IMG/VR virus record: IMGVR_UViG_3300029915_000003
Direction: 5' to 3' (one strand)
Length of the DNA: 64,000 nt
DNA from: a virus
Shown: one piece after another, positions 1-64,000 of the stretch
How the letters are laid out: every line of letters begins with the position of its first letter
Position numbering within the stretch: the stretch's first letter is position 1
Notes under the pieces: model-generated
Told to the model about the DNA's origin: nothing
The model's input: the letters and a program-made list of their open reading frames with translations, nothing else
Database searches by the model: none
Translations under genes and position numbers: made by a program

Positions 1-546
1 ACCGGGGCTAATCTGTCCGGGGCCAATCTGTCCCAAGCCAATCTGACCGGGGTCGATCTGTCCTGGGCCAATCTGTCCAAGGCCGATCTGGAAGGGGCCA
101 ATCTGTCCAAGGCCGATCTGTCCGGGGCCGATCTGTACGGGGCCGATCTGTACGGGGCCTATCTGGAATGGGCCAATCTGTCCAAGGCCGATCTGTCCGG
201 GGCCAACGGTTTCCCAGAAGAGGAAATTGCCAAGCGTCAAATCGTACCGAAGGAAGGGGAGTTTATTGGTTACAAAAAGCTCCGATACGGTACGGTGGCG
301 AAGCTTTTGATTCCGGCCGGGGCTAAGCGTATCGGGGGGATGATCGGTCGCAAGTGTCGGGCTGAGTTCGCAACAGTACTGGAAGGATCGGGGGTTTCTT
401 TGTATGATTCTTCTTTTGAGTACCGTTGCGGGGAAACCGTTTATCCAACTGCTGAAAACCCCTTCAACCCGGATCCTTTGGTGGAATGTTCTGGGGGGAT
501 CCATTTTTTTCTTACCCCAGAAGAAGCCAAAGCTTACAATGGGTGA
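1..546 (+). CDS. Pentapeptide-repeat protein with C-terminal DUF5758-like domain (5' truncated by window edge)
   Basis: Frame 1 is open from base 1 with A[ND]LxG repeats, continuing into [32 protein letters not shown]. Confidence 0.85.
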
Positions 547-599
547 CGTGAAAATAGAATATCTTTTAAAGCTTCAATATTAAAAACAAGGGGTAATAT

Positions 600-770
600 A
601 TGACGATTCCAGAAGCTTATATCATCGACCAAGAACGTGGAATCACCCCTCCGGACAACCGTCCTTACATTCCGATGCCCAACGTAGAAGACTGGCGAAA
701 CTACCTAGAAACCCAGTTTCCTGCCGCTGTAGAGCCTCCCCGAGTGATCGTCATTCAAATCTGCGGCTAA
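600..770 (+). CDS. Small hypothetical protein (56 aa, MTIPEAYIIDQE...RVIVIQICG)
   Basis: Manual translation; GGGG SD-like sequence upstream. Confidence 0.55.
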   Translation: MTIPEAYIIDQERGITPPDNRPYIPMPNVEDWRNYLETQFPAAVEPPRVIVIQICG

Positions 771-779
771 GATAGTCGC

Positions 780-808
780 TTGACAAACCTCTGTTAGTCG
801 GGTATAGT
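780..808 (+). promoter_or_regulatory. sigma70-like early promoter
   Basis: TTGACA-17-TATAGT. Confidence 0.8.
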
Positions 809-840
809 CCTTTCATCCTTCGCTATCCCAATCAGGAGTC

Positions 841-1086
841 ATGAAAATGAAAGCCCTCATCTTGATTTTTAACATCTTCTTGATTGTTTTGATTATTCCG
901 GTGGTGGGGTCCCTTTGTTTGGCCTACGACTGCAATCACATTGCTGGGGCTTTCAAGGCTGGGTATCATTATCCTTTGCCGGTTTACGGAGGAGTGTCTC
1001 TTTTGATTGGATTTCTGCTTTCTGAAACTGTTATCCCTATTGCTATTGTTGTGTGGATTCTTATCCAAGTAGGGATTTTGCAGTAA
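841..1086 (+). CDS. Small membrane protein
   Basis: AGGAG SD; two hydrophobic segments. Confidence 0.65.
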   Translation: MKMKALILIFNIFLIVLIIPVVGSLCLAYDCNHIAGAFKAGYHYPLPVYGGVSLLIGFLLSETVIPIAIVVWILIQVGILQ

Positions 1087-1093
1087 ATACTTT

Positions 1094-1170
1094 GGGCAAT
1101 CAGCTGTGACGGCCATAGCACCTGCTTTATAAGCGGGAGTTTGTTGGTTCGAATCCAACCTTGCCTACCA
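1094..1170 (+). tRNA. tRNA-Ile(TAT)
   Basis: Cloverleaf; anticodon arm CCTGC-TTTATAA-GCGGG; T arm GTTGG-TTCGAAT-CCAAC; encoded CCA. Confidence 0.8.
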
Positions 1171-1225
1171 TTTTAAAAACAATATATTAAAAATAAACTT
1201 TTTAGAAATGGATTGTTTTGTTCCC

Positions 1226-1318
1226 ATGAAAACCTATACCAAAGAAGAGATCGCAGAAGTATTGAAGCTCCACGCTTTGTATCTTTCCGGGGATTCAAAC
1301 GGTAAATTGTGTACTTGA
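1226..1318 (+). pseudogene. Remnant N-terminus of a pentapeptide-repeat gene
   Basis: MKTYTKEEIAEVLKLHALYLSGDSNG* matches MKTLTLAELSETLRLHKLWLEGKDEG at 22345 but stops before the repeats. Confidence 0.6.
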
Positions 1319-1400
1319 AATCACCCGTTAAATAGGATTTAAATCAAACATGGATAATCAGTGGGAAAACAAGTACAGGAATGGATGAAGAATAATCCAC

Positions 1401-1429
1401 TTGCAACTCGTCGCAGTATCGGGTATGGT
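1401..1429 (+). promoter_or_regulatory. sigma70-like promoter
   Basis: TTGCAA-17-TATGGT. Confidence 0.55.
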
Positions 1430-1466
1430 CTTCCGGTAGTTCACACTCCCAAAGGAATCTAAACTT

Positions 1467-1841
1467 ATGATTAAATATCTTTCCGCTCAAGCTGTATTCA
1501 ATAAGGTTGCAAAGCATCTCCTAACGCAAAAACACCCAGCTATGGACGACAGTGGGGATTGTGTTTATTTGGCTGATGATGGCAAGCGTTGTGCTATTGG
1601 GTGCCTGATTCCCAAGCGCTTGTATAATAAGAATATTGAATTTTGCTCAGTTGAAATGGCAAGGCCAGAAGACCTTCTTTATGGGATTCTAAAGAAGTCA
1701 AAAGTTAATATCAAAAAGGATAACGAGCTGTTGATTGAACTTCAAAATGCACATGATAATTATACTGGTGGCGGCTGGGCTAAGCCACTAAAGAAGGTTG
1801 CAGCCAAATTCAATTTGAAGTACATGGGGAAGAAGGTCTAA
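1467..1841 (+). CDS. Phage hypothetical protein (CxY..CAIGCLI..LQxAHD type)
   Basis: ORF track; AAGGA SD. Confidence 0.7.
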   Translation: MIKYLSAQAVFNKVAKHLLTQKHPAMDDSGDCVYLADDGKRCAIGCLIPKRLYNKNIEFCSVEMARPEDLLYGILKKSKVNIKKDNELLIELQNAHDNYTGGGWAKPLKKVAAKFNLKYMGKKV

Positions 1842-1844
1842 TTC

Positions 1845-2063
1845 GTGATTACGGATGAATGGTTATATAATGTGGCGATCTATAGTGATTCCTCATATAT
1901 TAAAATGCTTGGGAAAGAACTACTTGAAGCTAGAGAACTCATAAAATACCTAGCCATAGAAAATCCAAGTTACGACGATGCCTGTTGTAGAATTTGTGGA
2001 TCTTACAATGAAACAAAAGAAAATCTAGTTCACAACGGTGACTGTTACTTATATAAAGGCTAA
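1845..2063 (+). CDS. Hypothetical protein with CxxC..H..C
   Basis: ORF track; operonic spacing. Confidence 0.55.
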   Translation: MITDEWLYNVAIYSDSSYIKMLGKELLEARELIKYLAIENPSYDDACCRICGSYNETKENLVHNGDCYLYKG

Positions 2064-2372
2064 ATGCACTCTACCAAAGCTGGAACCATTGTAAGTGTAG
2101 ATAAATCTCCTCACTCCAAGTGTAACCGTTGCCATAAAGCATTACCAGTACTATTTAATACCGATACTGTTAATTTCGGCAAGGTAGAGCTTTGCTGGAG
2201 GTGCTTGCATGCTATTAGGGCTACTTACATTAGCCAAGCTGAATACGAAAAGGCTATGGATTCTGCCGGTCTAGGAGAAAAGTATTGGGATAAATCAGAT
2301 TTAACCTTATCTCATGATTGTGAAAAGCTATGCGACACGCAAGCCTATAAGCACTTTTGGAAGCTTCAATGA
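2064..2372 (+). CDS. Hypothetical Zn-finger protein
   Basis: CxxC...CxxC; abuts neighbouring genes. Confidence 0.6.
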   Translation: MHSTKAGTIVSVDKSPHSKCNRCHKALPVLFNTDTVNFGKVELCWRCLHAIRATYISQAEYEKAMDSAGLGEKYWDKSDLTLSHDCEKLCDTQAYKHFWKLQ

Positions 2373-3049
2373 ATTCATATCAATACATACAGGATCCACT
2401 TGGAGACGGAACCACAAGCGATAAAGCTGGTATCGTCTTACATCCAGGAGATCCTCACCCTCAAGAACCCAAACGAGTTTACGCCTCTGAGCCTACTTTT
2501 ACTTCTATTCCCTTAGAGGATTACATAGGTAGTATTCATAATATAACCTTGCGGGATCTTTGCAATACAATGCTAGAAGTAGTAGTCGCTGGGGGATGTT
2601 TTGAAACCGATATGAGGGGTCATACTCCCAAGGATTTCGATATATACGCAATGAGTAATGAGGATTTTGAATCAGCTAAAATCAAAATAATCAATAAGGG
2701 ATGGATTGTAGATATTTTTCAGCCAGCCCCATTTTATATGACTAATTTCTCTAGACCTAATTATCCTGATATTCAACTAATACATAATTACGCACAAGAA
2801 CCAGAAGACGTATTAGCAGACTTCGATTTCACTGCTTGTATGATCGGTGCATATAATGGTAGGGTGTATTTTGGTAGCACCACCCTTATGAATATAGCTT
2901 GTAGGGAATTGGTGTTAAATATGTATAAGATAGAAAGTCCCAAACAAAGTTTATTTAAGCTATATCAACGTATAGAAAAATACAGCCTTAAGGGCTATTA
3001 CGTAACAACTAAGCTACTACGGCAAATACACGACAGAAAGCGTAGATGA
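2369..3049 (+). CDS. Nucleotidyltransferase (CCA-adding/poly(A) polymerase head-like)
   Basis: VAGG..DFDIY and FDFTAC motifs; ATGA overlap start. Confidence 0.7.
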   Translation: MNSYQYIQDPLGDGTTSDKAGIVLHPGDPHPQEPKRVYASEPTFTSIPLEDYIGSIHNITLRDLCNTMLEVVVAGGCFETDMRGHTPKDFDIYAMSNEDFESAKIKIINKGWIVDIFQPAPFYMTNFSRPNYPDIQLIHNYAQEPEDVLADFDFTACMIGAYNGRVYFGSTTLMNIACRELVLNMYKIESPKQSLFKLYQRIEKYSLKGYYVTTKLLRQIHDRKRR

Positions 3050-3067
3050 TGATTTATAGGAGTTTCT

Positions 3068-3676
3068 ATGAAATTTTTCCTTAGCGACACGCATTTTAAC
3101 CATATTCACTCCAGCGGAGACGAACTAGGAGGGATCATAAAATATAGCAATAGACCATTTAAATCTATAGAAGAGATGAATAAAACAATTATGGGAAACT
3201 TTAGAGACTCAACCACACCAAATGATGATATTTATTTCTTGGGAGATTTTGCTATGGGAATTAAACTTAAACATCCAGCTCTTCTAAAGGAATTTACAGA
3301 AGGAAGAACTGTTTTTGGAATTTTGGGGAATCACGATCAGCTCAAAAAAGAGGTTTACTTACAGTATTTTAAAGAGGTACACCTTTCCTTGGAAATTGAG
3401 CTGCAAGGCCATAAATGCCTATTAAGCCACTATCCTTACGAACCGTTACCAGGAGAAGAAATTGGCCACCGTAACGATTTTAGGTTCCTAGACCGTAGGC
3501 CCCAAAAGGTACCAGAAAGGTTCCTACTTCATGGGCATTCCCATTCCACTCCAGAAACACGTTTGGGTGAAGGGGCTCTTGATATTGGGATCGATCCATG
3601 GTACTATCGGCCGGTAAGTGAGCAGACCATCGTACCCCTCATAGAGAAATGGAAGTCGGGAAATTGGAATACTTAG
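3068..3676 (+). CDS. Calcineurin-like metallophosphoesterase
   Basis: SDTH, LGD, GNHD, SHYP and HGHSH motifs. Confidence 0.9.
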   Translation: MKFFLSDTHFNHIHSSGDELGGIIKYSNRPFKSIEEMNKTIMGNFRDSTTPNDDIYFLGDFAMGIKLKHPALLKEFTEGRTVFGILGNHDQLKKEVYLQYFKEVHLSLEIELQGHKCLLSHYPYEPLPGEEIGHRNDFRFLDRRPQKVPERFLLHGHSHSTPETRLGEGALDIGIDPWYYRPVSEQTIVPLIEKWKSGNWNT

Positions 3677-3743
3677 GTGGTTTTTGCATTGGTATCATCT
3701 TTTATTGGCTATTTGTAGAAGAACACCCTTCTAAGGAGGAGTA

Positions 3744-4019
3744 ATGATTGCATCTGACCATAATATAATGTTCTTTAAATCCGGTGAGCTTGACGAGGTA
3801 CCCAAGCTTATTCCCAAGTTTGAGTTCATCCAAGCTGATATTGTACGTCTAAGTCTAGAGGGATATCGATTCTTTAAGGTAGGATTTCAGTCTTCCCTCA
3901 GTCCTATCGATGAAGCGTATTCTTATATAAATGACTTTAATTGTGCTGATAATTTCTGGGATGATTTTACCGATTTAGACCTTTCTGAAAACGAAAACAC
4001 CGAATGGTGGGAGCCTTAA
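3744..4019 (+). CDS. Hypothetical protein
   Basis: ORF track; GGAGG SD. Confidence 0.55.
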   Translation: MIASDHNIMFFKSGELDEVPKLIPKFEFIQADIVRLSLEGYRFFKVGFQSSLSPIDEAYSYINDFNCADNFWDDFTDLDLSENENTEWWEP

Positions 4020-4021
4020 AA

Positions 4022-4465
4022 ATGCCAATCAAGTACATTAAGGGGGATTTGTTTAATATTGCTCCAAAAGGGGTGTACCTAGCCCACGCTGTTAATCCTT
4101 ACGGAGTATGGGGGGCTGGTATTGCGGCTATCTTTGCCCGTAAGTATCCGGACGATCACCAAGAATACAACCAACACTGCAAAGCCAAGAAGCAAGTCAA
4201 CCTGCCCGGTACCACTTATATTACTGAAAACAATATAGCTTGTCTATTTACGTTAAGCGATTGGGGTGACAACCCCTCTGAAATCATCTTCAATACCGGT
4301 AATTGCCTATTGGATCTATTTGAACAATTACCCTTAAATAGTGTGGTTTACAGCCCTAAGTTCAATAGTGGTCTATTCAATGTACCTTGGGAATATACCG
4401 CAGAGGTACTAGAGAAGCACCTAGCCACCAGGAATGATATCCATTGGGTGGTTTGCGAACTGTGA
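4022..4465 (+). CDS. Macro-domain protein (ADP-ribose-1''-phosphate phosphatase/ADP-ribosylhydrolase, Poa1p-like)
   Basis: KGDLF, HAVN..GVWGAGIA and PKFNSGLF motifs. Confidence 0.85.
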   Translation: MPIKYIKGDLFNIAPKGVYLAHAVNPYGVWGAGIAAIFARKYPDDHQEYNQHCKAKKQVNLPGTTYITENNIACLFTLSDWGDNPSEIIFNTGNCLLDLFEQLPLNSVVYSPKFNSGLFNVPWEYTAEVLEKHLATRNDIHWVVCEL

Positions 4466-4472
4466 TCCCCGC

Positions 4473-4501
4473 TTGACAAACCAGCTTTGACGGAGTAGGA
4501 T
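4473..4501 (+). promoter_or_regulatory. sigma70-like promoter, probably leaderless for 4508
   Basis: TTGACA-17-TAGGAT, 6 nt before ATG. Confidence 0.7.
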
Positions 4502-4507
4502 GGTTTT

Positions 4508-4951
4508 ATGAATCCCAACCTGAAGAAGCTGGGTCACAAGCTTTCCAAGCAAAGTGGACATTCTTGGGCTAGGCATGCGGTTATTGTCATTAGGGGAGGG
4601 AATATCATCTCTACTGGTTATAACCATGCGGCGATTCATGCTGAATGGAATGCCTTGAATGCCCTTTGGCCTTCAGAGCGTAAAGGTACCACTGTTATTT
4701 CTTTGCGGTTTACCAAGACTGGTAATTTGGCATGTGCTCGTCCGTGTCCTAAGTGTCTAAAGTTCATGCTTGACAACGGAGTTAAGTGTGTTAAGTTCTC
4801 TGACTCCGAAGGTAAGATGGTGAAGGTCCGATTGTCTCAAGGAATGGATTATACCGGCACCAGATACCCTACCACCAACATGGAAGCTTTGCGTAAGACT
4901 CGTAGCGGGGCAGCCTATTATGGGTTGTCCCCCTTTAATATTGAAGATTAA
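4508..4951 (+). CDS. Zn-dependent cytidine/dCMP deaminase family protein
   Basis: GYN..HAE...RPCPKC. Confidence 0.85.
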   Translation: MNPNLKKLGHKLSKQSGHSWARHAVIVIRGGNIISTGYNHAAIHAEWNALNALWPSERKGTTVISLRFTKTGNLACARPCPKCLKFMLDNGVKCVKFSDSEGKMVKVRLSQGMDYTGTRYPTTNMEALRKTRSGAAYYGLSPFNIED

Positions 4952-4966
4952 ACAATAAAGGTACCA

Positions 4967-5179
4967 ATGAATTCGAAAGAAAGAATTAAACTTGTAAATC
5001 AGTGGGTACATCCTTGTGCAATTGAGGGGCTACCTTATGGTTTGGAATTGGAAGTTTACGATTTGGAAGGTAAGAATGTAACCAATACACTTACATCCGA
5101 CGAACGTAAAATCCTAATGGTATATTACGCCCAGCATACATTGAATTTTATGTACGATCTTCCTGTATACATACATTAA
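4967..5179 (+). CDS. Hypothetical protein
   Basis: ORF track; AAGG SD. Confidence 0.5.
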   Translation: MNSKERIKLVNQWVHPCAIEGLPYGLELEVYDLEGKNVTNTLTSDERKILMVYYAQHTLNFMYDLPVYIH

Positions 5180-5193
5180 ATGGGGTATTCAAT

Positions 5194-5427
5194 ATGAAAT
5201 CAGAACAAAGTCTTCATATTCTGTTTCGGAGTCTACGCCCCTGCAAACACGTAATTTTTCGTTACTCCACTTCTTCATCCCATATGTTCAAAAACAACAA
5301 ACCGGTAACAACTGAATACATAGAAGCATACTGTAAGGAATGTCCCCCAAATACATGGGTGGGAATGGATAGCCCCTCTCAAGCCCATAGATGGTCCTAT
5401 GATACCCGCACCCGTAGGCTATGGTAA
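5194..5427 (+). CDS. RxCKH-family miniprotein
   Basis: SLRPCKH...CKEC...YDTRTR. Confidence 0.65.
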   Translation: MKSEQSLHILFRSLRPCKHVIFRYSTSSSHMFKNNKPVTTEYIEAYCKECPPNTWVGMDSPSQAHRWSYDTRTRRLW

Positions 5428-5450
5428 TTTTACCAATAAGGGGTTAAATC

Positions 5451-5648
5451 ATGTCACTATGCAAGATCTGTAAAGAAGAGATTTTTTGGCACCAAGACAG
5501 AGTTACCCGTGACTTAATGGAAACTTCTATTGGTAAGGTTGTTCCATGCAAGGTTCATACTCTCTGTATAGAGCAGATGGGGTTTGAAGGTCTTGTCAAA
5601 GACCTGTACGAACGTCTTAAGAAGATCAGCGGTCCTTACTTTAATTAA
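5451..5648 (+). CDS. Hypothetical protein (CxxC..HxxC)
   Basis: ORF track; GGGG SD. Confidence 0.55.
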   Translation: MSLCKICKEEIFWHQDRVTRDLMETSIGKVVPCKVHTLCIEQMGFEGLVKDLYERLKKISGPYFN

Positions 5649-5677
5649 CTCATATACGAATTACCGAAGAAACCCAA

Positions 5678-5857
5678 ATGATCCACCGACCTCTTTATAC
5701 TAGGCACTGTAAACATTCGTTTGGGTTTGGGTCTTGGGATACCACCCAAATTCCCCATTTAAAGCCATACTGCACTCTGAACTGTGAAGCCTTTGTGTGC
5801 TTGGCTGAAAACCGGTTCAATTTCCAAACCAGAACTTATAGCAATTACGTAATGTAG
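5678..5857 (+). CDS. RxCKH-family miniprotein (59 aa)
   Basis: Manual translation: LYTRHCKH...CTLNC...FNFQTRTY. Confidence 0.6.
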   Translation: MIHRPLYTRHCKHSFGFGSWDTTQIPHLKPYCTLNCEAFVCLAENRFNFQTRTYSNYVM

Positions 5858-5888
5858 AATATGTAAAATAAGGAATAAAAAGTTATAT

Positions 5889-6062
5889 ATGAAATACCCA
5901 ATGTATGTACGTTTATGTAGGTGTGCTTATTCTTGTGTCGAATATGGACTTTTCTATCGTATAGACATGGGGATTATTCCAAGCAATATTTGCGATATTA
6001 AAAGTCACCAACTTAAATTCAATTTCCTAACCAGGACAATCCCAGAGGATAAAATAATCTAA
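5889..6062 (+). CDS. RxCKH-family miniprotein (57 aa)
   Basis: Manual translation: MKYPMYVRLCRC...FNFLTRTI. Confidence 0.6.
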   Translation: MKYPMYVRLCRCAYSCVEYGLFYRIDMGIIPSNICDIKSHQLKFNFLTRTIPEDKII

Positions 6063-6071
6063 AACGGAGCC

Positions 6072-6100
6072 TTGACAAGTTCAGAAGGATCCGCTAAAGT
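6072..6100 (+). promoter_or_regulatory. sigma70-like promoter
   Basis: TTGACA-17-TAAAGT. Confidence 0.75.
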
Positions 6101-6143
6101 AGGTTCATAAAGTTCAGCACCAACCCCCTTCAAGGAAAACGAT

Positions 6144-6596
6144 ATGGCAAAGCCAAAGATTGTCCCCGAACTCAACAAAGACTGCCAACTGCATTACCAC
6201 CAAAGCGAAACAACTGAACTTCTTTCAGATGATAGTAGTGATGTCACTACCCCCCAAGTTATTACCCTAGCGGTTAACACAAAGGACACTTTTGATGGTA
6301 ATACCGTTAGTGTGGGAGTGGCTATTTGCCACGAAGGGGAGCGGTTCGATAAGAAGCTAGGACGGTCAATTGCTATCGGCCGGGCCTTTTGTGACCGTTT
6401 GAATGTTTCTGGTCGCTTCTTTGTTCCCAAGGAAAAAGCCATTGTCACCCGCGTAAGCGATACGGGGATCTCCCGCCAAGAGGTTTCGTGGGATGCGGTG
6501 GAACAAGGGATCCTTGCGGTTGTTTCGAATGGTATCGAAGTTAGCCAGTCTATCATGGATGCTATCCTTTATATGACTTTTGATTCAGAGGACTGA
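6144..6596 (+). CDS. Phage hypothetical protein (GxAxC..F.KKxGRxIAxGRA type)
   Basis: ORF track; AAGGA SD; recurring phage motif. Confidence 0.7.
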   Translation: MAKPKIVPELNKDCQLHYHQSETTELLSDDSSDVTTPQVITLAVNTKDTFDGNTVSVGVAICHEGERFDKKLGRSIAIGRAFCDRLNVSGRFFVPKEKAIVTRVSDTGISRQEVSWDAVEQGILAVVSNGIEVSQSIMDAILYMTFDSED

Positions 6597-6638
6597 CAGT
6601 CGCATTAAATACCCAGTAGTAAAATAGTAATATGTATA

Positions 6639-6722
6639 GGCCCTTTGGTGGAGCAGGCAGACACAGCAGACTCAAAATCTGCCGGTCGCAAGACCGTCCC
6701 GGTTCGAATCCGGGAAGGGCCA
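6639..6722 (+). tRNA. tRNA-Leu(CAA), CCA not encoded
   Basis: GCAGA-CTCAAAA-TCTGC arm, long variable arm, CCCGG-TTCGAAT-CCGGG T arm. Confidence 0.92.
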
Positions 6723-6737
6723 CTTTAAATATAGTAC

Positions 6738-6810
6738 CGCTTTGTAGCTCAGTTGGTAGAGCGCCTGCCTGAAGAGCAGGGCGTCCCCTGTTCGAGTCAG
6801 GGCAAGGCGG
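6738..6810 (+). tRNA. tRNA-Phe(GAA), CCA not encoded
   Basis: TAGCTCAGTTGGTAGAGC D arm; CCTGC-CTGAAGA-GCAGG anticodon arm. Confidence 0.9.
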
Positions 6811-6815
6811 CTTTT

Positions 6816-6902
6816 CCCTTTGTAGTTTATGTGGTTAAAACATTTTGGGCAAAGGTCTGATCGGCCACCAAAATAAGTATGGTTCAATGCCTACCAAGGG
6901 GG
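6816..6902 (+). ncRNA. tRNA-like element with an elongated (33-nt) anticodon arm
   Basis: Acceptor CCCTTTG/CAAGGGG, D arm GTTT..GG..AAAC, bulged T arm with GGTTCAA; ATTTTGG...CCAAAAT encloses 19 nt. Confidence 0.6.
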
Positions 6903-6909
6903 TTTTATT

Positions 6910-7103
6910 GTGGATCTACCTAAATATCTTTACGTAAAGCTAACAAAGTGTTACCATCCTTTTTATTTTGTTGTAGAGGATTTTTCATATGGCCCTCCAA
7001 CTTTTGGAGAGCATATATATATATAGTAAGAGATGGTAATTGCCAAAAATGTAAAAATAAGTGGATGGTATTCCTTCCCGATAAAAGAGAATTGTTGCCA
7101 TAG
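6910..7103 (+). pseudogene. RxCKH-family miniprotein, frameshifted in an (AT)n tract
   Basis: LYVKLTKCYH..; removing 2 nt from the AT run at 7013-7025 joins it to ..GNCQKC..FLPDKRELLP. Confidence 0.5.
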
Positions 7104-7291
7104 ATGAATAAATATAAAGACCCATACGTAAGGCTTTGCAAGGGTTATCATGAATATCTATTGTTGTATGACAGAACCAACCAGAACGTCATTGTAAGAA
7201 AAGAGCCGGTTTTTGTTTGTTGTGTTTGTTGTACAGAGTAGGTCTATATCCAGATAATCGTTTGTTTATTTTTGGAAAAGCAACAAAATAA
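7104..7291 (+). pseudogene. RxCKH-family miniprotein, probable -1 frameshift near 7200
   Basis: PYVRLCKGYH..; the -1 frame gives RAGFCLLC..LYPDNRLF; in-frame TAG at 7239. Confidence 0.5.
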
Positions 7292-7311
7292 AAAAGAACC
7301 TTTTAAAATAT

Positions 7312-7932
7312 ATGAAAATAGATTTTTCCCCTTTTAATGAACCCAATCAAGAAACTGGAGCCAATGGAATCTTTGTTGTGGATTTCAAAGAAGAAGTGGT
7401 TTCCAAATTTTTCAATGATTTTAATGCTTTAGAGCGTAACGAAGCGATAGAGGTGATCCCTATTTTCATCAGTTCTTACGGAGGGGAGTGCGACGCTCTG
7501 ACCGTTATGTATGATCTCATTAAGGCTTGCAAGAAGCCGGTCATGACTGTTATATTAGGGAAGGCAATGTCGTGTGGGGCTATTTTAGCAGCTTCTGGTA
7601 CCAAAGGTTATAGATTTGTAAGTCCAAGTTCCAGGGTTATGTTGCACGAGATTTCTGGCGGTGCTCATGGTAAAAACGCAGATGTGGCTATTACTCAAGA
7701 TGAAATGGCCCGACTAAACAAGGTATTAATGGGGAATTTGAGTAAGGATATGGGCAAAGACCGTAAATGGCTATTAGATGAATTCCATAAACGCAAAAAC
7801 ACTGACTGGTTTGTTGATGCCAAAGAAGCCGTGAATCTAGGAATTTGTGATTATATTGGTGTACCAAAGCTAAATGTAACCAAGAAAGTAGAATCAAAGA
7901 CTGTTGTTATTTATCCACCAAATACCCGTTAA
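7312..7932 (+). CDS. clpP: ClpP-like protease subunit
   Basis: ISSYGG, AMSCG, MLHE and EAVNLGICD motifs. Confidence 0.9.
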   Translation: MKIDFSPFNEPNQETGANGIFVVDFKEEVVSKFFNDFNALERNEAIEVIPIFISSYGGECDALTVMYDLIKACKKPVMTVILGKAMSCGAILAASGTKGYRFVSPSSRVMLHEISGGAHGKNADVAITQDEMARLNKVLMGNLSKDMGKDRKWLLDEFHKRKNTDWFVDAKEAVNLGICDYIGVPKLNVTKKVESKTVVIYPPNTR

Positions 7933-8122
7933 ATACCATTTATGCCAACCAAAAGCCAAAGCGTTCGTCGGTACCTAGCCATCCTGTCCCTGTTAGACAA
8001 CCTGGAATCCTTTGATGAGGAGTTCGAGTTGGAACAGGATCTAAGCAAAACTTGGTACCAACTGACCCCTACGGAACAGCAAGAAATCCGCAAATCATAT
8101 AATTAACCTCAATTTTAAGCGT

Positions 8123-8575
8123 ATGAAACTATCTATACGCTACCTTCTTAACTACAACAACCCTAATAGTTATACTCCCGCTGACCAACTGGAATTTGCA
8201 GCTGGAGATACCGTAACGGTGTATTTTGAGCTGGTAGACCTAAGCCAAAACCAATACGGGGATCCTCCGGGGATAGTCTATATCGCTAGCCCTTCTCCTA
8301 CCCCTGTTTTAACAGTTACGGTACAAAACAACAATGATGCCCTAGTATTGGTAAAAGTACCCACCCAGGTAGCTGGAACCCCGTTTTGGACTATGAACTT
8401 TGCTTCTGGGGAGATTGCCGGTGGCACGTACAGCCTGAAACTTCTTTTAGTCGAAGGTTCCAAATTGACAAACTCAAATATCAATGCTAGTGTGTTGGTA
8501 GATCCTGCCGATGCGTTTCCCCCGGGAGGCTATTGGCCTGCTGGCAGCGGTGGTTTTAACGGTAGTACTAATTAA
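8123..8575 (+). CDS. Probable late/virion beta-rich protein
   Basis: Beta-rich composition; preceded by the late motif CAATTTTAA. Confidence 0.55.
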   Translation: MKLSIRYLLNYNNPNSYTPADQLEFAAGDTVTVYFELVDLSQNQYGDPPGIVYIASPSPTPVLTVTVQNNNDALVLVKVPTQVAGTPFWTMNFASGEIAGGTYSLKLLLVEGSKLTNSNINASVLVDPADAFPPGGYWPAGSGGFNGSTN

Positions 8576-8599
8576 CACCTATACGTAGGCTTCTCTTAA

Positions 8600-8797
8600 A
8601 TGAACCCAATCTTCTCTCACAAGAAACCATACAGGTATCTTAGACCGTGTAAGCATTGGGGGTGGTCTAGTGGTGATACAAGCTCATATTGTCATCCACG
8701 ATATCCAATAGAAAATATGGTTGTATGGCTTATAGGTTGTAATGATAGATATTGTAAGTATATTAATTTCTTACCCGACCTGCGGACTTACCAATAA
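8600..8797 (+). CDS. RxCKH-family miniprotein
   Basis: YLRPCKHWG...CNDRYC...FLPDLRTY. Confidence 0.65.
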   Translation: MNPIFSHKKPYRYLRPCKHWGWSSGDTSSYCHPRYPIENMVVWLIGCNDRYCKYINFLPDLRTYQ

Positions 8798-8900
8798 TTA
8801 AAACACTATGTAGGGAAACAAGATAGAAATACCTACGTCCATGTAAACATTGGGGTAGGGCAAAGGTTCCTGAGGGAGTTTTAAAAAGATTCTTTCAACT
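8798..8900 (+). pseudogene. RxCKH-family remnant
   Basis: *KYLRPCKHWG at 8827-8856 with no start codon. Confidence 0.55.
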
Positions 8901-8904
8901 TCAG

Positions 8905-8933
8905 TTGACAAAGACGAAGGAAGCGACTAAAGT
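8905..8933 (+). promoter_or_regulatory. sigma70-like promoter
   Basis: TTGACA-17-TAAAGT. Confidence 0.75.
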
Positions 8934-9017
8934 ACAAATCATCGGGAGCGGCAATGAGGCTGGCATCCCAAAACAACGGTCTATCAACGTATAGGCCAAG
9001 CAGTAGGAGAAAATACC

Positions 9018-9614
9018 ATGACGAATCTTACGACGCACAGTGTCAATGATGTAGCAGAAGCCCTTGCAATGAGCCTGAACGTGGTGATCGGCTTTGAACG
9101 CTTCAAGGCCGAGTCGGTGGATCCGGTGTCGGCCGTTGTTACCGATACTACTCCGGTGGTTGGCACTCCGGCAACCCAAATCTTCGTGGTCAACGGCCAC
9201 AAGGGCGTTAGCCTGCGCTTTTGTACCAACGGAAAGCCCCGCAAGGGTCGGCCGTTCCCGGTGAAGACGCTGCATGACTTTGTTGACATGCTGGCCGTCC
9301 GTCTACTCGAAGAGACCAAGGACGCTACCCTTCAGATCCTGGTAAAGGCCAAGGAAGAGCGCCACGACGCCCAGGTGAAGCATGCTCGGGACCTACGTCG
9401 GGCCGCGCGAGCCACCGCTAAGCTGGCCGGAAACACCCAGGAGCAGAAGGCAACTCCGGCTCCGACCGTTACCCCTGCCAACCTTGCGGAAATCAACCCC
9501 GCAACGGTTCAGGAGGCTACCAACTCGGTTGTTGAGCAGGTCGCCCAGCTGCTGGTTGATGAGCTGGAGTACACTCCTCCGGCTCCCTCCCAGACCGCTG
9601 CAACCGCTACTTAA
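9018..9614 (+). CDS. Hypothetical early protein (GC-rich codon usage)
   Basis: AGGAG SD; locally higher GC. Confidence 0.75.
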   Translation: MTNLTTHSVNDVAEALAMSLNVVIGFERFKAESVDPVSAVVTDTTPVVGTPATQIFVVNGHKGVSLRFCTNGKPRKGRPFPVKTLHDFVDMLAVRLLEETKDATLQILVKAKEERHDAQVKHARDLRRAARATAKLAGNTQEQKATPAPTVTPANLAEINPATVQEATNSVVEQVAQLLVDELEYTPPAPSQTAATAT

Positions 9615-9664
9615 ATACATAATTTAATAGGTATTTAAGTAGTTTAATTTGTAAAAGATTTACG

Positions 9665-9798
9665 GTCAGAGTTGGGAATCGGGCTGGAACCAGGGGAAAT
9701 TTCGTCTAACAGAAGGACAATGGTCGGTGAGACCGGAAATCTTGGTGCGATTCCAAGAATTTGTAGTACTCTTAGGACTGAACGCCCCAACTCTGACT
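9665..9798 (+). ncRNA. Unassigned structured ncRNA with embedded tRNA-like domain (copy A)
   Basis: Terminal stem GTCAGAGTTGGG/CCCAACTCTGAC; GCTGGAACC...AGGACTGA; D, anticodon and T arms inside. Confidence 0.7.
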
Positions 9799-9836
9799 TT
9801 AAACAAGTTAATATCATTAACATAAAAGGCTACCAA

Positions 9837-10394
9837 ATGGAAGAATCGGAATTCTCCACCAATAGCGATAGCCGTGACAAAAATGTCGTAGATGTTTACA
9901 AGTATTGGACCAAGGATGCCATTAAGGCTAATCTGGATTCCAAGCGTTTAAATTATTCGATTCTTTGCTATAACTTAGGCTATGACATGAACGTAGCTAC
10001 GGTTATTCGTTGTTCTAATGCCTTTCTGGCTTCCCAGGTGTACATCTACCCTCGTAGGAAGTTTGACAAGCGCGGAACCGTTGGCACCCACTGTTACGAA
10101 AACCTTAAGCATGTCAAGCAGTTGGATGACATTACGGATATTCCGGCCGATGCAATTTGGGTTGGTATGGATAATGTACCCACTGCTAGGCCCGTTGAGA
10201 CCTTTACTTTCCCTACCGACAAGCACATTGTTTTGTGCTTTGGGCAAGAGAGTACGGGTCTCCCCCAAGAGATCCTTGCTAAATGTCACCATCTGTTATA
10301 CATTCAACAATATGGATCTGTACGATCCTTAAATGTCGGTGTTGCTGCTGGTATTGCTATTTACGAGTTAGTTAAAGCTATCACTAAAGTCTAA
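9837..10394 (+). CDS. SpoU/TrmH-family RNA 2'-O-methyltransferase
   Basis: NVATVIR, FGQESTGL and IQQYGSVRSLNVGVAAGI SPOUT motifs. Confidence 0.9.
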   Translation: MEESEFSTNSDSRDKNVVDVYKYWTKDAIKANLDSKRLNYSILCYNLGYDMNVATVIRCSNAFLASQVYIYPRRKFDKRGTVGTHCYENLKHVKQLDDITDIPADAIWVGMDNVPTARPVETFTFPTDKHIVLCFGQESTGLPQEILAKCHHLLYIQQYGSVRSLNVGVAAGIAIYELVKAITKV

Positions 10395-10402
10395 AGGAAA
10401 AA

Positions 10403-11524
10403 ATGAACCCCCTAGAACTCCAAATCTACCTACGAAGTGGTAAGACCCCTGCTGACCTGGAGTTAGAGCTAGGAATCAAGAACCGTCAGCACGGTAAATA
10501 TCCGGAATTATACCAATTTAAGTATAACCAAATTGATTCTCCGACCTCACATCCAATTGTACAAGAGTCCAGGGGTATTGTATTGGATAGTAGCTCTAAT
10601 TGGGAGATTGTGGCCTTTCCCTTTAAGCGTTTCGCGAACTACGGCGAAGGATGGGCTGCACCTATCAATTGGAATAAGGCCAAGATCCTTGCCAAGGTAG
10701 ATGGATCTTTGGTGATCCTATATAATTTCAAGGGGGAGTGGCTGGTCGCTACCAGTGGTTCACCTGATGCTTCTGGACCGGTAGGAAGTACTGGTATCAC
10801 CTTTTCGGACCTTATTTGGGATACGTTTAAGATCAATATGGGATTGAACAACCCAACCGAAGTGAAAGAGGCTTTGAAGTCCTACAATAAGGACCATACC
10901 TTTATGTTTGAGCTTTGCACTCCTCTTAATGAGGTAGTGGTTAAGCACACAAAGCCTGTATTGGTGTTTTTGGGTGGTCGGAACAACATTACCCATAATG
11001 AGTATGCAGCCTTTGATGCTTTTCCAGGTATCTTGCCGGTACAACAATTCCACATCCCTACTGATATGGAATCCATCCAAAAGTTTCTGGAGACTCAGGA
11101 CGGGTCCAAGATGGAAGGTTTTGTAGTGGTGGATGAAAATTTCAACCGGGTTAAGGTTAAGCATCCTCTGTATGTTACCTTGCATCATCTTTTGGACCGG
11201 AACTCTCCTAAATCCTTACTGGAGATTGTACGTCTAGGTGAGACATCTGAGTACATGGCTTACTTTCCTGATATGTCCCGAGAGTTTCAGCAAATCAAGG
11301 ATGCTTATGATAATTTATCCTTGGAATTACAAACCTTTTGGGAAAACGCTCCGAAGGGTGATCGTACCAATAAGGAATACAGGAAAACTTTCGCGCAATT
11401 AGCTTTGACCTCCAAGGTTCCTGGGTGTATATTCGGTTTGTTGGATGGGAAAGTGACCAACGCTAAAGAGTATTTACGAGACATGAATATTGACCATTTA
11501 GCAAAACTTTTAATTAAAGAGTGA
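10403..11524 (+). CDS. T4 Rnl1-like RNA ligase
   Basis: ESRG, PFKRF, KVDGSL, EGFVV and KVKHPLY motifs. Confidence 0.9.
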   Translation: MNPLELQIYLRSGKTPADLELELGIKNRQHGKYPELYQFKYNQIDSPTSHPIVQESRGIVLDSSSNWEIVAFPFKRFANYGEGWAAPINWNKAKILAKVDGSLVILYNFKGEWLVATSGSPDASGPVGSTGITFSDLIWDTFKINMGLNNPTEVKEALKSYNKDHTFMFELCTPLNEVVVKHTKPVLVFLGGRNNITHNEYAAFDAFPGILPVQQFHIPTDMESIQKFLETQDGSKMEGFVVVDENFNRVKVKHPLYVTLHHLLDRNSPKSLLEIVRLGETSEYMAYFPDMSREFQQIKDAYDNLSLELQTFWENAPKGDRTNKEYRKTFAQLALTSKVPGCIFGLLDGKVTNAKEYLRDMNIDHLAKLLIKE

Positions 11525-11528
11525 CCCC

Positions 11529-11696
11529 ATGAAACCCATACCTAAAATCAAAATCAACCCGAATTCCCTAAAATCTAGGGATTTGTTGATGCTACAGTTG
11601 ATTTTAGGTGTAACCAAAAGTGGGATACAAAGGGACAAACGGAAGGAAGAAAACAAGCGGCGCAGCCGCAAGAAGGTTCGTGCAGATGAAGACTAA
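11529..11696 (+). CDS. Small basic protein (55 aa)
   Basis: Manual translation MKPIPK..KSRD..KSGIQRDKRK..RKKV. Confidence 0.5.
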   Translation: MKPIPKIKINPNSLKSRDLLMLQLILGVTKSGIQRDKRKEENKRRSRKKVRADED

Positions 11697-11874
11697 TTTA
11701 AAGTCTCCCTATGTGCGGTTGTGCAATAAATGTAGCTACTCAAAACACAAAATATTTACAAATAAAAACTACCCTAAAAACGACCATATCTATATAGGGT
11801 TGGGAACTTTTCACACAATATATATCCCTCATTCTGTTTTCTACATAGAAAAAAGATATGCTGCTATAAAATAA
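11686..11874 (+). CDS. RxCKH-family miniprotein
   Basis: PYVRLCNKC...FYIEKRY. Confidence 0.6.
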   Translation: MKTNLKSPYVRLCNKCSYSKHKIFTNKNYPKNDHIYIGLGTFHTIYIPHSVFYIEKRYAAIK

Positions 11875-11875
11875 T

Positions 11876-12091
11876 ATGAAACTTAAAGATCCACACATTA
11901 GGCTTTGTAAAAAGTGTCTTCCTAAAGATATTGCAATAAATAATATTAACGGTGTCTTAGTAAAAGAACTAGGAGATTCAATAGCTTATTATTTTTATAG
12001 TGATCTACAATGTGACTATAGCGACAAAACCTCACTAATTCATTGTTTTGTATTAAAAAACAGAACTCTTCGAAGGACTTCCTTGATGTAA
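11876..12091 (+). CDS. RxCKH-family miniprotein
   Basis: PHIRLCKKC...FVLKNRTL. Confidence 0.6.
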   Translation: MKLKDPHIRLCKKCLPKDIAINNINGVLVKELGDSIAYYFYSDLQCDYSDKTSLIHCFVLKNRTLRRTSLM

Positions 12092-12188
12092 GGTATGTAA
12101 TGGAGCCAAAACAAATGTATCCAAAGATAAATTCATTGAGTGGGCCAGAGAGTTAGTAGTGCATCAAGATTCTTTAAAAGGCTCCTAG
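12081..12188 (+). pseudogene. HNH endonuclease C-terminal remnant
   Basis: P*CKVCNGAKTNVSKDKFIEWAREL resembles SCKKCNIAK..FIKW of the HNH at 38308. Confidence 0.55.
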
Positions 12189-12194
12189 ACCGAC

Positions 12195-12222
12195 TTGACA
12201 AAAAATATCAATCTGCTACATT
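12195..12222 (+). promoter_or_regulatory. sigma70-like promoter
   Basis: TTGACA-16-(TGC)TACATT. Confidence 0.6.
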
Positions 12223-12276
12223 CATCAAATCAGAAGTTCCACAAACCAAATGGGCGGCTCGCCCGAGGATATTCAA

Positions 12277-13341
12277 ATGAACGATCTTACTGACGAAAAC
12301 ATCGATTTTTGGATTAAGAACAATCTAAACGTTATTGTAAAGGGGAAACACGGTACCGGTAAAACCTCTCGAATTATGGAAGGCTTCAAAAGGCATGGAT
12401 TGAAGGCTAAATACTTCTCATGCTCCACAATGGATGTTTATACCGATTTTATTGGTATTCCCAAGGAGCGTGTTGATCCTAATACGGGCAACTCTTATTT
12501 GGATCTCGTGCGACCGAAAGAGTTCGCCGATGATGATGTCGAGTGCATCTTTATGGATGAGTACAACCGTTGCCCTTCCCCTAAGGTTCAAAACGCCACG
12601 ATGGAACTTATTCAGTTCAAATCCATCAACGGTCATAAATTCAAGAATCTACGCTTTGTTTGGGCAGCTGTCAACCCGGGAGGCGAAGGGTCGGAGTATG
12701 CGGTTAACGACCTAGATCCTGCCCATTTGGACCGTTTCCATGTGCATATTGACGTTCCCTATGCTCCAGATGCAGCTTATTTTACCAAGAAGTTTGGGGA
12801 AGAAAAGGCAGAAATCGCCATTCGGTGGTGGAAGAAGCTGGATGAGAAGTTCCAGAACCTCCTATCTCCGCGTCGGTTGGATATCGCTCTCGATATGTAC
12901 ATGATTAATGGGGATGTTTCCCATGTTGTGGACCATCGGATTGATGTTTCCAGCCTGATTCAGGAGCTTTCGGTGGGTAGCAATATGACCCGGCTGAACG
13001 ATCTCATCCGTAGCAAGGACGAACTTGGGCTGTCCAAGGCTTTCAATGAAGAGGACTTCGCCAGTTCGGTTCAAGATGCGGTGGTTAACAATAATGAGCT
13101 TCGGGTCCATTGCCTCAAGCATTTTTCCCAGGAACGGCTCATGAGTTCAATGTCGGCTCATAAGCACATTGCCAAGCACGTTCTTTCCAGCCCTAAGCTG
13201 TATACTCGGCAAATCTGGAATTTGGCTCAAAGCGGTATCGATAACGATATCTGCCGAGCAGCCAAGAAGACCGTGCTGACCTACCCGGATCTGTTCAAGG
13301 GAGAATCGTTCAACACCTTTGGCGATCTACTTTCTAAGTAA
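12277..13341 (+). CDS. MoxR-like AAA+ ATPase
   Basis: GKHGTGKT, FMDEYNR, AAVNP and LDPAHLDRF motifs. Confidence 0.88.
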   Translation: MNDLTDENIDFWIKNNLNVIVKGKHGTGKTSRIMEGFKRHGLKAKYFSCSTMDVYTDFIGIPKERVDPNTGNSYLDLVRPKEFADDDVECIFMDEYNRCPSPKVQNATMELIQFKSINGHKFKNLRFVWAAVNPGGEGSEYAVNDLDPAHLDRFHVHIDVPYAPDAAYFTKKFGEEKAEIAIRWWKKLDEKFQNLLSPRRLDIALDMYMINGDVSHVVDHRIDVSSLIQELSVGSNMTRLNDLIRSKDELGLSKAFNEEDFASSVQDAVVNNNELRVHCLKHFSQERLMSSMSAHKHIAKHVLSSPKLYTRQIWNLAQSGIDNDICRAAKKTVLTYPDLFKGESFNTFGDLLSK

Positions 13342-13366
13342 CAATTAGCAAAGCGTTGTAACTACA

Positions 13367-13399
13367 GGCGATCTCTGGATAAAACCAGGGGTCGCTTTT
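13367..13399 (+). terminator. Rho-independent terminator
   Basis: GGCGATCTCTGG/CCAGGGGTCGCT hairpin plus T run. Confidence 0.7.
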
Positions 13400-13412
13400 A
13401 GTTTGAGGGGAC

Positions 13413-13441
13413 TTGACTTTCAGGACCGGACAAGCTATTAT
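13413..13441 (+). promoter_or_regulatory. sigma70-like promoter
   Basis: TTGACT-17-TATTAT. Confidence 0.7.
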
Positions 13442-13470
13442 CCTCTTATAACCCGAAGGAACTTAATTAG

Positions 13471-14913
13471 ATGACCGAAATCCAGAAAGAGCTTACTACC
13501 CAAGAGATCGTTCGTCCCGTTACTCGGTATATGTCCAACCGGGAGATGAATGAGCTTTATCATTCTCTACGACCTTATTTTGCTGTTTACGGCAAAATTT
13601 GGCGGATGTCTATCCCTAGGTTCACAGAATCTATTCCTACCGCATCGGTTGGATTTGATAGGTTCGGTAGGGAGGTTGAGTTCAATATTAATCCTAAGTT
13701 TTGGTCTGGGCTGACTCCCACTCAAAAGAAGTTTGTTATTATCCATGAAGTTTCCCATGTTTTGTTTTTGCATGGATTGCGAGCTAAAGATCTAATCAAA
13801 GAAAAGGAAGAAAACCCCAACGTGTTTCGGCTGGCGAATATCGCCATGGATCTTTCTGTTAATCAATATATCACCAATCAGCTCAAGTTCTCACGTCTAG
13901 CTGTTGACCCTGTTTCCAATAAAAACCCCAAGGGACGTTATGTTTGGCTTAATACCGTATTTACTTCAGAAGAGATCGTGCGGCTTCAAATCAAGGAAAA
14001 CGATTCTTTTGAGTATTACTACGGCAAAATCCGTACCGTAGTGGATGAACGTAAGAGCAAGATTGGGGATATTTCCGTTGAAGACATTCTTTCTTCTATG
14101 GGTCAAACCGTAGATGAGCACGGCGAATGGGACTTCTTGGATTCAGAGGCATTTAGCAAGAAGATGCAAGAGACCCTTAATCCGGAGGATCTGAAGAAGC
14201 TGTTTGAATCTGCCGGGGCTAGGCAGGAAATGGGTGGCATCAATCCCAAGAATAAAATCAAAGAGGGAAATAGCAACACTACATCCAATAAGGGTACGGG
14301 TAGTGGCCAAAATGCCGGTAACAATCCTGGTCGTAATTGGATGCGTATGGTTATGGAGCGCCAACCTCCCAAGCGTAAGTGGGAGACCGTTATTAAGAAT
14401 TGGTCTGACAAGAACTCTGAATACCTGGAAAAAGAACAGTGGAAGCGTAGGGCTCGTCAATACGAGAACCTTCCCAAGGACTTCTTCCTACCTTCTGTGA
14501 TGGAGTCGGACCAGCTCAAGAAGGGACGTATTGTGGTATGGTTTTTTCAGGATACCAGCGGCTCTTGCGTGGATTTGGCTCCTCGCTTCTTGAAAGCTGC
14601 TAAGAGCTTGCCAGAAGACCGATTTGACGTTAGAATGCATTGTTTCGATACAGAGGTTTATCCTATGAAGAAGGGGTGTGACGATCTATTTGGTTTCGGT
14701 GGCACAACCTTTACTTGTATCGAAAACTTTATTCAACAGCAAATCAAAGAAACAGGCTGTGATTACCCTAAGGCTGTTTTTATTATTACAGATGGAATGG
14801 GGGACAAGGTTCAGCCAGAATTGTCTGACCGTTGGTTTATTTTCAACTCTACCAGTCACAACGAATGTTTCCCTGAAACCGTTAAAATGTTCCCGCTGGA
14901 GCAATTTGAGTAA
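13471..14913 (+). CDS. Metallopeptidase-like + vWA protein (DUF2201 type), partner of the MoxR ATPase
   Basis: HEVSH, NIAMD, DTSGS, GGT and ITDG motifs. Confidence 0.85.
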   Translation: MTEIQKELTTQEIVRPVTRYMSNREMNELYHSLRPYFAVYGKIWRMSIPRFTESIPTASVGFDRFGREVEFNINPKFWSGLTPTQKKFVIIHEVSHVLFLHGLRAKDLIKEKEENPNVFRLANIAMDLSVNQYITNQLKFSRLAVDPVSNKNPKGRYVWLNTVFTSEEIVRLQIKENDSFEYYYGKIRTVVDERKSKIGDISVEDILSSMGQTVDEHGEWDFLDSEAFSKKMQETLNPEDLKKLFESAGARQEMGGINPKNKIKEGNSNTTSNKGTGSGQNAGNNPGRNWMRMVMERQPPKRKWETVIKNWSDKNSEYLEKEQWKRRARQYENLPKDFFLPSVMESDQLKKGRIVVWFFQDTSGSCVDLAPRFLKAAKSLPEDRFDVRMHCFDTEVYPMKKGCDDLFGFGGTTFTCIENFIQQQIKETGCDYPKAVFIITDGMGDKVQPELSDRWFIFNSTSHNECFPETVKMFPLEQFE

Positions 14914-14923
14914 AGACACCCAT

Positions 14924-15226
14924 ATGGATCCACTTAGCTTAGAAATCAAGATACCTCCCACCTCTTATAGTATTAAGTTCAAAGGTAGTACCATTAAGGG
15001 GTTCAATAGTTATAAATCAGCTATTTCCAAAGCGGTGGATCTGTTTGGGGGAGTAAGCGGTCTTAGTCTTAACTACTATTATTCCAAACGAATGGAGCAG
15101 ATTAAAAACCGTTTAAATAGCGGGGAGTTTACCATTGCTCAAGCAGAATTAGACAAAGAGTATGCTTCGAATATCATTAACTTGCTATCAGAAGCTGGGA
15201 TAGCCATACAAGCGGAGGAAGTATGA
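14924..15226 (+). CDS. Hypothetical protein with ribosomal L7/L12 C-terminal-like pattern
   Basis: AISKAV..GLSL..L.EAG pattern; function uncertain. Confidence 0.45.
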   Translation: MDPLSLEIKIPPTSYSIKFKGSTIKGFNSYKSAISKAVDLFGGVSGLSLNYYYSKRMEQIKNRLNSGEFTIAQAELDKEYASNIINLLSEAGIAIQAEEV

Positions 15227-15720
15227 TTTTATTTATCGTTATTGTGTTTTGTGTGTTCTTGGCTGTTGGGGCTGGGCGTATTGCCTATGACGCCATGGTG
15301 GCTGTGGACCGTTTCATTACCAATGTAAGTGGTAAAGACGGCATCAAAATCGATACCAAGGAACGTAAATAATGAGTCAAAATCAAATGTTTCTATTTAT
15401 GGATTGCCAAACTATTTGGATTGGTGTACTTACCATGATGTTGGGGTCCTCACGTAAAAGTCAAATTTGTTCTTTTGTAGGTGGGGCTTGTGTAGGTGCA
15501 GGAATCGTTTCTGTTGTAATTTTACTAGCTAAGGTTTTACAATGATCCAAGAAAAAATGTATTATTTAACAGTAATGACTTTGGGTATTTTTCAAATTCT
15601 TTACGCTTCAGAGCTAAAACATTCAGAGAAAATATTCCATCACCTGTTGATGTTTTTGGGTATACTTAATGTAGTCATGGGTTTAATGTGTGTGGTTGCC
15701 AACTTGTTTGGGGGAAAATA
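15223..15720 (+). other. Run of three short membrane-peptide ORFs
   Basis: Coupled ATG starts at 15223, 15372 and 15542; hydrophobic translations. Confidence 0.5.
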
Positions 15721-16359
15721 ATGGCTGGACATATAGCTGATAGCGGTAGTGTATCTTGGAACACACCGGAATACATACTCAAAGCAGTAAGGGAGGCTTT
15801 CGGAGGGCAAATCGATCTGGACCCTTGCTCTAATTCTACATCTGGGGTAGGGTCGATTTGTTCTTTTAGTTTACCTGAAGCTGATGGTCTTAACGCATCG
15901 TGGCATAAATATACAGACTCCAGGGGAAATGTCGTCTATCCTAAGAATGCATACTCAAATCCACCCTTTGGAACCAGCTTTGTACATAAGGTAACCAGGA
16001 ACTGCTTATCCCAAAAAGAACACAAGGCTCTACCAAAGGAAGAGCAAAGTTTATACACCAAACAAACCGTAGCTAGATGGCTCAAAAAATGTCTTGAAGA
16101 GCACGATACGTCCAATATAGATATCATTGCTCTGGTACCTGCCAGTGTAGATACTAAGGTTTGGCACGATACAGTCTTTCCTACGGGTACTTCCATTTGT
16201 TGGGTTAAGGGTCGAATTAAGTTTTTGGTCAACGGAGTAGCTTCCAAGTCTGCTGCACCTATGTCTATTGCTATTATTCTTTGGACCACATCTGAAGACA
16301 CCAAGCGTAAGTTTCGTACTGCCATGGAGCAAATTGGATTTGTTGTTGACCTAGAATAG
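15721..16359 (+). CDS. Phage DNA N6-adenine methyltransferase (Dam-like)
   Basis: WNTP, DLDPC, NPPF and GRIKF motifs. Confidence 0.85.
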   Translation: MAGHIADSGSVSWNTPEYILKAVREAFGGQIDLDPCSNSTSGVGSICSFSLPEADGLNASWHKYTDSRGNVVYPKNAYSNPPFGTSFVHKVTRNCLSQKEHKALPKEEQSLYTKQTVARWLKKCLEEHDTSNIDIIALVPASVDTKVWHDTVFPTGTSICWVKGRIKFLVNGVASKSAAPMSIAIILWTTSEDTKRKFRTAMEQIGFVVDLE

Positions 16360-16366
16360 AGGTTTT

Positions 16367-16591
16367 ATGGTTACCCCAGAAAAGTTTGCTAGAATGATTA
16401 GACCTTGTAAGAATTGGGGTAAACATGGATTCGACACACTACGTATCATGTGCTATTGGAACACAAGAGATCTAGAAATATGGAATTATGAAAACACCAT
16501 TGTTTGGCGGATTTCGTGTGATGGGAAGAAAGTCCATACTATTGATTTAATAACTAGAAGGGTCATAGCCAATCATGACAAGTGCTCTTGA
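16367..16591 (+). CDS. RxCKH-family miniprotein
   Basis: MIRPCKNWG...WRISC...IDLITRRV. Confidence 0.65.
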   Translation: MVTPEKFARMIRPCKNWGKHGFDTLRIMCYWNTRDLEIWNYENTIVWRISCDGKKVHTIDLITRRVIANHDKCS

Positions 16592-17537
16592 GTATACCGG
16601 TAATTTAAAATGGCTTATGGATAACGTCATTTATTTGACGGTCCATGGTTCCAATGCTTATGGTACCAATACCCCTACCAGTGATTTGGATATCAAAGGT
16701 GTATGCGTTCCTCCAAATAATTACTTAATGGGATTTAACCATAAGTTTGAACAAGCCGACAAGTCATTCAATTACGACACCACTATATATGGGGTCCAAA
16801 AATTCTTTGAGTTAGCGGCCAATTGCAACCCAAATATCATAGAGGTACTTTGGGTTGAGGATTCAGATATCATTACGGCTACTAATTCTGGTGGAAAAGT
16901 CTTAAGGAAAAACAAAGAACGGTTTCTTAGTAAAAAGGCTAGACATACGTTCAGTGGTTATGCAACCGCTCAGCTGAAAAGAATCAAAGGTCACCGGTCA
17001 TGGTTGCTAAATCCCCCCTCCCAGCCGCCTAGCAGGGCTGAATACGGCCTCCCTCCGCTGCGTAAAGCCGATAAGGATCAAGTTAAAGCAGCGGAATTCC
17101 TTTTGGATCAGGGCTATGGTTATGGGTCCAACTTCCAAGAAATGATTGAAAAAGAAAAAGCTTTTGGTATACTAGAAACCCAATGGGAACAATACCAAAA
17201 TTGGAAAGCCAACCGTAATCCTGACAGGGCTGCTCTGGAAGCTAAGTTTGGATTCGATCTTAAGCATGCTGGACATCTATACCGACTTATGGTAATGTGT
17301 GGTGAAATTGCCACCGAAGGTAAAGTCATTGTTAAACGTCCAGACCGTGATATTATAATGGCCATCAAGAATGGTGAGTGGTCCTACGAAAAGCTAGTGG
17401 GATGGGCTGAAGACATGGATAATAAGATGGACGAACTATACGAGAATTCATCCCTGCCAAATTCACCAGACAGAGAATACCTAGACGAATTGTGCTGCCA
17501 GATAGTATCTGATTCTTACGAATATGACTTTATGTAG
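16575..17537 (+). CDS. DNA pol-beta-superfamily nucleotidyltransferase (YcgL/RlaP-like)
   Basis: HGSxAYGTxTPxSDxDxKG, NPNIIE and KHAGHLYRL motifs. Confidence 0.85.
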   Translation: MTSALEYTGNLKWLMDNVIYLTVHGSNAYGTNTPTSDLDIKGVCVPPNNYLMGFNHKFEQADKSFNYDTTIYGVQKFFELAANCNPNIIEVLWVEDSDIITATNSGGKVLRKNKERFLSKKARHTFSGYATAQLKRIKGHRSWLLNPPSQPPSRAEYGLPPLRKADKDQVKAAEFLLDQGYGYGSNFQEMIEKEKAFGILETQWEQYQNWKANRNPDRAALEAKFGFDLKHAGHLYRLMVMCGEIATEGKVIVKRPDRDIIMAIKNGEWSYEKLVGWAEDMDNKMDELYENSSLPNSPDREYLDELCCQIVSDSYEYDFM

Positions 17538-17542
17538 GATTT

Positions 17543-17761
17543 ATGGTTACTCCTAGACAACTATCTAAAATGATCCGACCCCATAAGAATTGGGGCTGGA
17601 AGGGTGTACGAAATATGCATATCTCCAAAACGTATCTAGACGATCCGGCATGGCAAGAAGGAGATCCAAACAATTGGATTATAAGTTGTATAGATCGTTC
17701 TGAAGATGATTTTACAATATGGTTAATAATCGATATAGACAATAGAAAAGTCAAAATCTGA
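17543..17761 (+). CDS. RxCKH-family miniprotein
   Basis: MIRPHKNWG...WIISC...IDIDNRKV; paralog of 16367. Confidence 0.65.
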   Translation: MVTPRQLSKMIRPHKNWGWKGVRNMHISKTYLDDPAWQEGDPNNWIISCIDRSEDDFTIWLIIDIDNRKVKI

Positions 17762-17786
17762 CAATCATTAACACGAAATCTAGAAG

Positions 17787-17815
17787 TTGACAAACACATC
17801 AGAGTAAGCTAGATT
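17787..17815 (+). promoter_or_regulatory. sigma70-like promoter followed by a leaderless 31-aa ORF (17822-17917)
   Basis: TTGACA-17-TAGATT, ATG 6 nt downstream. Confidence 0.65.
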
Positions 17816-17993
17816 ACGAACATGAGCCGCAACCAACACCAAACCTCTGGCTCTACAAGGCGTAAACCACCGCATGCTAACCGTCAGGTTGGAAAGACAC
17901 ATTACTCTTACTGGTAATTCTCGATAGTGTCCTGCCCGAGATGAGATTGATCGGGAAAACTCTTTTAAACCCAAACCAAAAGGAAACCGAATC

Positions 17994-18503
17994 ATGGCTG
18001 AACCTATTCCAACCGAACCGCAGCGAAACATTTCTAACATTGGCATTAAAGAAGACACGGTGTTTATCTTCTTTAGCTCTTTTTACCTTGGGCGAGAGTC
18101 TTATTTTTGCCTACAGCGAGCTTTGGCTGGCAACCGAAATCGTTGGGATGATAGTTTTTTTATTAATTCAGCCATTTTCCAGGAAATGCTCCTGGCTGGG
18201 GCTAAAGACGGAAAGCTCCAACCCACAGAGGATTGGCTCTGCACCATCCAAATCGTTCCCAACTATGACCGTCAACACCCTCTCCTGATGGTCGATAACG
18301 ACCTCCAGCAGGTTTCGGTGGCAGATGGCAAGGAACACACGGTCTGGTCCTTCGAGGAGTTTTGCGCCCTGGATGAGGCATTCCTACGCAACGTCAACAG
18401 CGATTGGGATGGGAGCAGCCCCGAGGAATCTTTCGGCCATCGTTCCAGCGAGCTAGAACCGGCTATGTGCTGGGAAAAACTAACCAAGTCAATGAGTCTG
18501 TAA
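17994..18503 (+). CDS. Hypothetical protein
   Basis: ORF track; AAGGA SD. Confidence 0.7.
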   Translation: MAEPIPTEPQRNISNIGIKEDTVFIFFSSFYLGRESYFCLQRALAGNRNRWDDSFFINSAIFQEMLLAGAKDGKLQPTEDWLCTIQIVPNYDRQHPLLMVDNDLQQVSVADGKEHTVWSFEEFCALDEAFLRNVNSDWDGSSPEESFGHRSSELEPAMCWEKLTKSMSL

Positions 18504-18593
18504 TTGGATTGGTACGGTTATATTTTTGTAGCCCTGCTTTCCTTCGCGGGGCTACTTAAAATATTCAAAGGCAAGAATTAACAAGGGAATCAA

Positions 18594-18917
18594 ATGAAAA
18601 ACCTAATCAAAAATCTAAAGAACGGGCTATTGCTTTTAATTACCTTTCCGTTGAAGGTGATCCTCCTGCCTTTAGCGTTTGTTGATATTTGGTTTTTCAT
18701 ATCTACGATGCATACGGAAAATAAATCTATTGAAATGACCATTGCTCGTCAAATAGGAGTATCGCTTCTATTTGTTACTATTAATATGCTATTTGTTATC
18801 GGATTGCCTCATCTGATCTGGCTGGTAATTGGGGGGACGCTGATTTACGAGCTTGCCATCGGAGCCTGCGCTATAGTAGCTGTTGGTGTCTTCACCGTTT
18901 CCACCCTCAACGTTTAG
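18594..18917 (+). CDS. Membrane protein (3 TM segments)
   Basis: Hydrophobic segments. Confidence 0.6.
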   Translation: MKNLIKNLKNGLLLLITFPLKVILLPLAFVDIWFFISTMHTENKSIEMTIARQIGVSLLFVTINMLFVIGLPHLIWLVIGGTLIYELAIGACAIVAVGVFTVSTLNV

Positions 18918-19025
18918 GAGCATCCCATGATTCGTTTATTCCTAGCCCTATATGTTTTAGCGGTAATGATTTTTGCAGTTAAATTCGCTCCCGATGCAAA
19001 ACACCCCAAGAAGAGGAAGTAATAT

Positions 19026-20081
19026 ATGTCTAGCTTTGCTGTAGAGGTGGTGCTGATTACAGAAAAGACCAAACACGAAAACGCCGATAGCCTTAGTGTA
19101 ACCAATATCAATGGGAATCCAGTAGTATTTAAATCAGACGGATTCAATATTGGCGACAAGGCTGTTTACGTACCGGTTGAAAGTGTGGTACCTGTAGAAC
19201 GACCCGAGTTCGCCTTCCTCAAGCACAAGCTAGGTCAAACCACCGAACGAATCAAGGCCAAGCGCCTACGAGGGGTCTATTCTGAGGGGCTACTTATCCC
19301 CTGCACCCTACCAGATGCCAACATAGGAGATGATGTTAAGGACCTTCTAGGTGTTGTCAAATACGAAGAGGTCCCTCGCTACACTTCGGGTGGAAGGGAA
19401 GTGGAGCTACCAGAAGCGTTAAAAAGCTCTACGTTGCCGGTATACGACATTGAAGCCTACCAGAAACCATCCCATAAGGCTTGTCTGATTTTAGGTGAAG
19501 AAGTATCAGTTACCGAAAAGAGGCATGGCACGAACGCCCGGTTCCTATATAAGGACAATCAGTTGTTTGTAGGTTCTCATCGTACCTGGAAGGAAAAGGT
19601 ACTATCCGAAGAACCCAACGAGTATGGTTTTACTCCTAAGAAATCTGTCTATTGGGCTGCGGCAGAGCAACATGGTTTAGCCGAAAAGCTGGCTAAATAT
19701 CCTGGTTATATATTTTACGGAGAAGTATTCGGCTATAAGGTGCAAGACTTACAGTATGGAGCCAAGGCGGGGGAATTGTTTTTGGAGTTTTTCGATATAT
19801 TCGATACCAATACAAGCACCTGGGTTGATTGGGTAGAAGCTGAAATTATCCTTAAAGATCTAAACCTTCCTATCGTTCCTGAACTTTATCGTGGACCTTT
19901 CGATCCAAACGTGGTAGAACCACTTAGATTCGGTCTAGATCGTAGCGGAAGCCACATTCGAGAAGGTTTCGTTATTAAGCCTATTAAATACCGTTACTAT
20001 CATGTTTTGGGTGGTCGGGTTATACTTAAATACGTCTCTGAAGATTACAAACTTCGTAAAAACCCCCTAGAGGGACATTAA
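19026..20081 (+). CDS. RNA ligase, DRB0094/Rnl2-like, with N-terminal tRNA-binding OB-like domain
   Basis: HENADSL, LRGVYSEGL, TEKRHGTN, YGE, FDI and REGFVIK motifs. Confidence 0.9.
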   Translation: MSSFAVEVVLITEKTKHENADSLSVTNINGNPVVFKSDGFNIGDKAVYVPVESVVPVERPEFAFLKHKLGQTTERIKAKRLRGVYSEGLLIPCTLPDANIGDDVKDLLGVVKYEEVPRYTSGGREVELPEALKSSTLPVYDIEAYQKPSHKACLILGEEVSVTEKRHGTNARFLYKDNQLFVGSHRTWKEKVLSEEPNEYGFTPKKSVYWAAAEQHGLAEKLAKYPGYIFYGEVFGYKVQDLQYGAKAGELFLEFFDIFDTNTSTWVDWVEAEIILKDLNLPIVPELYRGPFDPNVVEPLRFGLDRSGSHIREGFVIKPIKYRYYHVLGGRVILKYVSEDYKLRKNPLEGH

Positions 20082-20083
20082 CA

Positions 20084-20290
20084 ATGAAAGTCGTAATCAA
20101 TAAGTGCTGGTGTCAAAATGGCAAGAAATACAAGAAATGTCATTTAGATATTGATTTAGACCATTCAGAGGCATTACGATGGATTCATCCCTATAAACAC
20201 TACGACTCTAACGGTACGTCTAGGAATCTAAATAGTAAGGTTGAAGTGGATGTACTGGCGAGTTTACTAGCTATGGCTCATCATGGATAA
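20084..20290 (+). CDS. Small protein with SEC-C-like Zn motif
   Basis: CWCQNGKKYKKCH. Confidence 0.6.
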   Translation: MKVVINKCWCQNGKKYKKCHLDIDLDHSEALRWIHPYKHYDSNGTSRNLNSKVEVDVLASLLAMAHHG

Positions 20291-21448
20291 GTGCGATAAA
20301 TGCGATTTATTGAAGAAAGCTCTTAACGACCTATTAAACAGAATTACTAGTGAGCCTACCATGAGCGGACATTTACGTAATATGCATATAATGCGAGATC
20401 ATGGAGAAGAACACAAAACCAGTGACGCTATCAGAGCCGCTACGGTACTTTTACTAGAGCTAGAGGAATCAAAATGAACACTGAAGAACAATTAGAAAAA
20501 CTAAAAACCCTAGCAGCACAAGCCGTAGAAAATTTAACTTGCTTTGATGATGGCTATAATTCAGAATTTGTTATTGAAAGGACTCCGGAAGGATGGTGTT
20601 CCGATGAAAAATGCGTGTTTTGCCAAATCTCCCGCTTGCTTCCACCATTTAAATGTAATTGCGGTAAGTTTTTCTTGAATCGTAATTCACCTTCCATGTG
20701 GAGTTCTCCTGTTAATCATACTCCAGAAAAGTGCGCTGAACCGCCAAAAGCAATTCGCTGTCCCCATTGTGATGAAGTTTTACCACGTCAAAAGCATCAT
20801 TTAGCCCGAAATCTATGACCACTTCAATCGCACTCTACGTATTTGGTCTTGTTGTAGGTTATACTCTGAAAAGAACACTAGACCATCGGGAAAGTAAAAT
20901 TCCCCTTCACTTAAGGGGTAGTACCCTTTGCAAGCTTTGCGGCAATTCCAAAGCCTATCACCATAATCATACATACTCTTACCCCTGGAAGCATGGCAAG
21001 CCTTGGTTTTGCACCTTGCACTACCAAAACTGGCAAAACACCTTCAAGCCCATGAACATCGAAAAACAACTTGCCATTGAGTCCGGAGAGGAGTAGATTG
21101 GATTTTATGACACTCCAGTCTTTCCGAATTCAGGATCTAATAAGAAGTGAATGGGGATTTTGTCGAGTAAAACTGGAATATTTCGAGGTGTCCATTCAGG
21201 GTAGTTTTGGAAGTTATTCCACACCAAGAAAAGATCTATCCCCAGAATACTACTCCAAAATGGAAGTAGCTATATTTCACAAAGACGGCACTTGGGCTAA
21301 ACCTAAAGAAGATCCCATTTTTATGTTTTATGAGTGGCGGAAATATTTTGAGCCAGGAGACAAACCCGTAGCTGGGTATGTTGATGTTCGAATTATAGAG
21401 CAAATTGTAGAAGATTTAAATCTATATGTTAAAATCAATTCTTTATAG
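20283..21448 (+). other. Cluster of four small hypothetical ORFs (20283, 20474, 20815, ~21107)
   Basis: Overlapping stop/start codons; ORF track. Confidence 0.6.
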
Positions 21449-21449
21449 G

Positions 21450-21478
21450 TTGACTCTTGGTGGACTTCTCGCTATAGT
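21450..21478 (+). promoter_or_regulatory. sigma70-like promoter
   Basis: TTGACT-17-TATAGT. Confidence 0.75.
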
Positions 21479-21510
21479 CTGCCTTCACAATTTGATGCAA
21501 AGGTCTACAA

Positions 21511-21843
21511 GTGAACCATACAGAAGAATTCTTTAATTTTCTAGATAATACGGTAACGCATAGAGCTAAGCTGGTATTGGCCACCAAAGAATTTCTCAAA
21601 ACGGTAGGGGTAGATGGAGTTCACATCCCTTATCCTCGCGTAAAGGTGGAAAAACACCTAATTAACCTGCGCTGGGAGAACGCTACCCATAAAATGGATG
21701 TTGACATTCATGGGAATCAAGCATATTCTTGGTATGGTCGTCGTCTAGGAACCAATGATATTGCCGGTACTGAAGTGGATATCGATACCGTCATTACGGA
21801 TGAACTCAAAGAGTGGATTCTGAAGTTTAAGGTAAATATATAA
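21511..21843 (+). CDS. Hypothetical protein
   Basis: ORF track; AAGG SD. Confidence 0.6.
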   Translation: MNHTEEFFNFLDNTVTHRAKLVLATKEFLKTVGVDGVHIPYPRVKVEKHLINLRWENATHKMDVDIHGNQAYSWYGRRLGTNDIAGTEVDIDTVITDELKEWILKFKVNI

Positions 21844-21905
21844 AAAGGAACACGATATGGGAAGGTGCAACAAGACCACAAACCAAAGAAAGAAAAAGTA
21901 AATAA

Positions 21906-22340
21906 ATGAAAGTTACGATTCTCAGAGGAAGTCCTGGCAGTGGAAAGTCAACTTGGGCAGTAGAGAACTGCCCTGGAGCCACGATTTGCTCTGCCGACTA
22001 CTATTTCACCGTGAATGGTGCTTACAAGTTCTCTCCCGCTCAGCTTGGTTCTGCTCACGACGCATGCTATAAGAAGTTTCAAGAGGCTTTGGCTCAAAAC
22101 CAGGATTGTGTTATCGACAACACCAACACTAGCGTCAAAGAAATGACGCGGTACTATGCCGATGCAATCAAAGCGGGAGCTACGGTGGAAATCGTCCAAA
22201 TTAAGTGCAATCCGGAAATCGCCTTTCAAAGGTGTGTCCACGGGGTTCCCGCTGCCAAGGTTGCCTCTATGGCTCATAATATCGATTCCAATCCAGTTCC
22301 AAAGGACTGGATTTGCACTCAACGTATTATTTGGAATTAA
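21906..22340 (+). CDS. Polynucleotide-kinase-like P-loop protein (AAA_33)
   Basis: RGSPGSGKST, SAD, IDNTN and HGVP motifs. Confidence 0.85.
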   Translation: MKVTILRGSPGSGKSTWAVENCPGATICSADYYFTVNGAYKFSPAQLGSAHDACYKKFQEALAQNQDCVIDNTNTSVKEMTRYYADAIKAGATVEIVQIKCNPEIAFQRCVHGVPAAKVASMAHNIDSNPVPKDWICTQRIIWN

Positions 22341-22344
22341 CCTA

Positions 22345-22997
22345 ATGAAAACCCTTACACTGGCTGAACTCTCTGAAACCCTCCGTTTGCATAAGCTTTG
22401 GTTAGAAGGTAAGGACGAAGGTGTACAGGCTAATTTGTCCGGGGTCAATCTGTCCGGGGCCAATCTGTCCTGGGTCAATCTGTTCGGGGCCAATCTGTAC
22501 GGGGCCGATCTGTCCGGGGCCGATCTGTCCGGGGCCACACTGACCTGGGCCACACTGACCTGGGCCAAATTGACCGGGGCCAATCTGTCCGGGGCCAAAT
22601 TGACCGGGGCCAATCTGTCCTGGGCTAATTTGACCGGGGCCAATCTGTCCGGGGCCAATCTGTCCGGGGCCAATCTGACCGGGGCCGATCTGTCCGGGGC
22701 CACACTGACCGAGGCCAATCTGACCGGGGCCAAAAGCTTGGAAACGGTACGGTGGCAAAGCTTTTGATCCCAGCCGGGGCTAAGCGCATCGGGGGGATGA
22801 TCGGTCGCAAGTGTCGGGCTGAGTTTGTAACGGTACTGGAAGGATCGGGGGTTTCCATGCATGATCTTTCTTTTGAGTACCGTTGCGGGGAAACCGTTTA
22901 TCCAAGTGCTCGAAACCCCTTCAACCCGGATCCTTTGGTGGAATGTTCTGGGGGGATCCATTTCTTTCTTACCCCAGAAGAAGCTGAGAATTATTAA
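22345..22997 (+). pseudogene. Pentapeptide-repeat + DUF5758-like gene, frameshifted at ~22735
   Basis: The repeat frame stops at 22767; the domain continues in the -1 frame; ~70 nt missing relative to the copy at 1-546. Confidence 0.7.
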
Positions 22998-22998
22998 T

Positions 22999-23397
22999 AT
23001 GAATAAATTCTTTAAATGGCTATATCGTAACATTCCCAAGCAACAGGAAACTATTGTTCCAGATATCGTAAAACTCAAAGAATTAAACGATGTACTATTA
23101 AACAAGATTGCGGAAAACACCAAAAAATACGCCGATGAAATTAGTGCTAAAGTTTACATGTACGAACAAATTTTATACAAACAATTCAATGAAAAGATTG
23201 AAACCGCTCGTTTTGATGAATATATTAAACTAGAAGTACCATACGGGGATTCTTATTTTAAAAATGCAGATGCATGGCACAAAGCTATGGATAGTGTTGC
23301 AAAAGAATTAAGTAAAAACAAGAACATAAATGTTATTTCCGTTGATTACATAATGGCCACCATAAACCTTTACATTCGGTCCAATCCAAATCCTTGA
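22999..23397 (+). CDS. Hypothetical protein
   Basis: ATG 1 nt after the upstream stop. Confidence 0.6.
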   Translation: MNKFFKWLYRNIPKQQETIVPDIVKLKELNDVLLNKIAENTKKYADEISAKVYMYEQILYKQFNEKIETARFDEYIKLEVPYGDSYFKNADAWHKAMDSVAKELSKNKNINVISVDYIMATINLYIRSNPNP

Positions 23398-23422
23398 CAA
23401 CTTTTACAAATCGTGGTACTGT
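23394..23422 (+). promoter_or_regulatory. sigma70-like promoter
   Basis: TTGACA-17-TACTGT. Confidence 0.65.
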
Positions 23423-23462
23423 GCTTTTTCAATCGTAGCTTCCAACCAAAGGAAACAAAACA

Positions 23463-24614
23463 ATGTCTCTACCCAAGCGTGATAAGTTCGGTAAGTTCCT
23501 GTCTTCAACCAAGACAGCTAAGTCGAAGTCCAAGACCACCAAGAAGGTCAAGGCTGTTAATTATATTCCAACCCACAAGCCAGCCCCAAAAGTCAAGGTA
23601 GGTACGACTCATGCCTACATTATCCTAGACGAGTCGGGCAGTATGAGTTCCATCCAGCGAGAGGCAGTGGAGGCTGTTAATAAGAACATCATCTCGCTGC
23701 AAGACAATGCCTCTAAGAACTCGCTACCTTTTACCGTATCGCTGGACACTTTTGATAGCCGTAATTGTTGTCCTTCGATTCGTCCCCATTACTTTAAGCG
23801 TGACATCACAGGGCAGCTACGGCTAGAAAATGCTGCTTATCGTCCTTATGGTGGTACGCCCCTGTTTTTTACGGTCAATGCCGCTATTGAGAAGCTACGT
23901 AGCTCACCCGGCCATACCTCCGATAGCTTCCTAGTCCAAATCATTACGGACGGTCAAGACAACGAATCAACTCCGGCTGATAAGGCTCGCTTTGTAAACC
24001 TTCTAAAGGAAATCCAAGCTACCGACAAGTGGACGCTAGCTTTCATGCTTCCCAAAGGTTACAAGGATTCATTCTGCAAGGAATATAACGTGCCGACTGG
24101 CAACGTAATTGAGTGGGAGACAAGCGAAAAGGGTCTACAGCAGCTTTCACAAACCCTAAATACCTCCAACGCTGCCTACTCGGTTCTACGTAGCGCTGGT
24201 CAAACCTACACTCACGGGTACTTCCAGACTGATCTTTCGGGTATCATGCCCAAGGATCTAAAGGGCCACCTCGTGGACCTAAGCCCCAACCTACGGAAGC
24301 TCAGCGTGGACGTAGGAGAAGTACCCATCCAAGACTTCTGCGTTAACAAGCTAGGCAACTACACCCTTGGATCAGCCTTCTACATGGTCACCAAGGACGA
24401 GAAAGTAGCCGCTAACAAGGAAATCCTTATTGCAGAAAAGAACTCAACTAAGGTTTACGGTGGAACCGAGGCTCGTAATCTAATCGGTCTACCCCTTAAC
24501 CAAAACGTAAAGATCCGTCCTGGTAACCACGCCAATTACGATCTGTACGTCCAGTCAACCAGTACCAACCGCAAGCTTGTTCGCGGTACGAAGCTACTAG
24601 TAAAGGTTAAGTAA
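23463..24614 (+). CDS. vWA-domain protein with basic N-terminus
   Basis: DESGSM, GGTPL and ITDGQDN MIDAS motifs. Confidence 0.85.
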   Translation: MSLPKRDKFGKFLSSTKTAKSKSKTTKKVKAVNYIPTHKPAPKVKVGTTHAYIILDESGSMSSIQREAVEAVNKNIISLQDNASKNSLPFTVSLDTFDSRNCCPSIRPHYFKRDITGQLRLENAAYRPYGGTPLFFTVNAAIEKLRSSPGHTSDSFLVQIITDGQDNESTPADKARFVNLLKEIQATDKWTLAFMLPKGYKDSFCKEYNVPTGNVIEWETSEKGLQQLSQTLNTSNAAYSVLRSAGQTYTHGYFQTDLSGIMPKDLKGHLVDLSPNLRKLSVDVGEVPIQDFCVNKLGNYTLGSAFYMVTKDEKVAANKEILIAEKNSTKVYGGTEARNLIGLPLNQNVKIRPGNHANYDLYVQSTSTNRKLVRGTKLLVKVK

Positions 24615-24669
24615 AGACATTATACGGATTTTATAATTAGCCGGGACTTGACAACAATGGGAGTCTTGG

Positions 24670-24802
24670 AGCCACCCATCCAGCTGGAACCAAAAAAAGA
24701 AAAACTAGCTCAAATGTCAGAGTACCGGTAATTGCCTCCGGTGGTCTGGGTTAAAATCCCAGGTTTTTGTCATACTTTTTTTAGGACTGAGGGCCGGTGG
24801 TT
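24670..24802 (+). ncRNA. Unassigned structured ncRNA with embedded tRNA-like domain (copy B)
   Basis: AGCCACC/GGTGGTT stem; GCTGGAACC...AGGACTGA; A7G/CT7 stem; D, anticodon and T arms. Confidence 0.7.
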
Positions 24803-24847
24803 AGTGTTTTAGGAAGAGATGACGAGGAGCCACCTCTCATTTTTTCA

Positions 24848-25038
24848 CAAAGATTGACCCACTTTGCTTCCGAAACGGGTTTTTGGTTCTGCTGGTGATT
24901 CCCAATACTCAGGTAGAAAAGAAGTAAGCACTTGACTTCTAGGCTCATTACCATTACAGTCGTGAGGCCCTACCTTACTCTGGCGACTGAGGGACACAAT
25001 AGGATTGGCCCACCTATCCTTTCGCAACGGGCTTTTTT
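24848..25038 (+). ncRNA. Two covarying H-type pseudoknots (24848-24884, 24999-25038) flanking a multi-stem RNA
   Basis: CAAAG-ATTG-ACCC-A-CTTTG..CGAAAC-GGGT-T4 versus ATAGG-ATTG-GCCC-A-CCTAT..CGCAAC-GGGC-T6. Confidence 0.55.
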
Positions 25039-25049
25039 ACTAAAACAAC

Positions 25050-25078
25050 TTGACAACAACCAAACTGTTGGTTATGTT
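25050..25078 (+). promoter_or_regulatory. sigma70-like promoter
   Basis: TTGACA-17-TATGTT. Confidence 0.7.
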
Positions 25079-25100
25079 ACGGCTTCAAAGGAGACACACC

Positions 25101-25628
25101 ATGGCGAATGAATTCGATAAATACTTAGATAGCTTTTTTAAGGACGTACTTGATCCTATGGTTAAGAACGTCCTTGACAATGTAAAGAATATTGAGCAAA
25201 ACACCTTAACCGTAAAAATTAAGCAAAACACCTTAACCGTAAAAGAAGTTAATGGAGTTAAACGTTACTTCATGGGGGACATTGAAATGGTTCCTAAGGA
25301 ACCCAACGTTAAAAACTTTCAAGACAAGCGAAGTCTTGATGAAACATTAACGAAAGAACGTTTTGTAGACATCCTATCAACTCCCTATGGGAAAGATTTT
25401 GTAAAAAAGTTCAATGCTTTTTACGAAAATGGGGACTACCACAAACTCCCCGCTAACGTTTGTACTATTTTCTGTGAATTTCTCAACAACATCCCTCCGT
25501 TTGCTATCGATGGTAACGATGACGTAATCTATATTACCGATAAGGTAGACGTTGATATTATTCAAGCAATTATTAATAAATACAATACCAAGCTTCAATC
25601 TTGTCTTAAGGATAACAATAAGCGGTAA
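25101..25628 (+). CDS. Hypothetical protein with an internal 27-nt tandem duplication
   Basis: AGGAG SD; QNTLTVK occurs twice. Confidence 0.7.
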   Translation: MANEFDKYLDSFFKDVLDPMVKNVLDNVKNIEQNTLTVKIKQNTLTVKEVNGVKRYFMGDIEMVPKEPNVKNFQDKRSLDETLTKERFVDILSTPYGKDFVKKFNAFYENGDYHKLPANVCTIFCEFLNNIPPFAIDGNDDVIYITDKVDVDIIQAIINKYNTKLQSCLKDNNKR

Positions 25629-25697
25629 TAACTCAGCTGGTAGAGTGCCGGTTTTCCAAACCGGTTGTCACAGGTTCGAATCCTGTTTACCGCTCCA
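25622..25697 (+). tRNA. tRNA-Gly(TCC)
   Basis: CCGGT-TTTCCAA-ACCGG arm; U73 discriminator; encoded CCA. Confidence 0.93.
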
Positions 25698-25880
25698 AAA
25701 TTAAACCCTGCAAGGCAGGTGCAGGGGGGTTACGAGCAAGTAAGTTACAGCGAAGCAAAAAGTATTGGACATGGGGTTCATTCCATTTTTTGTATGATGG
25801 TCCCCATTGTGGTTTTAGTGTTGGGCCAATACACTTTAATTGGACTAATGATAGTTGCAAGAAGTGCTACGGAGAAGAGC

Positions 25881-26237
25881 ATGACGCCTAAGGAAGTTAA
25901 TAGAATCTGTGTAACGGTTCAGGATAACGATTTCTACCACACTCTTTGGCCTTTCTTGGAGGCATTAAAGGTCTCCGATGTAAAAGATTTAAACGAAGAA
26001 TATATCGTTAAGCTTTGGGATAAATCGTGCCTTGGGTTGTACTATCTGTATCAAAACAGGTTACGTTACGCCTCAGACGATGAAAGCCTAAGCAAATACC
26101 TCCAAAGTAGGTTTCAAGTATATTTGAACGAAGAAATAGCTCAAATGGTCAAAGACCGGTCAGACAAGGACGGATTCTTCGGAAATTGCGAGTACTTCTT
26201 TTTAAATCTTCATACTGGGGAAATCTCCTGTGTATAA
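25881..26237 (+). CDS. Hypothetical protein
   Basis: GGAG SD before MTPKE. Confidence 0.65.
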   Translation: MTPKEVNRICVTVQDNDFYHTLWPFLEALKVSDVKDLNEEYIVKLWDKSCLGLYYLYQNRLRYASDDESLSKYLQSRFQVYLNEEIAQMVKDRSDKDGFFGNCEYFFLNLHTGEISCV

Positions 26238-26246
26238 GAAAGATAT

Positions 26247-26474
26247 ATGTCCGAAACCGGTATAATCATAACAGAACACACCAAGCACCTCCATGGGATA
26301 GCCGGGGGAGCCTTAGAATACGTATCCCAACGCTTGGAATGGCGAGAAGTCGCTCCAAACAAATGGGTCCAGCTCATGATCATCCGGTTTACCGATCACG
26401 ACATGAGAGCTTGGCCAAACGCGAAGTTGATTGAAGGAATCTACTATGAGCTTGAAATACGGCTTGAATTTTAA
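26247..26474 (+). CDS. Hypothetical protein
   Basis: ORF track. Confidence 0.5.
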   Translation: MSETGIIITEHTKHLHGIAGGALEYVSQRLEWREVAPNKWVQLMIIRFTDHDMRAWPNAKLIEGIYYELEIRLEF

Positions 26475-26542
26475 AATAGATTATCTAGAAAAAGTAGTAA
26501 ATTTCACTAAAAAGACATTTTAGGGCTAGTAATTTTCTATGT

Positions 26543-27484
26543 ATGCATCCGTATACATCTATCCATCCCGATACCCTTTACGTAATAGGGGTTGTTAGTA
26601 ATCCTGTGATGTTTAAATCCAGGATCACCCTAGCCAATGAATTCGTAACAAGAATGAAGGGTACCCCCCAAGTAAAATTGGTAACTATAGAAATGGCTTT
26701 TGGAGTAAGGCCGTTCGAATTAACCAATACGGGGGATATCCATATCCAAGTTAGGGGTACGGATGAGGTATGGCACAAAGAGAATCTAATCAATATAGCC
26801 CTAAGTAGATTACCCCCAGAAGCCAAATATATAGCTTGGATTGACATGGATGTGGAGTTTCTTAACCCTAATTGGGCTTTAGACACTTTACATGCATTGG
26901 AACACTACAAGATCGTTCAACCCTGGTCCGACTGTATAGATGCTGGTCCTAAGGGTCAAATAATCCAAACCCATAAAAGCTTTTGCAGTCAATACATCCA
27001 GGGTGCTCCTAGGGGTGGTAGCTATGGGGATGTAGGGCCGTTTTGGCACTGTGGGTTTGCATGGGCGGCTCGCAGGGACACTCTGAATAAACTTGGTGGT
27101 ATGATTGACTGGGCTATATTGGGGGCTGGGGACCACCATATGTCCCTTGCTCTAATAGGTGATGTAAAGAACAGTATTCCAGGAAAAATACACCCCAATT
27201 ATGTTAAAAAAGCCTTACATTATCAATCTCTTTGCTCTAAATGGGTGGAAGAGGATATTGGCTATGTGGATGGTATAATTAAACATCATTGGCATGGTAA
27301 GAAGAAGGATCGAAAATATATAGAACGGTGGGATATATTGGTTAAAAACCAATTTGATCCAGAAGTGGATATTATCAAAGATATTCAAGGTTTATGGCAT
27401 TTAGCAGGTAATAAACCTAAATTACGCAATGAAATTAGAGCTTACTTCCGGCAGCGCAACGAAGACAGCATCGATACAGAGTAA
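26543..27484 (+). CDS. Glycosyltransferase-like (GT-A, DxD) protein, late promoter
   Basis: WHKENLIN, AWIDMD, GFAWA, GAGD and HHWHG motifs. Confidence 0.7.
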   Translation: MHPYTSIHPDTLYVIGVVSNPVMFKSRITLANEFVTRMKGTPQVKLVTIEMAFGVRPFELTNTGDIHIQVRGTDEVWHKENLINIALSRLPPEAKYIAWIDMDVEFLNPNWALDTLHALEHYKIVQPWSDCIDAGPKGQIIQTHKSFCSQYIQGAPRGGSYGDVGPFWHCGFAWAARRDTLNKLGGMIDWAILGAGDHHMSLALIGDVKNSIPGKIHPNYVKKALHYQSLCSKWVEEDIGYVDGIIKHHWHGKKKDRKYIERWDILVKNQFDPEVDIIKDIQGLWHLAGNKPKLRNEIRAYFRQRNEDSIDTE

Positions 27485-27528
27485 ACACACCTTGACTTTC
27501 GCAGAGAAGTAGTGCTTAATATAACTAC

Positions 27529-28845
27529 ATGGCCAAAACCAATAAGAAGCAAACCAAAGTTTTCGTTCTTGATACAAATGTTCTTTTAAATGATTCCGAA
27601 GCTATTTTTAAGTTCGGGAATGCCAAGGTGGTTATACCTTGGGTTTGCTTATTGGAGCTAGATACCTTCAAAAAGGACGCTAGCGAGACCGGCAGGAACG
27701 CTAGGCAAGCTGCCAGGGCTTTGGATGAACTCAGGGAGAAAGGAAGCCTAGAGAAGGGTGTTGACCTAGAAAACGGTGGTTCCATCCAGATATTACACGC
27801 TGGTTCAGATTTGTTGGGAATCGACCTTACCCTACCAGACAATCAAATCCTTACTGTTTGCAAGGGACAATTAAACGTAACTCTGGTTTCTTGTGATATC
27901 AATCTCAGGGTCAGGGCTGACGGTCTAGGTATTCCTTCAGAAGACTATAAGGCTGGTACATCTGTTAGCTCGGATGGTTTGTATACTGGTTACAGGGAGT
28001 TTGTTGTTCCTAAATCAGATATAGATGAATTCTACCAGCACGGGGAACTAGAAATGCCGGATGTGGAATTTCATCCAAACGAATACGTATTACTACAAAA
28101 TGAAGAAAATCTTTCCAATACAGCTTTAGCTAGGTACGACGGAAACCTACAATTTTTGGTTCCGCTGATAGCCCTACCCAAAGATGGTGTTTGGGGCTTA
28201 AAGCCCAAAAACATGCAACAAAACTTTGCTTTGGATTTGCTACTAAATCCAGATATAAAGCTAGTTACATTGAGTGGTATCGCGGGTACGGGAAAGACCA
28301 TACTGTCCATAGCCGCTGGTTTGCAAATGACATTAGAAGAACAGATTTTTCAGAAAGTACTAATCGCTAGACCTATCATGCCTCTTGGTAAGGATATTGG
28401 GTATACTCCCGGAACTATTCAAGAAAAGATGGATCCGTGGATGCGTCCAGTGTATGATAATATCGAGTGTCTGATGAATTCAAACAAAAAAGGAAAAAAG
28501 GCAAATAATTCATATCAGGAATTTATCGATTTAGGGGTTTTACAGGTCGAACCTTTAACTTATATCCGTGGACGCTCAATCCCAAACCAATTTATGATAG
28601 TTGATGAGTGCCAAAATTTATCAATGCATGAAGTGCGTACTATATTAACAAGAATGGGCGACGGCTCCAAGATAATACTTACCGGAGATGTAAATCAGAT
28701 TGATAATCCCCATGTTGATTCAGAATCAAACGGTCTTACCAGAGTAATAGAAGCATTTAAAAATGAAAATATTTCTGGACATTCCGTCTTATCCAAAGGT
28801 GAAAGATCAGAGCTAGCAGAACTGTCAGCAAAACTATTAAAATAA
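27529..28845 (+). CDS. phoH: PIN-PhoH (PhoH2-like) protein
   Basis: LDTNV PIN domain; GIAGTGKT, YIRGRS, DECQN and GDxxQID motifs. Confidence 0.92.
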   Translation: MAKTNKKQTKVFVLDTNVLLNDSEAIFKFGNAKVVIPWVCLLELDTFKKDASETGRNARQAARALDELREKGSLEKGVDLENGGSIQILHAGSDLLGIDLTLPDNQILTVCKGQLNVTLVSCDINLRVRADGLGIPSEDYKAGTSVSSDGLYTGYREFVVPKSDIDEFYQHGELEMPDVEFHPNEYVLLQNEENLSNTALARYDGNLQFLVPLIALPKDGVWGLKPKNMQQNFALDLLLNPDIKLVTLSGIAGTGKTILSIAAGLQMTLEEQIFQKVLIARPIMPLGKDIGYTPGTIQEKMDPWMRPVYDNIECLMNSNKKGKKANNSYQEFIDLGVLQVEPLTYIRGRSIPNQFMIVDECQNLSMHEVRTILTRMGDGSKIILTGDVNQIDNPHVDSESNGLTRVIEAFKNENISGHSVLSKGERSELAELSAKLLK

Positions 28846-28906
28846 ATATGAGATACGGATATATTTCACAAACTTAGCTTTTAAAGTAAAGCCCAATTTT
28901 AACTAA

Positions 28907-29893
28907 ATGCCATTTCAGATACCCCACCCAGAAGAAGGACAAACTGGTTCAGAAAACATACACCTACCAGCCCTTAAAGAGCATTTATCTAGTCACGTTC
29001 CAGACTACAATAAGGCTCAAGACAAGTTCAAGGATCTACACTCTACAGATCAACTAAAACACTTACCCGAAGGTATAGGGGATCCGAACGAACAAGGGAA
29101 ATCTTGGAAATTATGGTTTAAAACCAAAGGTGAACCAAACGATAAACACATCATAAAGGACTTCCATGAAGCCCATTATAACCGTGATATAAGTAGGGGA
29201 TGGGCTGAAATGGCTACTAAATCATTATATCATGCCGGAGGTATAGGGCATTTAATACACAATGTACATGTATCCCACCTTCCTACCGACCAAACGGAAT
29301 CTCACCCATTTGTTACCATCAACATGGCCCACAAACATCTCCCTTTGGAAGATTCTTATGATCTTCTACAGGGTCTAAAGAACGATATCGATAATCCAGA
29401 GTCCGTTAGGAAGGCACACGAAGTCGCTGTAGGTATGAATCAAATTAATACCATGGACTATCTAACCGACAACAGAGATAGACACGGTTTAAATATGATG
29501 ATTTCTCCAGAAGGAAACCCCCTGGCAATAGATCATGGGCACTCATTTAACGGTCAATCTCCCAATGATTTCAGAAGTCATTATTTAGGTCATTCCAACA
29601 AATCAGTAAATACAGGAATAAGCACTCCGGAAGCTTTCCATGAAACCGCAGATTGGTGGCTAAAGAACAAAAACCGTATACAATCCGATTTTAACCAATT
29701 ATTAAATAAAACCATCGTAAATCCAGCTGTTCGTGACGCAATGCACGATAGATTTACCAAAAAGTTCAACATGGTAGATAAGTTCCACTCCAGAGCTTAC
29801 CAAAACATCCCCTACATAAACGCAGAAACAGATGCATATAAAAATAGAGACTATAGAGATGCTGAACATGAAAATGAATTCCACGTAAAGTAG
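28907..29893 (+). CDS. HipA/PI3-PI4-kinase-like protein, late promoter
   Basis: DYLxxNxDRHxxN..AIDHG. Confidence 0.75.
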   Translation: MPFQIPHPEEGQTGSENIHLPALKEHLSSHVPDYNKAQDKFKDLHSTDQLKHLPEGIGDPNEQGKSWKLWFKTKGEPNDKHIIKDFHEAHYNRDISRGWAEMATKSLYHAGGIGHLIHNVHVSHLPTDQTESHPFVTINMAHKHLPLEDSYDLLQGLKNDIDNPESVRKAHEVAVGMNQINTMDYLTDNRDRHGLNMMISPEGNPLAIDHGHSFNGQSPNDFRSHYLGHSNKSVNTGISTPEAFHETADWWLKNKNRIQSDFNQLLNKTIVNPAVRDAMHDRFTKKFNMVDKFHSRAYQNIPYINAETDAYKNRDYRDAEHENEFHVK

Positions 29894-29898
29894 GATCC

Positions 29899-29927
29899 TT
29901 GACAAACCGATCCCACACTGCTAGTAT
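29899..29927 (+). promoter_or_regulatory. sigma70-like promoter
   Basis: TTGACA-17-(TGC)TAGTAT. Confidence 0.75.
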
Positions 29928-30137
29928 CCTCTTAGACCCGAACCTCAAAAACCAATGAAATACCTTAACGAACTAAAAATCCTTAGTCAAGATATCGAAC
30001 AAGTCATTAAATGTGACGATCCCCAAGAATTCAATGAACTTTGGAAAATGGAACTATACGATGATGTTAAGCTAGATATTATCCTTGGTTTAGTCAAACA
30101 AATGCAAGACCTTTTAAACGACTCCTAAAGGAATTAT

Positions 30138-30626
30138 ATGTCTAAGGATCTGAATAATTGTCCTTTCTGCAAAGATCCATTAGATATATCAGAAGGTTTT
30201 ATAGATTTGTGTTGTGAAGGGAAGCTGCCAGCCATCATTAAAAACTGTAAAGCTTGTGACTATAGGGAAGAACGACCTAAATACCCTAAAAGACTTACCG
30301 CAGAGGCGTATCGAACAGAATAGATGAACATCAGGATAGTGGCAGTATCTAAATTTAACGATAAATACCGTTTATACCAATTCTATGACGGCAAAATACC
30401 TTCCTTTGTGGTTACATGGAAAGATTTTTATTTTGGTTACGTAGTAGTTACAAAGATATTTAACCTAGAAGAACACCCATTAAGTCATTTTGACTATATA
30501 CTAGACCAATATAGGTTGGATGGTTGGAATGTGGAAGAAATCTTACCTACCGAACCAGTTAAAAAGCTAATAGACAAGCCTTTACCAGCCAATCCCACGA
30601 GGTGGGACCTCATAGATTATGAATAA
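30138..30626 (+). other. Two small hypothetical ORFs (30138-30323 Zn-ribbon; 30324-30626)
   Basis: ORF track. Confidence 0.55.
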
Positions 30627-30780
30627 ATACTCAACCTACATAAGACTGTGCCAACACAGGTTTTTTAAGAATATCAATATGGGAGATATTTTTTATTGTG
30701 TAAAATGCCCGCAAACCTGTATGTTCAATATAGGGTTGAGACGTGTATTTTCAATAATACAGTTAATGCCAAATAATTAA
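30619..30780 (+). CDS. RxCKH-family miniprotein (53 aa)
   Basis: Manual translation: TYIRLCQH..CVKC..FNIGLRRV. Confidence 0.6.
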   Translation: MNKYSTYIRLCQHRFFKNINMGDIFYCVKCPQTCMFNIGLRRVFSIIQLMPNN

Positions 30781-30788
30781 ACCATTCC

Positions 30789-30962
30789 ATGAATAAAAAT
30801 CTATACTTTAGACCCTGTAGACACTCTATCTACATTATAGATCCTAAAATATATGAATATCGCCAAACAAGAACATTAATGTGTTATAAATGCTTCAACA
30901 TTCCAGTGAACAGCATGTGGATTTTAGATTTATACAATCGTAGCGTTAAAGAGTATTTTTAA
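30789..30962 (+). CDS. RxCKH-family miniprotein (57 aa)
   Basis: Manual translation: LYFRPCRH..CYKC..LDLYNRSV. Confidence 0.6.
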   Translation: MNKNLYFRPCRHSIYIIDPKIYEYRQTRTLMCYKCFNIPVNSMWILDLYNRSVKEYF

Positions 30963-30964
30963 AT

Positions 30965-31153
30965 ATGAAATACCCAATGTATTTAAGACTTTGTAAACAC
31001 TTATATGGTTTTGCAACCAAAGAATGGGGAACTGTTTTATTTGATTATTGTAACAAGGAATCTACTACACATATAACTGAGTATACATATAATTTGAAAA
31101 GTAGAGAATTTAAAATGATGCAAGCTTTAGAACTCGTCACAAATGGACCTTGA
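30965..31153 (+). CDS. RxCKH-family miniprotein
   Basis: MKYPMYLRLCKH..YC..YNLKSREF. Confidence 0.65.
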   Translation: MKYPMYLRLCKHLYGFATKEWGTVLFDYCNKESTTHITEYTYNLKSREFKMMQALELVTNGP

Positions 31154-31178
31154 CAATTCCGAACTAGTAATGTAGAGT
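31150..31178 (+). promoter_or_regulatory. sigma70-like promoter, leaderless for 31186
   Basis: TTGACA-17-TAGAGT. Confidence 0.65.
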
Positions 31179-31185
31179 GACTTTT

Positions 31186-31404
31186 ATGACCCAACCCATT
31201 CAGCCAAATTCAGTTAAGATCCAAATAGACAATCTACTTACCAACGAAACCACCAAAATGGCTGTCAATACAGAAGCCCAAGCCGAACTAGAACTACGAC
31301 GAAGGTTCGCACCGGCTCTTACAGATGTACCGGTGGGCAATTTGGAGGATGTTGTAGACAAGCTTAACGGTATTTCTTACTTGCAAGTTACCGTAGAACT
31401 ATAA
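31186..31404 (+). CDS. Stand-alone homolog of the N-terminal domain of kinase 33762
   Basis: Shared N..T.ET....V......E..LRR........VP.GNL pattern. Confidence 0.7.
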   Translation: MTQPIQPNSVKIQIDNLLTNETTKMAVNTEAQAELELRRRFAPALTDVPVGNLEDVVDKLNGISYLQVTVEL

Positions 31405-31414
31405 AGGGATAATT

Positions 31415-31732
31415 ATGGGTAGAAGAGATAAAGAACTAAGGTATTGTAATCATTGCCAAAAAGAAACGGTTTTTAGTGCAGATGTATCTGCCCTATTAAT
31501 TGATTCCGTTCTACTAAATGCTCCCTACCCCCTTATTCCGGAAGGTTCCTACCGTCTTTGCCAAGAAGCAGACTGTGATTCAATCTGGGTATTCGTTCAA
31601 AAAGCTATTGACTCCCATGAAGAACTCATGGTATTAAAGACGGACTGGTCTACAGCTTTGATTGTGTACGCAGATTTAAGTGGAAGTAAGTTAAACGCCA
31701 AACGAAGTAACGGCAATATTGGGGAAGTATAA
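31415..31732 (+). CDS. Hypothetical Zn-finger protein
   Basis: CNHC...CQEADC. Confidence 0.6.
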   Translation: MGRRDKELRYCNHCQKETVFSADVSALLIDSVLLNAPYPLIPEGSYRLCQEADCDSIWVFVQKAIDSHEELMVLKTDWSTALIVYADLSGSKLNAKRSNGNIGEV

Positions 31733-31738
31733 TTATAA

Positions 31739-31812
31739 TGGGGAATCGTCTAATGGCAGGACGCGGGACTTTGAATTCCGCTATTTTGGTTCGAGTCCAA
31801 ATTCCCCAACCA
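31739..31812 (+). tRNA. tRNA-Gln(TTG)
   Basis: CGGGA-CTTTGAA-TTCCG arm; U1-A72; encoded CCA. Confidence 0.92.
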
Positions 31813-31832
31813 AATTATTCAATAAATAATAT

Positions 31833-31907
31833 CGGAGTATAGGTAAGTTAGCATACCTTATGCTTTGGGAGCATAGATCCTTCGTGCAATTCGAAGTACT
31901 CCGACCA
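31833..31907 (+). tRNA. tRNA-Pro(TGG) with atypical D and T loops
   Basis: CGGAGTA/TACTCCG acceptor; TATGC-TTTGGGA-GCATA arm; T loop TGCAATT; encoded CCA. Confidence 0.82.
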
Positions 31908-31941
31908 CTTTTTCACCAACAATCCAACCCGAGGTAACAAA

Positions 31942-32604
31942 ATGCCTTCAAAAACTGTAGCAAAGAAGCAGTCCAAGGTCTCCAAGTCCAACGACAAGTT
32001 TGCCAAGATGTCCAAAGCAGAAAAGCGAGTAGAAATCGCAAAGGATGTCTTATTGCGACTAAAAGCCAAGAAACTGAAGGCTGAACACGGATCTTGGGTT
32101 AAAGGTACACTTAAAAATGCAATCAAAAATGCCAAACCAGAACAACAATTAAACAAGGTTATGCCTGAAGTTTGCAGGGTTTGTGCTCTGGGTGCGTGCT
32201 TTGTTGGAGCAGTGGGAAAGTTCAACCATTTGACTATCGGAGAGGCAAATGAAAAATATATTACATATAATTTAGGTCAGGAAGTATTTGACTACGATAG
32301 CAAAGTGGATTGTATTTCCACGGACTTAGATGTTGCTTTACCTCAACTCTACCTAAAGCGTTTCTTTTCCCAAAACCAAATGGCTTTAATTGAAAATGCC
32401 TTTGAAAATGGAGAGGGAGCCAATATGTATTGCTCCCTGAAAGAAGACAAGATGTATAATGCTTCTCAATATTTTCCAGAAGAATGTAAACCAAACGATC
32501 GTATCCGCCTATTAATGGAAAATATCATCCTTAATAAGGGTGAATTTAAGCTTAACTTACTTCCCGTCAAGCGCAAGGGTAAGTGGGTTCTGGAAAAACA
32601 ATAA
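31942..32604 (+). CDS. Phage hypothetical protein (CxVCALG type)
   Basis: GAGG SD; ORF track. Confidence 0.7.
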   Translation: MPSKTVAKKQSKVSKSNDKFAKMSKAEKRVEIAKDVLLRLKAKKLKAEHGSWVKGTLKNAIKNAKPEQQLNKVMPEVCRVCALGACFVGAVGKFNHLTIGEANEKYITYNLGQEVFDYDSKVDCISTDLDVALPQLYLKRFFSQNQMALIENAFENGEGANMYCSLKEDKMYNASQYFPEECKPNDRIRLLMENIILNKGEFKLNLLPVKRKGKWVLEKQ

Positions 32605-32605
32605 A

Positions 32606-33619
32606 ATGAATAAACCAGATTTATCGTATGACGATGTAGTATTGAAGCCCCGATATTCGACTCTTAGGAGTCGGTCTGAAGCCGATACGTCTGTATCCAT
32701 TAGTAATGGTATGGGGAAGACTATCACCCTAAAGGTACCTGTGTTAAGTGCCAATATGGATACAATTACAGAGGTAGCCACCGCCAAGGCCATGCATGAA
32801 GCTGGAGGTTTGGGATGTCTACATCGATACGCAGATGTGGATGTCACCCTTGCGTGGATTAAACAGCTAAAAGAACACAATACACCTCCATGTGTGTCTG
32901 TTGGGGTGGGTTCTGGCGAAGTAGACAAGGCCAAGCTATATATAGAGGCAGGAGCACAGGTTGTTATTGTAGATATAGCTCATGCCCACTCAATACAAAT
33001 GGGGGAAATGCTCAATAAACTACATGGGTTACCGAACCGTAAGGATTTTATCCTTATTGGAGGGAATGTAGCCACCAAAGAAGCAGCTGTCTATTTAGTA
33101 GACAATGGATGTGACGTAATTAAGGTTGGTATCGGACCGGGTATCGTTTGTACTACTACCAATGTAACAGGGCACGGCCGTCCCCAATTTACCGCCGTGG
33201 AAGAATGTGTAAATGCCGTTTCAGCCCTTTCTTACCGTAAAACAGTTAAGGTTATAGCTGATGGGGGCCTACGGAGCAGTGGAGATATTGTCAAGGCCCT
33301 AGCTGTTGGAGCGGACCTAGTTATGGTTGGAGGAATGCTAGCTGGCTGCGATGAATGCCCCAAAGACGCCCAAGGCCACACGGTCTACCGAGGTATGGCC
33401 AGTGCAGAGGCCCAACTAGATCACCACCGCTCAGTCCACAATGGAGCCCCAGAAGGAGTATCCAAGCCGGTTACACCTAAAGGTTCAATTGTCAAGGTCA
33501 TGGAAACCATTGCTGGAGGTATTCGGTCGGGGATGAGTTACAGTGGTGCTAGAACCCTCAATGAATTAGTCAACAAGGCAGAATTTACAATAACTACCAG
33601 TAATTTCAACAAAAAGTAA
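32606..33619 (+). CDS. IMP dehydrogenase/GMP reductase family protein
   Basis: SANMDT, DIAHAH, GNV, KVGIGPGxxCTT, ADGG and YRGMAS motifs; no CBS domains. Confidence 0.9.
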   Translation: MNKPDLSYDDVVLKPRYSTLRSRSEADTSVSISNGMGKTITLKVPVLSANMDTITEVATAKAMHEAGGLGCLHRYADVDVTLAWIKQLKEHNTPPCVSVGVGSGEVDKAKLYIEAGAQVVIVDIAHAHSIQMGEMLNKLHGLPNRKDFILIGGNVATKEAAVYLVDNGCDVIKVGIGPGIVCTTTNVTGHGRPQFTAVEECVNAVSALSYRKTVKVIADGGLRSSGDIVKALAVGADLVMVGGMLAGCDECPKDAQGHTVYRGMASAEAQLDHHRSVHNGAPEGVSKPVTPKGSIVKVMETIAGGIRSGMSYSGARTLNELVNKAEFTITTSNFNKK

Positions 33620-33761
33620 AAAATGGAAATACTATTCATCAGTTTTGGTATAACAATTCTATTAGCTACGTTAATCCCTTTAATTGAACTATTTATCGAT
33701 AAGAGGAAATAAAATGCTATTGACAATTTGTGCATTGGTCGGGTCCCAATTTTAAAGGGTA

Positions 33762-35045
33762 ATGGCTACCGTAGATATATTCAACACCCAAACCCAAGAG
33801 ACTTTTGAACTAGAGGTCTCCAATTCGGAAGAGTTGGAGATCTATCTACGTAGAAATATTAAATTCCTTAACAATAATGTACCTTTTGGTAACTTAGCCA
33901 AATGTTTGCAACTAATAGAAGATGATGGTAATTATCTATTAGACTTCTCCAAAGCAGAAGAGTTGTTTGACTCAATTCCAACTCAAAACATACCAGAAGC
34001 CATAGAATCAGACCTAAACAGCCACGCCCTTAGCAATTTAGGTAAATCAGAGTCTAGCGTACTGGAAGAAGAGTACGGTATCAAACCAGATAAATGGGCC
34101 AAAGTCCTAGGTAATAATCTCAAACCATTTAACCCAAAATTAGTAGCACCAAAGGTTATAAGTCCTTGGAATCAGGACGGAATAACCTTCTCCAAAGCCA
34201 TCAGATCTGCGTTTGATGCAAATAAAGTACATTACGTACATTTAGGTGGGAAGCACAGTAATGGTAGCATGGTAGCGTTTGATCCATCTACCAAAATACG
34301 TTACCTATTAAAGCCAGGATTTGGAGAGTCTTCTCCTGCGGCTGGTATTAGGGAAACCCCCTACACTCAATCTCAACGAGAAACGGCCTTTTACCATGCA
34401 TCTGTTTCCATGGATTTAGGTAATTATTTACCTGAATGCCAAATGTTGTTGTTTGATGGCAAGGAAGTTGCTTGCATAAAAATGCTTCCGGACTACTTTG
34501 TAAATTACGTGGACTTCACTACTGAAGACCAGTTTTTAGGTAGAGAAGTTCTGGAAAACTATTTGGTTTCAGGAACCCTACATAAATGGGCTGTCATGGA
34601 TTACGTTCTCGGGAACGTAGATAGGCACAGCTCCAACCTAATGGTGGGTAGACCCAAAGGCAACAGCAGCGACGGGAATAAAGGCGTCACTGTTCGCCTA
34701 ATAGACCACGGTAGCACCTTGGCTGGTTTGGGTTTTGACCCAGCCAATGATCCTTCCAGCTATTTACCGTATTATTTACGTATGTGGAGTTCCATTTCCA
34801 AGTTCCAACGCTTGATCCCAAAAGACAGGTTTCACCAAATGCCCACAACTTCTTTGGAGGGTGAAAAGATTTTAAGAAACTGGTTCAAAGACCTTGATTT
34901 GGTTAAATTGGCATGGGTGTTAGAATCTTATGGAATAAACCCCCAACCCATGATTGCCCGTGCGACCCAAATACACCTAAATATGGCAAACGGAAGGCTG
35001 GATGAGGCAATAAACAAACTATGGGCTGGTTACGATAATCTTTAA
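33762..35045 (+). CDS. HipA/PI3-PI4-kinase-like protein, probably capsid-packaged
   Basis: YLLKP, RE, DYVLGNVDRHSSN and LIDHG motifs; late motif; FSK|AE and LGK|SE sites. Confidence 0.78.
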   Translation: MATVDIFNTQTQETFELEVSNSEELEIYLRRNIKFLNNNVPFGNLAKCLQLIEDDGNYLLDFSKAEELFDSIPTQNIPEAIESDLNSHALSNLGKSESSVLEEEYGIKPDKWAKVLGNNLKPFNPKLVAPKVISPWNQDGITFSKAIRSAFDANKVHYVHLGGKHSNGSMVAFDPSTKIRYLLKPGFGESSPAAGIRETPYTQSQRETAFYHASVSMDLGNYLPECQMLLFDGKEVACIKMLPDYFVNYVDFTTEDQFLGREVLENYLVSGTLHKWAVMDYVLGNVDRHSSNLMVGRPKGNSSDGNKGVTVRLIDHGSTLAGLGFDPANDPSSYLPYYLRMWSSISKFQRLIPKDRFHQMPTTSLEGEKILRNWFKDLDLVKLAWVLESYGINPQPMIARATQIHLNMANGRLDEAINKLWAGYDNL

Positions 35046-35048
35046 TAT

Positions 35049-35360
35049 ATGGAAATATCAGACAAACAAATCAAAGGCAAACCCAAAGTTGTAGGAAGTA
35101 CCGAAAATGGACCGGTACTGTCTATGACCACAAAGGGTGGATTGCATTTAATCCTAGGAATGAATAAGGGCGGCAAGACCGAAACTTTAGCTATGGGTTC
35201 GCATCCTGCACTTGCAAGGCATATAGCCTCCAAAAAAGCCGATATTACGTGGAATTCATTAGAAAAATCAGAAGCTAGGGATACCGAAACATTTAAAGAA
35301 CTAATCCCTAAATACGAAAAACTAACTGACGAAATTAGAGAATTAGAAAACAAGGAATAA
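35049..35360 (+). CDS. Late hypothetical (head-associated) protein
   Basis: Late motif; LEK|SE. Confidence 0.65.
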   Translation: MEISDKQIKGKPKVVGSTENGPVLSMTTKGGLHLILGMNKGGKTETLAMGSHPALARHIASKKADITWNSLEKSEARDTETFKELIPKYEKLTDEIRELENKE

Positions 35361-36215
35361 ATGGCTCCCAAGAACACCATTACCACAACGCCTATGCCTT
35401 ATAGCGGGATAATGCCCGCTTTCAATCCTGACGATTTTGCGGCTTTCATTGATTCAAATGGAGTAGAGCTTATTCATTATAAGGCCATACCTTGTCCCGT
35501 AGGGCTTGAAGATGAACAAGATTCTGTTCACAAGAACCATGTACCCCATGCTGGATGCAGTAACGGTTACATATTCATAGAAGCTGGCTGTTTGGTCGCC
35601 ACCTTCAATAACGCCCCAAATTTATGGAACCTAGGTGATACCGGACTAGTTTCGGGTTCTACCTGTATGGTTACATTTCCTTTTACTTATACGGATGGAA
35701 TTACACCCGTAGTAATAGCCGTACAAGATAGATTTTATCTAAAAGATATACAATGCTATGTTACCTCCCAGCAAAGGTTCCAACGTGGCAACGGTACAAC
35801 TGATTTCTTACACTTTCCCCCAGAATACATAGAATATATCTTTGATTCCAAGGGTTTGCAATACTTGTCTACGGATTATAGCGTTACTCAGGGCTCTCTT
35901 CTTTGGGTAGGAAACAGACCTGCTGAAGGTACTATTTGTGCCATTAGGTATTTATACCGCCCTTTTTGGTATGCAGCGAGATTATTACACGAAATTCGCG
36001 TAGCCAGAACAGAAAATATGGTTACAGGTGAAAGAGGGCTTACTAGAATGCCTTATTCAGCCCTTTGTAATCGTGAGAACGTAGGTAGAAATGAATATAC
36101 TCAAATTAACCCAAATCAAATTGTTCCGCCAAGAGCTATTTTGCCACCCAACCAACGAAATAATTTTTTATCTGGTAAATCACCAAGCTCTATAAGTGAA
36201 ATAGAGGAAGAATAA
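35361..36215 (+). CDS. Probable head-closure/neck protein
   Basis: F..FI...G..L.H.KA.PCP..C..G pattern of myovirus neck proteins; genomic position. Confidence 0.6.
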   Translation: MAPKNTITTTPMPYSGIMPAFNPDDFAAFIDSNGVELIHYKAIPCPVGLEDEQDSVHKNHVPHAGCSNGYIFIEAGCLVATFNNAPNLWNLGDTGLVSGSTCMVTFPFTYTDGITPVVIAVQDRFYLKDIQCYVTSQQRFQRGNGTTDFLHFPPEYIEYIFDSKGLQYLSTDYSVTQGSLLWVGNRPAEGTICAIRYLYRPFWYAARLLHEIRVARTENMVTGERGLTRMPYSALCNRENVGRNEYTQINPNQIVPPRAILPPNQRNNFLSGKSPSSISEIEEE

Positions 36216-36216
36216 A

Positions 36217-36948
36217 ATGATAGTATATGGATTAGTTTATGCTCTATTGGATCCTTTTGGAAAAATTAGATATATAGGTCAAACATGCGATACAATAGAG
36301 CAGAGATTTAAAGAACACCTATTTCCTTCAAATCTTAAAAATTTAGATCACAAAACCAATTGGATAAAATCATTATTATCAAAAAACCAAAAACCTACGA
36401 TAAGATTGCTTCAAGATAATATTCCTGTAAAATTCATAGAAACCAAAGAAAAACAATGGGATATGACTATTATTGATACCACTGAAACAGAATGGATTCG
36501 TCTATATAAACTAATTGGCGCAAAATTAACCAATAGCACAAATGGAGGGGGAGGTCAGCATGGAAGAATCCCAAGTAAAGAAACTTTACGTAAAATGTCT
36601 GAATCTCATAAGGGTAAAAACAATGGACCCGTAGCTGCTGCTAATATATCAAAAGCCTTAACAGGAAAGAAGAGAGCCCCATTTACAAAAGAACACAAAA
36701 GGAATATAGCGATAGGAGCTACAGGTAAGCTTCAATCAGAAGAATCAAAATATAAAAAATCAGTTACCTTGAAAGCAAACCAAAAGAACACAGAACATCT
36801 ACGTAAGCTATCGGAAGCAAGGAGGGGTGTGCCGCAAAGTCCAGAATTAATAGCAAAAAGAGTGGCTTCCTGTAAACTAACTCTTGAAAGAAACAAAAAA
36901 AAGAAAATAGATGCAATAAATGCTATATTTTCTTTTTTAATGTCTTAA
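36217..36948 (+). mobile_element. Free-standing GIY-YIG homing endonuclease with NUMOD3-like repeats
   Basis: VYAL..YIGQT..R..EH, LTNSTNGGG and SKETLRKMSESHKG motifs. Confidence 0.88.
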
Positions 36949-36969
36949 ACCGCAATTTTACCACTAAAT

Positions 36970-37797
36970 ATGAAAGATTCTCAATTTCTACAACTTTTCA
37001 TTGGTAAAGAAGGAGCCCAAGCCCTTTCTAAGTCTGCGCGCGCAATCCCCTCTATAAATACCGTTATAGCGCCAACAGTACTTTCCACCTGGATCAGCTT
37101 AGTTGAGAACTTCGATGGGGAGGTCCTGGGTAAATCCATTAAATTCCAAAAGAACGAAGATGGGACATATAATGGTTCAGTTCAATTTTCAAAAGGGATG
37201 TCTATAGATTTTACCCTAAAGGACATTTTTTACGTGGTATCAGCTATTGCTGTAGCCCATGACTTAACAGGCGATATTGGAAATATCAAAAAAACAGACT
37301 TAACTGCTTTAAATAAGACTATTTCTGCCTTAGTAACACATACTCTTAATAAATCCCAAATGGTAGGAATAAATGCTGGTTTGGCGGCAAAACCACTAGC
37401 TGCAATGACTCCTACTCCTCCTAGTCCACCATCAATGAAACCCTTGGGAGCTAAGGCTCAAATACCAGGGATGCCCAAAGCGGATCCTTCCTTGTTGGCC
37501 AGTCAAGGGGTACCCCCCAATGAAATTCATTCCCCCAGTAGCTCTACGGGAACTAGTAGCTTGGGTACCATGAAATTACCTTCCTTGAAGTTGAAGAAGT
37601 CAGAAATAGTAGACAAATGTGGGATATGTGCCACCAAGCATTTCAAGGAAGACGTACTCAAGGGATGTCTCTGTATTCGGGGATTGCTCAAAACCACAAC
37701 CGTCGAACTCAAAGAAGACACCTATGTATTGGTAAATACTAATAATTTAGGTTTAAGTGATTTTGGTTTTATAGCAGACGCCTTGAAGGGTTTTTAA
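36970..37797 (+). CDS. Late hypothetical, probable internal head protein
   Basis: Late motif; LSK|SA, LNK|SQ and LKK|SE sites. Confidence 0.65.
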   Translation: MKDSQFLQLFIGKEGAQALSKSARAIPSINTVIAPTVLSTWISLVENFDGEVLGKSIKFQKNEDGTYNGSVQFSKGMSIDFTLKDIFYVVSAIAVAHDLTGDIGNIKKTDLTALNKTISALVTHTLNKSQMVGINAGLAAKPLAAMTPTPPSPPSMKPLGAKAQIPGMPKADPSLLASQGVPPNEIHSPSSSTGTSSLGTMKLPSLKLKKSEIVDKCGICATKHFKEDVLKGCLCIRGLLKTTTVELKEDTYVLVNTNNLGLSDFGFIADALKGF

Positions 37798-37799
37798 TA

Positions 37800-38321
37800 A
37801 TGGAAAAATCTAAAGAAAAATCAACCAAAGGTCCCCATAAGTGGATGGACAAATATGTCTTAGTAGACAAAGACGACTCAGCCTCTCTCGATAGGGACAG
37901 TGCTGTTGGTGAATTTCACAACAAACTCCCCAGAGAGGTAGCCGAAAAGGAAGCTTACCATAAATACACCCAAAAGGTCCATCAAGACGGGGCAATACAC
38001 CACTTAAAGGGAATGAAGGCTGCTGAAGCTACTGGAAATAAAGAAGCCAAAGAGTCCCATGGGTTAAAACTATATCTACATCTTAAGGCTTTGGGTGGAG
38101 ATCAAACAGAATTAGCATCTAAAATCAAGGCTTTGGCGGATGAAGACACATCTACCGGTACTTATAAGTTTCAAAGCCATTCTGGGGATGATCTTTTACA
38201 AGACTGCCTATCAAAAACAGAAACAAAAGACTATTTGCGTGAATTACTTAAAAATATGACCAAAAAACTTATCCAGAACGTCTTACAAGACAACAATCTT
38301 AATCATAATGAAATCAAATAA
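37800..38321 (+). CDS. Late hypothetical, probable internal head protein
   Basis: MEK|SK and LSK|TE sites. Confidence 0.6.
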   Translation: MEKSKEKSTKGPHKWMDKYVLVDKDDSASLDRDSAVGEFHNKLPREVAEKEAYHKYTQKVHQDGAIHHLKGMKAAEATGNKEAKESHGLKLYLHLKALGGDQTELASKIKALADEDTSTGTYKFQSHSGDDLLQDCLSKTETKDYLRELLKNMTKKLIQNVLQDNNLNHNEIK

Positions 38322-39516
38322 AAAATACAAATGTGATATTTTAGACGGAACAAGGATCGGAAGATTGACTGTAGTCGAAAAATTAATAGAAAAGACTAAA
38401 AATGGTTCTTTGAAATATTTATGTAAATGTGATTGTGGCAATCAAAAAATCATAAAAGGAGCCAACCTTTATTCAACAAAAACAATTAAGGCGACACAAA
38501 GTTGTGGTTGTTTACAAAGGGAATCAATCAAATTAATATTTAAAGACTTAGAAATTATAGAAATTGGTAGCAGGGTGGGTCAAGTAACTATATTAAAAGA
38601 ACTAGAGATTCGCAATAAGAATGGAAGTAAATACTTTTTATGTAAATGCGATTGCGGTAAAGAGATAAAGACAACAGCGACAAGACTTAGAATCAAACAT
38701 AAAAGTTCTGCGAAATATTCAACCATAGAAAGTTGTGGATGTTTAAGAAGCGAACGACGGTTATCTGGCGGCAAAAATCCGCCTGGGTTAAATATCATTA
38801 ACAAGCTTGTTAGTGATTATATCACTGGGGCGAAACATAGAGGATATAGCAATACGCTCACCTGGGATGAGCATGTGTATTTATTTAAACAAAACTGTTA
38901 TTATTGTAATTTACCTCCATCGAATATTTTAAAAGCATATAATTCAAGTTATATTTATTCCGGTATTGATAGAATCGATAATACTATTGGATATACTATA
39001 GATAATGTTGTCTCATCTTGCAAGAAATGTAATATAGCAAAGTTCTCTGGCACACAGTTGAATTTCATTAAATGGATTAAGAGTTTATACGAATTTAAAG
39101 AAACAACGAACATTTTAATTGATTTCGATCCAAAATTCAGAGCATTGAATCAATTAATCAGTAAATACAAAACTTCAGCAAAACAAAGGAAACTAAAATA
39201 TGATTTAGACAAAGAAACAGCAATTTTCCTTTTCAAAGGGGCATGTATTTATTGTAAAAAATCGCCATACAGAATATTCAAGATAAGAGCAAAGAAAGAA
39301 TATTTATATGTCTATAACGGTATAGATAGAGTTGATAACCGTCAAGGATATATTAAGGAAAATGTTGTTTCTTGCTGCACACAATGTAATTATAGTAAAA
39401 GGGATTTGTCAGTACAAGAATTTAAAGATTGGACATTGAGAGCATACAACCATATGAAATCTAATGGTATTTTTGATAAAATAAAGCCCAAAGACAATAT
39501 TTACAAGAACTTTTGA
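38308..39516 (+). mobile_element. Free-standing HNH homing endonuclease with duplicated domains
   Basis: Two GxxT..CKCDCG..SCGCL modules and two CxYC..GIDRxDN..GY..NVV..CxxCNxxK modules. Confidence 0.88.
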
Positions 39517-39592
39517 AAGAAATGGTCGGAAATCTGGCCAAAGCAATAAAGAAGTAAAGCAATAATCTTATTTACAGGAGATTTAAACAATT

Positions 39593-40264
39593 ATGGCAAA
39601 TAACATTCGAAGTGCTACAGCGTCAATGGTTAATACGGGCAGCTACGACGGTCTATGCGTACTAAGCAGTGCAGACGCTTTTGACGTTGGGGCTACAGTG
39701 AGTATTACCTCAACGGTATACCCCCAACCCAACAATCTAGTAATTCTGGCTAAAAATGGAAGCATCCTCACCCTTGGTCTTCCCAATGGTGGTGGTCTAG
39801 CCAATTTAAGCCAATACTTCTGCCCTCCGATTGACACCGTTACGGTCCAGCAATCAGCCGGTCCTGGTCCTGGCAGCGGTGGCTACAACATTTTCCCTGG
39901 TACTCCGGGTCAAAACTTTTACGGTAATTTCGGTCTAACCCTTGGACCGGACGTTGGAAGTTCAGCTGTTGGTTCAACCTATTGGTCTCTAGCGGCTCTT
40001 GCCGATGCGACTACGGGTGATGCTCTTATTTGGGTTGCGGCCACTGCTGGTTATAACGCTCCGGCTTGGGGTGCGTCTCAAGTAATTCAAGCTAGCATGC
40101 AACGAGCCTCGGGCGGTAACGTATATGTTGCCCTAAATAGCGGAACGACCAATAGCGGTCAGACCCCTACCGGAACTACTACTTTTACCGGTACAGACGG
40201 TATCACTTGGCAATTCTTAGCCACTGCGACACCCGCAACCTTCACTCAAATCGGTATCAAATAA
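39593..40264 (+). CDS. Probable virion decoration/fibre protein
   Basis: Late motif plus AGGAG SD; W.A..GxxYVA..GTT..PTGT..DGITW module. Confidence 0.6.
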   Translation: MANNIRSATASMVNTGSYDGLCVLSSADAFDVGATVSITSTVYPQPNNLVILAKNGSILTLGLPNGGGLANLSQYFCPPIDTVTVQQSAGPGPGSGGYNIFPGTPGQNFYGNFGLTLGPDVGSSAVGSTYWSLAALADATTGDALIWVAATAGYNAPAWGASQVIQASMQRASGGNVYVALNSGTTNSGQTPTGTTTFTGTDGITWQFLATATPATFTQIGIK

Positions 40265-40290
40265 AATTTAATTAAGGTAAATCTCCTGTG

Positions 40291-40330
40291 AAAGGGTTCT
40301 GGGTTTAAACACCTAGAACCTTTTCTATTT
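40291..40330 (+). terminator. Rho-independent terminator
   Basis: AAAGGGTTCTGGGT/ACCTAGAACCTTT hairpin plus T-rich tail. Confidence 0.7.
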
Positions 40331-40350
40331 GGGGAATAATCTTTAAGCAT

Positions 40351-41229
40351 ATGACTTTCCCCAACCAAGTTTCCAGTACTACCACGGATGTAGGTACCCC
40401 TTTTGGCCAGATAAACGTGGGTAATTCTAATGGCTTTACACCTGGAGCGACTGTATTGATAAGTTCTCAGGTATTTCCTACTCCCTATCAATTAAAAATA
40501 CTATCCATACAAGGGAATCAATTAAACCTAGTAACCCTACAAGACACCATACCTGATTTAAGCCAATTTGGTACCCTACCTACAGATACCACCACTATCA
40601 CCCAAATAACTACTCCGATAGGATGGTATACCCTTTTAGATGGTAATCCCGGTTCTTCATATTATGGTTATTTTAACAAAGTTACTGGTCCCGATACTGG
40701 CAACGCCAATGAATGGGATCAGTTTTGGTGCTTAAATGCATCCAATAATGGTGATTCAATAATTTGGATTTGTTCTTCTCCAGGTGTTTGCGCTCCTCAA
40801 TGGGCTGAAGGCCAATCCATCCAAATAAACATGCAACGCAGTAATGCTGGTCAAAACTACGTTGCTACTTCTAGTGGTACTACTACTGGGGGAAATGCCC
40901 CTACTGGTACAGCCACAGAAACAGGAACTGATGGAATTACATGGATTTATGTAAATAGTTTACCTGTTGCTACATTTAACAGTATATTATTGGCAAGTCC
41001 TGGTGGAAGTCCTCCAACCTTTGTAAACAATGAGATACCAACAGGTTCAATAGATGGTATTAACGGTACCTTTACTTTACTACACATACCTCTTGATGGC
41101 ATTAATGTGTATTTATCGGGATTAAGAGTCCCCCCTGTTAATTATACTTTAATTGGCAATGTTTTTACTTTCGTATTAGGGCAAATTCCACCAGAAGGAT
41201 CTTATCTTTATGTCGATTACTCATATTAA
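40351..41229 (+). CDS. Paralog of 39593 with extra C-terminal beta domain
   Basis: Collinear similarity (GATV.I.S.V.P.P, GPD.G, MQR..G..YVA..SGTT, GTDGITW). Confidence 0.65.
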   Translation: MTFPNQVSSTTTDVGTPFGQINVGNSNGFTPGATVLISSQVFPTPYQLKILSIQGNQLNLVTLQDTIPDLSQFGTLPTDTTTITQITTPIGWYTLLDGNPGSSYYGYFNKVTGPDTGNANEWDQFWCLNASNNGDSIIWICSSPGVCAPQWAEGQSIQINMQRSNAGQNYVATSSGTTTGGNAPTGTATETGTDGITWIYVNSLPVATFNSILLASPGGSPPTFVNNEIPTGSIDGINGTFTLLHIPLDGINVYLSGLRVPPVNYTLIGNVFTFVLGQIPPEGSYLYVDYSY

Positions 41230-42457
41230 GTTTTCTCGTATAACAGGTATTTTAGGTGTAATTGGTCTTATAGCTATAGGGGCCGTTGGTTTTAGGTTTA
41301 AGGACGCTATTGCTGCGGCTACTGGTATTAATACCCAACAAGCTATAACCGCTGCTCCTGTTGCTATGAATATGTCCGGTTTGGATGCAGGAGAAGGGGT
41401 TAGTGTAGCTTTTGCCAAGGCCGATCACGTACACCCTATATCCGGTATATTGTCTCCAATTAACGGAGGGACTGGTCTAAGTGTGGATTCTGGCACCTTC
41501 ATAATGACCAACGCTTTGGATGGAGGACAAATTAATGTACAAGCATACATAACTGGTAAAACAGATTATACCCAACAAAGTACCACAATGACCGTAATAG
41601 GTGGTCTTGGTTCAAATGACGGTATGGACATTTTCGGTGGAGACTCAACAGATGGAGGTCAATCTGGTTTCGGCCTAGTCATTTGGGCTGGTAACTCCAA
41701 TGGTGGCTCCGACTTAAACGCAGACGGAGGGGTCGGAGGTAGCGCCTTTTTGGCCTTCGGAACAGGAGAAGCTCAAGGACTTACAGGTATTGGTGGTCCC
41801 AGGAACGGATGGGGACTTTTAGGATATGGTGGTTGCCAAGGAGAATTCTACTATTGTGGAGCTATTGCTTCTGAATACGTAGGAGATGGAGTTGAAGGTT
41901 ATGGTTATGGGGGTAACGGTTATTACGGTGTAAGAGGTATTGGAGGTACCCTAACAGATGGAGGTGGAACCACTACAGGAGTAAGAGGTGATGGTTCTCA
42001 GGCTGGAGGTAATGGAGGTCAGTTCTACGCTCACGGTGGTAATTATGCTGGTATTATAACTCAAGGTGGTCCAGATGGTGGTCCAGGAGCATATATAATT
42101 GGTGGAACCGATGGTGGAGCAGCTTTAGTGTTGTCTCCAAATTCTGGTCCAGCAATTGCAATGCTCCCAACAGCCCCTCCAATGAGTCCAACCACAAATG
42201 GTTATATTTATCAAGATAATGTATTAAATTCATTTATGGTAGGAGATGGCACCTATTCCTACCGTATGCCTAAATGCAAAGTTCACGCTCTTAATGGTTC
42301 GGGTATTTACACCCAAAGTGTTGAAACAGGATCTACCGGATGCTCCGTTACGGACCAAGATAACGCTATTGCTGGTAAATGCAAAATAGCAGCAACCACT
42401 CTTACCGTAACAATACCCGGTGGAGCTTCAGACAATATAAACCTCTGTTACCAATAA
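41210..42457 (+). CDS. Gly-rich fibre-like protein with N-terminal hydrophobic signal/anchor
   Basis: AKADHVHP fibre motif; many GG/DGG repeats. Confidence 0.6.
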   Translation: MSITHIKFSRITGILGVIGLIAIGAVGFRFKDAIAAATGINTQQAITAAPVAMNMSGLDAGEGVSVAFAKADHVHPISGILSPINGGTGLSVDSGTFIMTNALDGGQINVQAYITGKTDYTQQSTTMTVIGGLGSNDGMDIFGGDSTDGGQSGFGLVIWAGNSNGGSDLNADGGVGGSAFLAFGTGEAQGLTGIGGPRNGWGLLGYGGCQGEFYYCGAIASEYVGDGVEGYGYGGNGYYGVRGIGGTLTDGGGTTTGVRGDGSQAGGNGGQFYAHGGNYAGIITQGGPDGGPGAYIIGGTDGGAALVLSPNSGPAIAMLPTAPPMSPTTNGYIYQDNVLNSFMVGDGTYSYRMPKCKVHALNGSGIYTQSVETGSTGCSVTDQDNAIAGKCKIAATTLTVTIPGGASDNINLCYQ

Positions 42458-42479
42458 TAGACCCCAATTTTAAGGGAAT

Positions 42480-44597
42480 ATGGCTAATGACACTTTAGAG
42501 AAAAATTGGAAGAGTGCCCTATTGGGTGGAGTTTTAGGAGCTGGACTTTTAGCTAACAACAGTATAGGTCACGAACCAGCCCTTCCCAAACCAATAGTTC
42601 AACCAAAGGTGGACTCACCTTGGTCTACTACCGGTTTGCATCCAGATTTATTGCCAATAGCCTTCCTAGAAAGTTCCGGGGGTAAATTTACCCAGCACCA
42701 ACCCCACTCGGGGGGTCCATACTACACGGCCTTTGGATCTGTGGGATTAAAACCCGTAAGTGCTCATGATTATTACCTAAAAAACAAACAAGTACAAGCT
42801 AAATATCCAGATCTTTCCGATAAGGATAAGTTCACTCAAAAACTAAAGACAGATCCAAAATTCTACAACGAAATGGCTTCAGACCTATGGACTCAAAACG
42901 CCAATAAGTTCAAAAACTCTTTACCTCATGCTGTTTATGCATGGCGACACGGACGCAAGGCGGCTATTGATGCAGGTAAAGAAACAGTACAAAATGATCC
43001 TTACGTTAAATCATATTTAGGATACCAATCTAAACAAAAAGACATGATACCTAAAGTTAAAGCCGTTAAGGCTCCAGAACACCCCAAAGGGATGACTTGT
43101 TCCGATGGTCAATGCTCGGTACCAAGTCATTACGATCCTGTAGCAGCCGCAAAATACGAAGAAAGCCTTGGCTTAAACAAAAGTCTAACAGAGGGTATGC
43201 TGTTTGATATATATATAAGCTGGGCGTTAGAAGAAGTTGAGGTGGAAGCTCAACTCTATGCCAAAGAAGGGAACACCCTCGCCTTACGTAATTTAGAAGA
43301 CAAAATTAAAGACGCCAATCAGTTATGGGAATCATTTTGCCTGAGGACCATGGGCGAAGTGATTTGTGTCGGAGGAATATCAGATGTGGGTAGAATCTTG
43401 TTGCACCAAGACTCTTTAGATGAATTACCGACAATTAAAAGCGAGATAGAGGCTATATTCGACTCTCCCGTAAGTATAGGAGCTGGTAGGGATTTAAAAG
43501 AATCCGACCAAGCCCTGTATATTTGCGCTAAAGAAACCCCTGGTAAAATAGTATTCTACACCCAAGAAATAGCATATAAAATCAAATTAATATCCGATTC
43601 TATGGCTAAATCCGAAAATGCCCCTGCGGCTCAAGCCAAGGAAGACGCTCAAGCTAAAAAAAGGAATTGGAAACAAGCCTTCTCTGCTCATGTCACTACC
43701 GCTGATCCATCTAAAAATTCCAATTGGCACAAAACGGGCTCTTTTAGAGGCAAGACTCATGCTGGTTTTATTCATGCCAAAGCCGGTGGGGATGTTCCAA
43801 GCGTACACAAGCCAAAGGCACCTGAACATACACCAGAAAGAGTTGCTGGACTCCGGAAGCCGAAGGATATTTTGAATGATTTAACCAACCTATCTGCCAA
43901 GGGTTCCGGTAAACCAAAAGAAGACATAGAAGGAATAAAAAAGAAGATAGTCAAACTCCTAGAAAACCTTAAATCAGAAGAACTAGAACAATTAAAAATA
44001 GCAAATCCAGACGCTTACGCTACGATTCTAAAGCTAATAGGAGCCATTACGTCCATCGGAAGGGCTCTTCCTGAAGCTCCAAGGGAGTCCAATGAAGACT
44101 GGGTACCACCACCCGCTCCAGCTCAAGTCGCCAAAACCGAAGATGTTAACATAGTACAGGCTGCATTCCTAGATAACACCAGCAAGGTTGTATATGGTAC
44201 TGGTTCTTGTCATGATATAAACTACTTACCTACCGAATACAACGAAAAAACCTATACGGAAGGTTTCCTTACAGATGAAAATGAATTCGTATCCAGAGAA
44301 GAAGCTGGGGGATTAAGATCTGAGGACGTATTCAAAACAAATGATTCCAAAGAGTTCCTTGCTAATTTGAATAAGGGGGGTATAAAGCTGCCATCAATTA
44401 AGGTGAAAAGGTTTATTCGTCCGAGCTATCCCATTGGAACAGAAAAACAAAACGGACTAGGAGTTCTAGAAATAAAGGTGCAACACTTAGGTCCGCAAGG
44501 CGAGCCAGGGGAAATAGGCTGGAACAAGATCGGCTCTGGCAAGATAATGGGTTCAGATGGCCACCCTATAAGTTCTCAAAATCAAAGAGCTAAATAA
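42480..44597 (+). CDS. Multidomain late polyprotein: lytic transglycosylase + degenerate mCpol-like domain + small conserved domain
   Basis: IAFLESSGG..AFGSVGL..YAWRHG..YV (SLT); GEVICVGG..VSIGAGRDLKESDQAL..AK (mCpol-like); GFLT..FVSREEA..LRSED. Confidence 0.7.
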   Translation: MANDTLEKNWKSALLGGVLGAGLLANNSIGHEPALPKPIVQPKVDSPWSTTGLHPDLLPIAFLESSGGKFTQHQPHSGGPYYTAFGSVGLKPVSAHDYYLKNKQVQAKYPDLSDKDKFTQKLKTDPKFYNEMASDLWTQNANKFKNSLPHAVYAWRHGRKAAIDAGKETVQNDPYVKSYLGYQSKQKDMIPKVKAVKAPEHPKGMTCSDGQCSVPSHYDPVAAAKYEESLGLNKSLTEGMLFDIYISWALEEVEVEAQLYAKEGNTLALRNLEDKIKDANQLWESFCLRTMGEVICVGGISDVGRILLHQDSLDELPTIKSEIEAIFDSPVSIGAGRDLKESDQALYICAKETPGKIVFYTQEIAYKIKLISDSMAKSENAPAAQAKEDAQAKKRNWKQAFSAHVTTADPSKNSNWHKTGSFRGKTHAGFIHAKAGGDVPSVHKPKAPEHTPERVAGLRKPKDILNDLTNLSAKGSGKPKEDIEGIKKKIVKLLENLKSEELEQLKIANPDAYATILKLIGAITSIGRALPEAPRESNEDWVPPPAPAQVAKTEDVNIVQAAFLDNTSKVVYGTGSCHDINYLPTEYNEKTYTEGFLTDENEFVSREEAGGLRSEDVFKTNDSKEFLANLNKGGIKLPSIKVKRFIRPSYPIGTEKQNGLGVLEIKVQHLGPQGEPGEIGWNKIGSGKIMGSDGHPISSQNQRAK

Positions 44598-45340
44598 TGT
44601 TTACAGTAAAACTCAAAGCTCCAGACTTTGATAAGATAGCCAAAGATCTAGGAAGTGAGATAGACGAGCGTATCGATGGACTTGTATCAACTATGGCTCA
44701 AAAAGCATTTGATCATATAGTTGATATAGCCCAAGAGGAATTAAAGACTCTAAAAGATAAATATATAGAAGGTCTAGAAATAGAACAATTGACTCCAACC
44801 TCTTGGTTGATATCTATGACCGATAAATCAGGATGGATAGAAACTGGTCACGAACCAGGATTCCAAATGTTACCGGGCTTTTTAAACAGTCCTAAAGCAA
44901 AAACAGCCAAAGACGGTTCTAAATACCTAATCATACCAATGGAACATGCTACCGAAACTAGTCATTCCACCCAAAAAGGTCAAGAAACCAAAGACCTATT
45001 GAAGAGAGAACTCAGTCAAAGAGGAGTTCCTTTTACCGGTATAGAAAATGGCAACAACGGAAAACCAAAACTAGGAACTTTGCACAATTTCAACTTTGGA
45101 GGTCGCCAGGGGCTCACTGGTATTCCATATCTTCAAGGTGTGAGGATTAGTCAAAAACAAACCAATCAGGGCGTTAAACGGTCTATAATGACCTGGAGGA
45201 CCGCTTCTAGCAAGCAAAACCCATCGGAATATTGGGTTCTAGAGAATGGAACCAAAGGATTGGGTGCTTTTGACAAAACTGTGGATTGGATAGAACAAGA
45301 ATGGGAAAAATTGGTATTGGGAGAATTTGGTACCAGTTAG
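44597..45340 (+). CDS. Probable neck/tail-completion protein
   Basis: IETG..F.M..G.L..KAK.AKDG.KYL.IP and WRTAS motifs; genomic position. Confidence 0.6.
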   Translation: MFTVKLKAPDFDKIAKDLGSEIDERIDGLVSTMAQKAFDHIVDIAQEELKTLKDKYIEGLEIEQLTPTSWLISMTDKSGWIETGHEPGFQMLPGFLNSPKAKTAKDGSKYLIIPMEHATETSHSTQKGQETKDLLKRELSQRGVPFTGIENGNNGKPKLGTLHNFNFGGRQGLTGIPYLQGVRISQKQTNQGVKRSIMTWRTASSKQNPSEYWVLENGTKGLGAFDKTVDWIEQEWEKLVLGEFGTS

Positions 45341-45672
45341 TCTTTAGGGGTATTGTACTTAAAACCCACCATACTCAATAAGTCACTAACATCCCTAATA
45401 CTTAAGGCATCGCTAGGATTGTCTGAGTCAAATTCGGAAATTATTGAGTTAATTAGCTTAATAACCTTATTAACAGCTTTTTGCTTGAAAACCATACGAT
45501 AATGAGTAGAACATGGTCGCCCTAAGGCCACTTGTACTTCTATGGATTTCCTAAGTAAATTACCCCGCTGCACTGGCTCTCTGTAAGCCTTAAGAAAATC
45601 CTTAAAACAAGACAAAATATAAGCTTCCTTAAACTCTGGTGGCTTTAACTGTTCGGGCATATCTAATAACAT
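45337..45672 (-). CDS. Hypothetical protein (reverse strand)
   Basis: Fills the gap between + genes; start uncertain (45672 or 45660). Confidence 0.5.
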   Translation of the reverse strand: MLLDMPEQLKPPEFKEAYILSCFKDFLKAYREPVQRGNLLRKSIEVQVALGRPCSTHYRMVFKQKAVNKVIKLINSIISEFDSDNPSDALSIRDVSDLLSMVGFKYNTPKD

Positions 45673-45693
45673 TGCTAGCAATCTTAGTCTACA

Positions 45694-46707
45694 ATGACCA
45701 CAAATGTCAATACAGTTTCGGTAGATTCGCCTCCTTTGGCGACACCTCAATTGCTATCCAACACAGAAACCAGGGGTATTGTAGATACTTCTTGGGTATT
45801 GCGCACCGCTATTATGGCTGGTTTGGAAGATATACGCCAAAATCCAGAACTAATCAATTATGCGCTTTCCAATCTTTTCTTAATAGACCCTATAACCAAT
45901 AAAGACATAAGAACCACTATTATAAATACTGCTAAGGACTGGATTCTTAACAGTAAAATCTCAGTGGTGCTTTACCCCAAATTAGACGAAGTGGAATTTC
46001 CTTGTGTAACTATTAATATACTGGATTCTGTTGAAGTCGAAAACCAATTAGGAGACATCCACTACAAACCGTCCCAAGAAGGGAATACAGTAGATCCGTA
46101 CCTATTGGGACCAATCACCACCTCTGCCTATAATGTAGATACCGGTGAAATCACTCTACCCGCCAGTGCTGGCTCTATATACAGTACAGAAAGAATGGCT
46201 GTAATTGGTACGGACGGAAAAGAAATACCCATAGTCAAATCTTGGTATGGAAGCAGTATTTTCATTCCTCCTAATACAAATCCGTCCCTAGTTAATATCA
46301 TAAGTGTAGGAACCGCCTCCCCTAACGCTAGGACGAGGTTGGAGTCTGCTAGATTCCTAGAGAAATTTACCATTGGATGCTTTGCTCAAGGCGAACCGTC
46401 TTATACTATTTATCTCAATAGCATAATTATGTTTGTTTTGTTAAGATATCGAGAAAATCTACTAGAAGCAAGAGGTTACGAACGTACCACCGTAAGTAAT
46501 GGAGCTTTAACCAGCTTTTCTCAATTTATAGAAGGCAAGGAAAACGTATTTGGCCGAAATATCAATATAAGTGGATATACTAATGTAGTTTGGCCTAAGT
46601 ATACCTCGATCGTTCTTAATAGTGTTGTGACTCAAGTTGTGGCTCAAGTAGTTGGAGAAACCCCATCCAATCCGGTGCCGGGGAATATCTTGTGGACTTC
46701 AAAATAA
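45694..46707 (+). CDS. Probable tail terminator/sheath stabiliser
   Basis: YP..FPCVTI motif; upstream of sheath; late motif. Confidence 0.55.
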   Translation: MTTNVNTVSVDSPPLATPQLLSNTETRGIVDTSWVLRTAIMAGLEDIRQNPELINYALSNLFLIDPITNKDIRTTIINTAKDWILNSKISVVLYPKLDEVEFPCVTINILDSVEVENQLGDIHYKPSQEGNTVDPYLLGPITTSAYNVDTGEITLPASAGSIYSTERMAVIGTDGKEIPIVKSWYGSSIFIPPNTNPSLVNIISVGTASPNARTRLESARFLEKFTIGCFAQGEPSYTIYLNSIIMFVLLRYRENLLEARGYERTTVSNGALTSFSQFIEGKENVFGRNINISGYTNVVWPKYTSIVLNSVVTQVVAQVVGETPSNPVPGNILWTSK

Positions 46708-46754
46708 AGCATTTTTTGGCCAAACAAAATTACCGGAATCTTAATTTTAAACAG

Positions 46755-47663
46755 ATGGACAAGATAAGATACCATATCTATATATTAAAACATCCTATTA
46801 CTAATGAAATTAGATACGTAGGACAAACGAAAAATACTCTCTCCAACAGACTATATGATCATTTATATGAAGCAAGGAAAAGAAAAAATCTAACATACAA
46901 AAATAATTGGGTGTTTTCATTGCTGCAAAAAGAATTAAAACCAAAAATAGAAATGTTAGATTATGCTTGGGGGATAGAAGAGGCAAATCAAATAGAAAAA
47001 ACATATATTAAAAGATTCAAAGAAATGGGAAAAAGATTAACCAATTCAACCACAGGAGGAGAGGGGCATGTACCAATTCCATTAACAGAAGAACAAAAAG
47101 ATAAGTATCGCAAACAAGTTATAGAATTAAATACAGGGAAAATTTACAAAAGCCAAACACATGCCGCTAAAGAATTGGGAGTTCTACCTTCAAGTATATC
47201 CGCCATATGCAAGGGAAAGCATGCTTCTATTCATGGTTATCGATTTCAATACGGGAACACGCCGGTCGATTACAAGAACCCACATAAAGCATTGAAAAGA
47301 CCAATAATTGAAGTAAAAAGTGGAATTAAATACAACAATACAAAGGAAGCTGCCGAAACACTAAAGTTAGACAAAAGCCATATATCTGCTGTTTTAAGAG
47401 GAGATCGTATTCAAACGGGTGGTTGTCAATTTAAATACGCAGACGACTCGTCCGTATTTGTATTAAGAAATAGGAAATTCAATAACAAAAAGATCATAGA
47501 GACAACCACAAATACAATTTATAACAGTATCAAAGAAGCGGCTTTAAAAAATAACCTTAAGCCATGTTCCCTGTCACAAGCAATTAACGGAAAAATCAAA
47601 AAGCTAAGATGTGGTCTTGTGTTTAAGTTTTTAATAGAAACACAACCAAACCGTAATATTTAA
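46755..47663 (+). mobile_element. Free-standing GIY-YIG homing endonuclease with three NUMOD1-like HTH repeats
   Basis: IYIL..YVGQT..R..H and LTNSTTGGEG motifs; three IE..Y.S..AA..L...IS repeats. Confidence 0.88.
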
Positions 47664-47669
47664 GGGTAT

Positions 47670-50069
47670 ATGTTCTTTAAATGGCGGCAGAATGATACAG
47701 CCAATATAGCTGGGGAGCCCACCCTTCACAGTACCGTTCCCCTAGGAACGAATGGGTCTAGTCATAGTGAATATGTTATCATGCGTTCACCTAAGACCCA
47801 AGGCTATACTTTAGGTCATTTCTTTGGGCATGATCCAAAGCACGAATTACATATTTTAGGTAATAATCACAAAGACATACCTTCTGCTCAAACAGCGGCC
47901 GTAGAAGATCATAAGCTAAATATAGCCAATCCAAACCGTTACGACAAACCGGTACAAGGTGAGCTTTTTCATAAGGCTGAAGCTAAAGACAAAAAGGAAG
48001 CCCCGAAGAAGAAGGCTCCATCTAAAAAGAACAAAGAAGAATCCAAACCGAAGACTTCTAAGCCTAAGGCTAAAAAAGAAGCCGAAAAAGAAACCAAGGC
48101 CAAGGAAGAAGCTCAAAAAGAGATAATCAAACCTAAAGAGGAAGCCGCTACTGAAGCGGCTCCAAAGGCAAAAGCAACGCCTAAAACCAAGAAACCGGCT
48201 GGGGAAAAGAAACCCAAAGCCAAACAAGCCTTTTCTTGGTTAAACGAATCCAAAGGTAAATCTCCTGCGGCTTTAAAGGTTAAAACCAAAGGTCCAGCCT
48301 CTAAAAATGTAGTAGTGGACCCAAACAAAGCTCCTCCAAAACCAACCATACAAAATACACCTACCTCTTCTACTCCCAATTGGATGGAAAGTCCAAACGA
48401 TCCTTTCCTTCAGGCTCCCACTGGAAAGAACGTCCCTCCTCGTCCGCAAGTAGCTAAACCGGCACCAGCCGATACTACTCCCGAATGGATGATGTCTCCT
48501 GACTCTAAAGGGCAACTGCCAGCTAAAAAACCAGTTGAGCCATGGTTTAAATCACCAGATCCAAAAGACAAAAGCGCCCCAACTCCTTTACAACCACGAA
48601 GGGTATCACCCTCTAGCTTAAGAGTCAATCCAGCTACAGATCCAAACAGTAAACCTCCGGCCTGGATGGAATCACCGGAAGATCCTTGGGCTATGTCGGC
48701 TCCAACAGGACAAGTCCCAATCAAACACCCCGCAGTTACTCCTTCTGCTCCCCAGACCGGAGAAGAGTGGCTTAAACCTCCATATGCGTTACCTCCTCCC
48801 CCTCCGGCCGATCATGACGCTCCAGACGTAGCTCCTGTTGCACCTCAAAGCACTCCATCTGTAGAACAAAACCCAGTAGAGGTGGAGGGGTATGATTATT
48901 CCCATTTATTAAATCCAAAACACAAAGAAAACGGTGTTGATTTAAGAGTATTCCATGAACCGGGTGGACATAAGGCCGTAATAAGTCATCATGGCAAGCC
49001 AGTAAGCTACATGAAGGCCAAATTCAATCCAGAAGATGGCACAACTACCGCTGGAGCCATGAAACTAGATCCAAGATATGCTGGTTCTGGACATGACAAG
49101 ATCATGCAACAAGCTGTTTTTACTCATGGTTTGAGTAGACCAAAAACACCCCATACTGATATTAAACCATTTAAAATCAAACCAGGGGCTACTTTTGATT
49201 TAAATACAAATAATTATCAAACTCCTTCATCTAATAAAAAATTAATGAGTCAACAAGCTGAGCCTGCATATTCTGAGGATTATGTAGAGAAAAAAGAATC
49301 ATTAAATAAATCCCAATCTTATAGTGAAGCAATTACCAATCAGGAGAACGCCTTGGAAGATCCTAAAGTAAATATCAACGAAATCAAGCAGGCTCTATAT
49401 AAAGCAGCCAAAGAAGAAATAGCTAATTACACCGTACAGCTAGAAAAACTGCGTAAGGCTGCTATGGATGGCGGGGCTATGGCCCCTGGAATGATGGCGG
49501 ATCCTGGAACTATGAATATGAATGAAAAATCCATGGAAAAGGTAGCCCCTCCTGGATTTGACGAAGCAACAATGCATAAGCTAAAAGCCAAATATGGGGT
49601 AGAGTCAGCTTTTAAAATTGCTTGGGCTGCTCACAACAAGAAAGACAATAAAAAGGATATGAGCAAGGATGAAGACTCTGTGTCCGGCTCAACCTTTCCC
49701 AAGGTAACTGGTATTGATGCGATCGATGCGGATACCGGTGGTGGTGAAGCTCCTGGAAAATCCAAGGAAATTAGTGCTTCTGGAGCGGGAGGATCTGTTA
49801 AGCCCTCAGTTCTTAAATCAGCCAAAGGTTTAATCAAAAACATCAAGAAGGGGATGGGTGGTGGACTAAAACCCCCAATGGCCCACGCTGGAAGTCCAAC
49901 TATTCCCTCCATGGGTGGTGGAATGGGCAAAGATGAAAAATCTATGGGTAAAACCCAAGAACCATCCGGCACAATTCCTGAAAAAACAATATCAGCTAAT
50001 GGCGAAAAGTCATGGAGCAAGGGAGCGGTAATTAAGAATTTAGCTTCTGCTCCAATTAAATCTGAATAA
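47670..50069 (+). CDS. Large low-complexity late polyprotein (probable internal head protein) with a GNAT-like segment
   Basis: K/A/P-rich; about 10 [LMF]xK|[SAGD]-type sites; LDPRYAGSG resembles GNAT motif A. Confidence 0.6.
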   Translation: MFFKWRQNDTANIAGEPTLHSTVPLGTNGSSHSEYVIMRSPKTQGYTLGHFFGHDPKHELHILGNNHKDIPSAQTAAVEDHKLNIANPNRYDKPVQGELFHKAEAKDKKEAPKKKAPSKKNKEESKPKTSKPKAKKEAEKETKAKEEAQKEIIKPKEEAATEAAPKAKATPKTKKPAGEKKPKAKQAFSWLNESKGKSPAALKVKTKGPASKNVVVDPNKAPPKPTIQNTPTSSTPNWMESPNDPFLQAPTGKNVPPRPQVAKPAPADTTPEWMMSPDSKGQLPAKKPVEPWFKSPDPKDKSAPTPLQPRRVSPSSLRVNPATDPNSKPPAWMESPEDPWAMSAPTGQVPIKHPAVTPSAPQTGEEWLKPPYALPPPPPADHDAPDVAPVAPQSTPSVEQNPVEVEGYDYSHLLNPKHKENGVDLRVFHEPGGHKAVISHHGKPVSYMKAKFNPEDGTTTAGAMKLDPRYAGSGHDKIMQQAVFTHGLSRPKTPHTDIKPFKIKPGATFDLNTNNYQTPSSNKKLMSQQAEPAYSEDYVEKKESLNKSQSYSEAITNQENALEDPKVNINEIKQALYKAAKEEIANYTVQLEKLRKAAMDGGAMAPGMMADPGTMNMNEKSMEKVAPPGFDEATMHKLKAKYGVESAFKIAWAAHNKKDNKKDMSKDEDSVSGSTFPKVTGIDAIDADTGGGEAPGKSKEISASGAGGSVKPSVLKSAKGLIKNIKKGMGGGLKPPMAHAGSPTIPSMGGGMGKDEKSMGKTQEPSGTIPEKTISANGEKSWSKGAVIKNLASAPIKSE

Positions 50070-50100
50070 ATAGCAATCTTTAGAACGAGGATAAACAATT

Positions 50101-52602
50101 ATGGCTCAATCAATTAATTTCGCAAATCAAACAATCACCATTCCTGGCGGCTACGCGCAATACAACGTGCAGAATGTAGCTAATGGTTTAGCCTCAAGTG
50201 GTATTATTACGCTTGTTGGCGAATCAGAGATTGGTCCCTCATGGAATCTAGAAGCCGATCTAGACCTAAATATCTTTGGACCAGACCAATTAGCAGATGC
50301 TATTGCCAAGTATGGAGATGGTCGTCTAACCGACGCTATGCGTCAAGGAATCGGTCCATGCCTAGATCCAGCCATTACCGGCTCACCTTCTGGTTTTATT
50401 CTGGTAAAGACCAATGCAGGAACCCAAGCTTCCCTAGTAATTGCCGACCAAGTTAGCGGCAATTACGGTACTTTGTTTAGTCAAAACTACGGGGCTCAAT
50501 TCAACAGCCTTTTTAATACCATTTCAGACTCAGTATCAGAAATAGTGCCTGGATTTACAGCTACTTATATTCCTCCTCAGACCGCTTTCGGTTTAGGCAT
50601 TCGCGTAGATGGTGGCTCCTCATCCGCCATTACGGTTGCCAATTCACCCGAACTACCAGCGGCTGTAGTTTCGGCTCTAAATGGTGTAAGTGGCATTACC
50701 GCTACGGGGGGTGTGGCTCAAACACTTCTATCTGGTGGAACCACGGTATCCGGTGTTGTTAATAGCGGTACTGGTTTCGGCACTTCTGTAACTTTCTCCA
50801 TTCCCGGTTCGTATCCCACCCCATCGGTAGGAGATACTCTTTTGATGCTAACGAATACCTTGACGGCTAGCTGGAAGGGAGCCTATTCAGTAACCGGTAC
50901 ATCTACTGGTACTATTACAGCCATTAAATTAGCTGATATTGGTGGAACTTCTGGTGTAGTTACTACTCCTACCGGAACTCCATCTGCAAGTCTAACAAGT
51001 TCAGACATGGAAACGTACACAGCCATTAATGTTGTTACCTCTTCAACTCTAATCGATGGTTTGGGCAAATCACTAGAAATACTACAAACTAGTGGCTCTG
51101 CTGCTGAAACCCTATTCTACGTTCCCGGAACTGCGGTTCCAAGTGGAGTTATTGCTACCTCTACCACTCCTGAATTAAACGTTTCAGCGGCTGAACGTGT
51201 CGTTGGTATGTCCATCCTCAATGCGGCCACCAATAATGCTTATAATTTCACTGCCGGTGGACAAGTTGTATTAGAAGTTGGTTATTACACCGCTGCGACA
51301 GCTACAATGACCATTGGTGTGGTTAATGGAGTTCCCAGCTTCTCAACTACAGTAAGCGGTGGAGCCGGAGCCAGCATTGCCACAACCCCTCTAAGCCAAT
51401 TCTCCACTGTAGGAGCTATGGCTACCTGGATTAGCAGCAAACTAGGCTATTACGCCGTTCCTTTTAACGCTACTATTGGTTTAATGCCTACTTCTTCTTT
51501 GGACTATGGTACGTTTGGTATTGCTACCAGCCAAAATACAGCCAGCAAAGCTACTGTAGGTCCGGGTAGGATAAAGTCAGATGCGACTTCGTTCTTCAAC
51601 GCTCTAAGTGCTTCTGGAACAGAACAACTAAACAGTCCTGCCGCTAGGGCCAGTTCTGGTCTACCAGCCAATATCACCAGTGTACCATTGGCCGGGGGAA
51701 CCTTGGGTGGAACTACTGAAGCTCAATTCCAAGCTGCTATCGATGCTTGCCAATCTGTTACAACCAACTTCATCGTTCCTCTTATAAGCCAAAACGCCTC
51801 TTTGGATATCGCCAGTGGATTAACCGATCCTTCTTCGACATACCAAATCGATGCGGTTAACTCATACGTATTAAAGCACTGCAACTTCATGTTCGGTCCT
51901 CCCAATATGGGAAATCGTCAAGGGTTCCTCTCGAAGAGGGACACTCTAGCGAATTGTGAACAAGCTGCTGCCAACCTAAATAGCTCTTTGGTTAGTATGG
52001 CTTTCCAAGACATTAAAATCGTAGAAGCTAACGGTATAGTTCAAGAACAACCTTGGGCTAATGCGGTTACAGCTGCGGCAATACAAGCGGCTGGATTCTA
52101 TCAAGGTATATTCTTCAAATCTATCGATGTCAGTGGTGCGGTTCAAGCGGCTGGAGATTTCAACCCCAAGAACCGTAGCCAATTAACTGCGGCTCTCAAG
52201 AGTGGATTATTGATTATACAACCTGTAAATGGTTTCCGCTATGTTTCAGACCAAACCACCTACGGTACGGATAACAATCCAATCTACAACTCAATCCAAG
52301 CGATTTATGCGGCCAACCTATGCGCTCTAACTCTAGCTCAACGTATGGAAACAGCCTATGTAGGTAAATCCCTAGCAGACACCAGTGCTTCCTTGGCTTT
52401 GGCTTCAATTGACCTAATTTGCCAAAATCTATTTAATGCTAAATTGATTGCGGCCAGCACTGGAGCGCCAAAGGGATACACTAACGCATCCGTAAGGATC
52501 GTTGGTCCTCAAATGATGGTTCAATTGGACTTATACGTCGCTACTTGTTTGTACTTTGTAACCATTAATTTCAACGTACAACAAATCGTCCAAAGCGCCT
52601 AA
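50101..52602 (+). CDS. Contractile tail sheath protein
   Basis: IPGGY..LVGESEIGP N-terminus, DQTTY..N..SI C-terminal sheath domain; followed by tube. Confidence 0.88.
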   Translation: MAQSINFANQTITIPGGYAQYNVQNVANGLASSGIITLVGESEIGPSWNLEADLDLNIFGPDQLADAIAKYGDGRLTDAMRQGIGPCLDPAITGSPSGFILVKTNAGTQASLVIADQVSGNYGTLFSQNYGAQFNSLFNTISDSVSEIVPGFTATYIPPQTAFGLGIRVDGGSSSAITVANSPELPAAVVSALNGVSGITATGGVAQTLLSGGTTVSGVVNSGTGFGTSVTFSIPGSYPTPSVGDTLLMLTNTLTASWKGAYSVTGTSTGTITAIKLADIGGTSGVVTTPTGTPSASLTSSDMETYTAINVVTSSTLIDGLGKSLEILQTSGSAAETLFYVPGTAVPSGVIATSTTPELNVSAAERVVGMSILNAATNNAYNFTAGGQVVLEVGYYTAATATMTIGVVNGVPSFSTTVSGGAGASIATTPLSQFSTVGAMATWISSKLGYYAVPFNATIGLMPTSSLDYGTFGIATSQNTASKATVGPGRIKSDATSFFNALSASGTEQLNSPAARASSGLPANITSVPLAGGTLGGTTEAQFQAAIDACQSVTTNFIVPLISQNASLDIASGLTDPSSTYQIDAVNSYVLKHCNFMFGPPNMGNRQGFLSKRDTLANCEQAAANLNSSLVSMAFQDIKIVEANGIVQEQPWANAVTAAAIQAAGFYQGIFFKSIDVSGAVQAAGDFNPKNRSQLTAALKSGLLIIQPVNGFRYVSDQTTYGTDNNPIYNSIQAIYAANLCALTLAQRMETAYVGKSLADTSASLALASIDLICQNLFNAKLIAASTGAPKGYTNASVRIVGPQMMVQLDLYVATCLYFVTINFNVQQIVQSA

Positions 52603-52646
52603 GTAATAGTAATTTTAAGCAATAAATAAGAAAATGGATATAAACT

Positions 52647-53192
52647 ATGGCTACTAATCTACCCCGTGCGAAAATTTGGTCTGGAGCCCGCGCACTTGTA
52701 TACGTAAATGCGGTTCCAAACGCAAATGGTTCAGCCTCACCCAGCCAGGGGGGTGGTACCGTTCAACCCACCACTGGAGACGGTCTAGTTCTAATTGGTC
52801 TATTCACTACCGTATCGTATAATTTCAGCTATATGGAGCAAGACATTGATATACTTGGTCGTTTCGGACCAGTACAAATTGAATACGTAGGGGCTACCAC
52901 CGTATCAGGTTCAGCCAGCGGATGGCGTGTAGTTGACAATGGTCCGATGGCTACCGGTTTGTTCCCTACGATGGATCAATTGCTAAATTATACCGATTTG
53001 GTATTCCAAATAGTTGATCGCCAAGACCCAACCAAAATCTTTTGCAATATTACTAATGTTAAGCCTTTAAATTACAGCTCCGGTACTGCCAATAAAACAG
53101 CCAGTACGTTCAGCTTGGATTTCAAGGGTCTAATACTAGAAGAGGACGGCGTTTCCAACGCTGAAATCAACGTACCCAGCTTGCCAATTTAA
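52647..53192 (+). CDS. Tail tube protein
   Basis: Immediately after sheath; SGARA..IG..ILG.F.P..I.Y pattern. Confidence 0.8.
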   Translation: MATNLPRAKIWSGARALVYVNAVPNANGSASPSQGGGTVQPTTGDGLVLIGLFTTVSYNFSYMEQDIDILGRFGPVQIEYVGATTVSGSASGWRVVDNGPMATGLFPTMDQLLNYTDLVFQIVDRQDPTKIFCNITNVKPLNYSSGTANKTASTFSLDFKGLILEEDGVSNAEINVPSLPI

Positions 53193-53228
53193 ATTAAGTA
53201 GGACTTGATTTTGCCCAAGGGGAACGGA

Positions 53229-53561
53229 ATGGCCACAAGTGAATTTGATACTAATCAAATCCTATCTGCTATCGATAGGGTTAATGAAAAGCTTGACAAT
53301 ATCAAGGATAGTCTTCATTCCGTTCAGTCCGACATGAATGGAAGGTTCAGTGGCTTAACTGAATGGAAAATATCCCAAGAAGACGCCATAGAAGATTTAA
53401 AAACCAATTTCAAAGCTCTTGATACGGCGCGTCAAGAAATGGAAAAAGAATTTGCCGCAAATAGGGCTAAGGATAAAATTGTTACCTTTATAGGTACCAC
53501 CATATTAACCCTAGCTGGTTCAGTGGCAACTCATATTTTTTTACATACAGTTACCAAGTAA
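53229..53561 (+). CDS. Holin/XhlA-like coiled-coil protein with C-terminal TM
   Basis: Coiled coil plus C-terminal hydrophobic segment. Confidence 0.5.
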   Translation: MATSEFDTNQILSAIDRVNEKLDNIKDSLHSVQSDMNGRFSGLTEWKISQEDAIEDLKTNFKALDTARQEMEKEFAANRAKDKIVTFIGTTILTLAGSVATHIFLHTVTK

Positions 53562-53599
53562 TACTTTGATTGCCATAGAAGTCCTAATTTTAGGACCAT

Positions 53600-54181
53600 A
53601 TGAACACTCAAATACTAACTGATGCCCTTAATTGGATTATAACCCATAAAACTGCAATAATCGCTGGAGCCTTAGCGGCCCTTCCGACCATTATTACGGC
53701 CCTGTCCAACTACCCCAAGGCGGCTGGATTAGAAGCTGTACTCAAAACAATTCTAAATATACTGTCTATTGCTACTCACAACGATAGTCCTGGTACATTG
53801 AAGCTCCCAGGAACGATGTCCAAGCCTCCGGCTGGGCAAACAGCCACACTCAGTGTGGGCAATGGAGCCAAAGTAGCCATAATCATAGCAATGCTACTTC
53901 CTTCTACCGGATGTACCTTCATGAAGTCAATCGCCAAGCCATCAGAACAATGTGGCATGGCCGAAGTTGTTCCAGTGGTAGGAGCTATTTCTGCTGGGGA
54001 TGAAGCTACGATTGTTGCTGATCTTGGAAACGCAGTCGAATGTGAAATAGGAGTTATCGTAAGCACTCTTCAAGGTAAAATCGATACTGCTACCGCTGCT
54101 GGCAAGGCGAATCCTTTAACCAAGACCGAACAAAAGTTACTACGGGTTGGTCAAGCATGGCTCAAAGCTCATAACAAATAA
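53600..54181 (+). CDS. Membrane protein with internal lipobox-like signal (lysis-related?)
   Basis: N-terminal hydrophobic segments; KVAIIIAMLLPSTGC. Confidence 0.5.
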   Translation: MNTQILTDALNWIITHKTAIIAGALAALPTIITALSNYPKAAGLEAVLKTILNILSIATHNDSPGTLKLPGTMSKPPAGQTATLSVGNGAKVAIIIAMLLPSTGCTFMKSIAKPSEQCGMAEVVPVVGAISAGDEATIVADLGNAVECEIGVIVSTLQGKIDTATAAGKANPLTKTEQKLLRVGQAWLKAHNK

Positions 54182-54207
54182 TTTAGTATTAATTAAAGGA
54201 ATAAAAA

Positions 54208-55365
54208 ATGGATAATTGGCTATTGGTAGCTTTATTTTCTGTAGGAAGCTGGGGGCTCAGCTTTCTTTTAATGAAGCTTTACGACAATAATATAAAATCT
54301 GAATTTAAAGCTACCGCCAAATCCATTAAAGATACGGCTGATAAGGTAACTAAGGATCTAGTTGCCATTTTAGAAGAAAAGGACAAAACCGTCAATGCTT
54401 TGGCACAGGGGATCTCTTCACTTAATAGCCACAAAGTTGTAATGGAAGGATTCAGCAAAGAAACAGCTGAAAAACTAGTAGCCATCGATATTGAACACCT
54501 TAATGTAAATGGAAGTATCCGACAAACAAACGATGTATTAAATAAACACAAAACATCGGTTCAAGACAGCTTTACGTCCATAAATAACAAATACGAGGAC
54601 TTAAGAAATCAATTAACAGGCTGTACTCAACACATGGAAATGATGACTAGGATTCAAGAACAAACAACCAAATCCCTAGAATCAGCCATTGCTAATTTAA
54701 ACGTAAATAAAGCTACGGTGCTTTCTTTAGATCAAACAAACAATGAAATAAATAAAATCAACCAAGAATTAGCCAAAATCAATAAGTTTGATGAGCTAAA
54801 AGAGTCTATTGTACGTACAGACATGGCTAAAGTCAACAACGAGAGGCTAACTGAGCTACAAGCCGCCCTATTAGACAACAAGAACCTACACACCCAGCTA
54901 GAAATATCCCTTAAAGAACAACTGGCTAATATTAAAGAATCTTTAATTGGTATTAACAGTGAAAAATCCAAACTAGAATTAGACATAATCAATAAGTTCA
55001 ATGAATTCAAAGCTAATTTAGATAAAGAGTCTATTATTAGATTTAATGATCTAAAGAAGGCCGTGGAAAATATTATACCTAATTCCGATACAGCAAATAT
55101 CGTTAAAACAGCCATAGAAGAAGTAGACGCCCTAAAAGATGAAACAATACAAGAATCTATAGTTAAAGCTAAACAAAACCATGAAGCTTATATAGAAGAG
55201 CGTAAAAGCCGTAGGGCTGCTAATCATGAAAATGATCCTAAAACCTTAGAATTTCATCCAGACCAAAAAATAAAAGCCTTAGCCCAAAGAGTCCAAAGAG
55301 ATTTAACCCAAAAAGGATACAAAGTAACACTAGAAAAAATAATCAGTATGGTTAAGGGGAGCTAA
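54208..55365 (+). CDS. N-terminally anchored long coiled-coil protein
   Basis: TM segment in the first ~25 aa followed by heptad repeats. Confidence 0.65.
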   Translation: MDNWLLVALFSVGSWGLSFLLMKLYDNNIKSEFKATAKSIKDTADKVTKDLVAILEEKDKTVNALAQGISSLNSHKVVMEGFSKETAEKLVAIDIEHLNVNGSIRQTNDVLNKHKTSVQDSFTSINNKYEDLRNQLTGCTQHMEMMTRIQEQTTKSLESAIANLNVNKATVLSLDQTNNEINKINQELAKINKFDELKESIVRTDMAKVNNERLTELQAALLDNKNLHTQLEISLKEQLANIKESLIGINSEKSKLELDIINKFNEFKANLDKESIIRFNDLKKAVENIIPNSDTANIVKTAIEEVDALKDETIQESIVKAKQNHEAYIEERKSRRAANHENDPKTLEFHPDQKIKALAQRVQRDLTQKGYKVTLEKIISMVKGS

Positions 55366-55369
55366 CCAA

Positions 55370-55711
55370 ATGAATGTATTCACTCCGGTTCCATTTGGAC
55401 CAACATACAACGTATCTACCTTAACTCCATTGATAGGTAATTTTCTTATTAGTGGCTATGATACAGTTATAATTACAATCCAAAACCTAGATTCAACTCA
55501 TACGGTAACTCTAGTGGTAGATCCTAGTACTTCTGGGGTCGTATTCAATACAACCCAGCGCCAGCAAAGTTATGCATTGCCGTTAGAGGAAGGGTCGGTG
55601 ACTATCCAAACTTCTGCATATCAATATATAAGAGTTTCAGCTCAAACAGACGGTCCATCTTACCCTACCGTTCAAGTAAAGTTTCAAATTAATGGTAGTA
55701 AGGATATATAA
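55370..55711 (+). CDS. Small beta-sandwich protein (possibly structural)
   Basis: YQYIRV jelly-roll-like motif. Confidence 0.55.
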   Translation: MNVFTPVPFGPTYNVSTLTPLIGNFLISGYDTVIITIQNLDSTHTVTLVVDPSTSGVVFNTTQRQQSYALPLEEGSVTIQTSAYQYIRVSAQTDGPSYPTVQVKFQINGSKDI

Positions 55712-58700
55712 TGAAACGATTTTTCCTACTTATAATTCTAGTGAGTTTTGGTTCTTTAGCCAATGTAAGCGACCCAGCCGTAACAGCTCCGGTTGGTAGG
55801 GCTACCCCTTCGGCCCTGTCTGTTCAAGGTCAAGCCGGAATGATTCCTATAGCTGTTACTTGCTCTAATTGTGGTTCAGGGGGTGGCTCTGGAGGAGGTT
55901 CGGGTGGAGGCAGCGGTGGTTCGGGTGGAGATGTAAACATTATAGAGGTTGGAGGCGCAGCTGTTTCTTTGGGTTCTAAAACTTCTGTTAATAGCTTTCC
56001 TGTAGTAATAGCTTCAGATCAGGGGGATGTGCCTGTTTCTGCTGTTTCTTTGCCACTACCTACCGGCGCGGCAACTTCTGCCAATCAAACCAGTGAAATA
56101 ACCGTACTGGAAGCAATTTCAGCTCAATTACCCGCCTCACTAGATGGATCTGGAGATCTAAAGGTACATGAACAAGGCATAGCAAATGTAGATATTACCA
56201 ACTCAAGCATTCCCGTGACGCAAAGCGGTTCCTGGACCGTTACAGCTAATGCCGGTACTAACCTAAATACATCCCTGTTGGCCTTGGATACGTCTGTAAA
56301 TGGTATTTTGGTAGCCCAAGCATCTACTACCTCTGGAGAAAAGGGACCGCTAGTTCAGGCTGCGGTAACAACATCCGCCCCAACCTATTCCAATGGGCAA
56401 ACAAGTCCATTATCTTTGGATTCTACTGGTAGCTTACGTGTAAACGTAACGGCTGGTGGAGGAGCCAACGCTTCTATAGGTACAATTGGCGCTACTTTGC
56501 CTGGATCTGCTACCACTGTAGGTTTCAAGGACGGCTCAGGTAATTTGCAAGCGTTTATTGGAGACACCACAAATGGCATTAAAGTACAATTACCTACTGG
56601 TTTTGCTACTTCTGCTTTGCAAACAACAGGAAATGCCACATTGGTTACCATAAATTCAACACTTGGAACCCCTATGCAACAAACAGGTGGTAGCGTTACT
56701 GCTAATGCCGGTACCAACCTAAACACATCCCTATTGTCTTTGGATACTTCAGTTAATGGTATATTGGTAGCTCAAGGTTCAACGACTTCTGGAGAAAAAG
56801 GACCATTAGTTCAAGCTGCGGTAAACACAGCTGCTCCTGTTTATTTAGACGGTCAAACAAGCGCCCTGTCCTTAGATACTACCGGTAGCTTACGTGTAAA
56901 CGTAACGGCTGGTGGAGGAGCCAACGCTTCTATAGGTACAATTGGAAGCGCAATACCATCTTCTGCTACCACTGTTGGATTTAAAGATGGTTCTGGCAAT
57001 CTACAAGCTTTCATTGGTGATACAACAAACGGTATTAAAGTACAATTACCCGGTGGTAGCGTTACTGCTAATGCTGGTACTAACTTAAATACATCCTTAT
57101 TAGCTTTAGATACTTCAGTTAATGGTATTTTAGCTACTCAAGGCTCTACCACCGCTGGAGAAAAGGGTTCCCTGATGATGGGAGCGGTTACCACGTCCGC
57201 TCCATCGTACTCCAATGGGCAGACAAATCCATTCTCTTTGGACGCTGCTGGTAATTTAAGGGTCAACGTAGTGAGCGGAGGTGGTTCTAATGCTTCGGTT
57301 GGTTTAACCGGTACAACGGCTCCTACTTCAGCGACAGAAATGGGTATGATCACCAGTGGTAACTTAGTTGGTATTACAAGTGGTCAAACAACCATGACGA
57401 ATAGCCTTCCAGTGGTAATAGCGTCGGACCAATCTACAATTACGGTACAAGGCGCTGGAACTGGATTAGCTCAATCGGGAGGAGTGTTGTTGACTCAGCC
57501 GACCCAAGCAAAAACAGCCTCTACCGTATTTAACGCATTAAGTCAAACACTTGTTATCCCTTTGGCTGGCTCTCAAGGGGCTGTATTCCAGCTGACAGCT
57601 ATTTCAGCGGGTACTATGACTGCTGTAGTGGATGCCAGCTGGGACAACGGAACTACGTGGACTAGCTCAGGTTACCAATTCGAAGGAGTATTGAGTTCTG
57701 CTACATTTGCATCCTTAGCTGCAAATACAGGTACAAACGCACTAGACGCTTACATGTTGATCCCAAACAACTCAACCTTTACAGCCAATGCTCCCGCCTA
57801 CACCCCTACCCATTTGAGGATTAGGGTTTCAGCCTATTCATCTGGCTCCATTACAGGAACCCTTACTGCTATACCTGTTAATGCAAATCCAAGCACGGGA
57901 GCTATTAACGGCACATACAACCTTCCAGGTGCCGCCACCCTAAACGGTGTAGATATCGGTAACGGTTCAATGGGACCCGTTTGGGGTGCAACTGTCAACT
58001 CATTAGCTCCTCAAGTCGGTATGGAAGTATTGACAGGTGTTGCTACGTCGGCTATCAGGGCTGCAACCTCAGGAAATATGGTCATGCCTAGCATCGATAA
58101 TGCCAACGGAGATGCTTTTGTCGAAATTGCGAGCGGTGTAACAAAAGCGGCTGTAGTTACAAACAATACCACCGCCGTTGGTATTGGTTTGGAAGTGCTA
58201 GATCACGTAGCTGAAACACTAGGAAGCACTGCGTCATATTCAACCGGAAATAGCGTGGCCGCAGCTGTGGACCTTTCGGGTCGTACATATATAGTAGGGC
58301 AGATAGCAGATAACACCGCTGCCGCTGGCAATCCTGTAGCCATTGCAGCCAAGGGCGTAGCCGATGGCGCTGCTCCTTCAGCCGTATCTGCCGGTAGCAC
58401 TGGTTATCCAATTATGTCACTCGATCGTCGTCTTTATGTGGATACCACTCATCCTAATTTTTTCTCTTACAACATGAGCGGACAAACGACAAATACTCAA
58501 TTAGTTGGTTTATCTGGTGCTAGCGTTTCATATTATATTGATTCTGTTACGTTTTCGACTAGCGCTGCTACAAACATGTCTTTGGTTAGTAGCACTACAG
58601 CTGGTACGGCTTGCGTTTCAACACCAACAATTGTTGTTCCTACTATATACCTAAACTCGGGTGGGGCTGGTGCCACCATGACTTTCCCAAGTCCCATCAA

Positions 58701-58785
58701 AGTGACCGCAAACTCCGCGTTATGCTGCACTGTAAGTGCAGCCAACGCTTCTAGCTGTGTCGTAACTGGACATTTGGCTCCTTAA
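55711..58785 (+). CDS. Large fibre-like repeat protein with Sec-type signal peptide
   Basis: MKRFFLLIILVSFGSLA; three copies of VTANAGTNLNTSLL..GEKG..LRVNV; PVVIASDQ motifs. Confidence 0.75.
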   Translation: MKRFFLLIILVSFGSLANVSDPAVTAPVGRATPSALSVQGQAGMIPIAVTCSNCGSGGGSGGGSGGGSGGSGGDVNIIEVGGAAVSLGSKTSVNSFPVVIASDQGDVPVSAVSLPLPTGAATSANQTSEITVLEAISAQLPASLDGSGDLKVHEQGIANVDITNSSIPVTQSGSWTVTANAGTNLNTSLLALDTSVNGILVAQASTTSGEKGPLVQAAVTTSAPTYSNGQTSPLSLDSTGSLRVNVTAGGGANASIGTIGATLPGSATTVGFKDGSGNLQAFIGDTTNGIKVQLPTGFATSALQTTGNATLVTINSTLGTPMQQTGGSVTANAGTNLNTSLLSLDTSVNGILVAQGSTTSGEKGPLVQAAVNTAAPVYLDGQTSALSLDTTGSLRVNVTAGGGANASIGTIGSAIPSSATTVGFKDGSGNLQAFIGDTTNGIKVQLPGGSVTANAGTNLNTSLLALDTSVNGILATQGSTTAGEKGSLMMGAVTTSAPSYSNGQTNPFSLDAAGNLRVNVVSGGGSNASVGLTGTTAPTSATEMGMITSGNLVGITSGQTTMTNSLPVVIASDQSTITVQGAGTGLAQSGGVLLTQPTQAKTASTVFNALSQTLVIPLAGSQGAVFQLTAISAGTMTAVVDASWDNGTTWTSSGYQFEGVLSSATFASLAANTGTNALDAYMLIPNNSTFTANAPAYTPTHLRIRVSAYSSGSITGTLTAIPVNANPSTGAINGTYNLPGAATLNGVDIGNGSMGPVWGATVNSLAPQVGMEVLTGVATSAIRAATSGNMVMPSIDNANGDAFVEIASGVTKAAVVTNNTTAVGIGLEVLDHVAETLGSTASYSTGNSVAAAVDLSGRTYIVGQIADNTAAAGNPVAIAAKGVADGAAPSAVSAGSTGYPIMSLDRRLYVDTTHPNFFSYNMSGQTTNTQLVGLSGASVSYYIDSVTFSTSAATNMSLVSSTTAGTACVSTPTIVVPTIYLNSGGAGATMTFPSPIKVTANSALCCTVSAANASSCVVTGHLAP
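56238..57300 (+). repeat. Three intragenic direct repeats
   Basis: Units begin near 56238, 56695 and 57061. Confidence 0.8.
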
Positions 58786-58786
58786 T

Positions 58787-61700
58787 ATGCTTAAGAGATT
58801 ATTTATATTATTAACAATAGTTGGAAGTGCAGCCTATGCCGGAGATGCATGGGTAGGAAGCAACAGTGCTACATCCTATTATAGCACTAATAACGGTTCT
58901 ACGTGGACTGCTGCAACTGGAATGGCAAGTCAAGGAATACAACCTTCATGCGTTGGTAGTAATTGCACTACCTTTTTTTATGCAGCTACTGGAAATACAG
59001 CTTATTATACAACAAATGGAGGAGCTACATGGAGTACATCAACACTGCCAGCAACTCAGGGGTGGCAAACTCCAAGTTGTGTTGGAACCAACTGTAGCGC
59101 AACTGCTGGTTGGTTTGCTGGAGTAAACACAACGACTGCGGCTTTTAGCTCTAACAACGGACAAACATGGGTATCGTCTACATTGCCATCATCTCAATTG
59201 TGGTGGGCTCCCTCTTGTTCTACTGGAAGTGTTTGTGTTGTTGTATCTGGAAGCACATCAACAAACGTTGCCGCTTTTTCTACTAATAGTGGATCTACAT
59301 GGACCGCTTCTACTTTACCGGCAACCGCCTCATGGGGATATTCGGTGTGCAATGGTTCAAACTGTGTCGTCACGGAAACAGGATCAACCACAACGGCGGC
59401 CTTTAGCAGTAATGGTGGTTCTACCTGGGCAACATCTACGATGCCAAGTTCAGGTCAGTGGAGAGTTTCTTGTTCTGGAACAACATGTGCTGGAACAAGA
59501 TATGATACAAACACAACAGCGGGAGCTTTCTCTTCCAATGGAGGAGCTACTTGGTCTGCGTCAACCCTACCATCAAGCGGAACTTGGAGTTCCATATCAT
59601 GTTATTCATCTACTTGCTTTGCTTTTAGGAATGACTCTGCCACCACCGCTGCTGCCGTATCAACCAATGGTGGCTCTACTTGGTCAGCTTCTACAATGCC
59701 ATCGTCAGCAGCACCGTGGGGTAATCCTTACGCTGATTTTGGCGTTACAAACAATGCAGCCGTTGTCTGCAATGCCACTCTATCTGGGTGTATGACATAC
59801 AATGGAGGTACTGGTTATGCCTTTACGGCAAATAGCGGTACTTCTTGGACGGGTGGCACTATTGGTTCTGGTTATAGCGGATGTGGTCTAGCGTATGCTT
59901 CAGTGGCACCGGCTATCACGTCCTTTACTGGCTCTCCAGGTGTATTTGGGGCGGCTGTAACAATTACAGGTTCTGGGTTTACAGGCGCTACATCATTGTT
60001 GTTTAATAATTTTTCCCAACCAACATTCACTATAGCTTCTGATTCTACAATTACAACTACAGTTCCAACCGGGGCAACAACAGGACAATTATCTGTAACA
60101 TCACCATCAGGTACTGGTCTGTCCGCTTCCAATTTCATAGTTTCTGGACATTCTGGTGGGGCCTTCTTTATAGGTAATAACGGTAGCAATCCAAAAGCCA
60201 ATGTAGCTTACAGTACAAACGGCTCATCTTGGTTTTCAGCAACAGCTTTTGGATCAACATTTTGGAGTAATCTACAAGGAAATACAACGTCTTGCAATTC
60301 TACCACAAATACATGTGTTCTTACTGTCGATCCAAGTTCACTGGGTTTTTTTACAGCTTATTCTCCCAATGGAGGTCAAACATGGCAATTAAGTTCTCAA
60401 TTAGCCGCCAACACATGGGGGGGTGGGGTGAGCTGCCCATCTCTTTCTGGATGCGTAATGGTACAAGGTATTTCGACCAATACGGTAGCTTTTTCAACAA
60501 ATGGAGGCTTATCATGGAGTACTTCTACAACTCCATCTACCACGACCTGGAATGCTCCTGCATGTGTTGGAGCTAATTGTACACTTACCTCAAATGCCGG
60601 TACGGCTGGAGCGGCTTATTCAACAAATGGAGGTTCTACATGGACCGCTGCGACGATGCCTTCTGCCGCAACATGGAACACACCTACATGTGTAAGTACG
60701 TTTTGTACGGTAACGGCTTATTTTACAACTACAACAGCGGCGGCTTATTCAGCCAATAACGGACAAACTTGGTCTGCCGCCATAATGCCTTCTTCCCAAT
60801 CATGGAATCCTCCGACTTGTAGCGGAACGACTTGTTCAGCAACAACAAACACAACAACAACCGCAGCTGCCTATAGCACCAACAATGGCTCTACGTGGGG
60901 TGCAGCTACAATGCCATCTTCAAATCAATGGAACTCACCATCTTGTAGCGGAACTGTTTGTGTCGCCACTATAGTAGCATCCGGCACCACAGCGGCTTAT
61001 TCAACAAATAGCGGGCAAACCTGGACAGCCGCTACAATGCCATCTTCTCATGCTTGGGGAAATCCAGTTTGTGTGAGTAGCAATTGCATTGCGATTCCTT
61101 TTGGAGGTACAGCTACTACCGCTGCTGCATATTCAATAAACGGTGGTCAAACTTGGACAGCCACTACACTACCAACATCGCAATCGTGGGGTCAACCAAC
61201 ATGTATTAATACAAATTGTACGGTAACGGCTTATTACAGCTCAAGCGCTGCTGCATATTCGACAAATAACGGTCAAACTTGGACTGCAACAACTATGCCA
61301 CCGCAAGACGTTCCATTAAATGCAATATCATGTGGCTCTACAACATGCGCAAGCACAAGTAGCTTGTATTCTGGCACTGGAAGTTTCTATACTGGTAATG
61401 GATATTACTGGACCAGTCCAAACTCTCTTCCGGGAAATTCATTAAACTGGAAGGCTGCTTCCTGTGCTGGTTCTACATGTTCAACAGTAGTAACCAATTC
61501 TAGTACAGCCGCTGCTTTTAGCTCTAATGGAGGATCGTCTTGGGTATCCGCAACAATGCCTTCTTCGGCAATATGGAATACACCTCTATGTATTGTTGGC
61601 GGGTTTTGCGTTGCAACAAACGCTACATCTGGTACTGCTGCTGCCTATTCGACAAACGGTGGTTCTACTTGGGTCGCAGCAACGATGCCTTCGAGTGGTG

Positions 61701-62362
61701 TTTGGAACACTCCTTCCTGTTATGGAATTTACTGTTCTGCTACAAATACAACCTCCGGAACCGCTGCTGCTTATAGCTCTAATAACGGTTCTACCTGGGT
61801 TGCCGCAACGATGCCTTCGAGTGGTGTCTGGAACGCTCCAGGTTGTTCTGGTTATACTTGTGCCGCCACAACCACGGCATCGGGTACTGTTGCTGCTTAT
61901 AGCTCTAATAACGGCTCTACCTGGGTAGCCGCAACGATGCCTTCAAGTGGTGTTTGGAACGCTCCATATTGCTATGGTGTATATTGCATAGCTACACTTA
62001 CTACGTCTTCCACAGCGGCTGCTTATAGTTCTAACGGTGGTTCTACCTGGGTTGCAGCAACGATGCCTTCGGCGGCGGTATGGAATGGTAATCCTATTTG
62101 CAATGGAGCTATTTGTGTAGATGTAACGGCTGCGGCTGGTGTTACGACTATGGCCTACAGTCTTAACAATGGAGCTACTTGGTCTTTGGGTACCCTACCT
62201 GTAGCGGCTACGTGGAGCAATCCAACCGTAGGGGTTCTCAATATCACTATAGCAAATACAGGATTTACTAATTATTGGGGATACAACGACTTAATCCACG
62301 ATCCTGTGGGTTGGCCATCCTCATTAGAAATATTTAATCAATACACACGTAATTTTAATTAA
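58787..62362 (+). CDS. Secreted-type Cys-rich BNR/Asp-box-like beta-propeller protein with central IPT/TIG domain
   Basis: MLKRLFILLTIVGSAAYA signal; about 24 SxNxGxTW repeats; PAITSF..VTITGSGF..VP.GATTG. Confidence 0.8.
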   Translation: MLKRLFILLTIVGSAAYAGDAWVGSNSATSYYSTNNGSTWTAATGMASQGIQPSCVGSNCTTFFYAATGNTAYYTTNGGATWSTSTLPATQGWQTPSCVGTNCSATAGWFAGVNTTTAAFSSNNGQTWVSSTLPSSQLWWAPSCSTGSVCVVVSGSTSTNVAAFSTNSGSTWTASTLPATASWGYSVCNGSNCVVTETGSTTTAAFSSNGGSTWATSTMPSSGQWRVSCSGTTCAGTRYDTNTTAGAFSSNGGATWSASTLPSSGTWSSISCYSSTCFAFRNDSATTAAAVSTNGGSTWSASTMPSSAAPWGNPYADFGVTNNAAVVCNATLSGCMTYNGGTGYAFTANSGTSWTGGTIGSGYSGCGLAYASVAPAITSFTGSPGVFGAAVTITGSGFTGATSLLFNNFSQPTFTIASDSTITTTVPTGATTGQLSVTSPSGTGLSASNFIVSGHSGGAFFIGNNGSNPKANVAYSTNGSSWFSATAFGSTFWSNLQGNTTSCNSTTNTCVLTVDPSSLGFFTAYSPNGGQTWQLSSQLAANTWGGGVSCPSLSGCVMVQGISTNTVAFSTNGGLSWSTSTTPSTTTWNAPACVGANCTLTSNAGTAGAAYSTNGGSTWTAATMPSAATWNTPTCVSTFCTVTAYFTTTTAAAYSANNGQTWSAAIMPSSQSWNPPTCSGTTCSATTNTTTTAAAYSTNNGSTWGAATMPSSNQWNSPSCSGTVCVATIVASGTTAAYSTNSGQTWTAATMPSSHAWGNPVCVSSNCIAIPFGGTATTAAAYSINGGQTWTATTLPTSQSWGQPTCINTNCTVTAYYSSSAAAYSTNNGQTWTATTMPPQDVPLNAISCGSTTCASTSSLYSGTGSFYTGNGYYWTSPNSLPGNSLNWKAASCAGSTCSTVVTNSSTAAAFSSNGGSSWVSATMPSSAIWNTPLCIVGGFCVATNATSGTAAAYSTNGGSTWVAATMPSSGVWNTPSCYGIYCSATNTTSGTAAAYSSNNGSTWVAATMPSSGVWNAPGCSGYTCAATTTASGTVAAYSSNNGSTWVAATMPSSGVWNAPYCYGVYCIATLTTSSTAAAYSSNGGSTWVAATMPSAAVWNGNPICNGAICVDVTAAAGVTTMAYSLNNGATWSLGTLPVAATWSNPTVGVLNITIANTGFTNYWGYNDLIHDPVGWPSSLEIFNQYTRNFN

Positions 62363-62382
62363 ATTCAAAGGAAATAATCAAA

Positions 62383-62712
62383 ATGCCAGCTAATTTAAGT
62401 TGTGACCGTTGTGGAACTCCATACGTACCTACAAACGGTGATACCACCGAAAATGCCACTATAAGCATTCGCAGGGCTAGTGATGCTGCTCCTGGAGGTA
62501 ACTTCGTTCGATTTGTTTGCCCTACTTGTGAGGCTATGGACGAACAAATCGTTGCTTTTGCATTCCCATGGTCTAATTATGCTGATTTGGTGTTAAATCC
62601 ACAACAAATAGCGGCTGCAAAGGCGGCTGTGGTAGCGTCAATGACTCCACCTGTCACTACCACTCAAGCTCCTGCTCAACCTCCGTCTGAAACGACCGTA
62701 GCGCCTCAATAA
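62383..62712 (+). CDS. Small Zn-finger protein
   Basis: CDRC...CPTC; AAGGA SD. Confidence 0.6.
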   Translation: MPANLSCDRCGTPYVPTNGDTTENATISIRRASDAAPGGNFVRFVCPTCEAMDEQIVAFAFPWSNYADLVLNPQQIAAAKAAVVASMTPPVTTTQAPAQPPSETTVAPQ

Positions 62713-62715
62713 GCC

Positions 62716-63198
62716 ATGAAAAACATATATTTGGGGTTCTCAAACCACAATGATTGGTTTTCAAAACTAATCATGTGGGTTACCGAGGCACCGGTAAGTC
62801 ATTGTTTTGTATTGATTAATGATCCCATATTGGGAGACATGGTTATGCAAGCTACTTCGGGAGGAGTGCAGATAAACACTCTGAAAACCTTTAAATTGAC
62901 TCACAATATAGTTACCGTGATAGAACCCAAAGTTGATTTATCTCAAGCCATAAAGGAAATCATAGAAGAAGACTTGGGAGACGGATATGACTATACGGGT
63001 GATTTAGGTGTAGCTTGGATTAGACTGGGAAAATGGTTAGGAAAGAAATGGCACAACATTTTCCATACCAAAAAACATGAGTTTTGCTCTGCATTGTTAA
63101 CCAAATTAATACAAAAAGCCCGGTGGCCTGGATCGGAAACACTGGTACCAGACGAAGTGGACCCTGGCGAACTATTAAAGTTCGTCAGTAAACCTTAA
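62716..63198 (+). CDS. Permuted papain-like NlpC/P60 (YiiX/YaeF-like) enzyme
   Basis: SHC..YDY..FCSAL..P. Confidence 0.75.
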   Translation: MKNIYLGFSNHNDWFSKLIMWVTEAPVSHCFVLINDPILGDMVMQATSGGVQINTLKTFKLTHNIVTVIEPKVDLSQAIKEIIEEDLGDGYDYTGDLGVAWIRLGKWLGKKWHNIFHTKKHEFCSALLTKLIQKARWPGSETLVPDEVDPGELLKFVSKP

Positions 63199-63980
63199 TT
63201 ACTCCAATCTATTGGGTAAATTAGGTAGTGGTTTCGTATTTTATCTACAGCATGGACTTGTAATGCCTCTTCTGAATCCATCTTCCAGTCAGCATCTTTA
63301 ATTTTAGAAACATAGTCTTCCACCTTCATATACATACGTTTGGCTATAAAATCAGCCATAGAGTTAGACATTTCTTCCAATGAATCCAATCTTTCCTTTA
63401 ATTCATACTTATTAAGACTTGACTCAGGAATAACCGAAAACGGTTCATGGGTTAAAAGTATAGCGTCAGGAGCCATTTCTCTGAATGGGCACGCCTGTAA
63501 TATGTAAAATCCCATACTAGCACTGTATTCATCTACATAACAAGTTACAGTCTTAGGGTAGGAGGCGATTAATTGAGCCAATCTCATTCCTATCTCTACA
63601 TCTCCACCTTCGGTGTTTAGTCTCAATAAAATGGTATCTATAGAAGGATCCCGAACGTGATCTATAAATATATCTATTAGTTTTATAGAGTTACTACCAT
63701 TAATCTTGCCGTCGAAGTCTATAATCAGTTGACGGTCTTTGACTCCCATCTCTATAACCCTATCGGTACTCTTAGTTCCCTCACCGTCAGGTATGCACAA
63801 AAGACGGGAAAATGGTAAATGTAGGTAATTGGGTACATTTACTACTGTTTGATTCGGAGAATCGTTCTTAATTACGCTTTGGGGTAGCAATCTGCAATCA
63901 TATCCACCAACTAAAGGCAATAGAAACAAACCTATATTAAACCCCAACACCAACGCCACAATCTTAGATAATGAAACCAT
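63195..63980 (-). CDS. ClpP/crotonase-like protease with N-terminal membrane segment
   Basis: LNTEGGDV, SASMG, LLTHEP and EEAL..AVD motifs. Confidence 0.8.
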   Translation of the reverse strand: MVSLSKIVALVLGFNIGLFLLPLVGGYDCRLLPQSVIKNDSPNQTVVNVPNYLHLPFSRLLCIPDGEGTKSTDRVIEMGVKDRQLIIDFDGKINGSNSIKLIDIFIDHVRDPSIDTILLRLNTEGGDVEIGMRLAQLIASYPKTVTCYVDEYSASMGFYILQACPFREMAPDAILLTHEPFSVIPESSLNKYELKERLDSLEEMSNSMADFIAKRMYMKVEDYVSKIKDADWKMDSEEALQVHAVDKIRNHYLIYPIDWSN

Positions 63981-64000
63981 TTTTACACCCTATATAACTT

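Follow-up and report, generated by a model that had tools for sequence, protein, structure and literature searches.

An expanded family of small paralogous genes seen so far in one uncultured 163-kb phage

Family members in the window and in an upstream array

The stretch of DNA that was analysed (the window) comprises 64,000 nt from the circularly assembled contig of an uncultured phage. The first-pass annotation of this DNA had reported 14 dispersed ORFs or remnants on the + strand that share motifs at both ends. All 14 sites were found, all of them on this strand, and they represent a real family of paralogous small proteins consisting of 11 intact ORFs (53–77 aa), two frameshifted copies (6910 and 7104) and one 5' fragment (8827) (Table 1). 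The common layout places aromatic-x-R-x-C-x-H at the N-terminal end and hydrophobic-x4-R at the C-terminal end; both motifs lie in one frame in each of the 11 intact ORFs, and in an alignment of 26 family sequences both ends were conserved while the middle was variable. The copies are AT-rich, with a GC content of 0.29–0.44 versus 0.43 for the long genes.

Table 1. Family members and adjoining promoters in the window
Position	Strand	Feature	Conserved elements	Scores and context
5194..5427	+	Family member, 77 aa	C-K-H and CKEC kept	
5678..5857	+	Family member, 59 aa	C-K-H retained; C-x3-C-x4-C instead of CxxC; end FNFQTR	Array-only HMM 21.6 bits, PSSM 18.7 bits
5889..6062	+	Family member, 57 aa	C-R-C knuckle; no CxxC; end FNFLTR	Array-only HMM 19.1 bits
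6072..6100	+	Sigma-70-type promoter	TTGACA-17-TAAAGT	Directly after cluster
6910..7103	+	Frameshifted member	N-terminal half and CQKC...FLPDKR half in different frames	Break at 13-nt AT run 7013-7025
7104..7291	+	Frameshifted member	PYVRLCKG half in frame 1 (stop 7241), CLLC...LYPDNR half in other frame (stop 7291)	PSSM 16.3 bits
8600..8797	+	Family member, 65 aa	YLRPCKHWG; C-x4-C; end FLPDLR	PSSM 19.6 bits; BLASTP to 16367 E=9e-8
8827..8904	+	5' fragment	KYLRPCKHWG only; no start codon	PSSM 19.6 bits; DNA repeat; runs into promoter at 8905
8905..8933	+	Promoter	TTGACA-17-TAAAGT	
11686..11874	+	Family member, 62 aa	PYVRLCNKC; no downstream Cys; end FYIEKR	PSSM 10.8 bits; BLASTP to 11876 E=3e-5
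11876..12091	+	Family member, 71 aa	PHIRLCKKC; end FVLKNR	Array-only HMM 12.2 bits (marginal)
12195..12222	+	Promoter	TTGACA-16-TACATT	104 nt after cluster
16367..16591	+	Divergent member, 74 aa	MIRPCKNWG; one later Cys; end IDLITR	Upstream flank of RlaP-type nucleotidyltransferase gene
17543..17761	+	Divergent member, 72 aa	MIRPHKNWG; first Cys lost; end IDIDNR	Downstream flank of RlaP-type nucleotidyltransferase gene; BLASTP to 16367 E=2e-9
17787..17815	+	Promoter	TTGACA-17-TAGATT	26 nt after 17543 ORF
30619..30780	+	Family member, 53 aa	C-Q-H and CVKC; end FNIGLR	Array-only HMM 18.5 bits
30789..30962	+	Family member, 57 aa	C-R-H and CYKC; end LDLYNR	Array-only HMM 22.4 bits, PSSM 23.3 bits
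30965..31153	+	Family member, 62 aa	C-K-H; one later Cys; end YNLKSR	Array-only HMM 26.1 bits
31150..31178	+	Promoter	TTGACA-17-TAGAGT	-35 TTGACA contains TGA stop of 30965 copy

Five of the seven clusters in the window abut CTTGACAA promoters and end 0–104 nt before a perfect TTGACA site, in agreement with the earlier claim that five clusters end at such promoters (6072, 8905, 12195, 17787 and 31150). The stop codon of the 5889 copy lies 10 nt 5' of the first of these promoters, and an additional copy (L014:16752) likewise ends just upstream of a TTGACA promoter. The pattern TTGACA-N15-19-TAnnnT was matched 16 times versus 4.2 matches expected. In an alignment of ten promoter regions only the consensus hexamers were conserved, and no terminator-like hairpin or stem-loop partner was predicted at the promoters that mark cluster ends. 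The neighbouring genes include those for Gad2-like, Macro, RlaP, SpoU and Dam proteins and for two RNA ligases; the RlaP gene lies between 16367 and 17543, the most similar pair of copies in the window.

A tandem array of 14 more canonical copies is located on the same contig, 16–19 kb upstream of the start of the window, behind a promoter of the form TTGCAA-17-TAGATT. The stops and starts of the array genes overlap or abut, and a GGAG ribosome-binding site precedes the first of these genes. Together with the 14 copies in the window, one degenerate copy at the end of the array and the copy at L014:16752, these make ~30 copies verified in the part of the 163-kb phage genome outside coordinates ~64–134 kb.

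Family membership, coding status and age of the duplications

The 7-residue motif of the first-pass annotation gave 11 matches on the + strand versus 0.2 in shuffled sequences, but it was defined on the same window sequences and hence is not independent. Independent tests were provided by an HMM and an 8-residue PSSM, both trained solely on the array copies, which lie outside the window. In the comparison of a family profile with shuffled sequence, a check suggested at the outset, five window ORFs scored 18.5–26.1 bits with the array-only HMM whereas the shuffles reached only 12.6 bits, and 11 of the top 12 matches were claimed members; this HMM scored low for six of the 11 intact window copies. 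All six matches of at least 16 bits with the array-only PSSM were likewise claimed members. When the HMM was iterated, the weaker copies in the window were still not recovered. The weakest members (11876, 16367 and 17543) were linked by pairwise BLASTP (Table 1), and the 8600 copy ties the 16367/17543 subgroup to the remaining family.

Several characteristics of these ORFs bear upon their coding status. The invariant Arg is encoded by all six of its codons (CGC, CGT, CGG, CGA, AGA and AGG), and the Cys, His and Tyr residues of the family each use both of theirs. No in-frame stop was present in 709 codons, whereas stops make up 6.9% of codons in the five alternative frames; a given ORF would be open by chance with a probability of 0.4–2.3%, and the product over the 11 ORFs is ~1e-22. 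The dN/dS values for the three closest paralogue pairs are 0.21–0.48, and over the N-terminal 12–20 codons of the pairs 16367/17543 and 5889/30965, pN is 0.20–0.25 versus a pS of 0.71–0.79. Codon usage was best in frame for 17 of 26 copies, which provides weak support for coding. A Shine-Dalgarno sequence, even by a loose definition, precedes 9/26 copies; the corresponding proportions are 62% for long genes and 27% for ATGs taken at random. A common RNA fold was not found (mean z of -0.34 versus -0.15 in controls), RNA hairpins at the start codon gave no family-wide signal, and a search of Rfam detected only tRNAs. On the evidence of the sequences, the conservation is at the protein level and these ORFs are best explained as genuine protein-coding genes.

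The closest pairs share at most 54% amino-acid identity and their pS values are 0.55–1.0 (0.71 for 16367 versus 17543). Because synonymous sites are thus saturated even in the most similar copies, the duplications are old, and the family does not fit its initial description as rapidly expanding. The accompanying term, decaying, agrees with the two frameshifted copies, the 5' fragment and the loss of CxxC from most window copies. Contigs from more than 10 samples were 100% identical across the family, and the two frameshifts and the fragment were the same in independent assemblies. No related phage was found in the collections, and the nearest homologue of the AAA ATPase is 51% identical.

The DNA similarity between copies, in the form of direct repeats, is confined to the coding N-terminus; in the 5889 and 30965 copies the first 20 nt are identical. 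No shared flanks, terminal inverted repeats or target duplications were found between copies, nor any recurrent inverted repeats, which leaves a MITE- or IS-like mobile element unsupported. The selfish mini-element envisaged earlier is likewise not supported by these results, nor by the limitation of the similarity between promoters to their hexamers.

Putative zinc site, predicted fold and homologue searches

The putative ligands of the canonical form are a C-x-H knuckle and a CxxC, separated by a variable spacer of 10–31 residues. The Cys of the first knuckle and a CxxC at +10 to +31 are present in all 14 array copies, and C-x-H in 13 of them, the exception (L017:9650) having C-x-S followed by Cys. 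Hence, a metal site in the canonical form is a plausible prediction. However, all four ligands are retained in only four of the 11 intact window copies and CxxC is absent from the other seven; therefore, zinc binding cannot be general in the family. The earlier portrayal of these proteins as small metal-binding scaffolds with variable loops holds in so far as they are small paralogues with a plausible C-x-H/CxxC site and a variable spacer, but not for the seven copies with incomplete ligands.

An AF2 model of moderate confidence (pLDDT 70) places the CxxC at the turn between strands 25–27 and 32–37, and for the degenerate window copy 16367 (pLDDT 60) a C-terminal three-strand meander was predicted. 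Fold searches of the PDB with Foldseek and VIA-wide, and of BFVD, detected no structural neighbours above noise, the best Foldseek E-value being 2.3 and the best VIA Z-score 3.0. Eighteen of 26 copies have a pI above 8.5 (basic range 8.6–9.8) and a net charge of +2 to +9, while a C-P-H subgroup is acidic, with a pI of 4.6–5.8 and acidic tails. The predicted beta scaffold carries two invariant Arg and 10–20% aromatic residues. The basic pI, invariant Arg and aromatics fit nucleic-acid binding as well as protein binding.

Scans of the members against Pfam and PHROGs gave nothing significant. The search for relatives with a family profile, also suggested at the outset, led back only to the same phage: 1.84 billion representative proteins were searched in full with HMMER and 5.8 billion proteins through a word index, and both searches detected only ORFs of this phage. 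The best match in a sequence profile search of the PDB, the zinc ribbon of RNA polymerase subunit 12, was not significant (E=1.4). A tblastn search of 50,697 phage records yielded only noise, no phage matched a 13-kb part of the window by megablast, and pattern scans of viral and metagenome contigs revealed no relative. A single metagenome match (L019) was rejected as a 9-residue coincidence in a GC-rich contig. Thus far, by homology searches of these libraries, the family has been seen only in one uncultured 163-kb phage.

Proposed function, alternatives and comparison with known systems

In the explanation that we favour, with a probability of about 0.55, these sequences constitute a lineage-specific expanded family of genuine genes whose products, we infer, act early in infection as small binders by means of a variable loop. 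The products would be beta-rich mini-proteins of 50–77 residues, and the canonical form would bind one zinc ion through the C-x-H near the N-terminus and the CxxC at a beta-hairpin turn, with the spacer between the knuckles varying on a scaffold that presents the Arg and several aromatics. According to this explanation, the array is the translationally coupled 14-gene core of the family, directly behind an early sigma-70-type promoter, and it would have grown by old tandem and block duplications. The window copies would represent a dispersed fraction evolving by birth and death, in which CxxC has mostly been lost, two copies are frameshifted and one is a stub, and their clusters would close early or accessory transcription units, in most cases right beside the promoter that follows. 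The promoter in front of the array, the CTTGACAA promoters that drive the units containing the window clusters, and the identities of the neighbouring genes count in favour of this early placement. Produced early and acting stoichiometrically, each binder may recognise a different host or competitor macromolecule through its inter-knuckle loop and serve in host takeover or counter-defence. It is unlikely, in our estimate, that the family is specifically a counter-defence arsenal, with every zinc-knuckle mini-protein using its variable loop to disarm its own target among the host's immune sensors and effectors. In that case, copies would be installed, switched and retired at slots formed by the promoter-proximal ends of early operons, and slippage at the AT run 7013-7025 would be an example of switching.

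The same family might instead act on nucleic acid rather than on host proteins, its members being small regulators or architectural proteins that bind DNA or RNA in a zinc-dependent manner. This is a possible though doubtful reading, to which the basic charge of most copies, their Arg and aromatics, the weak and non-significant echo of an RNA polymerase zinc ribbon and the precedent of phage G, for which nucleic-acid binding has been proposed (Iyer et al., 2021; PMC7824862), lend some weight; however, the C-P-H subgroup is acidic, thirty specific regulators are many for a 163-kb genome, and no operator-like site was found to recur with the copies. We also consider it improbable that only the array is functional and that the dispersed copies are relics, i.e., open frames in untranslated operon tails. 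The frequent absence of CxxC, the frameshifted and truncated copies, the poor ribosome-binding sites and the low array-only HMM scores of six intact copies count in favour of relics, but 11/11 ORFs have stayed open over 53–77 codons despite saturation of synonymous sites versus every paralogue, and pN/pS in the N-terminal region is ~0.3.

Selfish or recombinogenic cassettes, which insert at operon ends or serve as homology anchors capturing cargo such as RlaP, are very unlikely. The positions of five of seven clusters and of L014:16752 just upstream of TTGACA promoters, the location of RlaP between the most similar window pair, the 8827 stub that stops right after the conserved motif and the 20 identical nt of 5889 and 30965 are consistent with such cassettes; nevertheless, terminal repeats, target duplications and flanking homology are absent between copies, no endonuclease or transposase is encoded, there are no recent copies and no mobility is visible among the identical contigs. 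Any capture of RlaP must be ancient because of the saturated pS of the flanking pair. Lastly, a repeated DNA or RNA regulatory element lying in chance open frames could account for AT-rich copies with weak ribosome-binding sites and adjoining promoters, but the synonymous codons at conserved residues, including the CGN/AGR switch, effectively refute it, and open frames far beyond chance, with neither a common structure nor an Rfam match, also argue against it.

Expansion of one family of tiny zinc-type proteins is a recurrent feature of large phages and, to our knowledge, none of these families has an assigned function. The present family offers an internal contrast between a tidy, fully liganded array and scattered, ligand-poor and broken copies, and it is therefore a convenient case for asking what such expansions do and how they turn over. 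Should its members turn out to inhibit particular host systems, the scaffold would amount to a natural mini-binder library.

Among known systems, the nearest parallel comes from Bacillus phage G, in which a small zinc ribbon has undergone lineage-specific expansion to ~35 copies (e.g., YP_009015343.1/gp32; Iyer et al., 2021; PMC7824862); judging from sequence comparison, the two families are not homologous. In both cases one large phage contains dozens of divergent paralogues, partly in tandem, of a small zinc module built on Cys residues. However, the phage G proteins are 90–118 aa long with a CPxC...Cx3C pattern and a conserved KYWKENDRYL C-terminal region, whereas the present proteins (50–77 aa) have the pattern aromatic-x-R-x-C-x-H...CxxC...hydrophobic-x4-R and their genes are scattered to operon ends and partly degenerate; hhalign of the 26-sequence alignment against that of phage G gave a probability of 0.4% (E=0.15 over 10 columns). 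Large myoviruses have host-takeover modules of small early genes, such as the 26-gene module of SPO1, and the products are presumed to be stoichiometric inhibitors of host processes (PMC6873191). Modules of this type resemble the present case in that a large tailed phage has many small genes clustered downstream of early promoters of the sigma-70 type. The SPO1 module genes are mostly unrelated to one another, whereas in the present phage one family supplies ~30 genes, and there is no sequence similarity between the two systems. In the hyperplastic regions of T4-type phages, promoter/stem-loop (PeSL) cassettes occur (PMC2839356; PMC4122927), and variable small ORFs are similarly found at boundaries marked by repeated early promoters, providing a route for module shuffling. 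An early promoter adjoins five of the seven clusters here, but no stem-loop or terminator was predicted at these promoters, and the promoter regions show no extended homology beyond their hexamers. No RiPP maturase was present among the Pfam labels of the neighbouring genes, many of which carry no label, and the conservation of both ends around a variable middle is unlike the leader/core layout of RiPP precursors.

The tandem array and the age of the family

The small putative zinc-knuckle proteins found at 14 sites in the window, where each copy is named by its start position, are also encoded upstream of the window start by 14 head-to-tail genes that form a tandem array on contig L017 of the same phage. 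The stop and start codons of many of these genes overlap. The array is preceded by a TTGCAA-17-TAGATT promoter, with a GGAG ribosome-binding site at its first gene, and is followed by one degenerate copy. A single additional copy on contig L014 has a TTGACA promoter after it. In an alignment of 26 family sequences, the N-terminus consists of Met, 3–10 residues and an aromatic-x-R-x-C-x-H motif, and the remainder of a variable stretch, a CxxC, 3–6 residues and an aromatic-x4-R motif. The first-knuckle Cys and the CxxC are present in all 14 array copies, the C-x-H is present in 13 of them, and the full ligand set is kept in just four of the 11 intact window copies. The four-ligand pattern is conserved in the core array and has decayed among the dispersed copies.

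Within the array, a block of three genes is duplicated. As the two block copies are 49–54% identical and their synonymous sites are saturated, the family is old, and the rapid expansion proposed in the first-pass annotation finds no counterpart in any recent burst. One array member of 114 aa has a normal N-terminal half followed by an aromatic-rich extension of about 55 residues. Just 3' of the array, a 14-nt indel is present in non-coding DNA; no other polymorphism between the contigs was seen near the array.

Positions of features in the window and on contigs L014 and L017 of the same phage
Feature	Window	L014	L017
Tandem array, 14 family genes			8660-11443
114-aa array member			9045-9386
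14-nt indel 3' of array		2350	11736-11749
Single additional family copy		16752	
Alternating AT run, copy 6910	7013-7025		
Identical 5' ends, copies 5889 and 30965	5885-5908, 30961-30984		
Short frame in late region	36888-37004		
Gene overlapped by short frame	36217-36948		
105-aa ORF	31415-31732		
Small Cys-rich ORFs	5451-5648, 30138-30323		
Promoter consensus sites	780, 4473, 6072, 8905, 12195, 17787, 23394, 25050, 29899, 31150		
Gad2-like (PF26128), Macro, RNA ligase 1, Rnl2-like ligase, RlaP, SpoU methylase (one list, not matched gene by gene)	2357-3049, 4004-4465, 10403-11524, 19026-20081, 16575-17537, 9672-10394		
Pentapeptide-repeat/DUF5758 family	22398-22787 (and 22156-22767), 1-536	11337-11843, 13458-14285, 18010-18780	

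Membership and integrity of the window copies

The translations of the 14 window sites match the description given in the first-pass annotation. Its seven-residue motif has 11 matches on the + strand versus 0.2 expected from shuffles, a test that is circular because the motif was derived from these same sequences. Independent evidence was obtained with an HMM built from only the 14 array genes, which lie outside the window. By this model, five window ORFs scored 18.5–26 bits versus a shuffle maximum of 12.6, and the claimed members made up 11 of its 12 best matches. Similarly, a PSSM derived from the eight-residue array motif gave six window matches of at least 16 bits, every one a claimed member, and the weakest window members are tied to the family by significant pairwise similarity.

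Of the window copies, 11 are intact. In 6910 and 7104 the N-terminal half is in one frame and the CxxC and C-terminal half in another, and copy 8827 is a stub of the N-terminal motif that lacks a start codon and runs into a promoter; as these defects are identical across independent assemblies, they are not assembly errors. The frameshift site in copy 6910 is a slippage-prone alternating AT run of 13 nt, for which no length switching was visible, all assemblies having the same length. An identical stretch of 20 nt spans the start codon in copies 5889 and 30965 despite a pS of 0.78 for the whole pair; either gene conversion or selection acting at the 5' end could account for it.

Several other frames were noted. 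One short frame encodes CNKC and then YIFFFNVLNR, overlaps the end of a gene and scored 13.3 bits with the array-only HMM (shuffle maximum 12.6); it may be a C-terminal remnant in the late region. The 105-aa ORF just 3' of the 30619-31153 cluster contains L-R-Y-C-N-H-C and later C-x4-C, and scores only 6–8 bits with family HMMs; the resemblance may be coincidental, or the ORF may be a larger, distant relative. Two small Cys-rich ORFs within or beside clusters, with CxxC...C-x-x-H-x-x-C and CxxC...CxxC, respectively, gave no score with the family HMM, and they are thus different zinc-finger mini-proteins.

Coding evidence, distribution and possible role

The family is a protein and not a nucleic-acid element. 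All six Arg codons are used for the invariant Arg, and both codons of Cys, His and Tyr are employed. The 11 intact ORFs have no stop in 709 codons, compared with 6.9% stops per codon in the other five frames. The three closest paralogue pairs have dN/dS of 0.21–0.48, and two window pairs have, over their N-terminal region, pN of 0.20–0.25 versus pS of 0.71–0.79. No RNA fold common to the copies was found, and Rfam detected tRNA but no other family. Codon usage gives weak support for the reading frame and Shine-Dalgarno motifs, found in nine of the 26 copies, barely exceed background, which together count against strong expression.

No family match outside this phage was found in Pfam, PHROGs, PDB sequences, phage genomes, a word search of 5.8 billion proteins or scans of viral and metagenome contigs for DNA patterns, and all nine matches in a profile search of 1.84 billion proteins were the phage's own ORFs. 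These sequences constitute a real, coding, old and orphan paralogue family. AF2 predicts for a canonical member (pLDDT 70) a short helix after the C-x-H and a three-strand meander with the CxxC at its first hairpin turn; the model of a ligand-poor window member (pLDDT 60) also has a C-terminal three-strand meander. The models are compatible with a common zinc-knuckle beta fold but do not establish it, and no match above noise was found among solved or predicted viral structures.

The closest published counterpart is the zinc-ribbon expansion of about 35 copies in Bacillus phage G (PMC7824862). However, phage G gp32 and its paralogues are longer, with CPxC...Cx3C and a conserved C-terminal region, and profile-profile comparison detected no homology. 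Host-takeover modules of the SPO1 type and the PeSL cassettes of T4 are analogies of function and architecture only. The family is new and unrelated, but of a kind already recognised.

Each canonical protein would bind one zinc, and the family, probably expressed early, would act as small binders whose specificity is set by the variable loop. We favour a function in host takeover or counter-defence because the promoters are of early type, the neighbouring genes are of counter-defence type and the diversified copies are so numerous. Binding of nucleic acid is a serious rival, as most copies are basic, rich in aromatic residues and equipped with invariant Arg. Their open frames make it less likely that the copies in the window are no more than relics. 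The first-pass interpretation is thus partly supported. Its alternative of a selfish mini-element is not: no flanking sequence or inverted repeat is common to the copies, promoter regions have nothing in common outside the hexamers, and the two copies flanking the RlaP gene differ by pS 0.71, so nothing points to recent mobility or to the capture of cargo.

Promoters and genomic setting

The consensus CTTGACAA-N16-17-TAnAnT is over-represented (16 matches versus 4.2 expected) and, within the first 32 kb of the window, marks about 10 transcription units. As had been reported, clusters tend to end at promoters: five of the seven lie 0–104 nt upstream of one, and the stop codon of 30965 is inside the -35 hexamer. 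No terminators were predicted at these promoters. Operon ends may be places that tolerate extra genes.

Every long ORF of the window is on the + strand. Its gene complement is typical of a large tailed phage, with genes for tail sheath, PhoH, ClpP, SpoU methylase, Dam, Macro, two RNA ligases, a Gad2-like protein and a nucleotidyltransferase of the RlaP type; six tRNA genes are also present. Among described phages, Myxococcus phage Mx1 comes closest (40% identity across the sheath). The phage of the window has no close relative, as the best AAA ATPase homologue among 5.8 billion proteins shares 51% identity. Identical sequence occurs on contigs of 158–163 kb and many short contigs from ENA, JGI and Logan metagenomes, which are 100% identical over the family region. 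Since contigs L011 and L014 extend upstream of position 1, the window begins at an arbitrary point. Genes of counter-defence or RNA-repair type are abundant in the early region of the window. The phage also has a second expanded family, of at least four pentapeptide-repeat proteins that carry a DUF5758 domain at the C-terminus, whose repeat region corresponds to the 15-nt tandem repeat D1 and whose copies are 80–87% identical in DNA.

What the first reader, a model, noticed from the sequence alone, without database searches (positions are those of the whole stretch)
31186..33955. Early stand-alone copy of the kinase's N-terminal domain: possible kinase and inhibitor pair
Seen: 31186 (IDNLLTNETTKMAVNTEAQAELELRRRFAPALTDVPVGNL) aligns without gaps to the N-terminus of kinase 33762 (IFNTQTQETFELEVSNSEELEIYLRRNIKFLNNNVPFGNL). 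In the kinase, that domain ends at a putative cleavage site FSK|AE. The kinase has the late motif, while the small gene has its own sigma70-type leaderless promoter. Established: HipA-family kinases are toxic and controlled by partner domains or proteins. Inference: the N-domain is an auto-inhibitory or packaging prodomain removed in the capsid, and the early free copy switches the injected kinase off.
Basis: partly seen in the sequence, partly recalled or inferred. Interest (0 to 1): 0.72.

Follow-up and report, generated by a model that had tools for sequence, protein, structure and literature searches.

The report
Free-standing copy of phage kinase cap domain
A 72-residue phage gene is a real stand-alone copy of the small domain that caps a nearby kinase. 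It belongs to a large, undescribed family of such "cap" proteins found only beside the kinase genes of Mx1-like phages, probably as detachable regulators of those kinases, but no binding or inhibition has been shown.

Summary
ORF 31186-31404 (72 aa) is a true paralogue of the ~62-aa N-terminal domain of kinase 33762-35045:
- BLASTP E 1e-5, and a shuffle test gives z 7.9.
- A profile built only from 56 other kinases ranks it first of 1,044 window ORFs (E 9e-5).
- AlphaFold2 gives both copies the same beta-beta-alpha-alpha-beta fold.

A profile search of 1.84 billion proteins finds 287 clusters. About half are 58-94-aa stand-alone proteins. The rest are N-terminal domains of two PI4K-like kinase types, sometimes with NUDIX. 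The family is absent from Pfam and PHROGs and has no clear fold match.

In relatives, stand-alone copies (up to three in tandem) sit between the two kinase genes. Several have sigma70-like promoters placed for leaderless mRNA, as in the window. The domain is present in 12 of 12 loci that carry the second kinase type. It is absent in 22 of 22 loci where the kinase is the tail of a polyprotein. It always ends at a near-invariant [LIMVF]-x-K-[SATG]-[ED] site.

The kinase is PI4KII/CtkA-like rather than HipA proper. My best reading is a detachable regulatory subunit, analogous to HipS-HipT, held with moderate-to-low confidence. Earlier scan notes covered the Lys motif on other DNA. None that I could read covered this family.

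The parts
31150..31185 (+). Sigma70-like promoter string TTGACA-17 nt-TAGAGT, ending 7 nt before the ATG. This spacing predicts a leaderless mRNA.
   Evidence: The pattern TTGACW-N16-18-TANNNT-N5-8-ATG occurs 5 times in the window against 0.29 expected, and 0 of 100 shuffles reach 5. The same geometry precedes stand-alone copies in L011, L018, L021 and L027. Function is not shown.
31186..31404 (+). Stand-alone cap-domain gene of 72 aa (P0123). A 9-residue N-terminal tail is followed by a beta-beta-alpha-alpha-beta domain that ends at the stop codon.
33747..33754 (+).
   Evidence: All five + strand copies lie 5-9 nt before a gene start (8123, 28907, 33762, 36970, 42480). The total count is not above chance and timing is unknown.
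33762..33944 (+). Fused cap domain of the kinase, residues 1-61.
33945..33959 (+). Boundary motif F-S-K64|A-E, a candidate processing site.
   Evidence: In polyprotein-type relatives homology to the kinase starts at this column. Split genes stop here. Cleavage itself is not shown.
34038..34052 (+). Second L-G-K95|S-E motif inside the low-confidence linker.
   Evidence: linker residues 62-130 have pLDDT 42-68.
34152..35045 (+). PI3/PI4-kinase-like catalytic core (type K2), residues about 131-427.
   Evidence: Pfam PF00454 scores 35.8 bits against a cut-off of 27.1. D287, N292 and D315 are invariant. Foldseek finds PI4KII-alpha at E 8e-8 and CtkA at 9e-6.
28907..29893 (+). Second kinase (type K3, 328 aa) without a cap domain. 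It is a possible alternative partner of the free copy.
   Evidence: In L010 the closest relative of the small ORF (P0166) starts 2 nt after a K3 gene. In L007 the cap domain is fused to a K3 kinase.

Best explanation
Shown: ORF 31186-31404 encodes a free-standing member of an undescribed family of ~60-residue beta-beta-alpha-alpha-beta 'cap' domains. The family is confined to the kinase locus of Mx1-like ~160-170-kb phages. It exists in two interchangeable forms. One is the first domain of PI4K-like kinases (types K2 and K3, sometimes with NUDIX or GNAT modules), tethered by a low-confidence, probably flexible linker that starts at a conserved [LIMVF]-x-K-[SATG]-[ED] site. The other is a separate small gene beside those kinases. 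Inferred: the cap domain is a detachable regulatory subunit of these kinases. It would act in cis when fused and in trans when made from its own sigma70-like promoter. I favour inhibition, in the manner of a pro-domain or of HipS, over activation or targeting. In this window the free copy would act on the capped kinase 33762 once the cap is removed at K64, or on the uncapped kinase 28907. Binding, the direction of regulation, cleavage and timing are all inferred.
For: - Paralogy and fold.
- Family size and architecture: 287 clusters in total. Of the 148 best examined, 73 are stand-alone proteins of 58-94 aa and the rest carry the domain at residue 1 with few exceptions.
- Fusion and fission between the domain and kinases: at least about 22 state changes on the domain tree.
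- Fused and split orthologues differ exactly at the K site. P0049/P0057 are fused, whereas L010 8862-9074 is a separate gene whose stop overlaps the kinase ATG.
- Restriction to the kinase locus: no other copies in five whole contigs, two of them complete genomes.
- Co-occurrence: the domain is present in 12/12 loci with K3 and a separate K2 gene, and absent in 22/22 loci where K2 is the tail of a polyprotein. Whole-genome checks agree. The two classes are interspersed on the K2-core tree, with at least 6 changes.
- Own promoter-like sites before free copies in five lineages. Tandem arrays of three occur in L018.
- The stand-alone lineage of the window copy (P0166, P0215, P0187, P0209) is kept in other phages and is sister to the cap domains of the window kinase's closest relatives.
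- Precedent for a free copy of a kinase's N-terminal part acting as its inhibitor: HipS/HipT (PMC6581861, PMC10627512, PMC9325769).
Against: - There is no physical evidence of any kind.
- Phages whose K2 is embedded in a polyprotein have no cap domain at all, so the kinase does not universally need it.
- The domain also precedes a NUDIX module (P0250, P0205), which fits a general N-terminal leader as well as a kinase regulator.
- The 70-residue low-confidence linker gives no sign that the cap docks on the core, and the model output gives no contacts.
- The window copies lack the family's signature residues (the E-G turn, P-W, Q-Q).
- Co-occurrence could reflect cassette inheritance rather than function.
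- The domain tree rests on 73 columns and is weakly resolved.
Confidence: 0.4

Rival explanations
1. The fused cap is an auto-inhibitory pro-domain cut off at FSK|AE inside the capsid, the active kinase is injected, and the early free copy then switches it off.
For: The Lys motif at the boundary is conserved. The kinase sits at the head of the structural block, followed by a conserved ~103-aa protein and a virion structural protein. The two genes have different upstream motifs. HipS/HipT is a precedent.
Against: In L021, L027, L004 and L010 the free copy abuts the kinase gene and would be co-transcribed with it. Tandem triplicates are not needed for a timed switch. Cleavage, packaging and toxicity are all unshown. 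No terminator-like site separates 31404 from 33762 apart from one inside a tRNA gene and one inside an ORF, so the kinase may also be read from the upstream promoter.
Confidence: 0.15
2. The cap is an N-terminal leader or assembly module that brings cargo (kinase, NUDIX) into the prohead and is then cut off. Free copies are small head-core or scaffold-like proteins that co-assemble through cap-cap contacts.
For: The domain is almost always at residue 1. It is followed by a protease-type motif. In other phages it is replaced by upstream polyprotein modules that end at the same site. It occurs on different cargo types. Propeptide removal from ejected head proteins is known in other large phages (PMC10052503).
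Against: Free copies carry no cargo. Other presumed cargo proteins of the same genomes lack the domain. Free copies have sigma70-like rather than structural-gene-type upstream motifs.
Confidence: 0.2
3. The cap is a small effector in its own right, for example a binder of a host protein or defence factor. It would be supplied both as an early free protein and as a cleavage product of the kinase precursor. Its link to kinases would reflect a shared target or substrate recruitment.
For: It is a small, mostly acidic protein: pI 4.5 for the window copy and a median of 5.5 for 74 free copies. Tandem diversifying arrays occur. Free copies have their own promoters. The best, though weak, fold neighbours include an anti-CRISPR C-terminal domain and ERH dimers (Z 4.3-5.3).
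Against: The fold matches are within noise. The strict restriction to the kinase locus and the perfect co-occurrence with K3 are not expected of an independent effector.
Confidence: 0.2
4. The small ORF is a decaying remnant of a duplicated kinase gene and has no function.
For: The window copy is divergent and lacks the family's signature residues.
Against: The frame is intact and ends exactly at the domain end. The fold is confident (pLDDT 91). Orthologous free copies exist in other phages. There are 73 free-standing clusters of near-constant length.
Confidence: 0.03

Closest known systems
HipBST toxin-antitoxin system (HipS/HipT) of E. coli O127 and Legionella (PMC6581861, PMC10627512, PMC9325769)
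   Same: A small free-standing protein that corresponds to the N-terminal part of a longer kinase is encoded beside a kinase of the PI3/4K-HipA fold class. In HipBST that small protein is the inhibitor. Fused and split forms both exist in nature.
   Different: The cap domain is about 60 aa with a different fold, and HipS and the HipA N-subdomain did not appear in the fold searches. The window kinase keeps its own copy. There is no HipB-like DNA-binding third gene. The context is a lytic-type large phage rather than a chromosomal toxin-antitoxin module. Toxicity and neutralisation are untested.
Propeptide-like inhibitors: free-standing homologues of protease pro-domains (subtilisin-propeptide-like and cathepsin-propeptide-like inhibitors; recalled from memory, not checked here)
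   Same: The logic matches. An N-terminal domain removed on maturation also exists as a separate gene product that acts on the mature enzyme in trans.
   Different: Those enzymes are proteases, not kinases. There is no sequence or fold relation. Removal of the cap domain is only inferred here.
Head-packaged, protease-processed phage proteins (T4 internal proteins and Alt with capsid-targeting sequences; SPN3US propeptides, PMC10052503)
   Same: An N-terminal piece is followed by a short conserved site recognised by the prohead protease, on enzymes encoded next to head genes.
   Different: The known leaders are short peptides, not a folded 60-aa domain that is also encoded as a separate gene family. 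The motif here has Lys at P1. Processing is not demonstrated for this phage.
PI4-kinase type II alpha and H. pylori CtkA (solved structures 4hne, 3akl)
   Same: These are the nearest solved folds to the kinase core (Foldseek E 8e-8 and 9e-6). The DRHxxN and IDHG catalytic motifs are kept.
   Different: Sequence identity is 12-14 %. Neither has the cap domain, and the substrate of the phage kinase is unknown.

Membership tests
Kinase-associated cap-domain family (defined in this report; not in Pfam or PHROGs) | Profile match across the whole ~62-residue domain | tested here: met
   E 9.3e-5 with a profile that excludes all window sequences and E 2.3e-4 in 12,720 ORFs. P0123 scores 58 bits in the 1.84-billion search, but that profile included it.
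Kinase-associated cap-domain family (defined in this report; not in Pfam or PHROGs) | Beta-beta-alpha-alpha-beta fold, at the very N-terminus or free-standing and ending at the last strand | tested here: met
   AlphaFold2 pLDDT 91 with the matching order of elements. The ORF stops one residue after the last strand.
Kinase-associated cap-domain family (defined in this report; not in Pfam or PHROGs) | Signature residues of the consensus (E-G after strand 2, P-W in helix 1, Q-Q before strand 3) | tested here: not met
   Both window copies lack them (A-V/E-V, A-P/K-F, G-I/D-G). They are divergent members that share a V-P-x-G-N-L loop with P0166 and P0215.
Kinase-associated cap-domain family (defined in this report; not in Pfam or PHROGs) | Location inside the K3-K2 kinase locus | tested here: met
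   The window order is K3 28907, free copy 31186, capped K2 33762. The same holds in 11 related loci.
PI3_PI4_kinase (Pfam PF00454) | HMM score above the curated cut-off, with catalytic DRHxxN and DxG motifs | tested here: met
   35.8 bits against a cut-off of 27.1. D287, N292 and D315 are invariant in 79 homologues. PI4KII-alpha is the best solved match.
HipA kinase family (Pfam HipA_C PF07804, HipA_2 PF20613) | HMM match to a HipA model | tested here: not met
   P0002 has no HipA hit at E <= 1. A few relatives carry weak, sub-threshold HipA hits (P0084, P0205).
HipA kinase family (Pfam HipA_C PF07804, HipA_2 PF20613) | Closest solved fold is HipA | tested here: inconclusive
   HipA (3tpv) ranks 48 and HipT (7ab4) ranks 50, at E about 4e-4, behind PI4KII, CtkA and PI3K. 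The fold class is shared but this is not the closest match.
HipBST-type split-kinase toxin-antitoxin system | The small protein is homologous to HipS or the HipA N-subdomain | tested here: inconclusive
   No HipS or HipA N-subdomain appears among the listed fold matches. Absence from a list does not exclude it.
HipBST-type split-kinase toxin-antitoxin system | The kinase is toxic and is neutralised by the small protein | not testable with these tools
   This needs expression experiments.
Prohead-protease-processed head cargo | Conserved short motif at the module boundary | tested here: met
   [LIMVF]-x-K-[SATG]-[ED] in 71-77 of 77 kinases. Gene fissions and polyprotein junctions fall at the same column.
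Prohead-protease-processed head cargo | The same motif at the capsid protein's maturation site, and the protein present in virions in cut form | not tested
   The capsid and protease genes lie outside the window and no whole genome was held. Only unchecked scan notes bear on this.

The most novel reading that the evidence does not exclude
The cap domain is a new class of kinase pro-domain and trans-inhibitor. Large Mx1-like phages would carry PI4K-like kinases into the next host in a capped or processed form, and would set the kinases' window of activity with a dedicated family of ~60-aa free cap proteins made from host-type promoters. This would be a phage-borne functional analogue of HipS/HipT that arose independently and has been fused and split many times at a protease site.
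Probability: 0.2. Interest if true: 0.75.

Novelty: new variant of a known kind. Interest (0 to 1): 0.55.

Why it matters
If the cap proteins do regulate the kinases, this defines a widespread, unannotated family of at least 287 sequence clusters. That family would offer a handle on how large phages control enzymes that they may deliver with their DNA. It would also give a clean natural example of a regulatory domain that switches repeatedly between fused and free forms at a processing site. Even without a mechanism, the family, its strict linkage to a two-kinase cassette and its boundary motif can be used at once to annotate Mx1-like phage genomes. They also help in choosing constructs for kinase biochemistry, for example a core starting at residue 65 or about 131, with or without the free protein.

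Tried and rejected
- Complex prediction (small protein with full-length kinase, alignments A5 and A3) was closed, so no binding test was run.
No whole genome is held for this window.
- A word-based homologue search with the 72-aa protein found only itself. The family was reached only through profiles.
- The search for related loci with stand-alone alignments A3 and A4 failed for lack of a conserved stretch. With P0003 alone it found nothing.
- The window has no near-identical DNA match in the phage collection.
- Mx1 itself shows no cap domain. Its kinase begins with a GNAT-like module.
- Pfam and PHROGs gave no hit for the small protein or for nine canonical family members. The ESM Atlas gave only unnamed viral clusters.
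- Fold searches (Foldseek PDB, VIA-align wide, BFVD) gave only noise-level matches to ERH, the AcrIIA15 C-terminal domain and the GIY-YIG core. The best were Z 5.3 and E 2e-3. I do not claim any of these folds.
- The idea that the small ORF is simply the split-off cap of the K3 kinase was considered. By sequence it groups with caps of K2 kinases. By position its nearest relative follows a K3 gene. This is left open.
- The promoter scan of 28-37 kb shows no overall excess of sigma70-like sites (32 against 25.5). Only the specific leaderless geometry is enriched.
Full report
**Setting.** The window is part of an uncultured phage with nearly all long ORFs on the + strand, six tRNAs and a tail sheath. 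It has no near-identical DNA match in the phage collection. Its kinase finds Myxococcus phage Mx1 'kinase' at 39 % identity. Earlier scan notes call it a ~163-kb peat relative of Mx1. The region of the finding holds these genes in order:
- a PI3/4K-like kinase without N-terminal domain, 28907-29893 (type K3);
- six Cys-rich mini-genes;
- the 72-aa ORF 31186-31404;
- a 105-aa ORF;
- tRNA-Gln and tRNA-Pro;
- a 220-aa ORF;
- an IMPDH/GMP-reductase-family gene;
- the 427-aa kinase 33762-35045 (type K2);
- a 103-aa ORF and a virion structural protein.

**Observation.** The reported ungapped alignment is real: 15/42 identical, E 1e-5, and z 7.9 against 2,000 shuffles. The stronger test is independent of the window kinase. 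The kinase has 162 homologues in the word-indexed database, and most begin with the same ~62-residue segment. An HMM of 56 of these N-termini ranks the small ORF first among all 1,044 ORFs of the window, E 9.3e-5, over HMM positions 2-63. The window kinase's own N-terminus scores only 4.5 bits. AlphaFold2 folds the small protein with pLDDT 91 as strand-strand-helix-(short helix)-helix-strand. Residues 2-61 of the kinase model have the same order. They are followed by a low-confidence linker (62-130) and a confident core (131-427).

**The family.** A profile of 21 copies searched against 1.84 billion representative proteins gave 287 clusters at E <= 1e-3. Of the 148 best that I examined, 73 are free-standing proteins of 58-94 aa. 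Most are 60-61 aa and end on the last strand. A further 49 were identified at once as kinases, and the domain starts at residue 1 with few exceptions. A later classification of 214 domains gave 111 on K2-type kinases, 7 on K3-type, 74 free and 22 other. The 'other' group includes NUDIX (P0250) and NUDIX-kinase (P0205) proteins. Pfam, PHROGs and the ESM Atlas have no name for the family. Three fold searches gave only noise-level matches.

**Relatives.** Thirty-eight IMG/VR loci encode a K2 relative.
- *Positions of free copies.* L018 has three in tandem with GTGA overlaps. L021, L027 and L004 each have one abutting the capped kinase. L010 has two and L011 has one.
- *Restriction to the locus.* Whole-contig searches find no copies away from the kinase locus.
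- *Two classes of loci.* In 12 loci, including the window, a K3-type kinase lies upstream, K2 is a separate gene and the cap domain is present. In 22 loci K2 is the C-terminal module of a 670-1,680-aa protein, and there is no strong K3 and no cap domain.
- *Whole-genome checks.* Seven near-complete class-B genomes were searched for K3 and five of them for the cap domain. Three class-A records, two of them complete, agree.
- *Phylogeny.* On a tree of K2 cores the two classes are interspersed, with at least 6 changes. The link is therefore not obviously one inherited event, although cassette exchange cannot be excluded.

**The boundary.** In 77 aligned capped kinases the residues after the last strand read [LIMVF] (77/77)-x-K (76/77)-[SATG] (71/77)-[ED] (72/77). 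In polyprotein-type relatives the homology to K2 starts at exactly this column (HMM position about 64-65). Natural gene fissions fall there too. P0049 and P0057 read ...HPFLGK|AM... as one chain. In L010 the free gene ends ...HPFLRG-stop, and the kinase gene, overlapping it by one base, starts M-R-T-Y-L-S-K|A-A. Several free proteins end HPF[LV]xx. K3 genes without a cap begin just before an L-x-K. This is what a processing site or module joint would look like. Earlier scan notes propose the prohead protease as the agent. I could not test that claim, because the capsid and protease genes are outside the window.

**Promoter strings.** TTGACA-17-TAGAGT ends 7 nt before ATG 31186, with no Shine-Dalgarno sequence. 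That geometry occurs five times in the window against 0.29 expected. Near-consensus versions precede the free copies of L018, L021, L027 and L011. The kinase has CAATTTTA 7 nt before its ATG. All five + strand copies of that octamer lie 5-9 nt before gene starts, including the K3 kinase. Both motif classes would give leaderless mRNAs. These are sequence patterns only. In L021, L027, L004 and L010 the kinase follows the free copy without a gap, so co-transcription is likely there.

**Where the window copy belongs.** Among 213 domains its best matches are the free proteins P0166 (L010) and P0215 and the window kinase's own cap. The kinase cap's best free-standing match is the window ORF. On the tree the window ORF groups with four free proteins (P0166, P0215, P0187, P0209) and P0256, a 676-aa protein of unclassified type. 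That group is sister to the caps of P0002, P0004, P0005, P0007 and P0132 (support 0.83). The duplication is therefore older than this phage and the free lineage has been kept. In L010, P0166 starts 2 nt after a K3 gene. In L007 a K3 kinase carries the cap fused. The uncapped K3 kinase at 28907 is thus a candidate partner as well.

**Interpretation.** Repeated fusion and fission with kinases points to a protein that works physically with these kinases. So do the strict confinement to the kinase locus, the co-occurrence with the two-kinase cassette, the own promoters and the tandem amplification. The HipS/HipT precedent and the pro-domain-like position make inhibition the most natural direction. 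The kinase itself is PI4KII/CtkA-like, and HipA is a more distant member of the same fold class. Leader/assembly and independent-effector readings remain open, and I give them about 0.2 each.

**Verdict.** The scan had already noted the Lys motif and the kinases on this and other genomes.

Noticed in passing
window 8110-8117, 28894-28901, 33747-33754, 36953-36960, 42465-42472: All five + strand copies of CAATTTTA lie 5-9 nt before a gene's ATG, usually as CCAATTTTAA, leaving no room for a ribosome-binding site. This may be the -10-like element of a phage-specific promoter class that gives leaderless mRNAs.
   Followed up: partly
window 4473-4510, 17787-17824, 31150-31188: TTGACA-17-TAnnnT-5-8 nt-ATG occurs three times on the + strand (five on both strands, against 0.29 expected). 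This suggests a set of host-type promoters that start transcription at the start codon.
   Followed up: partly
window 33623-33712: A 29-codon ORF encoding a strongly hydrophobic peptide sits between the GMP-reductase-like gene and the kinase.
   Followed up: no
window 35049-35360: A 103-aa protein directly after the kinase is conserved in the same position in L010 (10857-11180). Mx1 has a 103-aa hypothetical protein in the same place. The window and L010 proteins both carry an L-x-K-S-[ED] motif.
   Followed up: no
window 32606-33619: An IMPDH/GMP-reductase-family gene (Pfam PF00478, E 2e-84) lies between the free cap gene and the kinase. It is probably an auxiliary nucleotide-metabolism gene.
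   Followed up: no
window 36217-36948: A GIY-YIG/NUMOD3 homing-endonuclease-like gene is inserted between virion structural genes.
   Followed up: no
window 27529-28845: A PIN-PhoH fusion protein is encoded just upstream of the K3 kinase.
   Followed up: no
L018 9069-9530: In this relative a macro-domain-like ORF, recognised by eye from its translation, has its own TTGACA-17-TATAAA-6-ATG string. It lies between the triple cap array and the kinase.
   Followed up: no
L010 4218-10846: This relative carries three kinases and two free cap genes in the order K3, cap, 686-aa protein, K3, cap, GNAT-K2. None of the kinases is capped.
   Followed up: partly
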